Source: Marsupella aquatica
Taxonomy: Eukaryota; Plantae; Marchantiophyta
Reading direction: 5' to 3'
Assembly (NCBI GenBank): GCA_973895155.1
Contig: OZ316893.1
Location: 16,708,645 to 16,772,644, forward strand
Length of the DNA stretch: 64,000 bases
Part shown: piece by piece, positions 1 through 64,000 of the stretch
Position numbering within the stretch: the stretch's first letter is position 1
How the letters are laid out: each line of letters opens with the position of its first letter
Position numbers and translations under genes: made by a program
Notes under the pieces: generated by a model
Seen by the model: the letters and a program-made list of their open reading frames with translations, nothing else
Database searches by the model: none
What the model was told of the DNA's origin: nothing

Positions 1-3000
1 GGTACAAGAACTTGGCTGTTACTCGGGCAGTGTTCTCCCGAGTTGCGACTGCTTCCACCCATTTTGTGGTATACTCTGTTGCTGCTAAAATATACTGGTT
101 CTGACTATATCTGGAAGATGGAGTGATGGGTCCTATGAAATCTAGTCCCCATTTCTGAAAAATATAAGGGGCGATTATAGGCCTGAACTCCATGTTTTCC
201 TTTATAGGTCCTGTACGCTGACACAGGTTGCACGTTTTTACAAACTCCCGAGTGTCTTTATGGACAGTTGCCCACCAACATCCTTGCTGAAGAATCTTCC
301 TCAGGGTGATCTCGGTGCCGAAATGTCCCCCTCCTAGTCCTTCATCTGCCGCGATTAAGGCTTCTGTCCGTTCTTCCTCCGGAACTACTCTACGTAGTAT
401 GTCATCGGGCCCCTGGTAATAAAGCACGTGGTTGATCAAGGTGTAGGGTCTTGCCTTATAGGCGTAGAACTTCCTTTCCTTACTGGACAACCCCTCAGGG
501 AATACCGCTGTACGTAAATACCTTTCTAATGCTGGTTCGTCATCCAAGGTCACTAGATTTACAGGATGCCTTTCCTTGGCGTCTTGAAATAGCTCCATAT
601 CCGGTAATTGATCGTCTTCTTCCTTGCCTGTCTCTCCTGATTCGAGTCTACTCAAATAATCGGGTATGACATGGGTTTTCCCAGGTTTATAAATGATGGT
701 GTAATCAAACTCAGCTAATAACAAAATCCATCTTGCAATTCGGCCCGACAGCTGTGGTTTGTTTACTAAGTTGACCAAGGCATTATGATCTACATAGAAT
801 ATGAATCAATTCCCAAGGAAATAATGCCTAAATTTCTTTACTGCAAATATCATGGCTAATGCTTCCCTCTCAATCGTGGTGTAGTTCCTTTCATGCACGT
901 TTAACAGTCTACTGGCATAGTATACTGGTAAATCGATACCTTGTTCTCCCTTCTATGCTAACACTGCCCCCACCGCCACCAGAGAAGCATCTGTATGTAG
1001 ATGGAACTCCCTCTTCCAATCTGGCTCCTTGAGTATGGGTGCATGGCACAACCGGTCCTTGATTTCTTCAAACGCTTTCTGACAGTCGTCGTCCCAAGTG
1101 AACGTTTGATGGTTACCCGTTAATCGTGCCAACGGGGCACTAATTTGGGAGTAACTCTTGATGTAACGACGATAGAAACCTCCACTTCCCAGGAACCTTC
1201 TGACTTGAGTTGCACTATTGGGAACTGGCATCTCTTTAATGATTTTTATCTTATCTGGGTCTACTAACAAGCCCTGTTTACAAACTATGTGTCCTAATAT
1301 CTTGCCCGATGGTACAAAGAAGGTGCACTTATCAGGGTTCAGGCTGACTCCCCCTTCCCTACATCTTAAGAGGCATAATCTGAGATGACCTATATGTTGC
1401 TCTTCCTCTCCGTATATGGTGAAGTCATCTAGGAAGATTTGCATAAACTGATTCAAATACTCATGAAATAACATCATCATTAATCGCTGGAATGTACTAG
1501 GCCCATTGCATAATCCAAAGGGTAATACGAGACACTGGAAAGCGCCCCATTCCGTAATGAAAGTGGTCAGCTCCCTTGCTTCTGTGGCTAACCAGACCTG
1601 ACTGTACCCGCTGTACCCATCTAAAAATGAGTAAGCTGACTTTCCTGCTACCACATCCAGAACTGCTTCTAGAAAGGGTACCGGAAAAGGGTCTTTTATG
1701 GTCGCTGCGTTTAATTTTCTGAAATCAATGCAGACTCTTAACTTCCCATTTTTCTTAGGTACTACGACTATCGGGGATAGCCACGTATAACGCTTAACAG
1801 GTTCAATGAATTTGGCATCAAGGAGCCTTTGGATTTCTTCTTTTACCTTTTCCGCATAGTTGGGGTTCATCCTATATCGTTGTGTCTGCACCGGTACTGA
1901 TCCTGGTACGAGTCGGATTTGATGTACGCCAATTGACTCTGGAACTCCCTTTAACTCCATGTAATCCCAGGCAAAAACATCTCGGAATTCGGCGAGTAGG
2001 GTAACAAGTTCCTCTTTGAGCTCGGGGGAAAGGTGTTTCCCTATCTTTACTTCTCGTGGTCGTTCAGTGTCACTCAAATCGACCTTCTGAATGTGCTCTT
2101 CTTCGGTGGCACTCCATCCCACCACCTTCTCTGCTAGATCCTGCAAGGTGGTCTATGCTTCTTCCTCCTTTAATGAGCACTCCTGAATGCCTTGCGGGTC
2201 TATGTGTTTAAACAAATCGTTTCGTAGATCATGATCCATTTTTTCTTTGGTCATTCCTTGCATCTCGTCGAGCTTGACTATTTCCATATCTGAAATTGGG
2301 ACTAAGTCTGGACGGCATTTTAAATAGGTCTCTTCTTCATCCTCATTCAACCCCTCTGCCCAGTTCAAGGTACAGACTCTGGCCATAGGTGGTACACCAT
2401 CCTCGATAGCCTTGGTTCTGATCTTGAAAGTCTCTCCTCCGTGTTCTATTTTTATATAATCCTTCTCTTCCCCCCAGTGTTGTTTTACTTTGGCCTGTCT
2501 TAGCCAAGGTTGTCCTAACAACATGGGTTGTCCTCGGGTGGAATCTGCTTCTCTCAAAACTACCACTCCTAAATTGTACTTGATGCCTGAAATCAGCATT
2601 GGTAAGTCTGGCACGTAACCCAGTGGGTGACAGCTGCTTTGATCGGCCATTATTGAATTAAAAGGGGCTGGTAAGAGTTTGACTCTGCCTAGCAGTCTGT
2701 AGGTCTGCTCACTCATGAGGTTTACGGCTGACCCTCCATCCAGCAATACGTTCTTTAGTTTGATGCCCCTTACGCTGATCTGTACTACGGCTCCTTTGTC
2801 GATTAGGGGAATCTTCCCAGCTTGGTACAGTGGTACTCCGGGTAATGTGGTAGGACTAATTCTGCCCCCCAACTGTCTCATTACTGCTTCCTTGCACTGT
2901 GGTGCTAACTGGAACAGTTCCTCGACAGTGATGTCAACTCTGGTCTTCGCGATGAGTTGCACTAGCTTATCCACTATTCGCTGGTTCGCTTCGGCAGGGT

Positions 3001-4429
3001 TATTCGGTGGTTCTTCGTCTCGTGGAAGTTGTCCCGTTTCTTGATCGAATCCCCCCATCGTCACTCCCTCCTCTAGAATTTCCGTATCTGTCTCTGCGTA
3101 AGGTTCTTAACGCATTAATCGTTCAGGTCGTGGCAAAGTCTCATTCCGCTGTTTGTGGCGAATTTCATCCGCCATTTCTCGGGTGGTTGCATCCATTTGG
3201 CTCCAATCGAATCCCCCCTCCGTCTTCGGGGAATTGGTTTGAGTTGAGTTCTCTGGCTGCCCTTGAGATCTTGTCACCACGTATGTTGACACCTGCACAG
3301 TATTCACAGGTGCTGGGGCTTTCCCCGCTATTTCTTCTTTTTATTTCATGTGCTTCATCCATAATTCACAATCGGGCCCCCTGATGTGGCCAGTTAGTCG
3401 ACAGTAATAGCAAATCGGTGGGTATTTAGTACCACCATCCTTATAGGGCCTTCGGTTTGCATTACGATCCGGATTGTAATATCCCTGACTACTCTCCATC
3501 CTATCCCCATCTTGTTTGCTTGTTCCTACCTGATTTACACCTAGGCTAGGTTTCTTTTTAAAAGGATTCTGGTTGCATTCCTGAGTAGTATGTCCAGGCC
3601 TCATATGTATTTCACAGAATTTGCGAGTACTAAGCTCGCCTCGCTCTCGGTTTTCCTTGACTTCTACCTTAGAAGGTTCTGTTTTCCGGTTAACCCTCTC
3701 TTCATCCTTACTGCTCTCGTTCTTTTCCTGGTTAAGCATTTGAGTAATGCCTTCTAGCCGTATTAATCTTTTCTCGTATTCGTCAGCATTAGAAGTGGGA
3801 TTTTGTTCTACCACTGTGACTAGACTTCCCTTTACAGCCTTTCTCATCCAGCTAATTCGTTGCCCGTTGGACGGTTTGTTAGTTAATCGCCTCATTGTTA
3901 CCTTTAACCGTCCAATATAGTTCTGTACTGGTTCTCCTTTCTTCTGAGTCATGTTTTGCAGAATGCTATACAAATCAGATTCTTCCTTAGCCCTTCTGTA
4001 ATGATCTAAGAATTCTTTTGAAAACTCAGGCCAAGTTTTGAAATGGTCAGCTGGGTATTGAGTGTACCATACAAAAGCCTCCTTGTCCAGTGAGCTGGGA
4101 AACAGCTCTAATCGGGCTGTGTCGTTCTGTTCATGGTTAGCTCTGAGCATTTCTTCGAAACGTGCTAAGTGGGTATCGGCATCTTCATCAGGTGCTCCCT
4201 TGAACATGGGTATTTTAACCCTTCTGGTAGGAGCCGATCTCGAACTAATGCCAGCTCCTTGGTGGGTTTTAAGTCGTTCCATGGCTTCTTCCAGGGGTTC
4301 TTCGACCTTATCTTGAGCCCTTGAAGTCTCGATTCGTTCTTCGACCTCAAGTCTGAGTCTGCTTTCTTGGAAAGGTTCGAACTCCTCTGCCATTTCCCCT
4401 TCGTTGGGATTGATGGGCGTCTTGCCCAT
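1..4429 (-). pseudogene. gag-pol polyprotein (Retrotrans_gag, CCHC-like knuckle, aspartic protease, RT, RNase H, integrase) with in-frame stops
   Basis: ORFs 3341-4429, 3107-3307, 2153-3064, 953-2146 and the continuation to base 1 share one frame, broken by stops at 3341, 3107, 2153, 953 and 806. Motifs: [55 protein letters not shown]. Confidence 0.95.
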
Positions 4430-4651
4430 TTATCTTCTGGGTTAGCAAAGCCTTTTCTCTGCCTTCAAGCAATATACTCAACGATCAGGTCTTTCTTTAC
4501 AAGGGTGATGTCAAGATCTTATTACTCGTTACTTTTCACAAAAACGGAGACCTTCTACTGTCTCCTTTACTTGACTAATGCTATAACTTCTGTTAATCAG
4601 TTCCTCTCTCTCCTTTGCTCAACTGCGGCTATGCCCTCTGCGAAATGACTC

Positions 4652-5243
4652 CTATTCGCTTAAACTAGGAGTGCAGGCTTCTGGAGCCATGAGTTCCTCG
4701 TTAAAGCACATCGTTAATAACTGGTTTAACATAGAAAACTCAAAACTGTCATGTTGACTCCACATCATACATCTTGGGCAAGCTCCTGCGGTTTCCTCTA
4801 GTTTAGAACTTAATTTCCTAGCGATTCTGCCTATCTGGAATGCTATCGCAACCGGGTACTTATTTTGATTCCAATGACACCATTCTAAGAGTTTTCTAAG
4901 GTCCTTCTTTCTCTTGGGTAGGCGGTACTGCGTGTAGCCTTGAGGTAATCGATCACTTGGTGGCATGGTCGCTGCTGTAAACGCTGCTCCGAACAGAGGA
5001 TTGCAAATGAATTGCTCGCCTCCTCACGTTCCAGGTTCCTCCATGCGCTTCTCGAAGTACCAACTCTGTGTGTGTGGGCGTGGTGTAAGCAATTATCATA
5101 ACATCGCCTTCTCGTGCCCTACTTCTCCCGCTGGCTAGTATCGAGTGCTCTTTCTCGTTTAGTGTTGCTATGATTGCTGCTTCGGCATCCTTCTCAAAAT
5201 AGAACATCGTCCAGAACTCCTTCGGCGAGTTCATGTCACCCAT
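4652..5243 (-). CDS. two short overlapping leader ORFs (96 aa, 104 aa) between PBS and gag; unknown function
   Basis: ATG-initiated 4953-5243 and 4652-4966 overlap by 14 nt; same strand as gag; globular-looking composition. Confidence 0.4.
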
Positions 5244-5330
5244 TTGCCTTTCTGGATTTGCGCGTTTCTCTCTTGGTTCGGACTGCTGGTCGTAGCAGTT
5301 GCTCCTCTTTCGGAACCCTCAACGAGGCGT

Positions 5331-5348
5331 TCCCCAGTATGGTCGCCA
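5331..5348 (-). promoter_or_regulatory. primer-binding site of element A (tRNA-Arg-like)
   Basis: TGGCGACCATACTGGGGA a few nt after ...AACA; resembles the TGGCGAC..CTGGGGA Arg PBS of Tat/Ogre elements; identical 18-mer at 10321-10338. Confidence 0.85.
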
Positions 5349-6489
5349 AAAATGTTAAACGCCAACTTCGACCTTGCAATTAATGGCCATTTAACTACCT
5401 TCTCCTCAGTAATCTCGTTTAAACGATTAACCGACCTTCGAGAGGCGGCACTCCTTCTATCTCGACACAGTCCCCGTAAGTGAATCCGACCAAGTGCTCT
5501 TGAATGTCGAGTTCCGTCTTCCACTTCTTAGGTACTTCAGCCTCGACCAACACTAACCCCTCTCTATACACAATCTCAATGAACCCACACCACTCGCGGT
5601 AAGTGATCAAGCAAATCGGAATGTTCTCGTATAGTGACTGACGGGAAATAAGATGGGTGCCGATAGAACAGATCCACAGTTCCAGTGATCTTAAGGTAAT
5701 CAAGGAGCAAGACTTGTCGTCACTGCTGTCTGCGTTCATGGTTTTTAGTAGCCGTGACCTGATTAAGTCCGGCTGTCCTTTGAATCAGCCTGTCTGGCAA
5801 TTGATTTCCGGATTGTGTGGGTGACTATGACAGGGTTACCCTAAGCAAGTACCCCAGTATCACGTTTACCCTTGTATGATGGAGGTGTATGACGACCAGT
5901 GTATCGCCTTCAAAACACACTATCTCCAACCAGACACCGCTTCTCACTAGCTGTCTGTTCAACCTATACCTTGAGACACTGGCCCGTAAGATTCTGGTTC
6001 GCAATGAGACGATATTCATTCATCGTTGCGATTAACGAGTAACGACTTGCTGCATAAGGCAAATTCCTTCTCTCTCTCTCTCTCTCTCTCTAATTCGATG
6101 TTCTCCTTCACTGCTCAAGTGCGGACTTCACTCTGTTGCATTCATTCCAAACTCTCTCTTTATACTCAAAGACTACTCAACTGAGTAGGGACACTATTAC
6201 AAAATTGCTGGCATTCCTAAGGTGAGCGGAGCCCTACCTTGCCCCAGACTTCTAGCAAAAAGTGACAGAGCACCTAGCACTCCACGGCCTCTAAATACCT
6301 ATGCCTCATGTCCGTCTCTGCCAGAGGCCTCTACTACTTCTTGGGGTGCGCCAATTACAGTTGGACGACTCGCGCCTCCTCTTTGATCTCCTTCGCTCGT
6401 TCATCAAGAACGCTAACTAATGCCTACCAGAACGATGAGTGGAAGCCAAGAACTGCTGATTACTATGTCAAGAAGTTATGTCTTCCTGG

Positions 6490-7095
6490 TTACTGAACTG
6501 TGCAACGGCCTCCTCGATTCCCTTCGGTTGCGCCTGATCCGGAAGCTTCCGGACTCCCGATTGTTAATCTTGCCATATGTGCCTCGACCTCCTGACTTCT
6601 GTCATCTTCCTTGGGGTTGCTCGGTTCGCCGGCCACGATTACTTGTTCGGCGGTGATTAATCGCCACGTAATCCACTGATCGTGGCTGTTATCCCATCTT
6701 AGCAGCAGATTCCATTTCTTCCGCATGACCTTTCTACAAAGTTCTTCGATGGCCTCGCCGGTGGTGAATCGTTGGCGGAACTCTTCGCCCTTCATTCCGA
6801 ACAATTGTTGCTCCGCCGCATCCCATACATGACAACTTCCTTCTTTGATCCGAATAGTGAACATGAACATAGGCACTCCTTCTCCTAGCGACTTACACTC
6901 ATGAGCTAACCGATTCCTGCTAACGGGGGTTCCTATATTCGCCCCCCCTTGCCTTCTCTGTCGAGCTCTTGTGCCTAAGGCACATACTCTGCCATCTGCT
7001 AGTAGGCCATCGCAGCCTTCATAGCAGAACTCGACTCCTACACGACCGTTAATCGAGATGATCGTCGCCTCCCCTACTTACAGCCTTTCTATCAT
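6490..7095 (-). pseudogene. RPA70 C-terminal (DBD-C) OB-fold/Zn-ribbon-like protein inside LTR A
   Basis: MIERL*VGEATIISINGRVGVEFCYEGCDGLLADGRVC...HEC...PMFMFTIRIKEGSCHVWDAAEQQLFGMKGEEF...KKWNLLL...ITAEQV follows the RPA70 DBD-C motif order; one in-frame TAA at 7078-7080. Confidence 0.7.
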
Positions 7096-7176
7096 CTCCA
7101 CAAAATGAATAACCACTGGTCCTTGCTTACTACTTCCTAAATACTATTGGTTGACCTCTAGTTGACACTTCTAAAC

Positions 7177-9698
7177 CTAAAGAAAAACTATAATATCGCC
7201 GGTGTAATTTTTATCGTTTATAGCGTCGCTCGTCAGCTTGCCCGCCAGCTGATCCTGCTTCTCGGCTTCGGTTTGGAGCCATGCCACTTCGGCCTATAGC
7301 GTGGCTATCTCCGCAGTGTCCTGTTGGGCCCGTTCTTCGGCCTCCTCCAGGTCCTTCTGCCAGATGACAGTTTGATTCTTCAAACGGTCAATCTGGTTCC
7401 GGAGTCGTGCAATCTCGGCCTCGTTCCCAGCTTTGGCCTGCTTGGCTAGGGCGATAAGGGCGTGCGCCTTTGCTAACAAATCATCGGCGGCTACAACTTT
7501 GGGTCGTAGTTGCAGAAGCTCAGCCTCTTGAGCCGCAACTTTGTTCTTTCAGTATACGGACTCCACCCGATACCACTCTATCCTCTGAAGGGCCTCTGAC
7601 TGGGCCCGACCTTCCTTTACTGCGGCAACTAACTCCTGATTGAAGAAACAGGCTACCTTCCGGGCCATGAACTCCCCGGTATCCCGGGCAATTTGATGAG
7701 AGAAATCTCCCAGAAGCCCGTTCAGAAATGTACCCGGTACGAAGAGTTTCGGGTGGTCCAGGTTGTGCCTGTCCGGAGTTGGGCATGGGCAGACGTCAAC
7801 ACGCGCGGGGGCCGGGGCAGTGACATCCAGCCCTGGGGACGTAATGTTGGAAGGGGCTGGAGTGTCCTCCTGCAACAATGTTTGGTTCTCCGGAATAGCC
7901 ACCGGTGGGTCTTTGGGAGACCCGGGCTCGAGTAAGACCTCCGCTGTACCGACTTCTGTACTTAGCCCGGCCTGTTGGATCGCATCTACGGTTGCGATAA
8001 CCGACCCATCCGGTACCTCCTTGGTTACGACTATAGCTACTTGTGGGGGTGGGGTGGGTGAAGTTTGCGTGTCCGCTGGACTTCGGGCCTCGGGTTGGGG
8101 CCGTCTCTCCAAGGCCGAGAAAACCCACCTAGCTGGGACCAGCTTTGTAACGTTGACACGAGGAAGGGTTCGTCGATCAAACCGAGCGTACCACTCAAGA
8201 ATGATCTCGATGTGGCTAGCGAAGTACGCCTTCCCGCCAATGTACAGCGTCTTCCTTCGCCACTCCATCTCTTCATGGAATTTCTTAGCAAAGTATGACG
8301 CCCACTTCCTAGGTCGATAGTTCTCGACCTGGATAACCTGGGCGGCGGAGATCTCCCCCCGGGGTTCCATCATGTGGAGGGCGTACCTTTGGAACTCCAG
8401 TCGCTCAGCTATCTTGAGGATGAGGCAGGTCCTCATCACGAACCCGTTGTCCACTGCTCCCTCTGAGGGAAAACTCGAGGATTGGTACTTGGCTCCCTTG
8501 CCCCCGGGAGCCCGTGATTCGACTCAATGGTCACCTTCGGATAATCCGAAGATCATCTTGAGCCGTTCTTCCGTGAGGGACATATTCCTTCCCCGCAGCC
8601 AAGTATGTTGACGTGCGTTATCATAATTCTTGACGAATTCTGTCATGTCCTCCCCGTAGTACCTACAAGTGTTCCAGGGGAGAGAGGCGAGGTGCTTGAA
8701 TCCCTGAGTCTTCAGGTACACCGCATGCTTGGGATGGAGGATGTTCTTATGCACGTTTTCCCCCATGCGGTGCATTGTCACCTTGGCCACGGCTACCGTG
8801 GCCAAGGGTAACCCGGATGCAGTGGTGGGTTCCTTCCTCTTCTTCCCCCGTGACTGGCTCGGGGAGGGTGACACCTCCCCATCCTCTCGATCGGGCATAG
8901 GTAGTGCTACCGCCGTTAGTATTGGTCCCGGGGCGGCCACGGTCACCGTGTTGTCTGCTGGAGCCGCTCCTTGGGTCCGAGCATGGGGAGGGGACAATGT
9001 AGTGTTGGCCCCCTAAGTGTTTGCTCCTCTGGGCCGCCTAAGCAAGGGTGGGGTAGCCTCATCATCATCGCTAAGGTCCACAGCGTTGATAACGGAGCAT
9101 ACTTGTACTGCTGGCGGGGCGATCGGCGGTGGGGGTTGGCTAGGCTGAGACTGAGATTGAGATTGAAGCTCAGCCTGAGCTTGAGTCTGCATTGGTGCGG
9201 GTACGGGTATGGGGTCGACTGGGTCAGCGCCGGCGGTTGCGGGTCTAGTTCCCATGAAGCTCTACAGGTGTTGGTAGAAGTTCTCCGAAGCAAGTGCAGA
9301 CGACCTTGTCGAACGGGTAGTGTTGGACTCACTATTGATGATAGCCCGAACCTGAGCAGGGTGTGGTCGAAGTGATGTCGTTGCAAGTCGATTGTACCCG
9401 GGATATTGAAGACCTCATCCGGAAGCCGAAGCAATGCTTCCCAGAAACCGATATATTTGTGTTCGTTGAAGAAGTACCCAGATACCTCTGCTGGTCGGTA
9501 AAGCTCGCTCTGAGACGGGTAGTCAAAGTTAAGGATGTAGTGGTGTCGTCCTGCTAGGCGGATGGCTCTCTCGTACTCGCGTTCGATTTCGTATCGGCGC
9601 GGGTTGGCGTGTTTCAATGAGTCAGCCAAGTGTCTTCTGGTAGATAGGAACTGCGTCCAGAATCGAATGGCCGAACTGGAGAGGATTGTGTGCAACAT
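7177..9698 (-). pseudogene. long LTR-encoded ORF: N-terminal domain, PQ-rich linker, PMD/Transposase_32-like domain, coiled coil
   Basis: ORFs 9013-9255, 8524-8997, 7549-8454 and 7294-7479 share one frame separated by single stops; 8943-9698 joins through one inferred frameshift; ATG at 9698 lies ~100 nt after TATAAAA. Confidence 0.75.
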
Positions 9699-10165
9699 TC
9701 AGAGGAGATAGTAGTGGCGACTTAGAGCAAACGAGAGAGTTGGGGTCGAAGCTGGCGCGTGGACTGATGGACTGGTGCACTCCAAAGGGTTGGCTCCCTT
9801 TTTATACCTTGAGGGCTTGTCGATTCTCCGACATCTCCTCGTTGCCTATAGGCTGAACCGTTCACGCTTGTAGTGTACCGGCCACTCCGCCGGTCTGAGT
9901 CACAGTGTGTCAGTGGATGCCTCCCGAAGTTTGTTATACGGACCCGAGGGAGGGGCCCCTCCACGCTCGTAACCCAGGCGTGCGAATGGCGACGCGCCGC
10001 CAGCCCAAACATGAATTCCCCTTATTGACTAATGATTTCCTACTCATAATGGCTACCTAAATACTGTCGTTATGCTAATCATAGCGGCCTAAGATACCCC
10101 TAACGCGCGTGCTAGGCACAGTTTAGACCGAATTACTCATTACTCGCCGTACCGGTGGCGTCACA

Positions 10166-11336
10166 CCTCTTGGAGACAACAAGTTGTTCTGCCCGCATCT
10201 CTGTTCTCCTTCTCAGCTTCAATCTCCTCTTTTCTTATACTCCGCATCATTGTCATGACGGTGTGGGAAATCCGATCAATCTCGTCGCTATCACCCATCT
10301 TGCCTAATCGCCCCAAGGTATCCCCAGTATGGTCGCCAATGTCGCGTGGACTGAATGCAAGGGTCACCTCGGGAAAATGGATTGTTTCTGGCTGTGATCC
10401 AGATGAGTGACAAACACAATTCGGGGCCCAAACTCAAACACTTTACTTTCTGGAAATCTCATTATCAATACAATGGGTGCCCTTGGGCGGGTCACTCATG
10501 GAAGTCTGATCTCTAACCCTTCGGCGGGCTACTATCTATCTTCCATCGGGCTATCATCCACTCAAAGGCTATCAAGTCGGAAAATCCACGAAATCCAATT
10601 ACTCAAGTGCTCAAGCTCATAACTCATAATCTCTAGCTCGCATCGCCAACGATCCAACACTCAGGTTTGCTGGTCCACAATCGGTAGCACCCCAATCTTC
10701 AATCCAAATCACCATAAACGATCGACTCCCCTGGACTGAGCTGAAGCCCAGCCCTCAAATACACCTCAGAAGCAGCATCCCCGCCCGATGAGTCACCACC
10801 AGGCGGGTTCAAAACTCAACAGCCAGACTCTTGGTTGCCAGAAGACGAACCAATAGCCCTTCGCATTCCAATCGCAACCAACTCCCAACTCCTTAGCTTC
10901 CGCATGCCCAAAACTCATCAGAAACAAAACACCAATCGTCACTCAGAGTCAAGCTTGAAGTCAAAATGATTCGACTCCAAACCATTTGCAACTCACAAAA
11001 AATGGAACGCCAATCGACTCTCAGAGTCGAGCTTGAAGTCAAAACAATTCGACTCCAAACCATTCACAGTTGACAGAAAACAGAACGCCAATCGACTCTC
11101 GAAGTTGAGCTTGAAGTCAAAACGATTCGACTCCAAACCATTCGCAGCTCACAGAAAATGGAACACCAACCGACTTCCTCATTCCTGGTCGCGGCACGGA
11201 AATGATTCGTTGCGACACCGGCTTAGGGCTAATCGGGACCACTACACACCTCCTTGCCCGAACCCTCACCCTACTAGTGGTCGTGGTTGCCCTAGGGAAC
11301 TAACTTGGGTTTAAGGCCCGGGTTATGGGCGCGACA
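10166..11336 (-). mobile_element. Ty3 element 'B' 5' end: 997-bp LTR (10340-11336), PBS (10321-10338), start of gag-like ORF (10298 down to 10166)
   Basis: Perfect 7-bp terminal inverted repeat TGTCGCG...CGCGACA; PBS TGGCGACCATACTGGGGA 1 nt after the LTR; ORF MGDSDEIDRISH... is cut by element A. Confidence 0.85.
10933..11175. repeat. 78-bp tandem repeat x3 in U3 of LTR B
   Basis: Units begin caatcg at 10933, 11011, 11089, with a partial unit at 11167. Confidence 0.9.
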
Positions 11337-11653
11337 CACTGAGCCCTTCATACCAATCCTGTTCAAAAAATGCTTGTTTTACATGTCACGACTATTGTAT
11401 GTGATTCAAGTGCATGAAATGTTGTTGCAGATCTCCTTTGGTGAATCATAGCCACAAAATTGAGGTGTTGGTGGAGCAATTGTACTAGGGGATTAGTTTT
11501 GTGTGCGGGCTCAACATACCAAAAGTATGTCTGCTCTGCATCCTTGTGTGACCATTCCAATTCATTGCAGTAGCAAATGCCTTTGTACCTTAAATGCTAA
11601 ATTTTACTTTCTGTGCAGTCTGCTAAATTGTACTGTCTATCTCATGCGCAGGC

Positions 11654-12345
11654 ATGGCACGCCCTAAAATTCAAGCCAAAAAGCTTGTGACAAAGGTGAG
11701 CAACACAGGTGTACTTGGGCCAGATGTTACTAACTTCTTTGCAAGTAAGATTTTCTAGAAAAGCAGCTCATTGTTGTGCCATTTGTGACGATGGTGGGGG
11801 CTTGGTCATTTGTGAGGGCCCTTGCATGAGGCATTTCCACCTCAACCCGGAGTCTGACCTTGCTGCAGTCTAAAACAACTGTCCAGGGGTGGGCCTCCTA
11901 TCAACACACCCAGGGAGACTGGATGTGCACTGATTGTTTGGAGAAGCAGGCTAAGTGTGCACAGTGTGGGAAGTTGGGGTCCTATGAGGGCTCTATTGAT
12001 GCTGCAACAGATGTTAGGAAATATCTAGACCATTTTTGTGTGAAATTTTTCTGTTTTGAGTGTTTACCTGCTCATGCCACAACTTGCCCATTTCATAGGT
12101 GCAAGGCATGTGGTGAGCATGATGATGACTACTGGATTGACATAGTCCACTGTGCTAGGTGTCCCACTATGTGGCACTATCACTGTTTGAAAGATTGTCA
12201 AGCAGAGGGTTATGCTTGTGACAGAGAAATCTATGACCACTCTGCACATGGTGTTCATCGATGGATATTTTATTGTCATTTCCATGCCATTGATCCTACC
12301 TCGCACACTCCTGTGAGAGATCACATATCTTGGCTTTCAAGCTGA
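11654..12345 (+). pseudogene. EDM2-type composite PHD-finger fragment
   Basis: CAICDDGGGLVICEGPCMRHFH...WMCTDC...CAQCGKLGS...TCPFHRCKAC...CARCPTMWHYHCL...IFYCHFHAIDPTSHTPVRDHI matches the EDM2/NSD PHD array; frameshift near 11870. Confidence 0.8.
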
Positions 12346-12899
12346 ACTATGTGTATGCACAATGTCCCTAATGTGGATGTCATGTTTGGAGATTGTAGAG
12401 AGATCAGTTTTGATCAAAAGGACCACGGGGACATTAGGCAACAGTTATCCTATGCTTTCATGTGACTGGGTACATGCCCCTAAAAACTTTCCTTAAGCCT
12501 TCGAGAATCTCTTAAGATTGAGCAATCATTTTGAGAATTAAAGACTTCCATGACACTGCTTAAATGAAATGACAGACTTGTTATTATGAGCATATAAAGT
12601 ACAAGGCTTTTTAATGTATGAGAAATCCAAGATTCGGATGAACTTCTTAATTTTGATTGAATGGACCCTCGTTTGAAATTTATTGATTAGATGTGGCATT
12701 GATCATAAAGCAATTACACTTGTTTTCATCTTCAATATCTCCTCTGTTGCATATTCAAGTTATGAGGTTCATCCTTGTAGGTGCCTAGCCTTGTTTGTGC
12801 ATTTGTCACAATTGCTGTTCTTTTTGGAATTGGAGCACATCCCCAAAGGATTGGACTGCACTGGAGCAACTGAAAAAGGGAAAGAGTTTGGGAGCCCTT

Positions 12900-13714
12900 C
12901 GATTGTCAGGTGAACACATTCATCTAGTAATCTACTCCGATCAGGTAGGGTGTGTGTACATGGCCCCTGGGAAACATAGAAAGGTTTGTGGAGTGAAGTT
13001 CAAGATATCACTCCACAAACTACACATGTTGCTGCAGGGACATGGCTATCAGTGATGAAGAAGTGGTCATGGTTGTTCATCAATTCTGCCATTGCTGAGC
13101 AAGGTCTAAAAGTAGTTGAGGCCTCTTGGCTGACTGATTCACTAAAACAGGGGTCTGTACAAAATACTGAGGAGTATGAATTGTGGGAATGTGAGGAGGC
13201 CACAATAGAGGCTTTGGCTGAACAGGAAGTATACAAAGCAAAGGTAGAGGCAGCCAAGCTTGCTTCTGTCCAATGGGGACCTCTTGTCAGCATAGGGCAC
13301 CATCCAAGAAGGCAACACAAGTAGGGAAAACCCATTTTCAAGGGGGTCAAAGTGGTATTTGTGGAGGAGGGAATTGGAGAGACTAAGTGCAAAATGTACA
13401 AGGACACAGTCCTTGAGCTGGGTGGGAAATTGGAGGGCAGTCTCTCAGACACCTCCACTCATGTTGTTGCTATGTCATACCCTAAAGCTTGCCAAAAATT
13501 AGGGAAGGGTGACATTCGTTCGTCTATCATGAACAACAATGTCTTTGCGGTTTCCCCTGGTTGGATTTTGGTATCAGCAGCAGTAGGTAAGCAACAGAAT
13601 CATTGGGACTTTGATATTTTTGAGGCCTGGCCACGAAAGGGTCAGGATCCTTATGCGGAAGATTATGTCATCACAGATGAGGAATGGGAGCTTAGCAATG
13701 ATGGGACAGAGTGA
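12900..13714 (+). pseudogene. tandem BRCT-domain fragment (DNA polymerase lambda-like BRCT)
   Basis: TTHVAA...VVEASWLTDSLKQG..EEYEL and IFKGVKVVFVE...LGGKLEGSLSDTSTHVVA...VSPGWILVS; in-frame TAG at 13322-13324. Confidence 0.75.
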
Positions 13715-14140
13715 GGAGTAGGAGCCCCATGTCATGGAAAATTTTGTATAAATCATGATTTTGTAATAAATGTGATCTTTGAACTGACTGAGCTTGTTAT
13801 GGTTGGTTGTAGTTGAAGTGCTTTTCCTGTAAGCGGATTGTTGTTTCCTACTGCCTGGGGTGTGACTATCAACCCACTTACTTGGTGGCCTTTGTTGTGC
13901 TCAACTTGCACATTTTCGCAAAACACTTTGGTGGGTATGCTGCCTTTTCCAGACCGGCAAGCTACCCATAGGGTCCTCCTACGGGTAGCCACCTGCATGG
14001 CTACTGTTTGGGTTTACCTATGCAGTTTGGTAATGAAAGATAATCTGGCCCCAACTGAGGGAAGGCCTGTAGACCTCAAATGTGTTGTCAATTCTATGGT
14101 GAATGAGGATACATAGGATGATGACATTTATTTTACAGCA

Positions 14141-14461
14141 GATGAGTCAGACAATCCTGTAGGCACTTCCTTGTTGCATGCTTTGCCAGACAATTTAATA
14201 GTTACACAGGTGTGGCCTAGGGTTCTGGTGGTGTCTACCGCACAAGATATCTGCAATTATAGACAAATTAGTACCCGATGGAGGGACTTGGTAGCGACTT
14301 GCCCCCAATGGAGGGCATTGCATCCACTGCTTGTAGGCACGGATGCAAGACCCCCATGGCATGAGCAGGGTTTAGACCTTGATGATTTAATGTACATGCC
14401 TGAGTACTTGAGGTCTGAGTGGCATCGAGAACAAGGTTGGTACCCATATTTGACCTGGTAA
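14141..14461 (+). pseudogene. F-box-like fragment
   Basis: LLHALPDNLIVTQVWPRV...YRQISTRWRDLV resembles the F-box consensus. Confidence 0.55.
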
Positions 14462-15099
14462 TAAGGTGAGATATCTGACACCGCTCTCACACCTGTGCCT
14501 ATGACTACACATGATTGGACTCTGATATGGTCATGGGTGTACATGCAAAGGCAGTACATTCGAGGACAGCGGAGGAGGTGGTGACACCCTCCAACATTTA
14601 GGAATTTTGTCTCATTCACTTGAGAATAGGTACACGACTCAAGAACCTGTTTTTTTCTTTTGGGGTGGTTTAGGGTTTGTGTACCTTTATTACACGTTAT
14701 GTTAACTCTTTTGGTAGATACAGTTAGGGATGGAACCCAAATACCACCAGTAGGCATCTTTTTTCACTACTGTCCGTGACTGCAGAGCTTCCAGCCTGTT
14801 ACAATGCACCCTAGTCACCACCCTCCCCAAACCTAGCCCAGGGCACAGGCACTGCCTTTGCATCATCCCACAAGGATTTCACGCCATGATAATAAGCTTT
14901 GGCAGCATGAAAGGTTAAGAACCAGACTTTCAGGAGCCAGTAGGATGAGATGTCCTTGTGCAATCTGCCAAGGATCCCGTACCAAGGGTCTGAATGAGGT
15001 TTGGCGGCATATTGCGGTTCATGGAAGAGATCCACAACATCAAGTTTGGAATGATTTTGTAGAGGAAGATTCTTTCGACGGGGAGTGGAGGTTAGAATT

Positions 15100-18000
15100 A
15101 TTTTTATTTTTATTTTTTTTAATTTGAATTTTATTCCGTGTGAACCCCACGGATGGGGGGAGCAGCAGGCCAAAAGGCAAAAGGGTTTTCAAGGAAAGTG
15201 ACAACAGCCGGTCAAAGTCAAGCCAAGTGCCCTGACACTAAGCAAGACAAAGATAGTCTACTGACCTCCAAACAAACCTAGTGAGTGGGATAACAAAAGT
15301 AAAGTAACAAAAAAAAACAAAGCTAACAAGTAACGGTCTGAAGCCTGTATTTAGTGTTTACTGGGAGTAAGTAGAACAAGACCCAGGAGTGAGGGTCAAG
15401 CCCCCAGTAAACATAAATAGTAGTAACAAGCAACAAAGCCAGTAGACTAATGCAGACAAGAGTAACCCTATTTAGCACACTCAGTTAGAGATCAAACATC
15501 TCACTTTGCTCCTTATAATCCTAATTTGTTCCTGCACTAAAATATGTTTAGCCTGTGTAACTCTGGAAAGCTTATTCTTTGAACCAGTAGCAGCTGCCAC
15601 TGCGGTCAAGTGATCCAAGGTTTCAGAAATGGTAAGTATCTGGTCAAAGACTTTTTTTGGAAAGGTCAAACGTCTGATCATTTTGTGCATTCCAAATAGC
15701 CCACAGGATTTGATACAGCAGAAAGAGACAAAGTGTGCTCCGAGGGCTCTTCCTAAGCGACAAGGAAATTAATTCCACCAGAGTCTGATGTGGTTCAATG
15801 ATAGTACCATTTAGCCAGCTCTGAGCTTCCATCCAACAGCGCTGTGCGTGTCTGCAATTAGTGAAGAGATGAGGAATAGTCTCTATGGGTATGGCCCCCG
15901 TGACAGAAAACAGAAAACAGGTTTCCTGGTACCAGTAAAAAATTTCCTGTTACCAGCAAAAAGTTACTGTTACCAATAAAAATGACAATCAAAAAATATT
16001 TTCAAAAAAGTCACATTTTCCAAAAAAACATTTTTTGGCTAGCTTTGTGCGCTAGCATTACCAACGCCGGGCGCTGGCTAAAAAAACAAAAATTTCAAAA
16101 AAAATTATCACTCCTTTTCTTGTTAACAGTTTCTATTTCCTGTTACCAGTTTATGTTTGTTGTTACCGTTTGCTGTTTGTTGTCATTTGTAAATACCTCG
16201 TCTCTATCATCCCAGGGCACAGAATGCAAATTCCATCTGACTTGGCAATTCTCACTGCTCTTGATCCAGAGAAGAGCCCCTGTGCCAGGACCCGCCATAG
16301 AAATGTTTTTGCTCTGGTGGACAGGTCTGCCGTCCAGATCATCAACCAGATCTTGCTCCATTCTTCATCAGTATGCCTCACTTCCCATATTCTGTTGAAC
16401 CGGAGGTGATCCGTTCCTTTAGGCCTCAGCATTTCGTATACCTGCTAGTTGGGTAAGCCAAATTGCCGAATCCGTGTGTCCTTGTCAATCCACTTCCATT
16501 GACAAGCGAGGGTATCAAATCCACTTCCAAGGAAAACAGATCCATGGACCACTCTGATCAGTGCAAGGCATAAGGTTTGGTCTCCATCGGTGAGGCCTCT
16601 CAATCGGTTCAACCTAGTATCCAAGTTCCTCCAGTCATTTGTAGCAAAGGACCCAAAATCCCCAACCTTCCTAATTCCCAAGTTGCCGCAAAGTCGGGTC
16701 ACTGTCACAATGGATGCCTCAGGCAGGTCATAAAAATCCTGAGAGCATCAAACCAAATCCTCCAATATCCAGTGTCCAAGGATAGCATCCATTCTAGGGT
16801 GGAAGATCAGGTTTTCCCTAGCAAGTGCCCATGCGCCCTAGAGTTGCCCCGTGTAAGTCAATTTCCCGAAAGATCATGGTGAACCCAGTAGCATTAGATC
16901 TGTCATAGAGTAGTGGTTCCTACGTACAGATTTGTAGTTTCTCCATTTTGTCAATCGCAAGTTTACAGCAAAGAGTTGAGCCCATTCCGTCTCCGAATGA
17001 TCCAAAGCCCCGGTGAACCACTTACAGAGGAGTGCATCTGAATGACTCCTGAAGTCTTTCAGGCCAGGTCCGCCAACATTCTTAGGCCTGCACAACTTAT
17101 CCCAAGCCACCAGGGGTAGCCTCTTACCCCTTGTCCTGTTGTTACCCCAAAGGAGATTCCTGCTTAATGCTGTTAATTTCCTAGCCATTGCAGCCGGGGA
17201 GCGTAGAAACATCATGTGATAGCTAGATGGGTATAGCCTGCAAGACATGTTTAACAAGCAAAAGGCGACCAGTAAATGAAAGAAAGCGTGAGGACCACGT
17301 AGACAGGCGTGCGCTAATCCTATCCAGACAAAAGCCATGTAACTGTGCTTCTGACAAGCCAGCACCCAGTCAGGCACCCAAATATTTCTGCACCATCCCT
17401 ACTTCACTGATGACACATCCAGTCTCTCTAAACCATCTAGGAATCTCCTCCATTCCCAAGGGGATGACAATGGACTTTTTGAGATTGAGTTTTGCTCCAG
17501 TAGCACATTCGTAAGTGTTCAATGTGCTTTTAGCCTGTTTGAATGCAAGCTCCGTAACAGGGATGAACAGACCCATATCATCCGCAAAGAGTCTAAATGA
17601 GATCTTCAAGTTAGGACTAATTTGAAAGCCTTGTAATCTCCCTGCCCTGATTTCTGCATTACAAAAATCCATTAGCGGTTGGGTCAAAATTGCAAACAAT
17701 AGTGGAGAGAGAGGACATCCCTGTCTCACCCCCGGCTCAACTGAATATCTTCAGTCCAGATCCCGTTAACTAAAGCCTTGGAGTTTGCATTACTTAGTAA
17801 CGACTTGACCAAGAAGATAAAATGAGACCCAATGCCCAGTAGGTGCATTGTTTCCCAGATGTAGGTGTGATCCACTCTATCAAATGCTTTCTCGAAATCC
17901 AACTTCAAGAACAGAGCCGGTGTATTCGTAATGTTAATCCAATCATTCATCAGCCAGGTAATGGAGATATTCTCTAAAATATGTCTGCCAGGAATGAATC

Positions 18001-18637
18001 CTGTTTGTTGTGGGCAGATCAGTTTAGAAAGCAACGGTTTTAATCGTTGTGCCAGTAGTTTGGCCATAATCTTGTAAATGATTGTCAACATCGTGAGCGA
18101 TCGCCAGTCCCTCAGCCTTCGTTTGTCAGTCTTTTTAGGAATGAAACAAATGACTCCCTCCTTTATCTTGAATGCAAGATGTCTCGTGCGCCAAAAGTCA
18201 GCCACCATGGCATGCAGATCCTCCTTCAAAAATTCCCAGGATGCACAAATTCCTTCTGCGGTCATCCCATCAATCCCCGGAGCCTTGTTACATGGTAAAA
18301 GTAACAAGGTACAATGCAACTCCTATATCAAGGGTAGAGCCTCTAATCTTCTGATTTCACCAGCCGTAAGTGCAAACCGAGTATGTGCACAGAGTACACG
18401 TCGGGCAGTGAGCATATCCGATACCGCCTCCTCTGAGAGCAATGGTGGTGCATATAACTCCTCGCAATGTCTGTGCACCTCCTTAATTACTAACAGTTCA
18501 TCCTGGATTTCTCTTCCTCCTTCCACTACCAGGTACGCCATGTTTTCTCTCTGCCGCTTTGCCTTGACAATAGAAAAGAAAAACTTGGAAGTTTCTTCAC
18601 CCTGGCCAAGCCATTGGATCTGACATAGACGTCAATT
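15100..18637 (-). mobile_element. 5'-truncated L1-clade LINE (RT + zf-RVT), degenerate
   Basis: 15-bp TSD gtggaggttagaatt at 15085-15099 and 18638-18652; A-rich tail at 15100-15120; KAPGIDG, QTGFIPGR, KLDFEKAFDRV, RQGCPLSP, FADD. Confidence 0.95.
15887..16199. mobile_element. 313-bp non-autonomous DNA transposon (MITE, probably MULE-type) inside the LINE
   Basis: 8-bp TSD gtctctat (15879-15886, 16200-16207); G-starting imperfect long TIRs (GGGTAT..TGACAGAAAACAG vs GAGGTAT..TGACAACAAACAG); removal restores the LINE zf-RVT CILCPGMIETIPHLF. Confidence 0.8.
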
Positions 18638-19823
18638 GTGGAGGTTAGAATTTGATGTTGCCAATGCTGCAAGGCGGGCAGAGGAGGTTCTGCCTGGTGT
18701 GTTTGACAATGTTGTAGCTGGTCTCTGTGGGTTTTCAGCCCTCCAACTCAGGCAACACCACGTGAGGAAGGAATTCATGTGGAAGACATGGTGAGAGACA
18801 TCTTCCAAGACTTGGATGCATTTCATGATGGGTTGGACAATAAAGAGGAAACGACTGCAGATGCAAGTGTGCCCCTTGTCAAAGAGCCTCTTGATGAGTT
18901 TGAGATAGGGCATGATGGGATGTTTGGCTCTCCCTTGCAAACATAGGAAGGCAAGAAGTCTTTGTACCTGGTAGCAAATGTTCTAAACTAGGATTTGTCA
19001 TCATGTTCCTGAACATTTGCGGCAACCACAATGTCCCCAACGTTTTAGTTTTTGAGTTGTTGGCATTCTTGCGAACAACTGTGCTACCAGATGGTAATCT
19101 TTTGCCCAAGAACATGTACAAGGCAAAACGATGCATATCTAATCTTGGATTGAACTATGATTCCATCCATGCCTGTCCAATGGGCATATTCTTTTTAGAA
19201 AGGAGTATGCAACATCGTTGACATGCCTCAAGTGTGGGAAGCACAGGTATCGGATCTCAAAAAAGTCTATGGTTCCCGCCAAGGTTCTTCATCATTTTCC
19301 ACTCATTCCCGGACTTCAACAAATGTTCAGAAGCCGTGCCATCTCAAAGATGATGACTTGGGCAGCTGACAAGAAAAGTGTTGATGGAATACAACGACAT
19401 GCTATAAATTCAAAGTAGTGGAAACTCATAGATGAGATGTATCCCAAATTTGCTGCTGAGCCAAGGAATGTCAGACTTGGGCTGTCATTGGATGGGGCCT
19501 ATAACTATTTCCGTGCTGGCCTATAACTATTTTTAATTATTACCTTCCTCCTTGCATGGATGACTACAATGCGGTTTTTTGTTTTGATGGTCCTACTGAT
19601 ACCAGAGCTAGATAGTGTTGTATCTGCCAGCATAGATGTGTTTCTGGCTCCCCTTGTGGAGGAATTGAGAAAGCTTTGGGAGGAAGGAGTTCTCACATAT
19701 GATGTCCTACAGAGGCTTGGGAGGTTAAACCCATTCATCCTTAGAGCCATCATCAATTTGACTATAGTTGACTACCCAGCCCATGGGATGATATCAGGCC
19801 AAACAACAAAGGCTATTGTGCTT

Positions 19824-21303
19824 AGTGGTGGACTTAGCCACCCAGCGCCCTCACCAATCCCAGCACTCATGCCTAAGTGCCCTGGTGCCCGAACGCCTCC
19901 ACGGAATACTTTGAGCAAGCAACCTAGTGTCCCTTGTATCACTCGCGGCCCCTCCCATACGAAGCTGCACTTGCTCTCCAACATGACCGCTACTCAACGG
20001 TCCTCACTGTTTGCACAAGCAACCAAGCACCTTGGTAAGTAACCCTTCAGGATCTAGAACTCGCCAAGTCTAGCATCCTAACTCAAGCTCAACAGACATT
20101 GGTAAATAGGTCAGCGATAGGTCCTCCCGATGCCATAAGCCGGAACCAAAACCCACGTCCACTGTTTGTCCATAAAACTCCTTCCTTGGGCGCGGCCCAG
20201 GTTCCCCCTCGTACCTATCCATCACCAACTGACCGCCCTGGCCCCAGGACATGGTCATGGCCCAAATTAGCGTTGCTTGTCCTAAAGCTTGTCACAACAT
20301 GCCGGACTAGAATGGCCCCGACTCTAGCAACCAACTCTCGGTTCTCGCCCCACTGATGGTCTAGGGGCCAAGCACCCTTGGAACTCAACCTCCACGCCTA
20401 CTTGGCCTTGCCTCCCCAACGCAAGCTCCCTTGGGAGACTGAACGCAGCTTGGCTGCTGTTCGGTAGGATTTTGCAAGCGGGCGAGCTAACACCCGCAAA
20501 CCTCAAGAACCCATGGTGCCCCCAAACCTAGCTGAGCTCAAGAGGACGTAGCCCTCCTTGAGAGCTTTCAACGCACCCAAGAAGTCCTCCAATAGACTTC
20601 CCGTTGGGAAGATATCGCCGTTTCCGTTTGGCGCTTTCCCTTAGTGTCGCGACCGCTGCGGCTCACGACTTCCGCTTGCCCTTGGCCCCCAGGGAGACAC
20701 CACTCCCCTCATATATGCTTCTGGAGACCTGCCACCCCCGGACCAACTTTGGTCCCTAAATATTTGGCCTCCAACCCGGATCCTATCGCGCATAGTGGGT
20801 GCGCAACCAATTGGCAACGCCCATAACTTTTTTGTTAGACGTCCGCAAGCAGAGTGCCTTAGCCCATTGTGATCGGGCCGACCCAGTGCTCATGCCTAAG
20901 CCCTTAGGTCTCATTGCCGCTCGGTGTCCCTGATTGGCCAAACCCGGATCGGGCCCTAAGTCACGCCCCAAGCGTCCATTGCCCATGGCATCAACTCCAT
21001 TGGCCTTGGGCCCAAGAGGAGCTCACACTCAAGCCCTTGGAACTCAAAGTCTGTCTGGGGGCCTGGACGGTCAACCTTGAGTCCAGCCCCTTTCCCTTTG
21101 ACCCAACCAGCTTGCCTAAGTCCTTAGTGTGTGTCACCAGCTTGGCTCCTTGCCTTTGCTAACTGTGCCACGTCTCATTGCCCACTAGTCTCCCCATGCT
21201 AAGTCCTCTCCGGATGGCCTATCCGGGCCTGGACCATAAGGGAGCTTGGCGTCGGAGTCAGTGACGCCGGAGCTAAGTGTTAAGGTAGTCGAGTTCCGTG
21301 ACT
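19824..21303 (-). repeat. 3' LTR-like region of a Ty3 chromovirus (left boundary uncertain)
   Basis: Polypurine tract (PPT) AAGGGGGGG at ~21308-21316 followed by (A/T)GTCACG; non-coding; abuts the truncated CACTA transposase. Confidence 0.6.
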
Positions 21304-21739
21304 TGCACCCCCCCTTAAAAATGGTCACATCCGTGTGACCTCAATAGACATTCCAGCACGCCTAGACCACTTTAGGTCTTAAAATTTTTATGAGGTAACA
21401 AATGATTTGCCCATAAGGCTAATGCAAACCAGGTTGGTATGTGCATTCCAGACTTAGGAAATCCAACCTATCCCACTTATCCAAGTAGGATGCCAGTCCA
21501 AGCGGGTAAGCTAACTCCAAACTTGTCGGACCCCTTGTCCTTGCCTTGGGGTACTCCCTTTGGTTTGAACCAGCCCGCCCACAGATGTAAGGCGGGCACC
21601 ATCAACTTCCACTCGCAAAAAACAAATTGGCCGCCCAACAACCTCTAGCACCAATGCAATGCAACTTTATCCTTAAGAGGCCGAGAGGAGTGAAATTAGG
21701 ATACAACTCACAAAGGTAGCTACAGTTGCATGTACCAGT

Positions 21740-22921
21740 TCACAACGGCGGTAGGCCGCTTTGCTTACGATAGCTTCCAAGGATCTCTGAGGCATTACCC
21801 AAATTTTCTTCCGGTTCCCAAGTACTCTTGGCCTGATCATAGCCAGCCCACTTCATCAAATACTCTAAGATTTGCCTTCCCAACTTATGTTTGTAATGGT
21901 GATCTAGAATTGCCTCCACCTCAAACTCCTTCGCGTCCTCCACCAGTATGGCGTCTGGACGCAAGACCTGATCCCAGTTGGGATCATTGTCTTTGACAAA
22001 TTTCTTGAGTTGGCTAACATGGTAGCTTTTACCCACGCCCATTTCCTTGGGTGTCTCCAACACCACCAAAACTTGATTATCCTTGTGGGCCCATTGTATG
22101 ATGCGATAGGGCCCCGCATATCTGGGAGCCAGCTTCCTACTTATGTTCCCGTGGTATTGCTTAGGTCTCAATTGCAACCAGACGCTCTCCCCAACTTCAA
22201 AGCTTGTACCTAGCGTCGATGTTTATCCCCTTGCTCCTTATACCAACTTTGGGCAAGGGTCATACCCTTGGTAGCCACTTCCACAACTAGGCGCCGCTCT
22301 CGAATAAAATTGTCCGCAAAAGGAACCTTGCTTTCCATTTGCCAAGCTTCCGGATTTATGAAGCAAGAGGGCGCCCTTGGCGTCCTCCCTGTGGCCAACA
22401 CAAACGGCGCAAACCCCGTCGCCAAATGCTTGGTTGAGTTATACCTAAACTCGGCCATTGTTAAGTGCCTTTCCCAATCCTTCTGATTGGACATCACAAA
22501 GTGACGCAAGTAGTCCTCCACGATACCATTTACCCATTCCGTTTGGCCATCTGTCTCGTCGTGATACGCTGATCCCCTAGTAAGCTCCGTTCCAAATAAC
22601 CAGAACAATGCCTTCCAAAAATGGCCCGTGAACTTGGTATTGCGGTCAGACAGGATATGCAACGGCAATCCCATTGTCGGAAAACATTGTCAAATACTAG
22701 ACCGGCAACCTCTCGGGCCGAAACCATTTTTGTAGTCGGCAAGAAATACGTCATCTTGGAAAAACAATCCACGATTGTTATAATGGAGTTACTGTCGTGG
22801 GACTCAGGTAACCCAACAATGAAGTCCATGGAGATGGACTCCCATGGAGCCGCAGCTACTGGTGAGGGTTGCAGAAGTCCTCCTTTTGCCCTATAGACCG
22901 TTCGGTTCTTTTGGCACGAGT
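21740..22921 (-). pseudogene. chromovirus integrase core + GPY + chromodomain
   Basis: WESISMDFIVGL, ETDGQTE, KLAPRYAGPY, FEVEAILDH...EYLMKWAGY...STWEPEENL. Confidence 0.95.
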
Positions 22922-23372
22922 TGTAAGTAGTGGGTAATTCCAAAAGTAGGAAGAAACTGAATTTTTTTTAAATTTTCTATGGTGTTTAAACTATAATTAT
23001 TGCTAACATAGCGGAGATAGCATTCTGTCTACAAGTTATGGGTTCCCAATTCTAAGTTACGAGTAAACTCTTGTTTACGAGTTTACTAGTTACTAGTTAA
23101 TAGTATCCTGGTTTACAAGTTTACGAGTTAACGACTGTTACGAGTTTACTAGTTAAGGCTTTATGAGTTGTGCCTTGCGAGTTGGCGACCGGTGATCGCG
23201 ACGTCTCACGGCTACCTTCAACGGGACTTAGCAACGGGATGGCGAGCGCATATTGAAGTAAAGGCAAGCTAGGTAGACCTCGGGTGCTCACTCCTGACTA
23301 AATCCCTGCCTCCTCCATTGATTCTCTTGGCCTCCCCATTTCTTTGCGCTACTACAAGAAACAATTTGAGCT

Positions 23373-24659
23373 ATGGCTGGCCTGGGAGCTGATGAGCAGT
23401 ACCGAGTTGACGCATTGGCAATTCCTAAGAGCGTAGTCGCTCAAATTCCACAAGCGCCCGATAGTTATGCGAATTTACAAACTTCATTACAACAGCTAGG
23501 TCTGGGGCATCTACTTGTCGTTCCTTGGGACGTAGAACTCGACTCATACTTGCAAGATTTTGTGAAGGGGTCGCTGCTTGCTCCTGAATTTTGACAGACC
23601 ATTCGAGCTTGGCCAAGTCTATGGACTGTGGAGCAAATTGCTCGTGCCTTCCGCTGCCCTTCAGAAGGAGAAGGATTGTATTCAAAGAAGAAAGATTTGT
23701 CTACTCCCTACTTTTCTGGGATTCACAATCTCACAAATGGCTGGAATCTAACACAGTGTACTTATCCAAATTTGAGAGTGCTTCTGGAATTTCTAGTGCC
23801 AACTTTACACCCGAAAAAGCCAACCATTTGCCCAATGGCTTTGGTTAACACAATTGTAGCTGCACACAATGGAGCCATCCAGGTGAATTGGGCCTTGTTA
23901 ATTATCAATGTGATGAAGGATCAGGTGAGGAGCATGAAGGCAGGTAGACCTACCTATCTGCAGGTATATCTGTCTCAGCTCTATCAGGCTTATGATTGTT
24001 TACATCCAGAGGAGAGAACAGAAAGAGGATTACTCCTGATCGAACTAGGCATTGAAGAAGAAATTGGTGTAGAAGAACCAGTGGATGCTATTCCCCTGGA
24101 TTCTAATGATCAGAATATGGATGTTGATATGGATTTGGAAGATGCCTCTGTGGGTGAACTTGAAGTTTCACCTGCTCACAATATGGAGTTGGTTCGACAT
24201 CCTCTGGTTAACTTGGTGTATTCAAGAGAAGTCAACGTGGAAAATCAACCTGGAGCTGAAAAAGCTAAGGACGTCTCTGAGCAACACGAAGTTGTTGCTG
24301 ACCCGACCACTACTGTCATCCTGAGGGTTGATCCGACTACTTCTTCAAAGGCAGAGTTCAACCAGCAACTTATTGATAAGTTAATTGCTCTTTTTGGTTG
24401 TGATGATGTGGAACTCTATGATGTTGTCTGTAATTTAAGATCAGAGGTAGTCAGCTTATCATCCCCATTTCCAGATCAATTAACTCCTGTCAGGACCACC
24501 TCTCCTATTGTGGGATCAGCCTTAGAAGAATTCGTTGCTCTCAGTCCTGTTGCACCACCAAACCTGCCTGTAGAGCCAAGTGAACCTGTTCCTGTGACAG
24601 AGGATGTAAATTATGCTGCCATTGTAAACAACTTACTGAGTGGACATGCTACAGTGTGA
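23373..24659 (+). pseudogene. LTR-encoded ORF with PMD/Transposase_32-like domain and acidic/Pro-rich tail
   Basis: 23373-23594 and 23628-24659 are in frame across one TGA; LGHLLVVPW...DFV...IARAF...NGWNLTQC...LEFL...LHP...VNWA. Confidence 0.75.
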
Positions 24660-24672
24660 GCCATAGGAGATT

Positions 24673-25708
24673 ATGTCCGTTGTTAGCCACTTAACTCAAA
24701 AATCTCCAGTTATTAAAATTCCCCATCATCCAGATCCTTACTCATACAGTCCTGATTCCAACTATGAACCCATTGATGGACCCATCTTCACTCGGGGTCA
24801 CTCTGAAGATCCTTATGTTAGACGGGATCTCTTTGATGACTCTGACCCGCCTTCGGATAATGGCACTTATAGATCTTATGACAATCCCCTTGAGTCATCA
24901 CCAAGGCAAGGGTTTGAAGATGTTGATACAGCTTTGAGGTCAAACCCAAACCTAGTAGCAGTGGTTACGTCCTCTACTCAGACTCCCAGGAATGCTACTA
25001 TTGAGAAGAAGTATCCTAGGCTTCCCCAGGCTCAAGTACAGAAGTATGTAGACATCTGTAAGGTTATGCATGCCAACATGCCACCAGTTGGAGAATTCTG
25101 GAGATACTATTACTTAAAGAAAACTGAGGCAAGCTACATTTTTGACCTGAAGTATCATGGGACTTCTTGATTGGAAATGGCCCAGTTTGATGAGCACTGG
25201 ACTGACTCTGTCTACTTCCGACCTATTCTGGCAATGATGTTGCTGCAAGGTGATGTAGAAGTGGAGGATCCTGACCTAGTCCTGGCCTACTTTGGGAATT
25301 TTGCAGCTTATGTTCTGGACTTCGTGCTTACTTTTCTCATGCAGAGAAAGAAATCAACTTCTTGGCAGAACAACTACATCCCTAAGGAACCTAAGGTTAT
25401 GCTGGTTGACATTGGCTGATAAGCAAAGAATCTGGGATAATGTCACCACTCACACTCTGGGCAAGTTCAACCGGTACTTTAAGGATGTTTGTTGGAGACT
25501 TCGACCTTTCTACTCGAAGATGATGAGAACTGAGGATTTCATGGCCTATTATCCCCAGGTTCATGCTGCTACCTGCAATCACTATGATGTGATTGGAATT
25601 TATAGGGAGGCACTCCAAATAGACTCTTGTTATTTGATGAGGAGAATGCCAGTGATGTATCCAGATAGGCAACTGAGATGTTTGCCCTATTCTCGAGGTT
25701 CACCATGA
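24673..25708 (+). pseudogene. second LTR-encoded ORF, unknown helical domain
   Basis: 24673-25170 and 25171-25419 in frame across a TGA; probable frameshift into 25292-25708; aromatic-rich globular sequence. Confidence 0.6.
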
Positions 25709-25921
25709 CAGGTTGAGCTCATGGAGGTTGTCCAATCAGGCACTGTTGCTTTTGTGGAGCTTCTCAAAATCAACGACATTCAACACCGAGACTAAGGCAG
25801 AAGTCCTAAGTGTTTTTAGTTAGTTTAGAGTAGTGCATCTTGTCCTATTTTTAGAAATTTGCTCTATGTTACAAGGAGGACACCATAGGCAAGAGTTGCT
25901 CCAACCTCCAACTTCACTAAT

Positions 25922-28462
25922 TGTCACGCGATTGACATGGGTCTTAACACCAAAAACGTCACTATGGGTGCCAAAACCATCTCCTTGTACTTGAGGATCA
26001 CGAAGGGATGTTGTGAAGGCCGGTAAACACCGATTTATGCCCTTAACACCAGACTATCATAGCAAGACTCTATCACACATCACCCAAGCTCAATCCCAAG
26101 GAACCAAGGTTGGGGATCAGATCTGCGCTCATGATAGTTCTGGTGAGAAGGGGTCTTCATATCGGGCCCGTACACACAGGGCCTAGCGCTACGGTGCGCA
26201 TAGGTCTATACGTATGCTTACTATCATAGGTATGTTTCTATTCTGCCGCCGGAATGTACCCATAAACCAGTGACTCCTGACTGATTCCCGGCTTAGGGAC
26301 TTCTAAGCCATTGCCCCACCACTCTGCCATTCCACTCTTAGCAATCAGAGCTATGACAATCCTCACCCAGCCCGCTTCAATGCACCCTGTACACCTCTCA
26401 GTGGCGCTGCTAGTCCCATCATACACTCAGATTGCCTCACACACACACACATCCATGAGAGAAATGAGGCCTGAGAGGAAAACTCAATTAGATTCAAAGA
26501 TGTGCACAATAGTTCACTGAGAACACTTGATCCGAACACTAGGGCCGAAGGCTGTCTCCTCCAGATTGTGACGTGCTTGCCCCGCAAGCCCCGTGCTTGC
26601 CATGCAAGCTCAATCCTGAACCTGAGCCCGGCTCACTCCAGATTGCGACGGCAGATTGGACTCGAACCAATCCCGTACTTGCCTTGCAAACTCAATCCTG
26701 AACTCAACCTCCTTCATTGCACTTCATTCTTGGGGACACGTACAGATCTCACACCTCCATTTCAGAATGTCAAGTTACGCATGCACAGTTGACTCGACTT
26801 CAAAGCTGGTACCAGGCCTAACGGCGATCTACCCCAGACTATAATGAGGCCCGGCCTCACGCTTGCCCTGCAAGCTCAGCCCTGGCCATAAATCCCTTAG
26901 TGCTCTCCACTAGACAAAGGCCGGGACTCCCCATGGATCACGTAGCCTTGCCAGACTAAACTGTAAATGCTCCTCCTGCTGCCCCTCAATCAGTATCTCA
27001 GCCTCCCTAATGTGCTCACCGCAAATCACATTGAAATCCTCCCCACAGTTTACACAATCACCAATACATCACCTATCACCAAGGCTCTGTATCGGGGGAA
27101 AAGAACCCAGTTGTGTTGCCTACTAGAAAGAGCCACAATCCAGCTTGCAAACCTGGCCAACTGTTGTTGTGAAGCATGGCTGATTACTCCCTAAGTAATA
27201 GCACAACCAAGCTCTCCCCAACACATAGCTTCCAAGCCCAACCTTCCTTGCACAGAGCTCCTCCCTGCTGCTCAATCTACGTGAGATCACACAACTGAAG
27301 TTCCCCCCTGCCTCTACCGGGGGGCTGCTCTATATACTTTCTCATTGAGCCCAAATGGGTGGATGCTACGCTGCTGGAGCCCCATCCCAGCCCTAACAGA
27401 GCCGCCACTATCTCTAACTATTGAACCCTAACTCGCAGCTTTATTTCTATCTCAAATTGGCTATGTACTTTGGATTTGGCCCTCCTCCATGGTTTTTGCG
27501 AGCTTGCGCCTCCTCTCCCGATTTCTCTATTCAACCATTTGCTACGTGGATAGCAACGTCCTCTTTCCAACGAGGTCAATTATAGCCAATTTGGTCAAAT
27601 ACACATAGAGTTATGCCCCCGCAACCGAGAGGGGGTACTCACTGCTGCGCTAACCCGAGTTACATAGCTAACCCGAGTTCGGCTAACCTAGCTATCCTAT
27701 CTAACCCGAGTAGAGCTAACCCGTGGTCTCGGGTTAGGCCGCTACCCGCTATCCGCTATCCGCTAACCTAGGCTAAGCTGAGCCCAAACCCGAGCTTACC
27801 TATGCTAACCTGAGCCCGAGTTTAGGCTAACCCGAGTTCAGTCTAACCCGGGATCAATCTAATCCGAACCCGGGTTAAGCCTAAGCTGAAGCTGTGCTGA
27901 CCTGAGCTAAGCTGAAGCCGTGCTTACCTGAGCTAAGCTGAAGCTATGCTGACCTGAGCTAAGCTGAAGCCGTTCTTACCTGAGCTAAGCTGAAGCTATG
28001 CTGACCTGAACTAAGCTGAAGCCGTGCTTACCTGAGCTAAGCTGAAGCCGTGCTTACCTGAGCTAAGCTGAAGCCGTGCTCACATAAGCTAAGTCGTGGT
28101 CGAGCTTGGGTTAACCCGAAACTGAAGCCGAATCCGCTAATTCCGGCCACAAGTTAACCCGTCACACTAATCAGGCCGTATCTTCCTTAATACACCTTCG
28201 TTTCTCGAGTGTTTTATATCGATTTTACTCGCCTTGACCAGATCTTTCCAATGCTCTTTACAGATCCGGATTTGGTGACATATTGAAAGAGATATGGTCA
28301 CCGACCACCCTCGACATAGCTTTTATTTCCTTACTCTTAACGCCATGATTGCCCTTATTCTTGCCATCTTGCTAATTGTTATGCAATATCAATAGCTACT
28401 CCTTGCATACAGCAGCCTACTTAATCAGATCATAGAATAAGGACCATGTCATCGGTGTCACA
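25922..28462 (-). mobile_element. 2541-bp non-coding solo LTR 'S2' inserted in the copia 3' LTR
   Basis: TGTCAC...TCACA termini; TSD ctaat at 25917-25921 and 28463-28467; orientation inferred from a TATA-like tatatag and a motif shared with LTR C2. Confidence 0.9.
27880..28095. repeat. 26-bp tandem repeat (~8 copies) preceded by degenerate gctaacccgag motifs
   Basis: Unit cctgagctaagctgaagccgtgctta seen directly. Confidence 0.9.
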
Positions 28463-29503
28463 CTAATGATCATAATCTTGGATACACTTGTGGGGTTATA
28501 GGGAGGTGGTTATAACCACTCCTTAACCCATCTACCTAGGGTTAAATCAAGGGTTAACTTTAACTTATAACACTCCCCCTTGGTTGATTTCAGTATAGCT
28601 AAAAATCAACCACACCAAGGGAAAGTTTAACCCGTATTGGTACCCATTTATTTGTGGTTTGGTCTCATCAAAACCCTTCTTCTTACTATAAGGGAAAGAG
28701 TGCCACAACCATTACATGATATGGGGCCAAATATTTCTAAATGTCAGATATGTTATTCTAATGCGAACTGCACTAGTCTAGACTGAGTAATTTAAAGTTA
28801 TTCAAAGTTGAATTTGAAGTCTATAAACGAACAGTTTTGTACTGCTAAGTATCGTTTAATGTGGGCTTACACTTCGTGTGTATGTGTGTAAGGTTGTTTT
28901 TTTTTTGGGGGGGGGGGGTTTGTAAAGTGTCGAGTCTGGCCAAAGGTCGCAGCGTGTTTCTCCCAACAGAGTGCTTCTTGGGTGGCAGGATCGATCGGGT
29001 GGGGCTCCGTTTCATCTTTGCTGCATTGCCGTCTTGCATCGTTCGCTGCACTGCACCACTGCTTCGCATCGGGCCTCAACATCCTCGTCTTTCGCTATGG
29101 TTCTTCTATCATTCTTGTAAGTACTGGTTCTCTTTCCTCTCGCTTTTCACATAAGTCGGCTGCTACAGCTCTGCTTAGTCGGTCCCACAGAAGACGGTGA
29201 ATCTGGACCAACTTAAATCTGAGGATTGTGTCGAGTAGCCCAGTGAGATTCAAGATTTTGAGATCAAGAATGTATCCTCTTTTCCTCCCTTTCCCTCCGA
29301 TTCATTTCGCATTGTTAATTCCTTGTCTTTGATTCTGTAGTTGACTGGAGGAGGTACGGGAGTCATTTCAAGCCGCAGGGTGATTGTTGTTGGTTGACAT
29401 TGGTTCTACTGTGCCAAGGGTTCGCGATGGTGCGCTTTTCTGGAGGGCTCTGCATATTTTTGATAAGTACTTTTGTCTCCTCCTTTGCTGGTTATGCTGA
29501 TTC

Positions 29504-32500
29504 TTATCGTAAGAAATCTCTCAACTGGCGCATTCCTATTCCCAATGAGTGTTCTTTATGAAGTGCAGGGGGTAAGGGTTTCGTGAATATATCAGCTATG
29601 TTTTCCTTCGTTGATATCCACTAAACCTGGATCTTGTCTCCATGTTGCTCATGTGTGTAGAATAGCTTCGGTGCTATGTGCTTTATCCTGTCTCCCTTGA
29701 TAAAGCCTTGTGTGATTTGGTCCACACAGGGTCTGTTGTCTTCATAAAGAATAGTAGGCTTGTCCAGCAACGGTTTACCTGTGCTCTGGTTGATGTGGTC
29801 AATTAAACTTTGGAGCCATACACATTCTCTTGTTGCTTCATATAATGCGATGATTTCAGCATGGTTAGACGATGTAACTGTTAATGATTGTTTCGTGCTC
29901 TTCCAGGAAATCGCTGTGGTTCCTTGCAGGAAAACGTATCCCGTCTGGGACTTCGCATCATCTGGGTCGGACAAGTAGCCGGCGTCTGCATATTCTATGA
30001 GGGTCAGGTTTGCATTCTTGGGGAAGAATAGTCCCATATCCGCAGTCCCCTGTAAGTACCTGAATACTCGTTTTATTCCATTCCAGTGCCTAATTGTTGG
30101 CTGTGATCCGTGTCGTGCAAGGAGGCTTACCGCAAAGCTTATGTCGGGTCTTGTTTGGTTTGCCAGGTACAGTAATGCTCCAATCGCTGAAAGGTAGGGC
30201 TTCTCAGGTCCCAGTACCTGCTCATGTTCTTGGCATTTCTTGAACATGTCCTTTGCTGGATCAAGTGAACGCAGGTCCATTGGAGTGCTCACAAGATGGG
30301 AATTCTGCATGTTGAATTGCTTGAGAATTTTCTTTGTGTAAGTAGACTAATTAATAAGAATGCCTTTATCAAGGTGATTGAACTGAATGCCTAAGCAGTA
30401 GCTCGGTATTCCAATATCTTTCATTTCAAATACTCTTTTAAGTGTTGAGATTGTCTGTTCTGTTAACTGCTTTGTGCCGAAGATATTAATATCATCTACG
30501 TAAATTGCAAGTATTACAAACTCTGTGCCAAGCTTCTTAAGGAACAAGCAAGGCGCAATTTCTGCATTTGTAAATTGTAAAGCTAGCATTTCATCACGAA
30601 AGCGTTTGTACCAGATGCGGCCGCTCTATTTCAAGCCGTTTATGGATCTCATTACCTGTACTACATATGCTGGCTACTTTCTGTGTTTATTCAACTGTTT
30701 GGGTGGAGGAAGTCCATGCTCTTTTGGGGATGAATCTCCCTGGTTGTTTTGGTACCATTTTAAGGTCTCAGTAGGAGTAGCCTTTTCTTTTAACTCAGCA
30801 GTAGGCTGGTTTGCTTTAAGATGTATCCCATGGGTATTGCGGACTGTAGGTCCGTTTTTACATTTTTCAGTAATTTGCTTAATCCCTGATTGTAGATCTG
30901 GGTGTAAGCTGTTTTTCTCCCCCTGAATATGGAACTGTACTCTTGCGATTAGTTTAGGGGGTGCCTACATATATATTTGAGTGTCCATAATGCCATACAA
31001 GTATGTCGTCACTACGTCCATCAAGTGCATTACAAGGTTATAAGTCAATGCAAATGCAATAATGTAGCGGTATGTTATGGAGTCCATGACAGGCGAATAA
31101 GTCAAGTCGTAGTATCTGCCATAAATCTGTGTATATCCTTTGGCCACCAATCGAGCTTTGTATCGGATGACCTCTCCTTTGGCATTCCTTTTTTGTACAA
31201 AGATGAATTTGTATCCCGTTAAGCTCATGTCAGGTGGGGCCTTCGATATTGGGCCAAAAATGTGTCGTTTGATTAATGAGTCTAGCTCCGAGTTGATTGC
31301 TTCCTGCCATAGTGGCCAGTCGTCTTGGTTCTGTGCCTCCTGGATAGTTAGTGGATCTGGGGTTTTGTTAGTAATTTCTTGTGCGATTAATGAGATAAAT
31401 TGGTCATCGACTCTGGTGTGTGCTCGCTGCCACACTTTTCCAGTATGCATATACTGGATGGAGATCTCCTCATTATCCTATGATAGGTTTGTCTTTGGTC
31501 CTTCGTTATTCCTATTTTCATTCTGTATCCCAATGTTGGGGTTTGTATTCTTCTTTTGCCTGGGTCTTATATCTTTGGATCCGAGGGGGCGGCCCCTTTT
31601 AGCTCTAGGTGGGGCCTCTGTTGCTTTGGTTTGCTACGGTTGAATTTGTGTAGGTACATTCGCACCTTCGATGTGGGAACGAGTTACAGCAGCAGCGTCG
31701 TTGAATGCATCTGGTAAAGTATTCAGCATTTGGTTTAAATGTAAAACACGTCTTACCTCTTCATCTGCTTGCCTCGTCCTTGGGTTGTTAAGCAGTAAGT
31801 CTTTTGTTTCCCATTGTAACTGTGAGACTCTTACTGAGTCTTCTTGCTTGCCAGATGTGAGGTGTGGATAGATGTTTTCAAAGAAGTGGCAATCCTGGAA
31901 TCTCGCTTTATAAACATCTCCCGTTGTCGGTTCTAAGAACCTTATAATAGATGGGGAGTCGAAGCCTACATAAATCCCTATTTGGCATTGGGGACCCATC
32001 TTGGTTCGTTTAGGGCCTAGGATGGGTACTAAGACTTGGCATCCGAATGTTTTTAGGTGGGATAGATCTGGCAATAATCCATATGCAAGGTGATGGGGAG
32101 AGAGGGAGTTAAAGGATGAGGGCCTATATTGTAGGAGGGATGCTGCATGGAGGATGGCATGTCCCCATGCCGTCGCTGGTAATTTAGTTTGCATTAACAT
32201 TGGGCGTGCGATAAGTTGTAATCGTTTGATGACAGACTCTGCCATTCCATTTTGTGAATGGACATATGGGACAGGGTACTGAGCTTCTATCCCAGCTGTG
32301 ATACAGAAGTCATTGAATGTATTAGAGGTAAATTCTCCTGCTCCGTCTACTCGCAGTATGCGGATGGGATTTTCCGGGAACTGAGTCCTCAACTTCAGTA
32401 TATTTACAAGGATTCGTGAAAATAGTAGGTTTCTTGTGGATAGCAGCGACACTTGTGACCATTTAGATGATGAGTCAATCATAACTAGAAAAAATCTAAA

Positions 32501-34204
32501 TGGGCCACTAGGTGGTTCAATGGGGCCGCAGACATCAGCATTCAGGTGTTCTAAAAATTTGGGGATTGCATAGACTGTCTTTGTGATTGTTGGGCGTGTG
32601 ATAAGCTTACCTTGTGAGCATGCAATGCAGGGTTGTTGTTGTGCAGGTGTTTTTGCTACTGGTGGGATTCCCACTGAATCTTTTATAATTTTCTGGTACA
32701 TTGTCGTACCTGGGTGTCCCAGCCGGTTATGCCAAGTGATGAATATACTTTGTTTGCTAGGTTCAGTACAATGTGATTGTATTCTGGTGACATATAATCT
32801 TGGTGGTTCGGCTGAGAATGTTTCTTGGATCTGTAATCCTGTGTCGGTTTTCTTTGTGATACGGAGGACTTCTCTCTTATTGTGTATGCTTGTATGAATG
32901 TGAAAGTTATTTGCCCTGATGTCATGGAAACTGATCAGGTTTCTGGTGGCTGTAGGTGCATAGATTGCTGATTCAATATGGAGGACTATCCCTCTTGGGA
33001 ATATGACAGTAGCTGGTCCGTGGCCATGTTCTATCTGTTTCTGGCCAGAGATTGTGGTGATAGTTCGGGATGATGGTGTGATGTTTTTGAAATGTTTTCT
33101 TTCTTTTAAAATGGTATGTGAGGTGCCGCTGTCTAGTATACAAATGGTTGGGTCTTTTGGGTAGGTTGTACTGTTGCCATAGGTAGTGGTGTGTGCTTCA
33201 GGTGAAGGAGGGTCTGTCACATATTGTGTTAGGTCTTGTGGTAATTCGAGAAAATTTCCCTGGGGTTCTCTCTGGGAATTGTTGATACTATTCTGATAAA
33301 GTCTGACCAGGTGGGAGGGGGCCCTACAATCTGTTTTGGCATGTCCAAGTGTACCACATCGAAAACATTTGGTGGAGTTGTTTCGTTTATCTGATATGCT
33401 GTTGTAGTTGGTTCTTCCGCGCCCTCTGCCTCTGTCATTTCCTCAATTCTGCCATTGTTGCCGGTTGTTTGCAGGATCATACATGCGTCCTCCACCCCTT
33501 CCTCTTTGGGATTGGGTTCTGCCTCTTCCTGCAAAACGTCCACCTCTCCCCCTGAAAGTACCCCTCCCCCTGAATCCTCTTTGATTTTGACTATTATATT
33601 GTGATTCAGGTTTTGGTATAGGTGGGAGGGTACATGGGGGTCTTGTCTTTGAATTTTCGAGGAGTAGTATTTGGTGCTTTTCGGCTAATAGCATATGTGC
33701 GATTAGTTGAGAGTATCTTTCAAATGCCATGTTCCGGTATTGCGCAGCTAATACCAGATTTGCTGCATGGAATGTTGACAGGGTTTTCTCGATCTGCTCC
33801 GCATCATCTACCGGTTGCCCGCAGACCGCGAGTTGTGCTACTATTCGAAACAGTTCGCTGTTATAGTCGGCAACGGTCTTGTGGTCTTGGACCCTCAAAT
33901 TTATCCAATCATGTCTTGCAGCTGGTAGAGAGATTAGCCGCATATGATCAAATCAAAGTTGCAATGATTCCCATAACACTCTTGGATTATATTCATTTAA
34001 GTATTGTGTTTTCAAGGCATCTGCTAAGTGATGCCTGATAAAAACGAGTGTCTTTGCTTTCTCTTGAAGTGTGGGCCCATTATCAGTAGTTATAGATTCT
34101 TGTAGCGTTTTAGCGGATAAATGTGCCTCCATGTCTATAGACCATGTTAAATAATTCGATCCGTTAATAGCTAATGCTCGGAAGCTAAGTTTTTCTAGAG
34201 CCAT
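29504..34204 (-). pseudogene. copia gag-pol (gag, protease, integrase, RT, RNase H) with several stops
   Basis: ILDSGTSHT, WHNRLGHPG, ADVCGP, QNGMAE, RYKARLVAKG, IYVDD, YADAGYLSDP, KHIAPKLF. Confidence 0.95.
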
Positions 34205-35993
34205 TTTGTTCTATTAATGTAGAATAAGACTTATCCTTTTCTTATGTTGATATTGCAATTCCGATTAACAATTCCGATCAGCAATCATGGATGGATCAAT
34301 TGAAGTTATTGGCCTGTGATTGAGTTGTTTGTATGCTCAATTGTAAGTCAAACTTCCCTTTGTAGGCCAGATCCAAATTTGAAAGGTCTTGCTCAAAATG
34401 TTGTCTTTCCCAATTTCTTCCCGGTTCAATTTGAGAGTATCCAGAGGTACAGTCTTCAATAATCTGTGCGTTGTGTTTGTTGCTTTCGGGCGATTCCAAT
34501 CTCCTTTATTGAATTTGAATGTGGAATCAACTTCGGGAAATCCATCCAATTTCAATTTGTCCTGGTTTCAATTTCATTCTGATTTTGGGAAATCATATGC
34601 TGGATCTGTAAGGGTAGTGTATTGGGAGAAAGTATGATGGGAATTTTCTATTCCCTCGCTTGGCCTACATTCATTGCTCAAAATGAGACGCGTTGATAAC
34701 GTGTTACAAGGAGGACACCATAGGCAAGAGTTGCTCCAACCTCCAACTTCACTAATGATCATAATCTTGGATACACTTGTGGGGTTATAGGGAGGTGGTT
34801 ATAACCACTCCTTAACCCATCTACCTAGGGTTAAATCAAGGGTTAACTTTAACTTATAACACTCTAGAGCTTTAAAAGTCATGAAACCTTTTTAGGATGT
34901 AGTCTGTACTTAGGAAAGCCTTCTGGCAAAATTGGAGGCTTTTCTGAGCTACGAGTAGGAAGTTAAAAATAGTTGAATTTGCCAAGTTTTTACTTTTGTT
35001 GCAATTACGAGTTACGACTTAGTTAGACTTTTAAGAGTTTAAGAGTTTACTAGTTCACAGCTTTTACTAGTTTACGAGTTTACACTTAGCCAGATTTCTG
35101 GCTTTTCACTTACTGAATCGCCATTTTAACTTTTTGAGAGTTATGAAGAGGCATGTCTCTTCGACCCTGTGACCTCTTACTCGGTAGATTTTTACTATAA
35201 GATAGCTCTACCACTAGTGTAGTTGATGGTTAAGTTGTGCATTTTTGCCTCTCCCTCTTGTTAAGTCTATTGATTCTAAACCTATGAGTTCTAAATCAGG
35301 CTTAATAACAGGAGAGACTTACCTCCTTCTTGTGTTTCTACACTTATCATAAACACGGGAAGTAAAATTGCATTTGTAAGAAATCTTTGGATCTTGTGAT
35401 GACAGATTCCTCCTTGGTGACTCATTACAAATTCCTAAGTTCTTAAAGTTAACTCATTGAGTTTATGTCTTAATGAATTTGATGGATTTTCTTTCATGAT
35501 ACTTAGTACCATCTAAATGTTGAAGTAGCTACCTTTTAGATTTTATTTGAGTACCACTTAGAAAGAAAGGATAAGACATGTTGACGGCATTTTAAAAGGT
35601 ACTCTAGTAAGCAGTTTAGATCTGAAAAGCAAACGTGGATTTGAATCCTTACGTCTTTTCATTTTGACTAATGTCTAAGGAGCAACCTTGGTCAATTCCA
35701 GACTCCCTTAGCATACTTTAAGATATTTTCCAAGTGTTTTGTTAATCATTCCCTTTTCATTAATTTATGGTTATACAATGCTGAGTTACCATTAAAAACT
35801 ACTCACCGCTGTGGAGCGATCTTCAAAATACCTTAGTAAAGTAATCAAACTTGATTACTATGTGTGGAAAACATTTTAAGTCTATTATTGTTGTTTAAAT
35901 CTATCAAACCAACCCCATGTCGTTCTTTACGGGAACGAATACCGAGTTGGAAGACCATAAAGTGTGCTTTTCGGTTTTCCCTGGCAAACTACA

Positions 35994-37890
35994 CGAGTAA
36001 TAACTTTGCACATGGCGAAGGACCGATTGCTTCATGTCCGGCCAATACACATCTTGCGACATGATGCGATACGTAGAAGCTTGTCCGCCATGCCCTCCCT
36101 AGGGCGAGTCATGGTATTTTGCAGAACCTCTAATCTTAGGGACTCTGTGATGTACACACGCCTCTGCTTGTATCGCCAAACTTGGACATTATGCGCAGTA
36201 TTCAACCCCAACGAAACGTGCCTTACCTTGCCTTGGCTACCCCCATTGCTTTGCCATTCCTTAGCTAACCTATCATCCCATACGCCTTGACCAGAACCTT
36301 TGGCCACTAGGATTCAAGCATCATGATCCCATTGACACGATGATGGTCCTTACGCGATAACGCATCAGCTGCCGTGTTTGTCTTCCCCGGAACGTGACAG
36401 ACTTTGAAATCAAAATCCGCCAAGAACATCTGCCATTGCATTTCCTTGGGGTTCAGCCTTGGCTTAGAGCTGAAGTACTCGGCCAGCAAGTTGTCTGTGT
36501 GTATTACCACCTTGGGACCGTTCTTAAGGTAAATCTCCCACTTCTTCAATGCATAGATCACAACATACATTTCCCTTTCCGGTGTGATCCAATGATTTTC
36601 CAACTTACATGACTCAAAGGCCAAAGGACGCCCATCTTGGTGAAAATTTAGGGTAAATGGCATAATCATTTGTGTTTGTCCAAATCTTGAACGGCTTCCC
36701 CATCTCAGGTAACTTTCCTGGGATTTTTTTAAATTTCATTAATTGGGCCGCGAAAAGCCCCACGGCAAGGGCAGGCAATCAGCCAAAAAGAGCAGAAGCA
36801 GCGGCAGGCAGACAACAGCCATACATCGCAGGGCCAAACATGTCTCATCGGCCCTTAGGGGCCGCACCCCAAGGGCCAGCCATGAAGTCCAAGGAGGCCA
36901 CTCCCAGACCAGTAGAACAGAAATACAACAGAGACCGACATATCAAAAATACAATAGAGACCAGAGGGTCGACAACAAATCTTAATGGCTAGAGAGGCGG
37001 CCACAACCCCGCCTGAGCCAATCCCTACGCTGAACATCAAGCCATGCTTTGGCATTAAGGAGGCGAGAGAGTTTCCTGCTAGGAGGAGACCGGCGACTCA
37101 CAGCATATAGGTGATTAGCAGTCTCAGAAAGGACAAGTCCAAGATCAAATACCCTACGACCCCCTGCCTAGAACACATGCTTATTTCGTGCCAACCAAAG
37201 AGCCCATAAGACCTGGTAGAGAACAAACAACTTGGCAACCTGTATGTAGTCTTTCCCGAATGAAGCATCAAGCAGAGACATCAGCCCATGGCCAATTGGC
37301 AAACCTAAAACTTGCAAGAAGAGTCCGCACAGCCTCCAACACCGGTCTGCAAAGTCACAAAGAAAGAAGAGGTGCGGAATTGTCTCCTGGACACCGTTGC
37401 AGAGCTTACAGTCACCGTTGCTCACCTCCATGGAGAGTGCTCTCGCTCCAGTGAAGAGACCACCTGCAATAATCCGCCAAATGAAGGTCTTCCCACGGGT
37501 TGACAGATCAGAGCCCCAGAGCTTGGTCCAGCCCACGCTCCATGTGCTCTCAGAGCGATGAATAGACCAAGTGTGGTTAAGCCGACCACAAATGGAGGAT
37601 TTGGGCCTCAGAAATTGGTATGCCCTACAATTTTCAATTTTCAAGTCCTTCAGCACTTGTGCTTTGTCAGCCCACAGCCATTGTTTGGAATAGAGAAAGT
37701 TGTCAAAGCGGCAGTATGGCGAGCTCCATAGGAGTTCCAGGAAGTCCTTTGCCAACTTCCTATGCTCCACTATGAACATCTCAGGTAACTTTAGAACCGA
37801 CGGTGTTATCATTAGCCGCTTAAGTTCTAGGAATGCTAACTTGCAATCTTGTGTCCACACAAACACTTTGTTTTTCAACGTTAGGGTGTT
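35994..37890 (-). pseudogene. chromovirus RT-RH linker, RNase H and integrase N-terminus (same element as 21740-22921), interrupted by a LINE
   Basis: VFVWTQDCKLAFLELK..VLKLPE (37880-37780); QDGRPLAFES, HTDN, PGKTNTAADALSR (36307-36669). Confidence 0.9.
36717..37776 (-). mobile_element. 5'-truncated L1 LINE 3' end (zf-RVT)
   Basis: 16-bp TSD catctcaggtaacttt at 36701-36716 and 37777-37792; KTFIWRI...CKLC..ETIPHLFFLC; A-rich tail. Confidence 0.92.
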
Positions 37891-38206
37891 CAGGTCTTTC
37901 CCTCTCCTCATCATGACTGGGAACCTTGGGCCCTTGTCCCTTGGGTTCCGGACTTGAGGCTCCCACGTACATCCGCACCCCTGGCTCATTTTCCAACCTA
38001 GTTCCCTAGCCTTTGCAGCCCCAGCAAAGGGATCTGCTCTTGTGGGTCTTGCGGTGCCTCCCTCCCCAACAATGCCGTGTACAAGTGCCTGTGCCGCAAT
38101 TGCCGGCTTCTCCTTTTGCAGCATCTGAAAGAGGCTCTGCATAGCTGGTTGCTGCATCGGCATGGATTCCAGCGTCCGCCTAAAGATTTGCACTATCATG
38201 GGGCTG

Positions 38207-41200
38207 TGTGGTGCGTCCCATGGCTCCCCAAACCCAAGAAACCCCCCTGCGCAGGCCGATTCCCGTAGGTTTTGTCCTCGACGAGGCCGTTTCCGCGGCT
38301 TAGCGGCATGGGACGCTGCTAACCTCCTTCTACTACTACTATTAACATTTTACACACATATACTGGACAGATCCTTCATCGGGTCATGAGATATGTAGCC
38401 GGCCTAATCTAGGCCTTCCCTTGTATTCCCCTCCTTTTCTTTAGGTATATTTGGATTCCGCCGCCGGAATGATCCCCAATTGGCTTGGTTAAGCCGCTAA
38501 GACCTCTCTCAGCTCGACACATCCAACTCTCACTCCCTTGCTTACTTCCCTTCATCTATTAGTTGATATATGTGGGCACTCTTCACACAAGTTAATGCGA
38601 CACACAAATAGCAAAATGACTCCTTCTGACTGAGTTATACCATGCACTTGCCATACAAACAGTACATCTCATACACAAGTTCTGCGAACTAAGCCGTGAG
38701 GCCAACTCTATTCAGCTCTTAGGCATGAGGAAACATGAATATACACAAGGATCACTGTATAACTAACCAAGAGCTTCTTTTACTACTTGATCCCAACCCT
38801 GCTGGTGCAACTAAAAACTTGCTAAAGAAGAGGCCCTGGACTCCCCGCTGCCCAGGTACTTATCCTGGTAGTGGATCCGCCAATTCTTAGCAGCGTAAGC
38901 TTAATCTATCCTACCTGTAATCTACCTAAGTACAATCTACCTAGTGTTGCTCCTACCAGTGGATCCGCCATCCCACTAATCTAAGTGTCAGGGCCGTCTC
39001 CTGGTCTTGATCCTAATCCTAAACTTGGAGATCTGAGCCCGCCCTGCCCACTCACGCCTCCTACCTCCATGTCCGCCCTTCCTAAAAGGAACGGCGCCCT
39101 TGCACCGTCACGACACCGGTGGTGGATCCTCAATGGACGCCCCCAATGCTTCCCCCGCAGCCACTGCCGTCGGTCCTTCCTCTGACAGATTACCTGCCCC
39201 GGACCGAGTCAACTCTTCATCGGCCTGATTGGGTCCACCTTCGGCTTCGGCATCAGTATCGGCCACGGCCTCCCCGGCTATGGTTTCCTCGGCTGGCTCT
39301 AGTGGTGGGTTTGCTTCCACGGCTTTATCAATAGTTGTCCCGGCCTCGGCCTTGCCATCCCCACCTTCCTTGACAGGTGGATCCATTGTCGTGACCATGC
39401 CGGAGGTTGGTGTTGGGTTTACCTCCTTGGTCACGACGGCTTGAGGAGCCGTAGTACTCCCTGACCCAAAAGGTTTCTGCTTCTTCTTCTTCTTTGGTTC
39501 GGCAGCTGGCCCCTTCCCCTTGCCACTTACCTCCGGCACCGGTGCGAGTGTCTCGGCTTCTCCTTCGGCCAGTACTACACCAGGTAACTTGGTTGCCCCA
39601 ATTGGAGTTGGTCCTGAGGAAGCCAAGAACTTAAATACTACGGCCTGTTTCTTCAGCCGCTCTGTTTGGTTGTCGGCCCACCGCTGTAAGTTCTCCATCT
39701 TCCGCATGCTTTCCTCCAACTCCTCCTGCAATTCATCCAGGTCCTTCCTTGCCTCCTTCAGCTCCTTTTGGGCTTCCTCCAACTCTTTCTTTAAGGTAGC
39801 CCTCTCCTCCTGGGTTGCTCTCAGCTCCTTGTCGAGCTCCGCCACGACCTCAGACTCCATTTTATTCATCTTGGCATAAGTCTGGTCGAGCTGGTCGTCT
39901 TTCTCGCGGAGGTCGGCCTTGAAGCTGGCCGTCATGGATGCGAGCTCCTGCCGCAACACGATAATCGCCTGATAGGATTTCCCTAACTCGGCCTCCTTCT
40001 GCTCAAGGGCTCCGCGGATATCCTCGAGTTCCCCTTTCAACGCCCTCTCCCTTCTCTGAGTCTCCGCCATGGCCCGGTTGTTGGCTGCTATGTGGGCCTC
40101 CTCTGCGTCTCTCAGCTCTCGCTTCCACTTCTCCCTATCTTTGACCGCCTTGGCCAACTCTCCTTGGCTTTGAGTCAGTTTATCCTTGATAATCTGATTA
40201 TCAGACTGTGCGGTATCCAACTGCCCCTGCATGATGTTTAGCTCATGCCGTTTAATCCATAGCTCATCTTGGGCTTTCTTGGACGCCTTCAGGTCTTTTA
40301 CCTCGGCTTCCCTCTCCCTAAGCCGCCGAATGACCTCGTCCTTCTTGCTTCTCTCCAAAGCCACCGCTTCTTCTAATTGGTGCTTCTCCAATATTTATCT
40401 CCCTCTGGAAAAAGGGTCCCTGCTCCAACTCCTCCCCAAAGATGCTGAGCGCAAGTTCCCCACACATCTCCCCGTACTCCATGGCTCTATCTTTAGCATA
40501 GGTGGAGTAAGAAGAAGTCATCGGCATCAACCACCTCGGCCTCTGTTCCCAAGCCGCCTTGCGGATTTCTTCTATGGTGGCAAGAGGGTTGCTTCTTTTT
40601 TTGGCAAGCTGCCTGATGTCCTCCGGCCAATCTCCTCCTGGTAAATCTTTCTCCCTAGCCAGGGCTGCCTTCTCTTCCTCTCTGAGTCGCTCCTGAAACT
40701 CCTGTGCCGTCTGTCTTATGCCGTCAAAACTCGGGGGAGCGACATCTGGTGGGGGGGACTCGGGGCTGCTCTGTTGGGTGGGGTCCCCTCGAATTACTCT
40801 TGGAAGAGTGGGGATGAACCTGCCATAGGTCCTTATTCCTGGAACATGATGATCCGACCCATAGCCGGAGTTATCATTGCTATAGTCCTCCACCGCCTCC
40901 TCCACTGCTTGGACTCCCGGCTTCCCCCTCTATTCTCCTGGTCCTGCCGTGAACACAACCCCACAGATCATGGGTTCTGGATCCTCCGGCTTCCATGTTG
41001 ATCTCATCTTCTCCCTGTCGTGACCAAGGGCCTCGGGCTGCTTCTCCTCGGCTTCGGGACTTGAAGCTCCTACATACATTCGGACTCCCGGCTCGTGTTC
41101 CGGCCTCCTTCTCTCCTTGGCCCCGGTAAAGGGGTTTTCTCTGGTAAGTTGGCTAAGACCGACTTTGGAAGTAGTATTCTGTGCTGGCCCCGTTGCCGTT

Positions 41201-42921
41201 GCCATTCTTCTTTCCTTCTCCAACAATTTTAGCAGATTCTGCATGCCTGGTTGCTGCATCGGCAAGTCCTCATTCCTCGGCCTAAACACCTGCTCGATTG
41301 TAGGACTGTCGGGCTGGGTCGATTTCTCTGTTGCCGGCCTCGGTTTCGGAAGTTCCTCTGGTGCCCTTGCCTGCAGGGGCAGTACCGGGGAAAATATCTG
41401 GTTTCGGGCATACCGGCACAACAGCGACATGTGATAACCAAGCCGGGACACGCTTCCCATGCCGATCACCAGCTGTTCCTCCTTCAAGATCTTCTTCAGT
41501 TGGTTGAGGAGGTACCCGTTGTAGTCCCGGCTTGGGTCTGGCTCTCTGCCAGGTAGACCTGTGCCTTGCCGATCTCTGCCCTCGGCAGGTTGCAATGCAT
41601 GGTCACCCGCAAGAAATCGATCATCTCTTCGATGTGCGGGTTGGTGCAGGTGTTCCGGAAGAAGCCATTCTTTGTTGATGGCCCTGGAAACGACCGGAAC
41701 TCCTTGTTTGGCAAGGTCTTCCTGGTCTCTACCTTGGTCTTATTGCCCATCGGCAAGCCAAACACTTTGGCAATCACCCGGGGAGTGAGATAGAAATCCT
41801 TCCCATACACCCTTGTGAAATTGGTCTCGGGCTCCCATGATCCCACGAATTTTAATAAGTCTGAATCCGGCACCTCCGGCTTCAGCCATGGTAATTTTAC
41901 GAAGGCTTCCAAGCCGGATCCGGCCATGAAGCCCTGGTACTTCTTGGTCTGCATGGCCGTAAAGCATGCATCCTCCTCCCGTGCAAAATGCAGTTGCACC
42001 TCTTCTGGTAGGGTCGCCGCCCAGCCTTTCCAGGTGTCATCCTTTGTTGGAATGGCATTGATGGGATTGACCTCCTCCTCTTTGGCTTCCGCCTGCCTCC
42101 TGCTTCCCTGCTCTGCTGGCTTCCTTGGTGCCGCTGACCTCGTTCTTTTTGCCGGGGTGGCCTCTTTGTTTTTGTTTCCTTTCCTCTTCATCTCGGCTAC
42201 CGTGGATGTTTCTCCTAGCACGGTTGCCTTTGTCCACCCCTCCGTGCTACCCTTCAACTCCCACTGTATGTTGTTGCAGCGGTTGATGGCTTCCCGAATG
42301 CCGACAATCCTGTTTTCGCAAAACAGAAGGTCGTCAAGCTGATTGGCAGTAGGAGTCCACAAGAACTCGGCCTTGATGAATTCTCCTCCTAAGAAGGCAG
42401 ATTTCTGCAGCTCCCACAGTCGAGCTAGCTCTTGCCATTCTCGAGCTGCTCTCTCCGATTCTTCGTCCTCGTAAGTCCCAATGTACTCAGTTGCCCGTTC
42501 AAACAGGCATCCCCAAAAATGCGCCGCTTGATTGACGTTGCTCATACCCTCCTTGAGTCGTTCGTTGGTATCTGCTCCCGCCCAGAGTGTTTGTCTAAGC
42601 AGTTGACAGTAGTTGGCCTCCCGTAGTTGTCTGCCCAGTTCGTGCTTGCAAATGAGACACCATTCCTCGTGAGCTGTCCTTACCCCTCTCCTCCTCTGGT
42701 CTTTCCTACCGTTGGTTACCCCTAGCCGCTGACACTTAGTGCACCCTAACCCTAATCGTATTCTCTCCCCCGGCGTCCTTACTTCCGGCCTCGGCCCGGG
42801 TTCCATAGTCACCCTTAATTGTTTATATTTTTCTCATTCTTGTAACTATACTAAGGTGTTTCTAGGGTACACTTCTGTTTTCCCACTTAACCGGCCTAGT
42901 GATTCCTGGTTAGGCATCACA
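38207..42921 (-). mobile_element. giant coding solo LTR 'C2' (4715 bp)
   Basis: Inverted termini TGTG(A/G)TGC; TSD ggctg at 38202-38206 and 42922-42926; no gag/pol and no internal direct terminal repeats. Confidence 0.88.
39108..42806 (-). pseudogene. ~1200-aa LTR-encoded protein: Cys/His motif, PMD/Transposase_32-like domain, long coiled coil, low-complexity tail
   Basis: ORFs 41496-42812, 40930-41595, 40318-40905 and 39108-40391 link through two inferred frameshifts and one in-frame TAG; CTKC..HEEWCLIC at the N-terminus; heptad E/K/L-rich region 40390-39650. Confidence 0.8.
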
Positions 42922-45110
42922 GGCTGCCGGGCGGTTTGGGCTTCCTTGCTGTCGGTCTTGGCTCCAACTCCTCCTCTGGTGCCCTTGCTTGTAGTGGGAG
43001 TATTGGTGCAACTGTCTGACTCCGAGCATACTGGCACAACAGCGACATGTGATAACCAAGCCGAGACACGCTCCCCTGGCCTATCACTTGTTGTTCCTCC
43101 TTCAAGATCTTCTTTAGTTGGGTGAGGAGGTACCCGTTGTAGTCTCAGCTTGGGTTTGGCCTCTCTGCCAGGTAAACTTGTGCCTTGCCGATCTCCGGCC
43201 TTGCCAGGTTGCAATGCATTGTCACCGCAAGAAATCAATCATTTCTCCAATGTGCGGGTTGGTGCAGGTGTTTTGAAAGAAACCATTCTTTGTTGATGGC
43301 TAGGGAACGATCTAAACTCCTTGTCCGACAAGTTCTTCTGGGTGTCTACCTTGGTCTTGTTGCCTATCGGCAAGCCAAATACTTTGGCATTCACCTTGGA
43401 AGTGAGATAGAATTCCCTCCTGTAGATCTTGGTTGCATTGGACTTGTGATCCCATGATCTCACAAATTCCAGCAAGTCAAATCCTGGCACCTCCGGCTTC
43501 AGCCATGGTAATCTAACAAAGGCCTCCAAGCCCGATCCGACCATGAAGCCTTGGTATTTTCTGGACTGCATCGCTATAAAACATGCATCCTCCTCTCGTG
43601 CAAAATGTAACTGCACTGCCTGCGGTATGACCATCGCCCAGCCCTTCCATGTATCATCTCTGGTAGGGATGGCATTGATTGGGTCGACCTCTTGTTCCTC
43701 GGCTTCCTCCTGCCTCTATCTCCCTTGCTCGGCCGGCTTTCTAGATGCCCCGACCTTGTTCTCTTGGTTGGGGTGGTTTCTTTGTTGTAGGTCATCTTCC
43801 TCTTCATTTTTGTTGCTCCTAACGACTCCCCCAACACTATTTCTTTTGTCCATGCCTCCGTGCAACCCTTTAGGTCCCAATGTTTGTCGTTGCAGCGGTT
43901 GATGGCCTCATGGATGCCAACAATTCTGTTCTTTTGAAATAGAAGATTGTCAAGTTGATCGATAGTAGGCGTCCACAAGCTTGATGAGCTCTCCTCCTAG
44001 AAAGGCAGACTTCTGCAATTCCCACAGCCAAGCAAGCTCTTGTCATTCTTGGGCTGCTCTCTTTGACTCCTCGTCCTCGTATTTCCCAATGTACTCAGTT
44101 GCCCGTTTGAATAGGCATCCCTAGAAGTGTGCAACTTGATTGACATTGCTCATTCCCACCTTGTGTCAATGCTCGGCAGTTGTTCACCTCACCTTGTTCA
44201 CCTCAGCAGTTGACAGTCGTTGGCTTCTCCTTGCGAGCTGCTCGATCAATGTTTGTGAATGAGCCGTCACCCTTGGTGAACCTCCCTGACCCCCCCCTCT
44301 GGCTTGCCATTGCCTGACTTGGTCGTTGATTACCTGCAGCCACCGGTGCTTAGCTTACCCTAACCCTAATCATGCCCCTTGGTTGCCGTTGCACCTATTA
44401 CTCTCGGCCTCAGCTCGGGTCCATGGATACCCTTAATTGTTTATATATTCTCATTTTTCCTCCTTATACTAATGGTTTTAGTGTATACCACCCAGCTTTA
44501 CTATTTTACAAGGCCTAGTGATTCCTGGCTAGGCATCACAGTTACATGGCGGGGCACCAAGTACCAAGTGTTATTAATATAGGACAAAGTACAACTCAAA
44601 AAGGCTGGTTGGGTTAGCCTCAATGTCATAAACATATTCCTCACTATTAGAATCAGATGATGAATCCAAAGCGGCAATGACTGCATTATTTGTGTCTAAC
44701 TCTGATTGCCCAAGAATAACACACTGAAACTCTCCAAGGGTCCCCTCAATGGAGTCCACATCAGATTCAGACAAGGAGCTCTCAAGGGCTATGGTGAGTT
44801 CAAGCTTCTGCTTGATCATTCTTAACTAAAATTGGCGCTCAGATATTCTAGGCATGTTGCACCTGGATGATTACAATTTCACCCAATTCAAGGTTGCAAA
44901 ATACAACTCATTACCATGAGAATAGAATGACATGGAATCGAGTATAAAGAAGCACCAAGTGAAAGGGAGGATTATATTTTTAATGAAAACAATGTACCAT
45001 AATAATACATATAGAGTGAGTCAGCAAAAAAATGAGGGTGCAGCTGGTCTCCAAGTACAACTCATTTACCCTGAAGCCACTACTCATGCACACTAGAAGA
45101 ATGAAAAATA

Positions 45111-45747
45111 TCAATCATCTAAATCAGCATCCTTCAACTGCTCAATCAGGTCTGCAAGGATTTTCTTGGCACTGTTTCGCTTGACAGGAGTGGTAGGGGT
45201 CTGCCTTTCTCTCTCTTTAGTGGGTGTCTTGAAGGAAGGACTCCTGGCACTTGGAGACCCTACATAGAGGGGAGCAGACATGGTCATCTGGTCATCTGCG
45301 CTGGACATGCAATTCAAGGTCCGTCACAGTAAGGGACACTTGAAGCTTGGGACACTTCTGTAGAATTGACTGTACACTTGAGATTTGGTCGTTTTCAGAA
45401 AGCACACTAAAATCCTATGTTGTGCAATTCAATAAAATGCAGGCAGAGTCCCATATAGCGGCCTTCACTGGTTTCAATGGTGGATGTGCTGCATCAGTTA
45501 ACATCAGCTGGAACCTAAACTTTGGCTTTCCTGGTACTGTATGACCACAATGATGTCCAAACTCAAGTGACTTCCCACATGGCCCTCTATGGTCAACGGT
45601 ATAAGGGCAGGCAGAGTAGACAAATTTCTGTGGGTATGGATTTCGAGCTGTGTAATTGGCTGCCCAGACCAAGGAGGGTTTGTATTTTTTGATTCTCCCA
45701 GCAAGCCTGCCCTCCTCAGCATTGGAAAGGGGGGTCCATTGAGCCAT
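45111..45747 (-). pseudogene. RPA70 DBD-C-like OB-fold fragment (probably Helitron cargo)
   Basis: KFVYSACP...PCGKSL...HCGH...KFRFQLMLTD...AAIWDSACILLN; in-frame TAG at 45415. Confidence 0.75.
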
Positions 45748-48700
45748 GGCCTGAAGAATGCATTTAAAACAATTTATAATGTGCAACCAACAGAGGTGAC
45801 TAAACCACAATCGAAGAAAGAAAGCAACGTCGAAGTGAAGGTGTGGTGCTGAGAAATTGCCTGTAACTCACCGTAAGAAGTGGTGAAAATGACCTCGCAC
45901 AAATGTGACCGGTGCTGCACCTACTTGCTGCCGATCTTCTGTGGCAGGCAATGTACAAGGCCTCTACCTCGTTCCCCTCATCCCAGGTGATGGAAAATCC
46001 TTTGTCCTCCGCATTATGTCAACAGCAGTCTTGCGCAAACTGTCATGAGCATGCACGGGAGTGCACCGACTGCCCCACGAGAGTAGATGACACTAGACGG
46101 GAGTGCTCATGAGGTTGTTCGGGACATGGCTTCGCTGCTTCAGACGATCACGGGACATGCAAGTTTCAATATCGGCTATCATCGACATTGCTAGTCGTTC
46201 CCCCCTAACGTTTGACTGCCGTGCTGGATCCTGTGGAGCTGGAAGAAGCCTCGACACCTGTCGACTCCCCTAAACCCTGGTAAGTGCGGGGCCCAATATT
46301 CTGACCTGTGTCCACGGCCTGCTGTTAGTGAAAAAGCTCGGGCGAGAATGTGCGGACACCAACTCGGTCAACCGCACATTCATGGTCCACGTCCCGGCCC
46401 GCAAACTCTCGGACACACGTTCTGCCCACGTTTTGCTAACTTTGAGACGCCCTAATGACCCACCTTGCACCGTCTCTCCTTTTTGCCCTGGCTCCCTTGA
46501 CCGAATGTGTTCGACCGTCGGATTGGTGTTGTGGCCCTTGACCTGGTTTGTTGGTCTGGCCGGTTATTCCTTGTTGGCTGAACTTTAGTTCAGTAGATGT
46601 GATGGGGGCCCAAAAATGGCCCCAAAATACTTTGGTTTGGTTCCAATACTTTGTTCCCAATATTTTCTTTCCAATACATTGGTCTACTATACTTTGTCTT
46701 TTGTAACTAGGCCTCATTTCTTGGCATGATGACTTTATCATTGAGCAGAATAAAGTATTTTCCCCATAGTATTGTACATGTGTACATATACTACAACATG
46801 AGACAAAAGGAGATGAGAGAGAGCATTTAATGTTTTGTTTCTTTCTAGAGAATGTTTATTGCTATTGAATCCTTTTTGTTTCTTCATTGGGAAAAGGGTT
46901 ACCTAGTTATGTACAGCATCTTTGAACAAGGGTGAGTTTTTCTTTCGAAAGAATCATACTGAGAATTTATATTTTCTTTTAATCTTTGGAAACACTTAAG
47001 GTAAATGAAAGGGATGGATATAAAAGGGAAGTGGATAATTTACTTTATTCTCTGTAATTTTTAATGTGTTTGTTTTTTCTTTTTTAATTTCTTTTTCCTT
47101 TAAATGAAATGGGTGACCTGGGACACTCTTTCCAAGGGGCTCAATAAGAGGGGCGACTCTTTGGGCTAATAAGAGAGGAGGGATCAGAAAAAGGAGTGGA
47201 GGAATAATTGTTAACAAATAAAAAAAATGTATTCTTCACCTGAAGAGTACCTGCTGGTTCCAAGGGGCTAAGTAAGAGGGGAGGAAGAAAAAGGAGGGGA
47301 CTTTTTGTGTTTCTATTTCTTCTTCATCTGGCTGTTTAGGACAAAGGATGGACATGGAACACATGGATGGTCTTTTTTAAGAGAAATGATGGACATGGAA
47401 CTCATAAATGATTGCTTTTAGATTATTTTCTTTGTTTGAGGGTGGACTATAGAGGATTAAGGGTATATATCTTAAAGGAGGGGAGGAATAAAAAGACAAA
47501 AAAGAGACATTTTTATTCTTTGGTGGGGATGGAGAAGGTTACCTTAAGGGGAGGGATAAAAAAAGGGTAAAGGAAATGTTTTTTTAATTGTTGAGATATT
47601 ATATTCTTTGAATCAGTTATTTTCAATCTTTTAGGGTGGGTGGGATGGAGGTTTAAGTGTATTTTAAGGGGAGGAATATAAAAGTTAGACAAAAAGGGAG
47701 AGTTTTTATTTTTATTAATCTTTGTTCAAAATTGTCTTTGCTTTTATCCTTTTTCTTGCAAGAGGGGCTTAACACTATTTGAGGGAGTTCTTAATAAAGT
47801 AACAAATATGAAATGAAAATCAAAACAGAAAAATATATTCTTATTTTCTTTGTCTAAACTTCTCATGCATTTATAAGCACAAATCTAGATTTTTGTTTGA
47901 GTTATTATAGGAGAATGGGTTGGGTGTACTTTTACTTAGGTTAGGTGTGATATTAATCAGGACTTAATTAGGTAATTGGGCTGAACTATGTTCAGTTTTT
48001 GTGATGGGCGCCTAAAAATGTCTTCAAAAGTTTTTCTCCGCAAGTTATTGTCTCCGCAAAGTACTTTGTATTGTTTTTCTTGGCAAGACTCATCCACAGC
48101 AAATTCCACTTCTTTTGACGTTTATCTGTTTTTGCACAAATGAACTCAACAATGGGATGCAAAGCCATCCAAAAAGTTCATGAGAGAAGACCCAAAAGTC
48201 CATGTCTACATCATTTGATTCGTGCCCAGAGTTATATTATGCTGGTCAAAATTACCAAGTGGGACCTGATAGGGCTGTCGCTCAAAATGGAGCTTCTAAC
48301 TTCCGGATATTAATTGTACAATAAAATAAAATAATATTAATAACCTATTTGGGGCATTAATTGTGTTCATCTTCATTCTCTTATAGTAGAGTTGCCAAAA
48401 TCTTATGACTTTTAAGACCATATATTTTTGCATAGACAAGCTACAGCAGTTTGGGTACATAGTACCTTCAAGAATGTAATCCATGCATACATCCTTATCT
48501 GCTAATTGTTTGCATGGTTGTGAAACAAATATTAAGGTCACAAAATACAATAAAGTGGGGTGAAAGCTTCAAGTTTGATCAGATGTGAGTTCACTCGGCG
48601 TCACTCCCTAATCAATCAATTTGGCCCCAGAGTCAAGTGAACCGCAAACAAGTTGTTGAAGACAAAGGGATTCTTTTCCATGATGTAACACTCTCTTGAA

Positions 48701-49004
48701 CTCAATCAATTCTAGATAACTCTTGGTTTTTCAAGAATAATTGGAATATGTAGTCAATCATGTTTGAAACATGGTTTTCATCCGCAAAATAACACAACCA
48801 CCAAGAGATACCCACAAGGTTTGAGGAGGCGAGCAGCAACTGCCAAGCTACTTTGATTGGGAGGGAGGGTGTGGGAATTGAGGGAGGCCAGGAAAATTAG
48901 TCTAGCAAGGGCAGGGTGATTATGGCTTGGGCAGGGTTGGTGGCCATCTTACACCCTGAGTTGTGGTTTAACACACCTAGTAGCCGTGTAATAGTTCAGC
49001 CTTT

Positions 49005-49033
49005 GTGACCGACCCCTTCGGTCACGGGCCCAG
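49005..49033 (+). mobile_element. probable Helitron 3' terminus
   Basis: Hairpin gtgaccga-cccct-tcggtcac then gggcCCAG|T (CTRR variant); RPA fragment and AT-rich DNA lie upstream. 5' end not located. Confidence 0.5.
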
Positions 49034-49333
49034 TTTTAATGGGTTTTACTTTCATTCAAGTAAAATACTCCTTGAGATGATGTGGAAAGTTTCCGTAGAG
49101 GCGATCCTACACCTCAAAGATCACGTGGGCTCTTGGTAGCCGCCTCCTGGCTAGACACGATGGTGATAATGAGTGCCTGAGTGTCTACAGTAGAATGGGG
49201 CTAGGCACGCTATTGATAATGCGCAGCGGAGGAAGCTGAGGATTTGGGACCCTTCTCTATTCAGTTTAAGCACCCGGACTTTTGTAAACTGTGGAGAGAA
49301 GAGAACGGCTGTGAGCAGCGAAGAATAGGCATC

Positions 49334-52300
49334 ATGCAGATTCAAATGCCGGTCCTCTCAGCGTATTGTACTCCAACCGCCGGCTGCAGCTGCTGCCTTG
49401 CGCCGGTGCGAATCAAGACCTTGTCTGCTACGAAAAAAATTGGAAATAGTTGCGGGGAATTCAACTTTAAAACTGCTGTCTATTCCAAATGGAAGGCAGG
49501 AGCTGCTAAGGGTAGGAAAACCCCCTTTAAAGGATTGGAGGGAGTTTTAGCTGAAGACAATAAGAGCTCCGAAGATGGAACAAGCGTATTGGTGGACGCG
49601 AATCCTGGAGCTACAGGAGCCACGGTGCGCGATACCGCCAGCAAAAATGGAGCAGAATTTGGATATGACGGTTTTTTTGATTCGGATAATCGAAAGTGGG
49701 TTGAGATTGAGACTGGGCATGGGTCAGAGAAGGAATTGGTTAATTCACTGAATACCGATTGGGGAGCGAAAGGGGGAGAGAATGCTTACAGCAAAAGTCA
49801 GGGTGGAGATTATTGGGAAAATTTTGAGAACAGGGAAAGGAAAAATGGAAAGGAAGCATCGATTACAGCCAGTGAAGGGACTACACGGGGCATGGGAGAT
49901 GAGGGGAATACAAGATTCAGGCTTCGGAATGGCCGGGAGGTATTATCTCCTTACCACCGAATTTCATAGACGAGTCGTAATCTGGAAAGGTTGAAAATCC
50001 AAACCTGTAATACTCGGCAGCGTAGGAAAGTTTGTAAATCCAAACCTTTGGTACTCGACGGCGTAGGGAGAACTATTTATTAACTCGCTTTTGAATTCTG
50101 ACGGGTATGCTTGGCTTAGGGAAAGCACTCACGTAAATAAATGGTCGTCGTATAGGTGTTTGAAGAGAGAGCCTACATGGTGGGCATTGATAGAAAAGGG
50201 GCTGGAGGGAGAGCTCTCTTCGGCATCCAGGACTCTCTGGAAGAGCTCGCACAACTGGTTGACACGGCCGGACTTACCATTGTCGGATCAACTTATCAAA
50301 AGTAAGTATTGCATGTGACTCCTGCATCTCCTATCCATGGGGCTCTTGGAGGTTTTCGCAGCCTTTTTACGACAAGAGAAGAGCTTTGGTAATTAAGCAA
50401 ACCAATATATCGTCAGTATTTGTTCCGAACTTGTCCCCTGAATTTAATATGCCGTGAATTTATATGCAGATTGCAGAACCCTAACCCAAAGACCTACATC
50501 GGTGGCGGTAAAGTAGCAGAACTGAAAGCAGCGATTCAGGCTTTCAAAGTGGAGACAGTTATCTTTGATGACGAGCTGTCACCAGGGTACATATTTGAAC
50601 GTCAATGATACTGCAAGTTCCTGCAACAAGAAACTGTGCATCTGTTTTGACTACTGTCTTACGCTCTGCTTTCACTTTGCAAGACAAAGCAGCATGGTGC
50701 TTGTTGTTCTGACTAATTCTGTAAACACGATTCCACTCTTCGCCGGAAGTTCTTCAAGCTAGATAGATGTAAAGTTCTTATGTTTGTTGCTGTAGCCGTT
50801 CAAGAAACGTTGCCCAGACGGATCTATCAACGCTTTTCAACAAACAAATTGGAGGGACTCGAGAGTGTCGGGTGGGATGAAAGATATTTTGAGACTTTGA
50901 TGCAGGCATTTTATGAATTCTTCTTCGCTAAATGACAGAAATGTATCCAATCTTAGACAGGCGAGAAATCTGGAGAAAGCATTTGGGGATGATGTGCGTG
51001 TCTGCGATCGAACTGCACTGATTCTGGACATATTTAGTCAGCGTGCTGCAACTCGTGAGGCGACCTTACAGGTACTCTTTCATTCTACTGAGAACACACT
51101 TAGTCTTTATGTCTGCGTTTGTTAGTGCGCAGAGCCACTTGGACTTCTCCTTGCCTTGACATTTAAAATTTCCTCTGAGATTAAGTGTCTTGAGGCAAAA
51201 CCTTTCTCAACGGTTAGATGTGCTAAATTTGGAAAGCCCGCCGGGAAAAGATTCTCTGATCGGGCTGTATTACAATTCCTTTGTAGGTAGAGTTGGCACA
51301 ATTTGAGTATCAACTCCCACGATTGACGAAGTTATGGACTCATCTTGAGAGGCAAGCTGGAGGTCTCGTGAAGGGTATGGGAGAAAAACAGATAGAGGTG
51401 GACAAGCGAATCCTCCGGACTCGAGTAAGTTTTTATAGAGCATTAAGCATACCCTATTGAATCATTGCTTCCTTGAATAGATGTGGTAGATGCATCAGAT
51501 AATATCTTCAGATCGGCTTCACTTCCGACTGATTTCTTTGCGTTAGCTATGTAATTGTCGCTTAATTACCAGCACCCCCCTTGGGTTATAGGTTGCTTTC
51601 TCACTTATGGTCATTGTTTACTGACTTGATTCTCATTTCAGGGTCAACAGCAACAACTTTTGAAAAGGTTCAGAAGTGGAGATGTGAATTGTCAAACTAA
51701 CCATGTGTTGTCTCCCGATTGTTTGGTTTTTACTTCAGATTGCAGCTATAAGGAAAGTTCTTGAGTCGGTTCGTGAACATCGACAACAATATCGGGATCG
51801 TCGAGCAGATGTACCCATACCAGTGATATCATTGGTATGTACCCTTTATAGAAGCTTGCAGATTAGTCACTCTTCTTTTTGTGGAAGCTGTTTTCTACAA
51901 ATAGGCCCTTCAAGCCCTATAGCTTCTAACTTGGTCTTGGATTATATCAGGTTGGGTATACAAATGCTGGTAAAAGTACATTTTTGAATAGGCTAAGTGG
52001 TGCAAATGTGCTCGCGGAAGATCGTTTATTTGCAACTCTTGATCCAACAACCAGGCGTGTGGAGGTATGTTCATGGAATACCTTGCAGCATACCTTACCG
52101 TTTTCGTGCTATGCAGTCCTATGTACTTCGATTTTCTTAAGTGTGCAAGCTTCAAGCATCGTTCTTTAGGCTTAACATGGTTTCGTGTATTGCATCTTCA
52201 GTTACCAAATGGAAAAGAGTGTCTTTTCACTGACACTGTGGGTTTTATCCAAAAGCTCCCTACACAGCTGGTAAGCGGTGTAAGTACCTGGTCAAAGAGT

Positions 52301-54187
52301 GACGTTCTCTTCTTCCAGGTTGTGTAAGATTCAGGGAGGACAATCACATCCCCGCAGTACACTAAATACCGTGCACATTGCAATGGCCACCGGGGCTTTC
52401 TAGTTTGCATGCCATGCTGTTTTACCTGATTAGGAGTGCTGTTATCATCAGCATGATGGTGGTCACGATTGAATGTCATCCTATGGGCCTGGATTGTGAT
52501 TACATTGGACGTGTTACTCTGATCTGTTATCTATTCGGGCAATCTAATATCTAAAGACAAAAGCAATGTCTCCAAGAAACAGGTTGCAGCTTTTCGTGCC
52601 ACACTGGAGGAGATCACTGACTCATCACTGTTACTGCACATGGTAGACATAAGGTGTGTTTAATTTCTTCCTGATTGGCTTTTCGCTGCGCTCTGTCTAT
52701 CTGGATGTCGCAACGAAGTTATTGCATGTGCAAGGTCGTCATAGGCGACAACCAATTCCGACTCATGGAAAGTACTGAAACTTCACTGCCGGCTTAACAC
52801 AGCACGGTGTGCCGGTGGATCTGGCAAATTTTTGCGTCGTGGGTTAGTAGTAAACATGCGTTCTGTTTAAAGGTAGTCGAACACGATTTTTGTAGAAGAT
52901 TTTTATTATAAACTTCGGACATACTGGGACAACATACACTGATGGCCTCTAAAATGCAGTCATCCGATGGCAACTCAGCAAATCGAGGCTGTGAAGAGCG
53001 TGTTGGCTGAACTGGATGTCAGGCACATACCCACGCTTACTGTTTGGAACAAGGTTAACTCTCGGCTCCTTTATCATAAATCATAAATATGGATAATTAG
53101 GGGGAATGTTAAATTCACCGACACATTTACTCAATTCATCCCGACCAATGCTCTTCCGTTGACTTAGCATGAAGGCATACCCTCAGATTCTGCCACATAA
53201 GCATCCTCGGGTGATTTCAGTGATTCGGGTTGAATTTAGTAAATCCCTGGGATGGATTTAACATTCACTTTCTCTGGACACATTCTAAATTCTCCATGAG
53301 AATTCAAATTTTGTGCTTGTTTTCTTCCAACATAAGAAAACATGGAATCGCGAAATTTGTCTTTGACCAGTTTCGTTTTCAAGAAAATCTCTACGATTTG
53401 AGACAAATTTTGACAGTAGGGGTATTTTGTTGCAATGTACGGATCAGATCGACAAGGCAAAAGATCCCCAGCGCTTGCGAGCAGAGGCGGCTCAAAGGGA
53501 TGATGTTGTATGCATTTCAGCACTCACAGGAGAGGGCATGGACAACTTTTATGAAGCTGTCGAGCAAAGAATAAAGGCCAGAACCGTTCTTCTCCTTCGG
53601 CTGCGATATCATATATTCTGTTCATTATACTGTCCGAAAACGTTCGAAACAATAGGAATGAACTCCGCCAGACCCCTTTAACAAGAATTGGGTTTATGCT
53701 TCAGAATATGACGTACTGAGGGCTTTGTTTTAAATATTGAATGCAGGATATGATGGTGTGGGTTGAGGCTGTCGTGCCGTACGCGCAAGGAGATCTCGTT
53801 AGCATTGTCCATCGGCTTGGTATTGTTGATCAAGAGGTCATTGTAATTCTCTCTGGACAACTCTATCAGCCCGGCAAATGAGAGCTATACTTGAGAGAGA
53901 GACTCTGTTGTATTCTTTTGAAGAACCTGTAGAGTGAAATTTGGGACACGGAAAATCGAATTGAGATGTTCAGAAACCTTGTATTAATCAATTAATACTG
54001 TGGTTTAGTTGGAGGTGTGTTCAAGTCAGAACGACTTCTTTGTGCCAAATTCCTACCCTCTCTCATACTCATGTTCGCATTATTTCACTGATTGCAGGAG
54101 TATACAGAGCAGGGAACTTTACTAAGAGCTTATGTTCCACTTGCTCTTTCAAGACAGCTGCTTCCATTGCGGCAAGCTTACATTTGA
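49334..54187 (+). CDS. hflX: GTPase HflX, chloroplastic; 13 exons: 49334-49939, 50156-50301, 50470-50586, 50957-51071, 51287-51424, 51739-51834, 51951-52064, 52202-52270, 52583-52653, 52960-53053, 53448-53576, 53747-53836, 54098-54187
   Basis: Splices into an open frame with [74 protein letters not shown]; transit-peptide-like N-terminus. Start codon choice is less certain. Confidence 0.95.
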
Positions 54188-55069
54188 TTCCTGTGTTACT
54201 TCACCACTTGCAATTGTAACTTTCAGATTTTAATTTTATGCAACTTTAAAATGCAAATTCTAGTTCTGTGCATCCGAAAACGTGGGTCCACGCTTAATTT
54301 TGAAGCCTCAACGGCCCGTCTCCATATTCCGTTTATTGTTTACTACAGTAGGGTGTTTCAATTGGTGGAAAGAGTTGCATTCTCGTGCTTAGAGGGTTTG
54401 GAAAATGTAACGCAGAAGTAAAGGTGCTTATAACCCCAAATGTCAAGGGCACTTTCCAAGAATATCTTGAGGCAAGTGGAACTTGGAATGGTCGCATACA
54501 AGATCTTCCAGTATTGCTGAATTTCGCTAAACGACTACTTATCGGATATGACGTCCTCCAGCCTGATGGGACTAAAGACTTGTGCAGTAACAAATACTTT
54601 CAGTCCTCATTGCTTGGCTTACCTGGGGCACATGAAAAACTTCCAACCAGAACCCAGTACATCAAGAACTTAATGTATACTTTGGAGTATCACGTGCGAT
54701 CATAGTCTAATATAAACACAACTATTTTATAATGGGAATATTTTTAAAATATTTTCTATTTTTAATACTAATGATCTATTTTACTTTATAAAAAATATAT
54801 ATTAGAGAATATTTTACAAATATAGATTTATAATACCTTCTTTTGCTTATTATGTTTTTAAAAATTTAGTTAATTTATATGAAAAATATCTATTTTGGAT
54901 CGCACATGGTTCCTAAGATTGTTGATAGTCAACCCCCCGAGGGTTCTTTGGTCGAGAGTCGGCGTTCAGGAGTAGATTGATGCAACTTCAGCGTCGAAAT
55001 GTATTCGTCGTAAGAGCTGGGGTGATCGGTATTTTGTGTTGTTCGTCTTTCTTGGCCGTTGCTTGGTGT

Positions 55070-57627
55070 GTATGCTCCCCCTGAATTCAAAGATTTCTTG
55101 AACTGGTTTCTTCATCATTCTTGTAAGAGTGAAGTAAAGTTGCGCATCCCTAAAGTTTTGGTAAGTTCACTGTGCGTGATAGGAGGTAAAGCTTTTGTGA
55201 ATATGTTGGCAGAGTTCTGTTGACTAGGGATCCATTGTACTTCGATCTGTTTATGTGGTTCTTCATATGTAAAGAAAAATTTTGGAGCAATATGTTTTGT
55301 TTTATCACCTTTGATGTATCCTGTGGCTATCTGTTTGACGCATGGTCTATTGTCTTCGTAAATCATAGTGGGTGAAGTAAGTTTCAACATACCTGTGTTG
55401 TCTAGAATGTAGTCTATTACTGTGCGTAGCCAAAGGCATTCGCGGCTAGCTTCGTACAATGTGATTATTTCTGAATGATTAGATGATGTTGTAGTGAGAG
55501 ATTGATTGGTGCTCTTCCAAGAAATTGTTGTAGGTCCAATGAGAAATACGTAGCCTGTCTGGGATTTTGCATATGTAGGGTCGGATAAGTATCCTGCGTC
55601 TGCATATCCATAGAGTGTAATGTCGATGTCTGATGGGTAGAGTAAACCAAGATCAATTGTTCCACTCAAGTAGCGGAAGATTCGTTTAAGCCCATTCCAA
55701 TGTCGTATGGTGGGCTGTGAGCTATGGCGTGCTAGCAGGTTCACTGCAAATGCGATGTCCGGCTGTGTTTGGCTTGCCAAGAACATGAGAGCGCCTATCG
55801 CAGATAGGTAGGGCTTCTCAGAGCCCAGTAGGGGTTCGTTCTCTTCTCTTTTTCGGAAAATATCTTTGTCTCGATCCAGTGAACGCAGGTCCATTGGAGA
55901 TTTTACACTCTTTGCGTGAGCATTTTGAATGTTTTGAGCGTGTATGTAGATTGGTGGAGAAGGATACCTTGAGGTAAGTGCTCGAACTGTAAGCCAAGAT
56001 AGAATGTTGTCTTTCCCAGATCTCGCATTTTGAAAATACGTTGGAGCAGTTTGATTGTTTCTAGCATTATCTTGCTAGTGCCAAACAAGTTTAGATCATC
56101 AACGTATATTGCTATAATGATCAGTTCTTTTCCTTCTCGTTTGATGAATATGCATGGTGCAACATCTGCATTTGTAAATCCCATGGCTATCATCTCTGCT
56201 TGAAAGCGTTGATACCAGGTTCGTCCGCTCTGTTTCAGCCCATACAGTGAGCGCAGTACTTGAATTGCAAAGCGGATTTGAGCTATACAAGCTTTCGATC
56301 TTATCACTGGCTTTGGAGAAGCCTTATATGCATATGTCTGTGATGTGTTGTGTAGCACATTATGATTTGTGTGGCCAAAAGGGCCAGCTTCTTGGCTTTT
56401 CGGTAAGTTCTCCCCTCACTATGGTATTTAAGTCTATTTATCAGCTCAGGCGGAGCCTCCATCTGTATGTTCTTGTCAAGTTTTCCATACAGGTATGCGG
56501 TCACTATATCCAATTGATGCATGGAAAGTTTATAGTGTATTGCAAATGCTATGAGGTACCTGTAGGTGATGATATCCATCACTGGGGAATAAGTCAAGTC
56601 GTAATCCCTTCCTGGGATTTGGGTAAATCCTCGGGCCACAAGTCGTGATTTGTATCTCACTATTTCACCTTTTGCATTTCGCTTCTTCACAAAAATCCAT
56701 TTGTATCCAGTCAGGTGGGTTTCATGTGAAACCGGGGAAATCTGTCCGAATACTTTACGTGATATTAGTGAATCCAATTTGGAGTTTATGGCTGATTCCC
56801 ATTTTGTCCAATCGTGTTGTTTTTGAGCCTCCAGGATTGTTTTGGGATCAGGTAAATCTTCAATGATATCTTGTGATGTTTGGAATACAAACGTATGATC
56901 CAAAGGTGTGGTCCGCCGATCCCAGATTTGTCCTGTATGTTGATAATTGATGGCAATTTCTTCATGTTCGAGATGCATAGTTTCAGATATCTCTGCTGTC
57001 GGTGGGATTGATGCTGGCTGTATGTTCTCCTCGGAGCGCCTCTGCCTTGGCTGCTTATCTGTTGTTCCAGTTGGTCTCCCACATCTGACTCGAGGTTCTG
57101 TTTGATTTGCCGTTGGATCCAGGTGCTGTATTCGGGACGGAGTGTTCGCTGCTGGGATGTGGGATCTAGTCACTTTAGCAGCGTCTGCGAAAGCATCAGG
57201 GAGTTGATCCATCATTCTTGTAAGGTGCAGTGTGCGCTGAATTTCTGAATCTGCTTGTTGTGTGCGAGGGTCATTCCAAAATCCAGTCTGGATTTGCCAT
57301 CGTAAATCTTTAGGTAATTTGTGTCCATGGGTTTTCGTCACCTCCAACTTTGGGAAAATAGTTTCATAAAAATGGCAATCAGCGAAATGTGCTTTGAATA
57401 CGTCCGCTGTTGATGGCTCCAAGTAGCGGATAATGGCTGTGGAGTTAAAACCCACATAAATGCCAGGTTGGTGTTGTGGTCTCATTTTTGTCCTCTTAGG
57501 CCCCAATATTGGGACCAATACTTGACAGCCGAACGTTCTGAGATGTGAAATGTTCGGGGAAGAACCAAAAGCTAAATTGTATGGTGTACTTGAATTAAAA
57601 GCCGATGGTCTGTATTTCAGTAATGTA
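55070..57627 (-). mobile_element. second Bianca-type copia fragment (integrase C-terminus, RT, RNase H)
   Basis: Paralogous to 29504-32150 (LRTFGCQVLVPILGPKRTKM, RYKSRLVARGF, LYGLKQSGR, IYVDD, YADAGYLSDP); cut at 57627 by a TG-starting insertion; no LTR found. Confidence 0.92.
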
Positions 57628-60600
57628 TGTGAGCCGCTCAATTAGTGGGTTAAATTAGTTTTAGGTTAGATTTTTTCTTTTTTGTTCTAAGTAAGCATAT
57701 TATGCCTGTAAATGAGTGGGAAGTAGAAGTGAAACTGAAGTAAACTCTCTTCAGTAAAGCAGAGTAAGAAAGTTTAATTAGTTTAAATCACGGTTAACTT
57801 AACAGTGGATTAGTGGATTAGATAGGTAATCAGATCCTTAGAGTTTGTAATTTAGGCTGGGATTTTTTCTGAAGGTTCTAGGCAGGCCCTGGAGAACCCT
57901 TGTAAAAGTGCAAGTCATTTCTACCGTTCAATTAGAAGCTATTTACAGTGGAACAAAACTTAAAATAGCCAACTTGCAGGACCTAGGGAAAATAGCCATA
58001 GAGCAAAAAATGTATTTTGAAGGCTAGCCATGGTGTTACTATACCTAACACTATCCCTTAGAATTACAAAACCTAGTTTTGGACTTATAGATACTTTTTG
58101 GGAGTGGTCCGAATTCTGTAAAAGTAGCTATGAATTATGACGGATTGCAGACTTTGAACAATTATAGAAAAGCCAAGTTTAGTTATATATCAATTCTAAG
58201 AATTGTTTTAGGAAGCCCTAGGGCTAGGAAAGCCAGGAGTATGTTCATAATAGTTTTTTTCTAATGAGTGAGTTTTGAGCTATAGGCGAAGATGGCTAAT
58301 GTTAAATGCCATAAGTAGCACTTAAAGGGAGACTTAAAGGGAGGAATGTTCTTTGTGCATACAAAGGGGTAATTCAGCTGCGTAGAGAAACGTGGTGGAC
58401 TCATTTACATCTGTAAAGGGCAGGGTTACAATGTAAAAGAGCTAGCTAAGGCCAGGTGTCGAGCCCAGAATTCAATAGAGCAAAAATCAAAGTGAAATTG
58501 AAGGGAGAATGGAGCTCAACGCTGCAGCTGAATGGAGAGCCAATACTCCACCAAATCAAGTAAGAAGAACTGGGCTGGAATGCTGGGCTCAAGGAGAATC
58601 AGAAGACCTGAACTAGAAGAGGAAATTCTGGAGTACGAATTAAAGGAGGAGATAGAAGGGAAAGCAAAGGCTGGAAGGGAAATTAATAGAGAAGATTGAA
58701 ATTTCTGAATCAGAGAGAATATTTTACAGAAAAGAGAAGTCATCGACTGCTAACAAGGGGGCTCTTCAGGCAAAATCAACTTGCATCTTCTATAGGGGAA
58801 CTTCGAGGTGGCAACAGTGGACAGCTAGAAAACCATTTCCTCAGCTAGGGTGATTGACAAGAAATCCGAGCTGTGGCCCTTAACTTCAGGAATTGAATGC
58901 AGAATCAAGTCCATAGAGATATTTCTGAAATTAGAATGGCTGCTCTTTGGACTCAAGAATTGAATGCAGGATCAAGTCCATAGAGATATTTCTGAAATTA
59001 GAATGGCTGCTCTTTGGACTCAAGAATTGAATGCAGGATTAGTATCAAGTCCATAGAGATATTTCTGAAATTAGAATGGCTGCTCTTTGGACTCACAAAT
59101 TGAATGCTACCAAGGTCAACCGACAATCGAGAGAAGAACACATGGAAGGGAGATATTTTTGTGAGAATGGAGGGCTGGTATGAACAGAAGCACCAGCCAG
59201 ACTTCCTTCAAATAAGCCACGATCCCTTCAAACAAGTTCAGTTCTCTAAGTCCTAGCTTAGTTCTCTCCTTGCTCCAAACTGAATCAAGCAGTTGACTCT
59301 ACCATAGATGGGAAGCATTCATTCTCCTATTTCCATGAGTTCTTTCTCTCCGTTCACCCATGCACTTACTGTCAAGACCAGGGCTTATATTTCACAGGAG
59401 TACTGGGCCTTTACATTTGTAGTCTCACGGGGTTCCAATACCTAGCTTGCTCAAAGGTGGACAAGAGGGGCAGAAGTTCAAATCTGAGGGCTAGGTTTCA
59501 CCAAGGTGTACCTCAAGCATTTCAGAGAGGACAACCAGATTACCAAGCCACTAACCAGTACGGTAAGGAGGTACCATGCTTGGTCATTCGCAAGGCCCTA
59601 ATCGGATTGGTGAGGCCTGGAGAAGGGCTCTTTCATGTCAAGGGGACCTAGGCTGGTTCTGGAGTCCAGGAATAAGGAGGGTAAGGAGTGGAGTCCTTAA
59701 AGCCAACATGGAGGGTACCTAAGGACCTGAGTTACATGGAGACTTTGGAGGAACTTGGAGGGCCATTGGAAGTTGATCCCTCTACTATTTTTAGAGCTAT
59801 TTGGTAGATAGGGATGACTGTACTTTGGAGGCTGACTTAGTCCCTGATTTGGAGGGATAGGACAGCCAAGTCAGGAGGTGAGGTGGACCTGAATGAAGGG
59901 CTAAAATCAAGGAGTTGATTTAGGCTTTCAAAAGGCCACCAACTAGCTCATTAGTTAGGTAAGACAAACAAGTGAGTTAGTGAGATAGTTAGGAGGATAA
60001 GTAAGGATCTTTGACCCCCTTGAAAGGTGGGCTGGTCTTTTTTAGTGATGAGTCACTTGCTGGCCTTTGGGGTGGTTTTGGACTTTGTGATGAGTTGGAG
60101 CCAAGCAAGGAGTACTTAAGTTGGTGTGAGTTACTTTGTGTGGGTCCAAGTATGGAGAATCAAGGAGTAGCACTAAGAGACCTTAGGGGAACTAAGGTAG
60201 ATGTTCTAGGGGTACTAGAACTCAAGTGTATGCCTTGAGGCTTGAAAGGACCATAGTGTTAAGTAGTAGGAGTTGAAGAAGCTAAAGTATAGCAAGTAGG
60301 TAGTGACAACCTACCCATGTACTTCCTTTGAAATTCTTATGAAATTTCAGCACATTTCTGGGAAAGAAATTGTTGATGTGCACTCATCTGAAATCTTGAG
60401 GCCCTTGTGGTCTAGCATGTTGCTCATATGATTGTTGTGAGTCCAGAAGTCTTCTCTTCGGGAAAGGGAGACCTAGATTAGTTGTCTTGCCGGGTAGGGG
60501 GACATTTCCAGCGGTGGAAACCAAAGAATACCCATTTCCGGTGACGGAAACCAAATACATCTGCACAGTCTCAAGGAGAAGCAAAGGCTTAATGGAAATA

Positions 60601-60650
60601 GAGGTAGTTCCTTCTTATGGAGCGTCCCTCCCGTAGTTCCTGGTGATAAA
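57628..60650 (+). mobile_element. large LTR-like non-coding insertion (right end unresolved)
   Basis: Begins TGTGAGCC exactly where the copia integrase breaks; contains an internal tandem repeat; matching TSD (atgta) and CA end not found. Confidence 0.55.
58890..59107. repeat. 67-bp tandem repeat x3
   Basis: Units begin gaattgaatgcag at 58890, 58957 and 59024. Confidence 0.9.
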
Positions 60651-60688
60651 GAGCTATCAAGTGCAAGCTTTTAGTACAATAAGGCTTA

Positions 60689-63200
60689 TTAGCTCATAAG
60701 CGAGGGTCTAACAGAAGGTATATCTGTCCTTGCATGTCTTCTCTTCATCAAGAGAACCTCTCCCAATTGAACTTTATTCAAGATAGAGGTAATGTCAGAT
60801 TCTTGCGCCCCCTCAAATACCCTGAATGTCGTCTCAGTAAGCTGCTTTGCTTCCCTCTTCTTCCCAGTCATCTCTCCATTGTTGTCAGGCAAACTACCGG
60901 ACAACCAACTATTGCAGACCGACATCCACAACTTATAGAGGCTCTCCGATGCGGAAAGGATCCAGTTGTATTCGCTGATGCTACTCACTTTCAGTGTGAC
61001 TTTGGCCAACCCTTCATAATCCTGAAACCCAACAACAAATGGTAAGAACAACACAGTAAACCAAACCTTTGGAGAAGGTATCTTAGAGCCAAGCCTCGGA
61101 TTCTACACGAGGCTCGTGTGGATCACAAAAGAAATTATGGTGTCAACAAGAACGGACCTGGAATTCCTGGGATTTTTGCCCTGACGGCACTGGCCGCACT
61201 GGTCGATTCATTTTCGAATATTGCATTCTCGCATGCCTGACCTGGTCAATGAATGGTGACAAGAAACAATGTGCTTCAGCTTGCAAGTTATTTGCATGTG
61301 AAATCTCAACCAACACCTTAACAGGTGTCGACCCCTTGAGAATTCTTGCACGACGGAATTTGAGGAGGTTGGTAGTTTCAACCAGAGATGGCTGTGTCCG
61401 AGAACTCCAAATGATTTTCCTCGCGGCCATAGTCAAGTGTTGACCACTTATTGCAAAATATTGATACTCAGATAATTGTTTAGAATCAAAATCTTTGACG
61501 GAAAGATCGATAAGACTGTAAACACCATTAATCATCTTGTAAGGCACCAGATCTGCAGGCAAACGTTCCTGACCGGCATTTGAAATCATCAACTGAACAA
61601 GATGGTTGACATGGTCTTTGTTGAGTAACCGCTCATTCATTTTTTCCGACGGAGGATAGATATTCATCAAAGGAACGAGGAAAATTTTTGACAACCCAAA
61701 AGAATACCAGCATCGGTTTTGCTACAAAGTCTTTTCTACCCTCTCAAGTCTGGCTTGATCAATGATTACTTTAGAACTCGAGTCAGCATTCATCTCTCCC
61801 ATGTCATCCACGACATCCATCTCAATCATCTCCACTTTCTTACGTTGTTTCTTCGGGATTGGGACACCGGTTTCCGGTGCCTCTTCTGTTCCCTCAGTCT
61901 CTTTTTTGCGGCCCCTTCCACGCTTGGAATTCTCCGATCTTGTCACCCCATGGTCTGTGGATACGTCTTGCACTTGAGTATTGACCTTTTGAGATTTTGA
62001 GGGCACTTTCTGTTTCACGACAGCGGAAGGTGTTGTAGTGGAAGCCTTACGAGACAAATCCTTCTTAATGACACCTTTTGATACGGGTTTTGCTATCTCT
62101 TCCACAATTGCCTACTTCTTTTGAGCCTTCTTCCTGACAGCCTTCTTTTGTTCTGGCATTTCGGCCGCTTTAATCTTCTTCTGTGGTTGTTTGGACTTTG
62201 CAATCTGTGGCCCTTTCACCTCAATAGAGCTAGTGCGGATTTTTGCCTGAGGGACATTAGCTTTCCCAACCTTCTCTAGAAGAGCGATCTTTGAAGACAA
62301 TCTCTTCTTCTTGGAAGGAGGAGCATCTTCTTCCATTCGCTTTCTTTTGTTTTTCTTCTGCACCTCCATCTCAGTCTCAGAGTCCTTTTCCTCTTCAGCC
62401 TCTGAGCCTCCCACTTCCACGAGTTCTTCAACCATGACTTGGATCTCATCTTCAAAGATCTCCTCTGTTCCAACCAACTCAGGACTCAAAGAGTCACTGG
62501 GAACAATGCTCGGTTCATCTGATGTACCCTATGAACTTGATGATCCTGAATCTGAACTCGATGACGATCCAGGTTCATGTACAACTTTGCTTGCTTTGAG
62601 ATTTGGGCCACCACCATGACGTCCGTGCCTTTTCTGATTCAAATTGAAGGCCTTCACTACACGATGGGTCGCAACCCAACGTTTAATCCTTTCCTTGTCA
62701 ACTGGATCTGGGAAAGAAATTTCCGGAACGATCTTGATCTCCTACCGGAGTTCATCTTCCGGTAAAGATAGAGACATGACATAAACAACATGCCTGGTTG
62801 CAGAAAGGTGAGATTGATAATCTTTGAAGAACAAAAAACTAACCCTTCCCAGCCCTGAAACAATATCCTCAGCAGTGAGAACATTATCTGGATCCATGAA
62901 ACGATGAGTGGAAGGATCAAAAAATCCCAAGGACGTTATGTTCATTGGCGCAACAATATTGTTCAACGGCAAGAGAGAACTCTCTATATCCACACATTAA
63001 CGCGGTCCTCCACCGTCACTGTCAGAAAGACCTTCCCCTTCTGGTGCTCTGGTGCTTTTGAAATCCTACAATCGGCAAGCACACCCAAGTACTTCCAAAA
63101 CCTTTTGGGCTTGGCAATAACGATCCCCCGCAACCAACACCTCCAAGCGTCACCCTCCATACGCATTTCAAAAGACCATGAATTGATGATTGGATTTCGG
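60689..63200 (-). pseudogene. intron-containing gene with acidic/basic linker and ParB/Srx-like domain
   Basis: NERLLNKDHVNHLVQLM...PADLVP...YFAISGQH..MAAR...ANN; GT-AG phase-0 intron 61157-61022 (CAG|GTCCG...TTTCAG|GAT); several in-frame stops upstream. Confidence 0.6.
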
Positions 63201-63497
63201 TGGCTAATAGTGCTTCGACTTAGCGGTTGCAGTAGGCACGGGTGGCTGAAACAAACATACGGGAATCCTAGGAAAGAACCAATACGGAAGATTTAGAACA
63301 GAGTCCAAGATGTCAAAACAAATGCCAAGATTTTATTATTCACAAAAATGGACAATCCGTCCAGAAAACAACTCATTCGACCAAAATGGACTTTGCCCGC
63401 TCGACTACCATCTTCTAAAGTTGGGGCACATATTCATCTGGGTGCCTCAAACTCCAACTAAACAACTCGTCTAGTACTAAGTCTTGACAGATGAGTT

Positions 63498-64000
63498 CTA
63501 GGGAAATGTCTCCTAGGCTGCTTCCTTCTTCAGCCTCTTGATAGTCTGGAGGTGGCCTTCCTCCTGGGCCGTCATGATAATCAGCTTCTTTATGAGCGTC
63601 TGTATCTGACTCTCATGGAGCTCATCAAGCTTGGCGGCCTCCTTCATCACTAGGCACAACTCCTGACATGTCTGAAGATGGTTCCGCTGAGCTCAAAAAT
63701 ATCTTCCAGCATAATCCTTTCTAATCAAACTAATCTCTTCATCTTTCTCCTTCACAGTTTCTCGCAGGGTCTCAAGTTCCTCGAGGACATCCTCAGTCAT
63801 TTGGGACTCCTTCTCATGTTTATCTTTGATCGATTTCAAATGTTTCAAGGCATTGTCGATTTGGCCTTCAAGGTGACAAATGAGCCTCAGGTGAGTAACA
63901 TGCTCTACACGAGAGTTGCGTGAAAGCAAATGGAAATGATATTTACTCCAACGCATTTTCATACGGAAGCACTGATGGGATGAGCATCGTCCGAGATCTA
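63498..64000 (-). pseudogene. coiled-coil ORF fragment running off the window
   Basis: LEELETLRETVKEKDEEISLIRK continues past TGA into LDELHESQIQTLIKKL. Confidence 0.45.

Follow-up and report, generated by a model that had tools for sequence, protein, structure and literature searches.

A 64,000-nucleotide stretch of the genome of the liverwort Marsupella aquatica (the window) contains TG..CA insertions with a conserved, here broken gene, which are likely giant LTRs, two of them solo and one heading a Ty3 element, and whose predicted VANC21-like product would likely protect the elements themselves from silencing; we put the probability of this reading at roughly 0.6. The observation made in the first-pass annotation is confirmed, with corrections, and its interpretation is partly supported.

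The three TG..CA units of that annotation end where it had placed their ends, with lengths of 4,813 bp (unit 1; 5353..10165, minus strand), 4,072 bp net (unit 2; 22922-25866 plus 34867-35993, nested copia left out) and 4,715 bp (unit 3; 38207..42921, minus strand). All three carry a short imperfect inverted repeat at their termini, with 8 of 10 terminal bases inverted in unit 3. The three units are real but the count was incomplete, an older unit 4 running leftwards from 44540 having been overlooked. Perfect 5-bp duplications flank units 2 (CGAGT, TG..CA, CGAGT) and 3 (GGCTG, TG..CA, GGCTG), as claimed. Because the window contains 275 TGT..ACA pairs that lie 1-15 kb apart and are flanked by an exact duplication of 5 bp, such a duplication by itself is weak evidence; these two are validated by the exact splitting of older reading frames, which rules out chance duplications as the source of the flanks. 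Unit 2 interrupts a chromovirus integrase between ..HVQSYYS and CQKNR.., and unit 3 interrupts the gene of unit 4 between ..KPPGS and PMIVQ... In all four sequencing runs, contigs connect 38201 directly with 42922 through a 5-base overlap, which is the empty-site joint of unit 3; these contigs are ~85% alike and thus represent other family copies, not an allele. Independent junctions at the same termini occur in other copies, joining 41423 to 38207 (run X2) and at 44542 (run X1), and depth is high throughout unit 3. Short direct terminal repeats, which the annotation had named as the mark of non-autonomous elements, were found inside none of the units: self-comparison is blank and the terminal 8-12-mers occur once, so that short-LTR non-autonomous elements (TRIM/LARD type) were rejected. 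The TG..CA inserts are supported as true integrase-type insertions.

The gene of unit 3 (39111..42545, minus strand; ORFs and profile) is broken and consists of an N-terminal domain, a VANC-like core (41392-41990), a linker and a coiled coil (39111-40394). Unit 4, into which unit 3 inserted, is 76% identical to unit 3 by sequence comparison and is represented by a 5' piece (42922..44540, minus strand) and a continuation (37895..38206, minus strand) that stops abruptly in chromovirus pol sequence, the 3' end being lost. A gag identity for the sequence left of unit 3 was rejected, this sequence being the remainder of unit 4. At 76% identity, the two units share a TG-TATA-gene layout, with their only canonical TATA at +95 in unit 3 and +94 in unit 4, and none was found within the final 0.9 kb of unit 3. 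The reading frames had been said to start ~0.1-0.5 kb from the TG; in unit 3 the conserved start lies at ~0.38 kb, and a start at the ATG at +116 was rejected, as the frame of this ATG is not kept in unit 4.

Unit 1 is likely the 5' LTR of a Ty3 element, element A. As the annotation had reported, its end (..TTAACA) is followed by TTTT and, 4 nt after the CA, by the primer-binding site TGGCGACCATACTGGGGA (5331..5348, minus strand; direct reading), then by gag, RT, RNase H and integrase (1..4429, minus strand; sequence and Pfam), which run off the window; no second LTR forming a pair around gag-pol was seen. RNase H of element A passes straight into the integrase zinc finger, with no extra RNase H between the two, and its RT groups with Riccia elements (support 91/84) in a tree of 33 rows, one dropped for a short match, that contains no labelled references. 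It is through unit 1 alone that the units are tied to gag-pol; the earlier assignment to Ty3 stands for unit 1 by linkage, but for units 2-4 by protein kinship only. The main gene of unit 1 (7223..9698, minus strand; outside-relative profile, E 1.5e-41) is broken, with an N-terminal domain (~9360-9698), a VANC-like core (8185-8778), a linker and a coiled coil cut at ~7223. There a seam with a depth step of >20-fold separates the gene part from the PBS-adjacent part; it is here that the majority of related copies cease to follow unit 1, with no bridging contig among those listed; unit 1 may thus be a one-off chimera, which weakens the link between its gene part and gag-pol. Both ends of the unit share TGT..ACGCCA, and the PBS-side part has no TG start at the seam. 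The lower-depth part (6493..7222, minus strand) has a TATAAA at the seam, followed by a second ORF (6493-7137) containing one stop, without a Pfam match and with a best PDB match of E 1.4, the product of which may resemble an RPA-type OB fold. A second TATAAA ~810 nt from the 3' end is followed by a (GA)n run. Long contigs on the 1.8 kb of unit 1 nearest its 3' end are 1.4-1.8 times as deep as those on the interior of element A (640-646 versus 375-455 in X3; 384-388 versus 215-221 in X4), which is a hint only, since depth is no copy number; beyond 10165 contig depth drops. The PBS pattern was found at 9 loci in metagenome contigs, none matching the family profile (best E 0.17), and two of the nine look like LTR elements, with only ~0.5 kb upstream.

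Unit 2 is the weakest member of the family, and its N-terminal domain was not detected with the outside-relative profile. Its 5' piece (22922..25866, plus strand) comprises a leader with an 8-bp motif array (23073-23154) and a broken gene from ~23370 with a core match at 23694-23939 (profile E 3e-6); the 3' piece (34867..35993, plus strand; direct reading and motif count) is non-coding and carries the same array at 35030-35083. The two are separated by a nested Ty1/copia element (25867..34861, minus strand; Pfam and repeats) with its own duplication, CTCTA, which lies outside the family. TTACGAGT occurs six times in unit 2, a count reached by 0 of 300 shuffles, and the arrays in both non-coding ends have the same orientation. 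Units 1 and 3 show no such enrichment (reached by 283 and 31 of 300 shuffles, respectively), leaving a VANC-like dense array in one of the three units; the TTTACGAG/GTTTACTA array is the predicted target of the unit 2 family protein.

The proteins encoded in the four units belong to a single conserved family, on which purifying selection has acted. The single long intact ORF per unit described previously does not exist, as every unit has stops or frameshifts and all four copies in the window are broken. The shared motif series, however, is real: alignments of units 1 and 3 (score 138) and 2 and 3 (score 74) were each matched by 0 of 1000 shuffles, whereas for the local alignment of units 1 and 2 (score 42) 20 of 1000 shuffles did as well. 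Within the window, a profile made from relatives found elsewhere matches only the gene places of the four units. The suggested comparison of substitution rates gave a dN/dS of 0.16 for units 3 versus 4 (bootstrap 0.11-0.24, from 328 codons); with all blocks taken together it is 0.19 in frame, versus 1.10 and 1.36 in the shifted frames. Named relatives are liverwort proteins. A word-indexed search with the unit 3 protein returned no match among 6,610 candidates, and a profile search three among 7,989; HMMER gave 18 matches, of which three were left out as repeat proteins (P0125, P0128, P0135). Locus searches revealed no relatives in viral contigs or in metagenome contigs (61 pattern matches). 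The proposed comparison with PF20167 (Transposase_32) and PF10536 (PMD) gave no match in Pfam, where the unit ORFs matched neither these nor PF03078 (ATHILA) or PF09331 (DUF1985) at E 0.1, and none of the 15 relatives had a Pfam match at E 1. No PDB entry matched the family by sequence.

Structure prediction suggests, with moderate confidence, that the family product resembles VANC21, a DNA-binding anti-silencing protein. The proteins folded were the relatives P0124 and P0133 rather than the window's own copies, and their models are not fully independent, being built on overlapping alignments. VANC21 ranks first of 48,161 chains with both, at Z 7.9 (rmsd 5.6, 218 aligned, next 3.4) for model 1 and Z 6.9 (rmsd 4.4, 169 aligned, next 3.1) for model 2, values that, by the tool's own scale, can reflect a common arrangement, and identity to the family is 9-10%. 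Foldseek placed VANC21 at only E 1.5 for model 1 and not among the 16 rows listed for model 2. There was no viral fold match; in the Atlas, clusters of ATHILA, Transposase_32 and DUF1985 are among the look-alikes, none of which reaches 0.9.

That the units are LTRs appears highly probable, and if they are, the gene probably lies in U3. An improbable variant keeps the LTRs but takes the 5' TATA as the main promoter, which would shrink U3 to ~0.1-0.4 kb and place the gene in R or U5. The gene would then be read at the start of the genomic RNA, as in Ogre or Retrosat2 with their extra ORFs on the 5' side. The TATA positions of units 3 and 4 agree with this, but the second TATAAA of unit 1 and its (GA)n run form a plausible U3/R border, and a strong-stop DNA of 4.6 kb would be unusual. 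Still harder to credit is the view that the units are not LTRs. Unit 1 would be a chimera in which a gene-bearing repeat is joined to the 3'-terminal 1.9 kb of the genuine LTR of element A, and units 2-4 would be either deletion relics of larger elements or non-autonomous TG..CA elements that owe their mobility to a Ginger-like integrase of the retroviral type. The seam and depth step of unit 1 speak for it, as does the lack of a PBS or polypurine-tract loose end among the 24 listed at the termini of unit 3 (4,207 more exist); no polypurine tract before the TG of 3' copies was seen among the loose ends listed either. Against it stand the blank self-comparisons with inverted ends both short and imperfect, the TGT..ACGCCA common to both ends of unit 1, the missing TG at its seam and the replication of one layout in two diverged insertions (units 3 and 4). 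Plant LTR elements, moreover, as a rule make duplications of 5 bp (93.4%; PMC6317226).

The first-pass annotation had ventured a chromatin or anti-silencing role, a guess that gains structural support from the two top matches to VANC21, while the role itself is only predicted; we hold it tentatively, at slightly less than an even chance. With such a fold, the repeat itself would likely be the seat of a gene for counter-defence at the chromatin level. A 5'-proximal TATA promoter would drive a protein with three parts, namely an N-terminal domain, a core of the PMD/DUF1985 type and, at the C-terminus, a coiled coil. Of these, the core may bind short motifs in the non-coding LTR DNA of the family and counteract, in trans, DNA methylation or Polycomb marks, so that the product would likely protect the element's own copies from silencing. 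If the gene is in U3, reverse transcription would copy it to both ends, and LTR-LTR recombination would leave it behind with promoter and target motifs. Possible, although doubtful, is that the architecture is right and the protein has another chromatin job, such as integration steering, MAIN-like self-dampening or coiled-coil scaffolding. A common fold proves no function, units 1 and 3 lack a target-motif array, and the PMD proteins MAIN/MAIL1 were first described as silencing factors (PMC5418596), PMD-fold host proteins acting both in silencing and against it according to the same source. Yet the sole solved match is the anti-silencer of a transposon, the arrays of unit 2 occupy both non-coding ends in the same orientation, and PMD-C proteins also counter Polycomb silencing (10.1101/2024.09.27.615353). 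The fullest form of our proposal is rather unlikely to hold in every part: a liverwort-type Ty3 lineage with a sequence-specific VANC-fold anti-silencing gene in the U3 of 4-5 kb LTRs, with two copies per insertion, each solo LTR being a self-contained cassette of promoter, anti-silencer and target that de-represses the family in trans.

A gene inside the LTR, in two copies per provirus, is familiar from MMTV sag and other retroviral U3 genes, although these belong to animal retroviruses with LTRs near 1 kb and encode unrelated proteins. Among plant Ty3 elements, Ogre (PMD, PF10536), Retand (Transposase_28) and Athila (ORF1; PF03078/PF20167) likewise carry an accessory gene that combines a conserved globular domain with a coiled coil, and in the Atlas the family weakly resembles ATHILA and Transposase_32 clusters. 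LTRs of up to ~5 kb are reported for non-chromovirus Ty3 elements (PMC6317226), whose extra ORFs are described as internal, situated either 5' of gag or 3' of pol (PMC7264820; PMC6317226). In contrast, the family gene is enclosed by the TG and CA ends of units of the solo type and has no Pfam match, and, unlike Ogre and Retand, element A has no extra RNase H. Rice Retrosat2/RIRE3 also combine a giant LTR (>3 kb), TGTCACACCC-type ends, many solo LTRs and an extra ORF0 (PMC3485330), but this ORF is described as preceding gag-pol and was searched for separately from the LTR, and the lineage is unrelated. VANC21 (PDB 9lnk/9lnj), of the Mutator-like VANDAL elements, shares the predicted fold and the coiled coil, and short motif arrays in non-coding DNA, as in VANC targets (PMC5735166), occur in unit 2 only. 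VANC is described as encoded by DNA transposons of dicots (PMC13547354), whereas the family has liverwort relatives and resides in retrotransposon-type TG..CA units with 5-bp duplications and no transposase. The host PMD-C proteins MAIN, MAIL1 and MAIL2 come from angiosperm genes and have a reported DUF1985/VANC fold, VANC, MAIN/PMD and DUF1985 being reported as structurally alike (PMC13547354; 10.1101/2024.09.27.615353).

In the literature searched, we found no description of a plant LTR with a gene inside; subscription papers and the supplementary extra-ORF lists of PMC6317226, which may bear on novelty, lay outside this scope. Two studies state that the role of extra ORFs in plant LTR retrotransposons is unknown (PMC7264820; PMC6317226), and a VANC21-like fold offers a direct test for one such family, namely whether the protein binds motifs in its own LTR and whether silencing marks are lost specifically from that family. 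The location of a gene within the LTR would explain both the great LTR length and the fact that the family escapes annotation in which LTRs count as non-coding. It would also change the meaning of a solo LTR, as the usual host removal would leave behind the accessory gene and its promoter. The finding bears on whether PMD genes originated in retrotransposons or in hosts, a question left open in PMC5418596. If a VANC-fold gene does reside in U3, VANC-type counter-defence would extend to retrotransposons and to early land plants, which would suggest a single retroelement weapon as the common ancestor of Athila ORF1, Ogre PMD, MAIN and VANC.

The three units described by the first-pass annotation, at 5353-10165 (unit 1, minus strand), 22922-35993 (unit 2, plus) and 38207-42921 (unit 3, minus), all have TG..CA ends on re-reading, and the perfect 5-bp duplications claimed for units 2 and 3 are exact. 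In the window 275 TGT..ACA pairs also carry a 5-bp duplication as chance background, but we take those of units 2 and 3 as real because the flanking host frames settle the question. Unit 2 interrupts the integrase zinc finger of a chromovirus pol (RNase H, integrase, SH3, chromodomain; 21743-22921 and 35994-37893, minus), whose frame continues over one duplication copy (..HVQSYYS/CQKNR..), and unit 3 likewise interrupts the gene of an older relative (..KPPGS/PMIVQ..). In all four public runs there are contigs that link 38201 directly to 42922 through 5 overlapping bases; at ~85% likeness they represent other members of the host family. Independent junctions, at 38207 and 44542, appear on two more contigs. 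Short direct terminal repeats, named beforehand as a sign against LTR identity, were found inside none of the units by self-comparison.

Unit 2 measures 4,072 bp once a nested copia element (25867-34861) is removed. Its target duplication, CGAGT (22917-22921 / 35994-35998), equals the end of its internal arrayed motif TTACGAGT, a match that may be due to chance. The copia LTR holds a 2.5-kb TG..CA insert (25922-28462) with the duplication CTAAT, which contains tandem arrays of 26-bp and other units; it is probably a solo LTR too, and the family profile does not match it. A LINE fragment with zf-RVT (~37000-37750) also interrupts the chromovirus pol. Elsewhere lie exons resembling those of a host gene, encoding a variant PHD finger and a BRCT domain (11830-13711, plus), 78-bp and 67-bp tandem arrays (10912-11175 and 58886-59107), a CACTA Tnp2 fragment (19527-20039), a second decayed copia pol (55118-57641) and three collinear ORFs that would encode a charged protein (61146-62528, minus), one of which was scanned and had no Pfam match.

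The older relative, unit 4 (42922-44540 and 37895-38206, minus), runs leftwards from 44540, matching the 5'-most 1.6 kb of unit 3 at 76% identity; on the far side of unit 3 it resumes and extends to ~37895, where chromovirus pol sequence takes over. Its TG end, its gene start and a TATA at +94 are retained, so the layout has been carried through two or more insertions. Units 3 (42743-42755) and 4 (44357-44369) both retain telobox-like ACCCTAA repeats in their 5' leaders, a motif type associated in plants with recruiting Polycomb. Contigs at 41423 and 43558 suggest further family copies inserted into their own family, like unit 3 in unit 4, and self-targeting is possible.

The VANC-like cores of the proteins encoded by units 1-3 align on the annotation's motif series (0/1000 shuffles for the pairs 1/3 and 2/3, 20/1000 for the pair 1/2). 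HMMER against 1.84 billion representatives returned 18 matches, three of which were dropped as repeat-protein artefacts; of ten looked up, seven are true relatives, and the two with an organism name are from the liverwort Calypogeia fissa. For a profile of outside relatives only, themselves found with unit 3 as query, matches in the window are confined to unit 1 (E 1.5e-41), units 3 and 4 and, weakly, unit 2 (E 3e-6). Units 1 and 3 have an N-terminal domain in common with the relatives P0134 and P0149 (pairwise support uneven), followed in both units and P0149 by the core, with a linker on either side, and then a coiled coil. Comparison of units 3 and 4 gives a dN/dS of 0.16 across 328 domain codons (bootstrap 0.11-0.24) and, over all seven blocks, taken from tblastx and biased to conserved stretches, 0.19 in frame versus 1.10 and 1.36 in shifted frames. 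The gene is real, but the long ORF claimed for each unit is broken by stops or frameshifts in every window copy; contigs of other family copies differ at several breaks, so some lesions look private to the window copies.

Neither the unit proteins nor their relatives have a Pfam match, and Atlas look-alike clusters (ATHILA, Transposase_32, DUF1985; 0.82-0.85) are leads only. We folded two natural unbroken relatives, 15% identical to each other: P0124 (40% identity to unit 3; pLDDT 70) and P0133 (core mostly above 75). VANC21 ranked first among 48,161 solved chains for both the first listed model (Z 7.9, rmsd 5.6, 218 residues; next 3.4) and the second (Z 6.9, rmsd 4.4, 169 residues; next 3.1). 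Both matches span VANC21 residues ~290 to 534; the scores are moderate, and the two models draw on overlapping alignments. Foldseek matched VANC21 weakly for one model (E 1.5, TM 0.38) and did not show it among 16 rows for the other. VANC21 recognises a 9-bp motif that recurs in arrays in the non-coding DNA of VANDAL elements, and it strips methylation (PMC5735166); its domain is reported similar to MAIN/PMD, and models of VANC and Athila proteins show oligomers held by coiled coils (PMC13547354; 10.1101/2024.09.27.615353). Unit 2 has an 8-bp motif array in single orientation in both non-coding ends (0/300 shuffles), tying its two pieces together; units 1 and 3 show none.

As claimed, a PBS and gag-pol follow unit 1: its end, ..AACA, is succeeded by TTTT and the PBS-type sequence TGGCGACCATACTGGGGA, and ~0.9 kb further begin the gag, RT, RNase H and integrase of element A (1..4429, minus), which runs off the window. 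Its RT shares 47-53% identity with Riccia proteins and, for the most part, 41-44% with those of eudicots, and clusters with Riccia elements with modest support in a tree without labelled references; no extra RNase H lies between RNase H and integrase. Within that comparison, these features agree with the Tat groups lacking aRH that have been reported in liverworts (PMC10508981; PMC13468544).

Unit 1 has a seam at ~7223, bridged by none of the contigs listed, where depth steps up >20-fold between bins and related copies go on into different coiled-coil sequence, unit 1 into TATAAA and a second ORF. This points to either a minor subfamily whose 3' part was swapped or a single chimeric copy, and would also suit units that are not LTRs at all, a reading that is on the whole quite improbable. 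The two ends of unit 1 have TGT..ACGCCA in common and the seam lacks a TG start, favouring the subfamily. The second ORF (6493-7222, minus), with TATAAA exactly at the seam and splice-like signals nearby, has no Pfam match; its spaced Cys/His and 'VWD..AEQLFGM' stretch are reminiscent of the C-terminal OB fold of RPA70. Contig depth is high over the whole of unit 3 relative to its outer flank, and on the longest contigs the 3'-terminal 1.8 kb of unit 1 reaches 1.4-1.8x element A interior depth, a hint only. No paired LTR was seen before element A leaves the window, nor a polypurine tract among the contig loose ends listed. Integrase-type ends, duplications, lack of terminal repeats, depth and the unit 1 PBS together make the units probably LTRs. 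Less surely, the gene would lie in U3. The TATA boxes near the 5' ends of units 1, 3 and 4 and the lack of a clear second TATA in unit 3 would agree with a gene within R/U5, but a second TATA and (GA)n run ~810 nt from the 3' end of unit 1 speak against this unlikely placement.

LTRs up to ~5 kb are known, as are plant extra ORFs carrying a PMD, Transposase_28 or Athila ORF1 domain; as the annotation stated, the sources consulted place such ORFs in the internal region (PMC6317226; PMC7264820; PMC11728184; PMC3485330), whereas here the gene lies between TG and CA. No plant LTR with an internal gene came up in the part of the literature that was searched. The same layout with a protein in another chromatin role is rather unlikely; it overlaps with the R/U5 and non-LTR alternatives, and their probabilities do not sum to one. 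We give roughly 60% to the full proposal, in which a giant LTR would carry a gene with its own promoter for a predicted VANC-fold chromatin protein that would bind the family's own non-coding motifs and oppose silencing; the anti-silencing role alone stands somewhat short of even odds.
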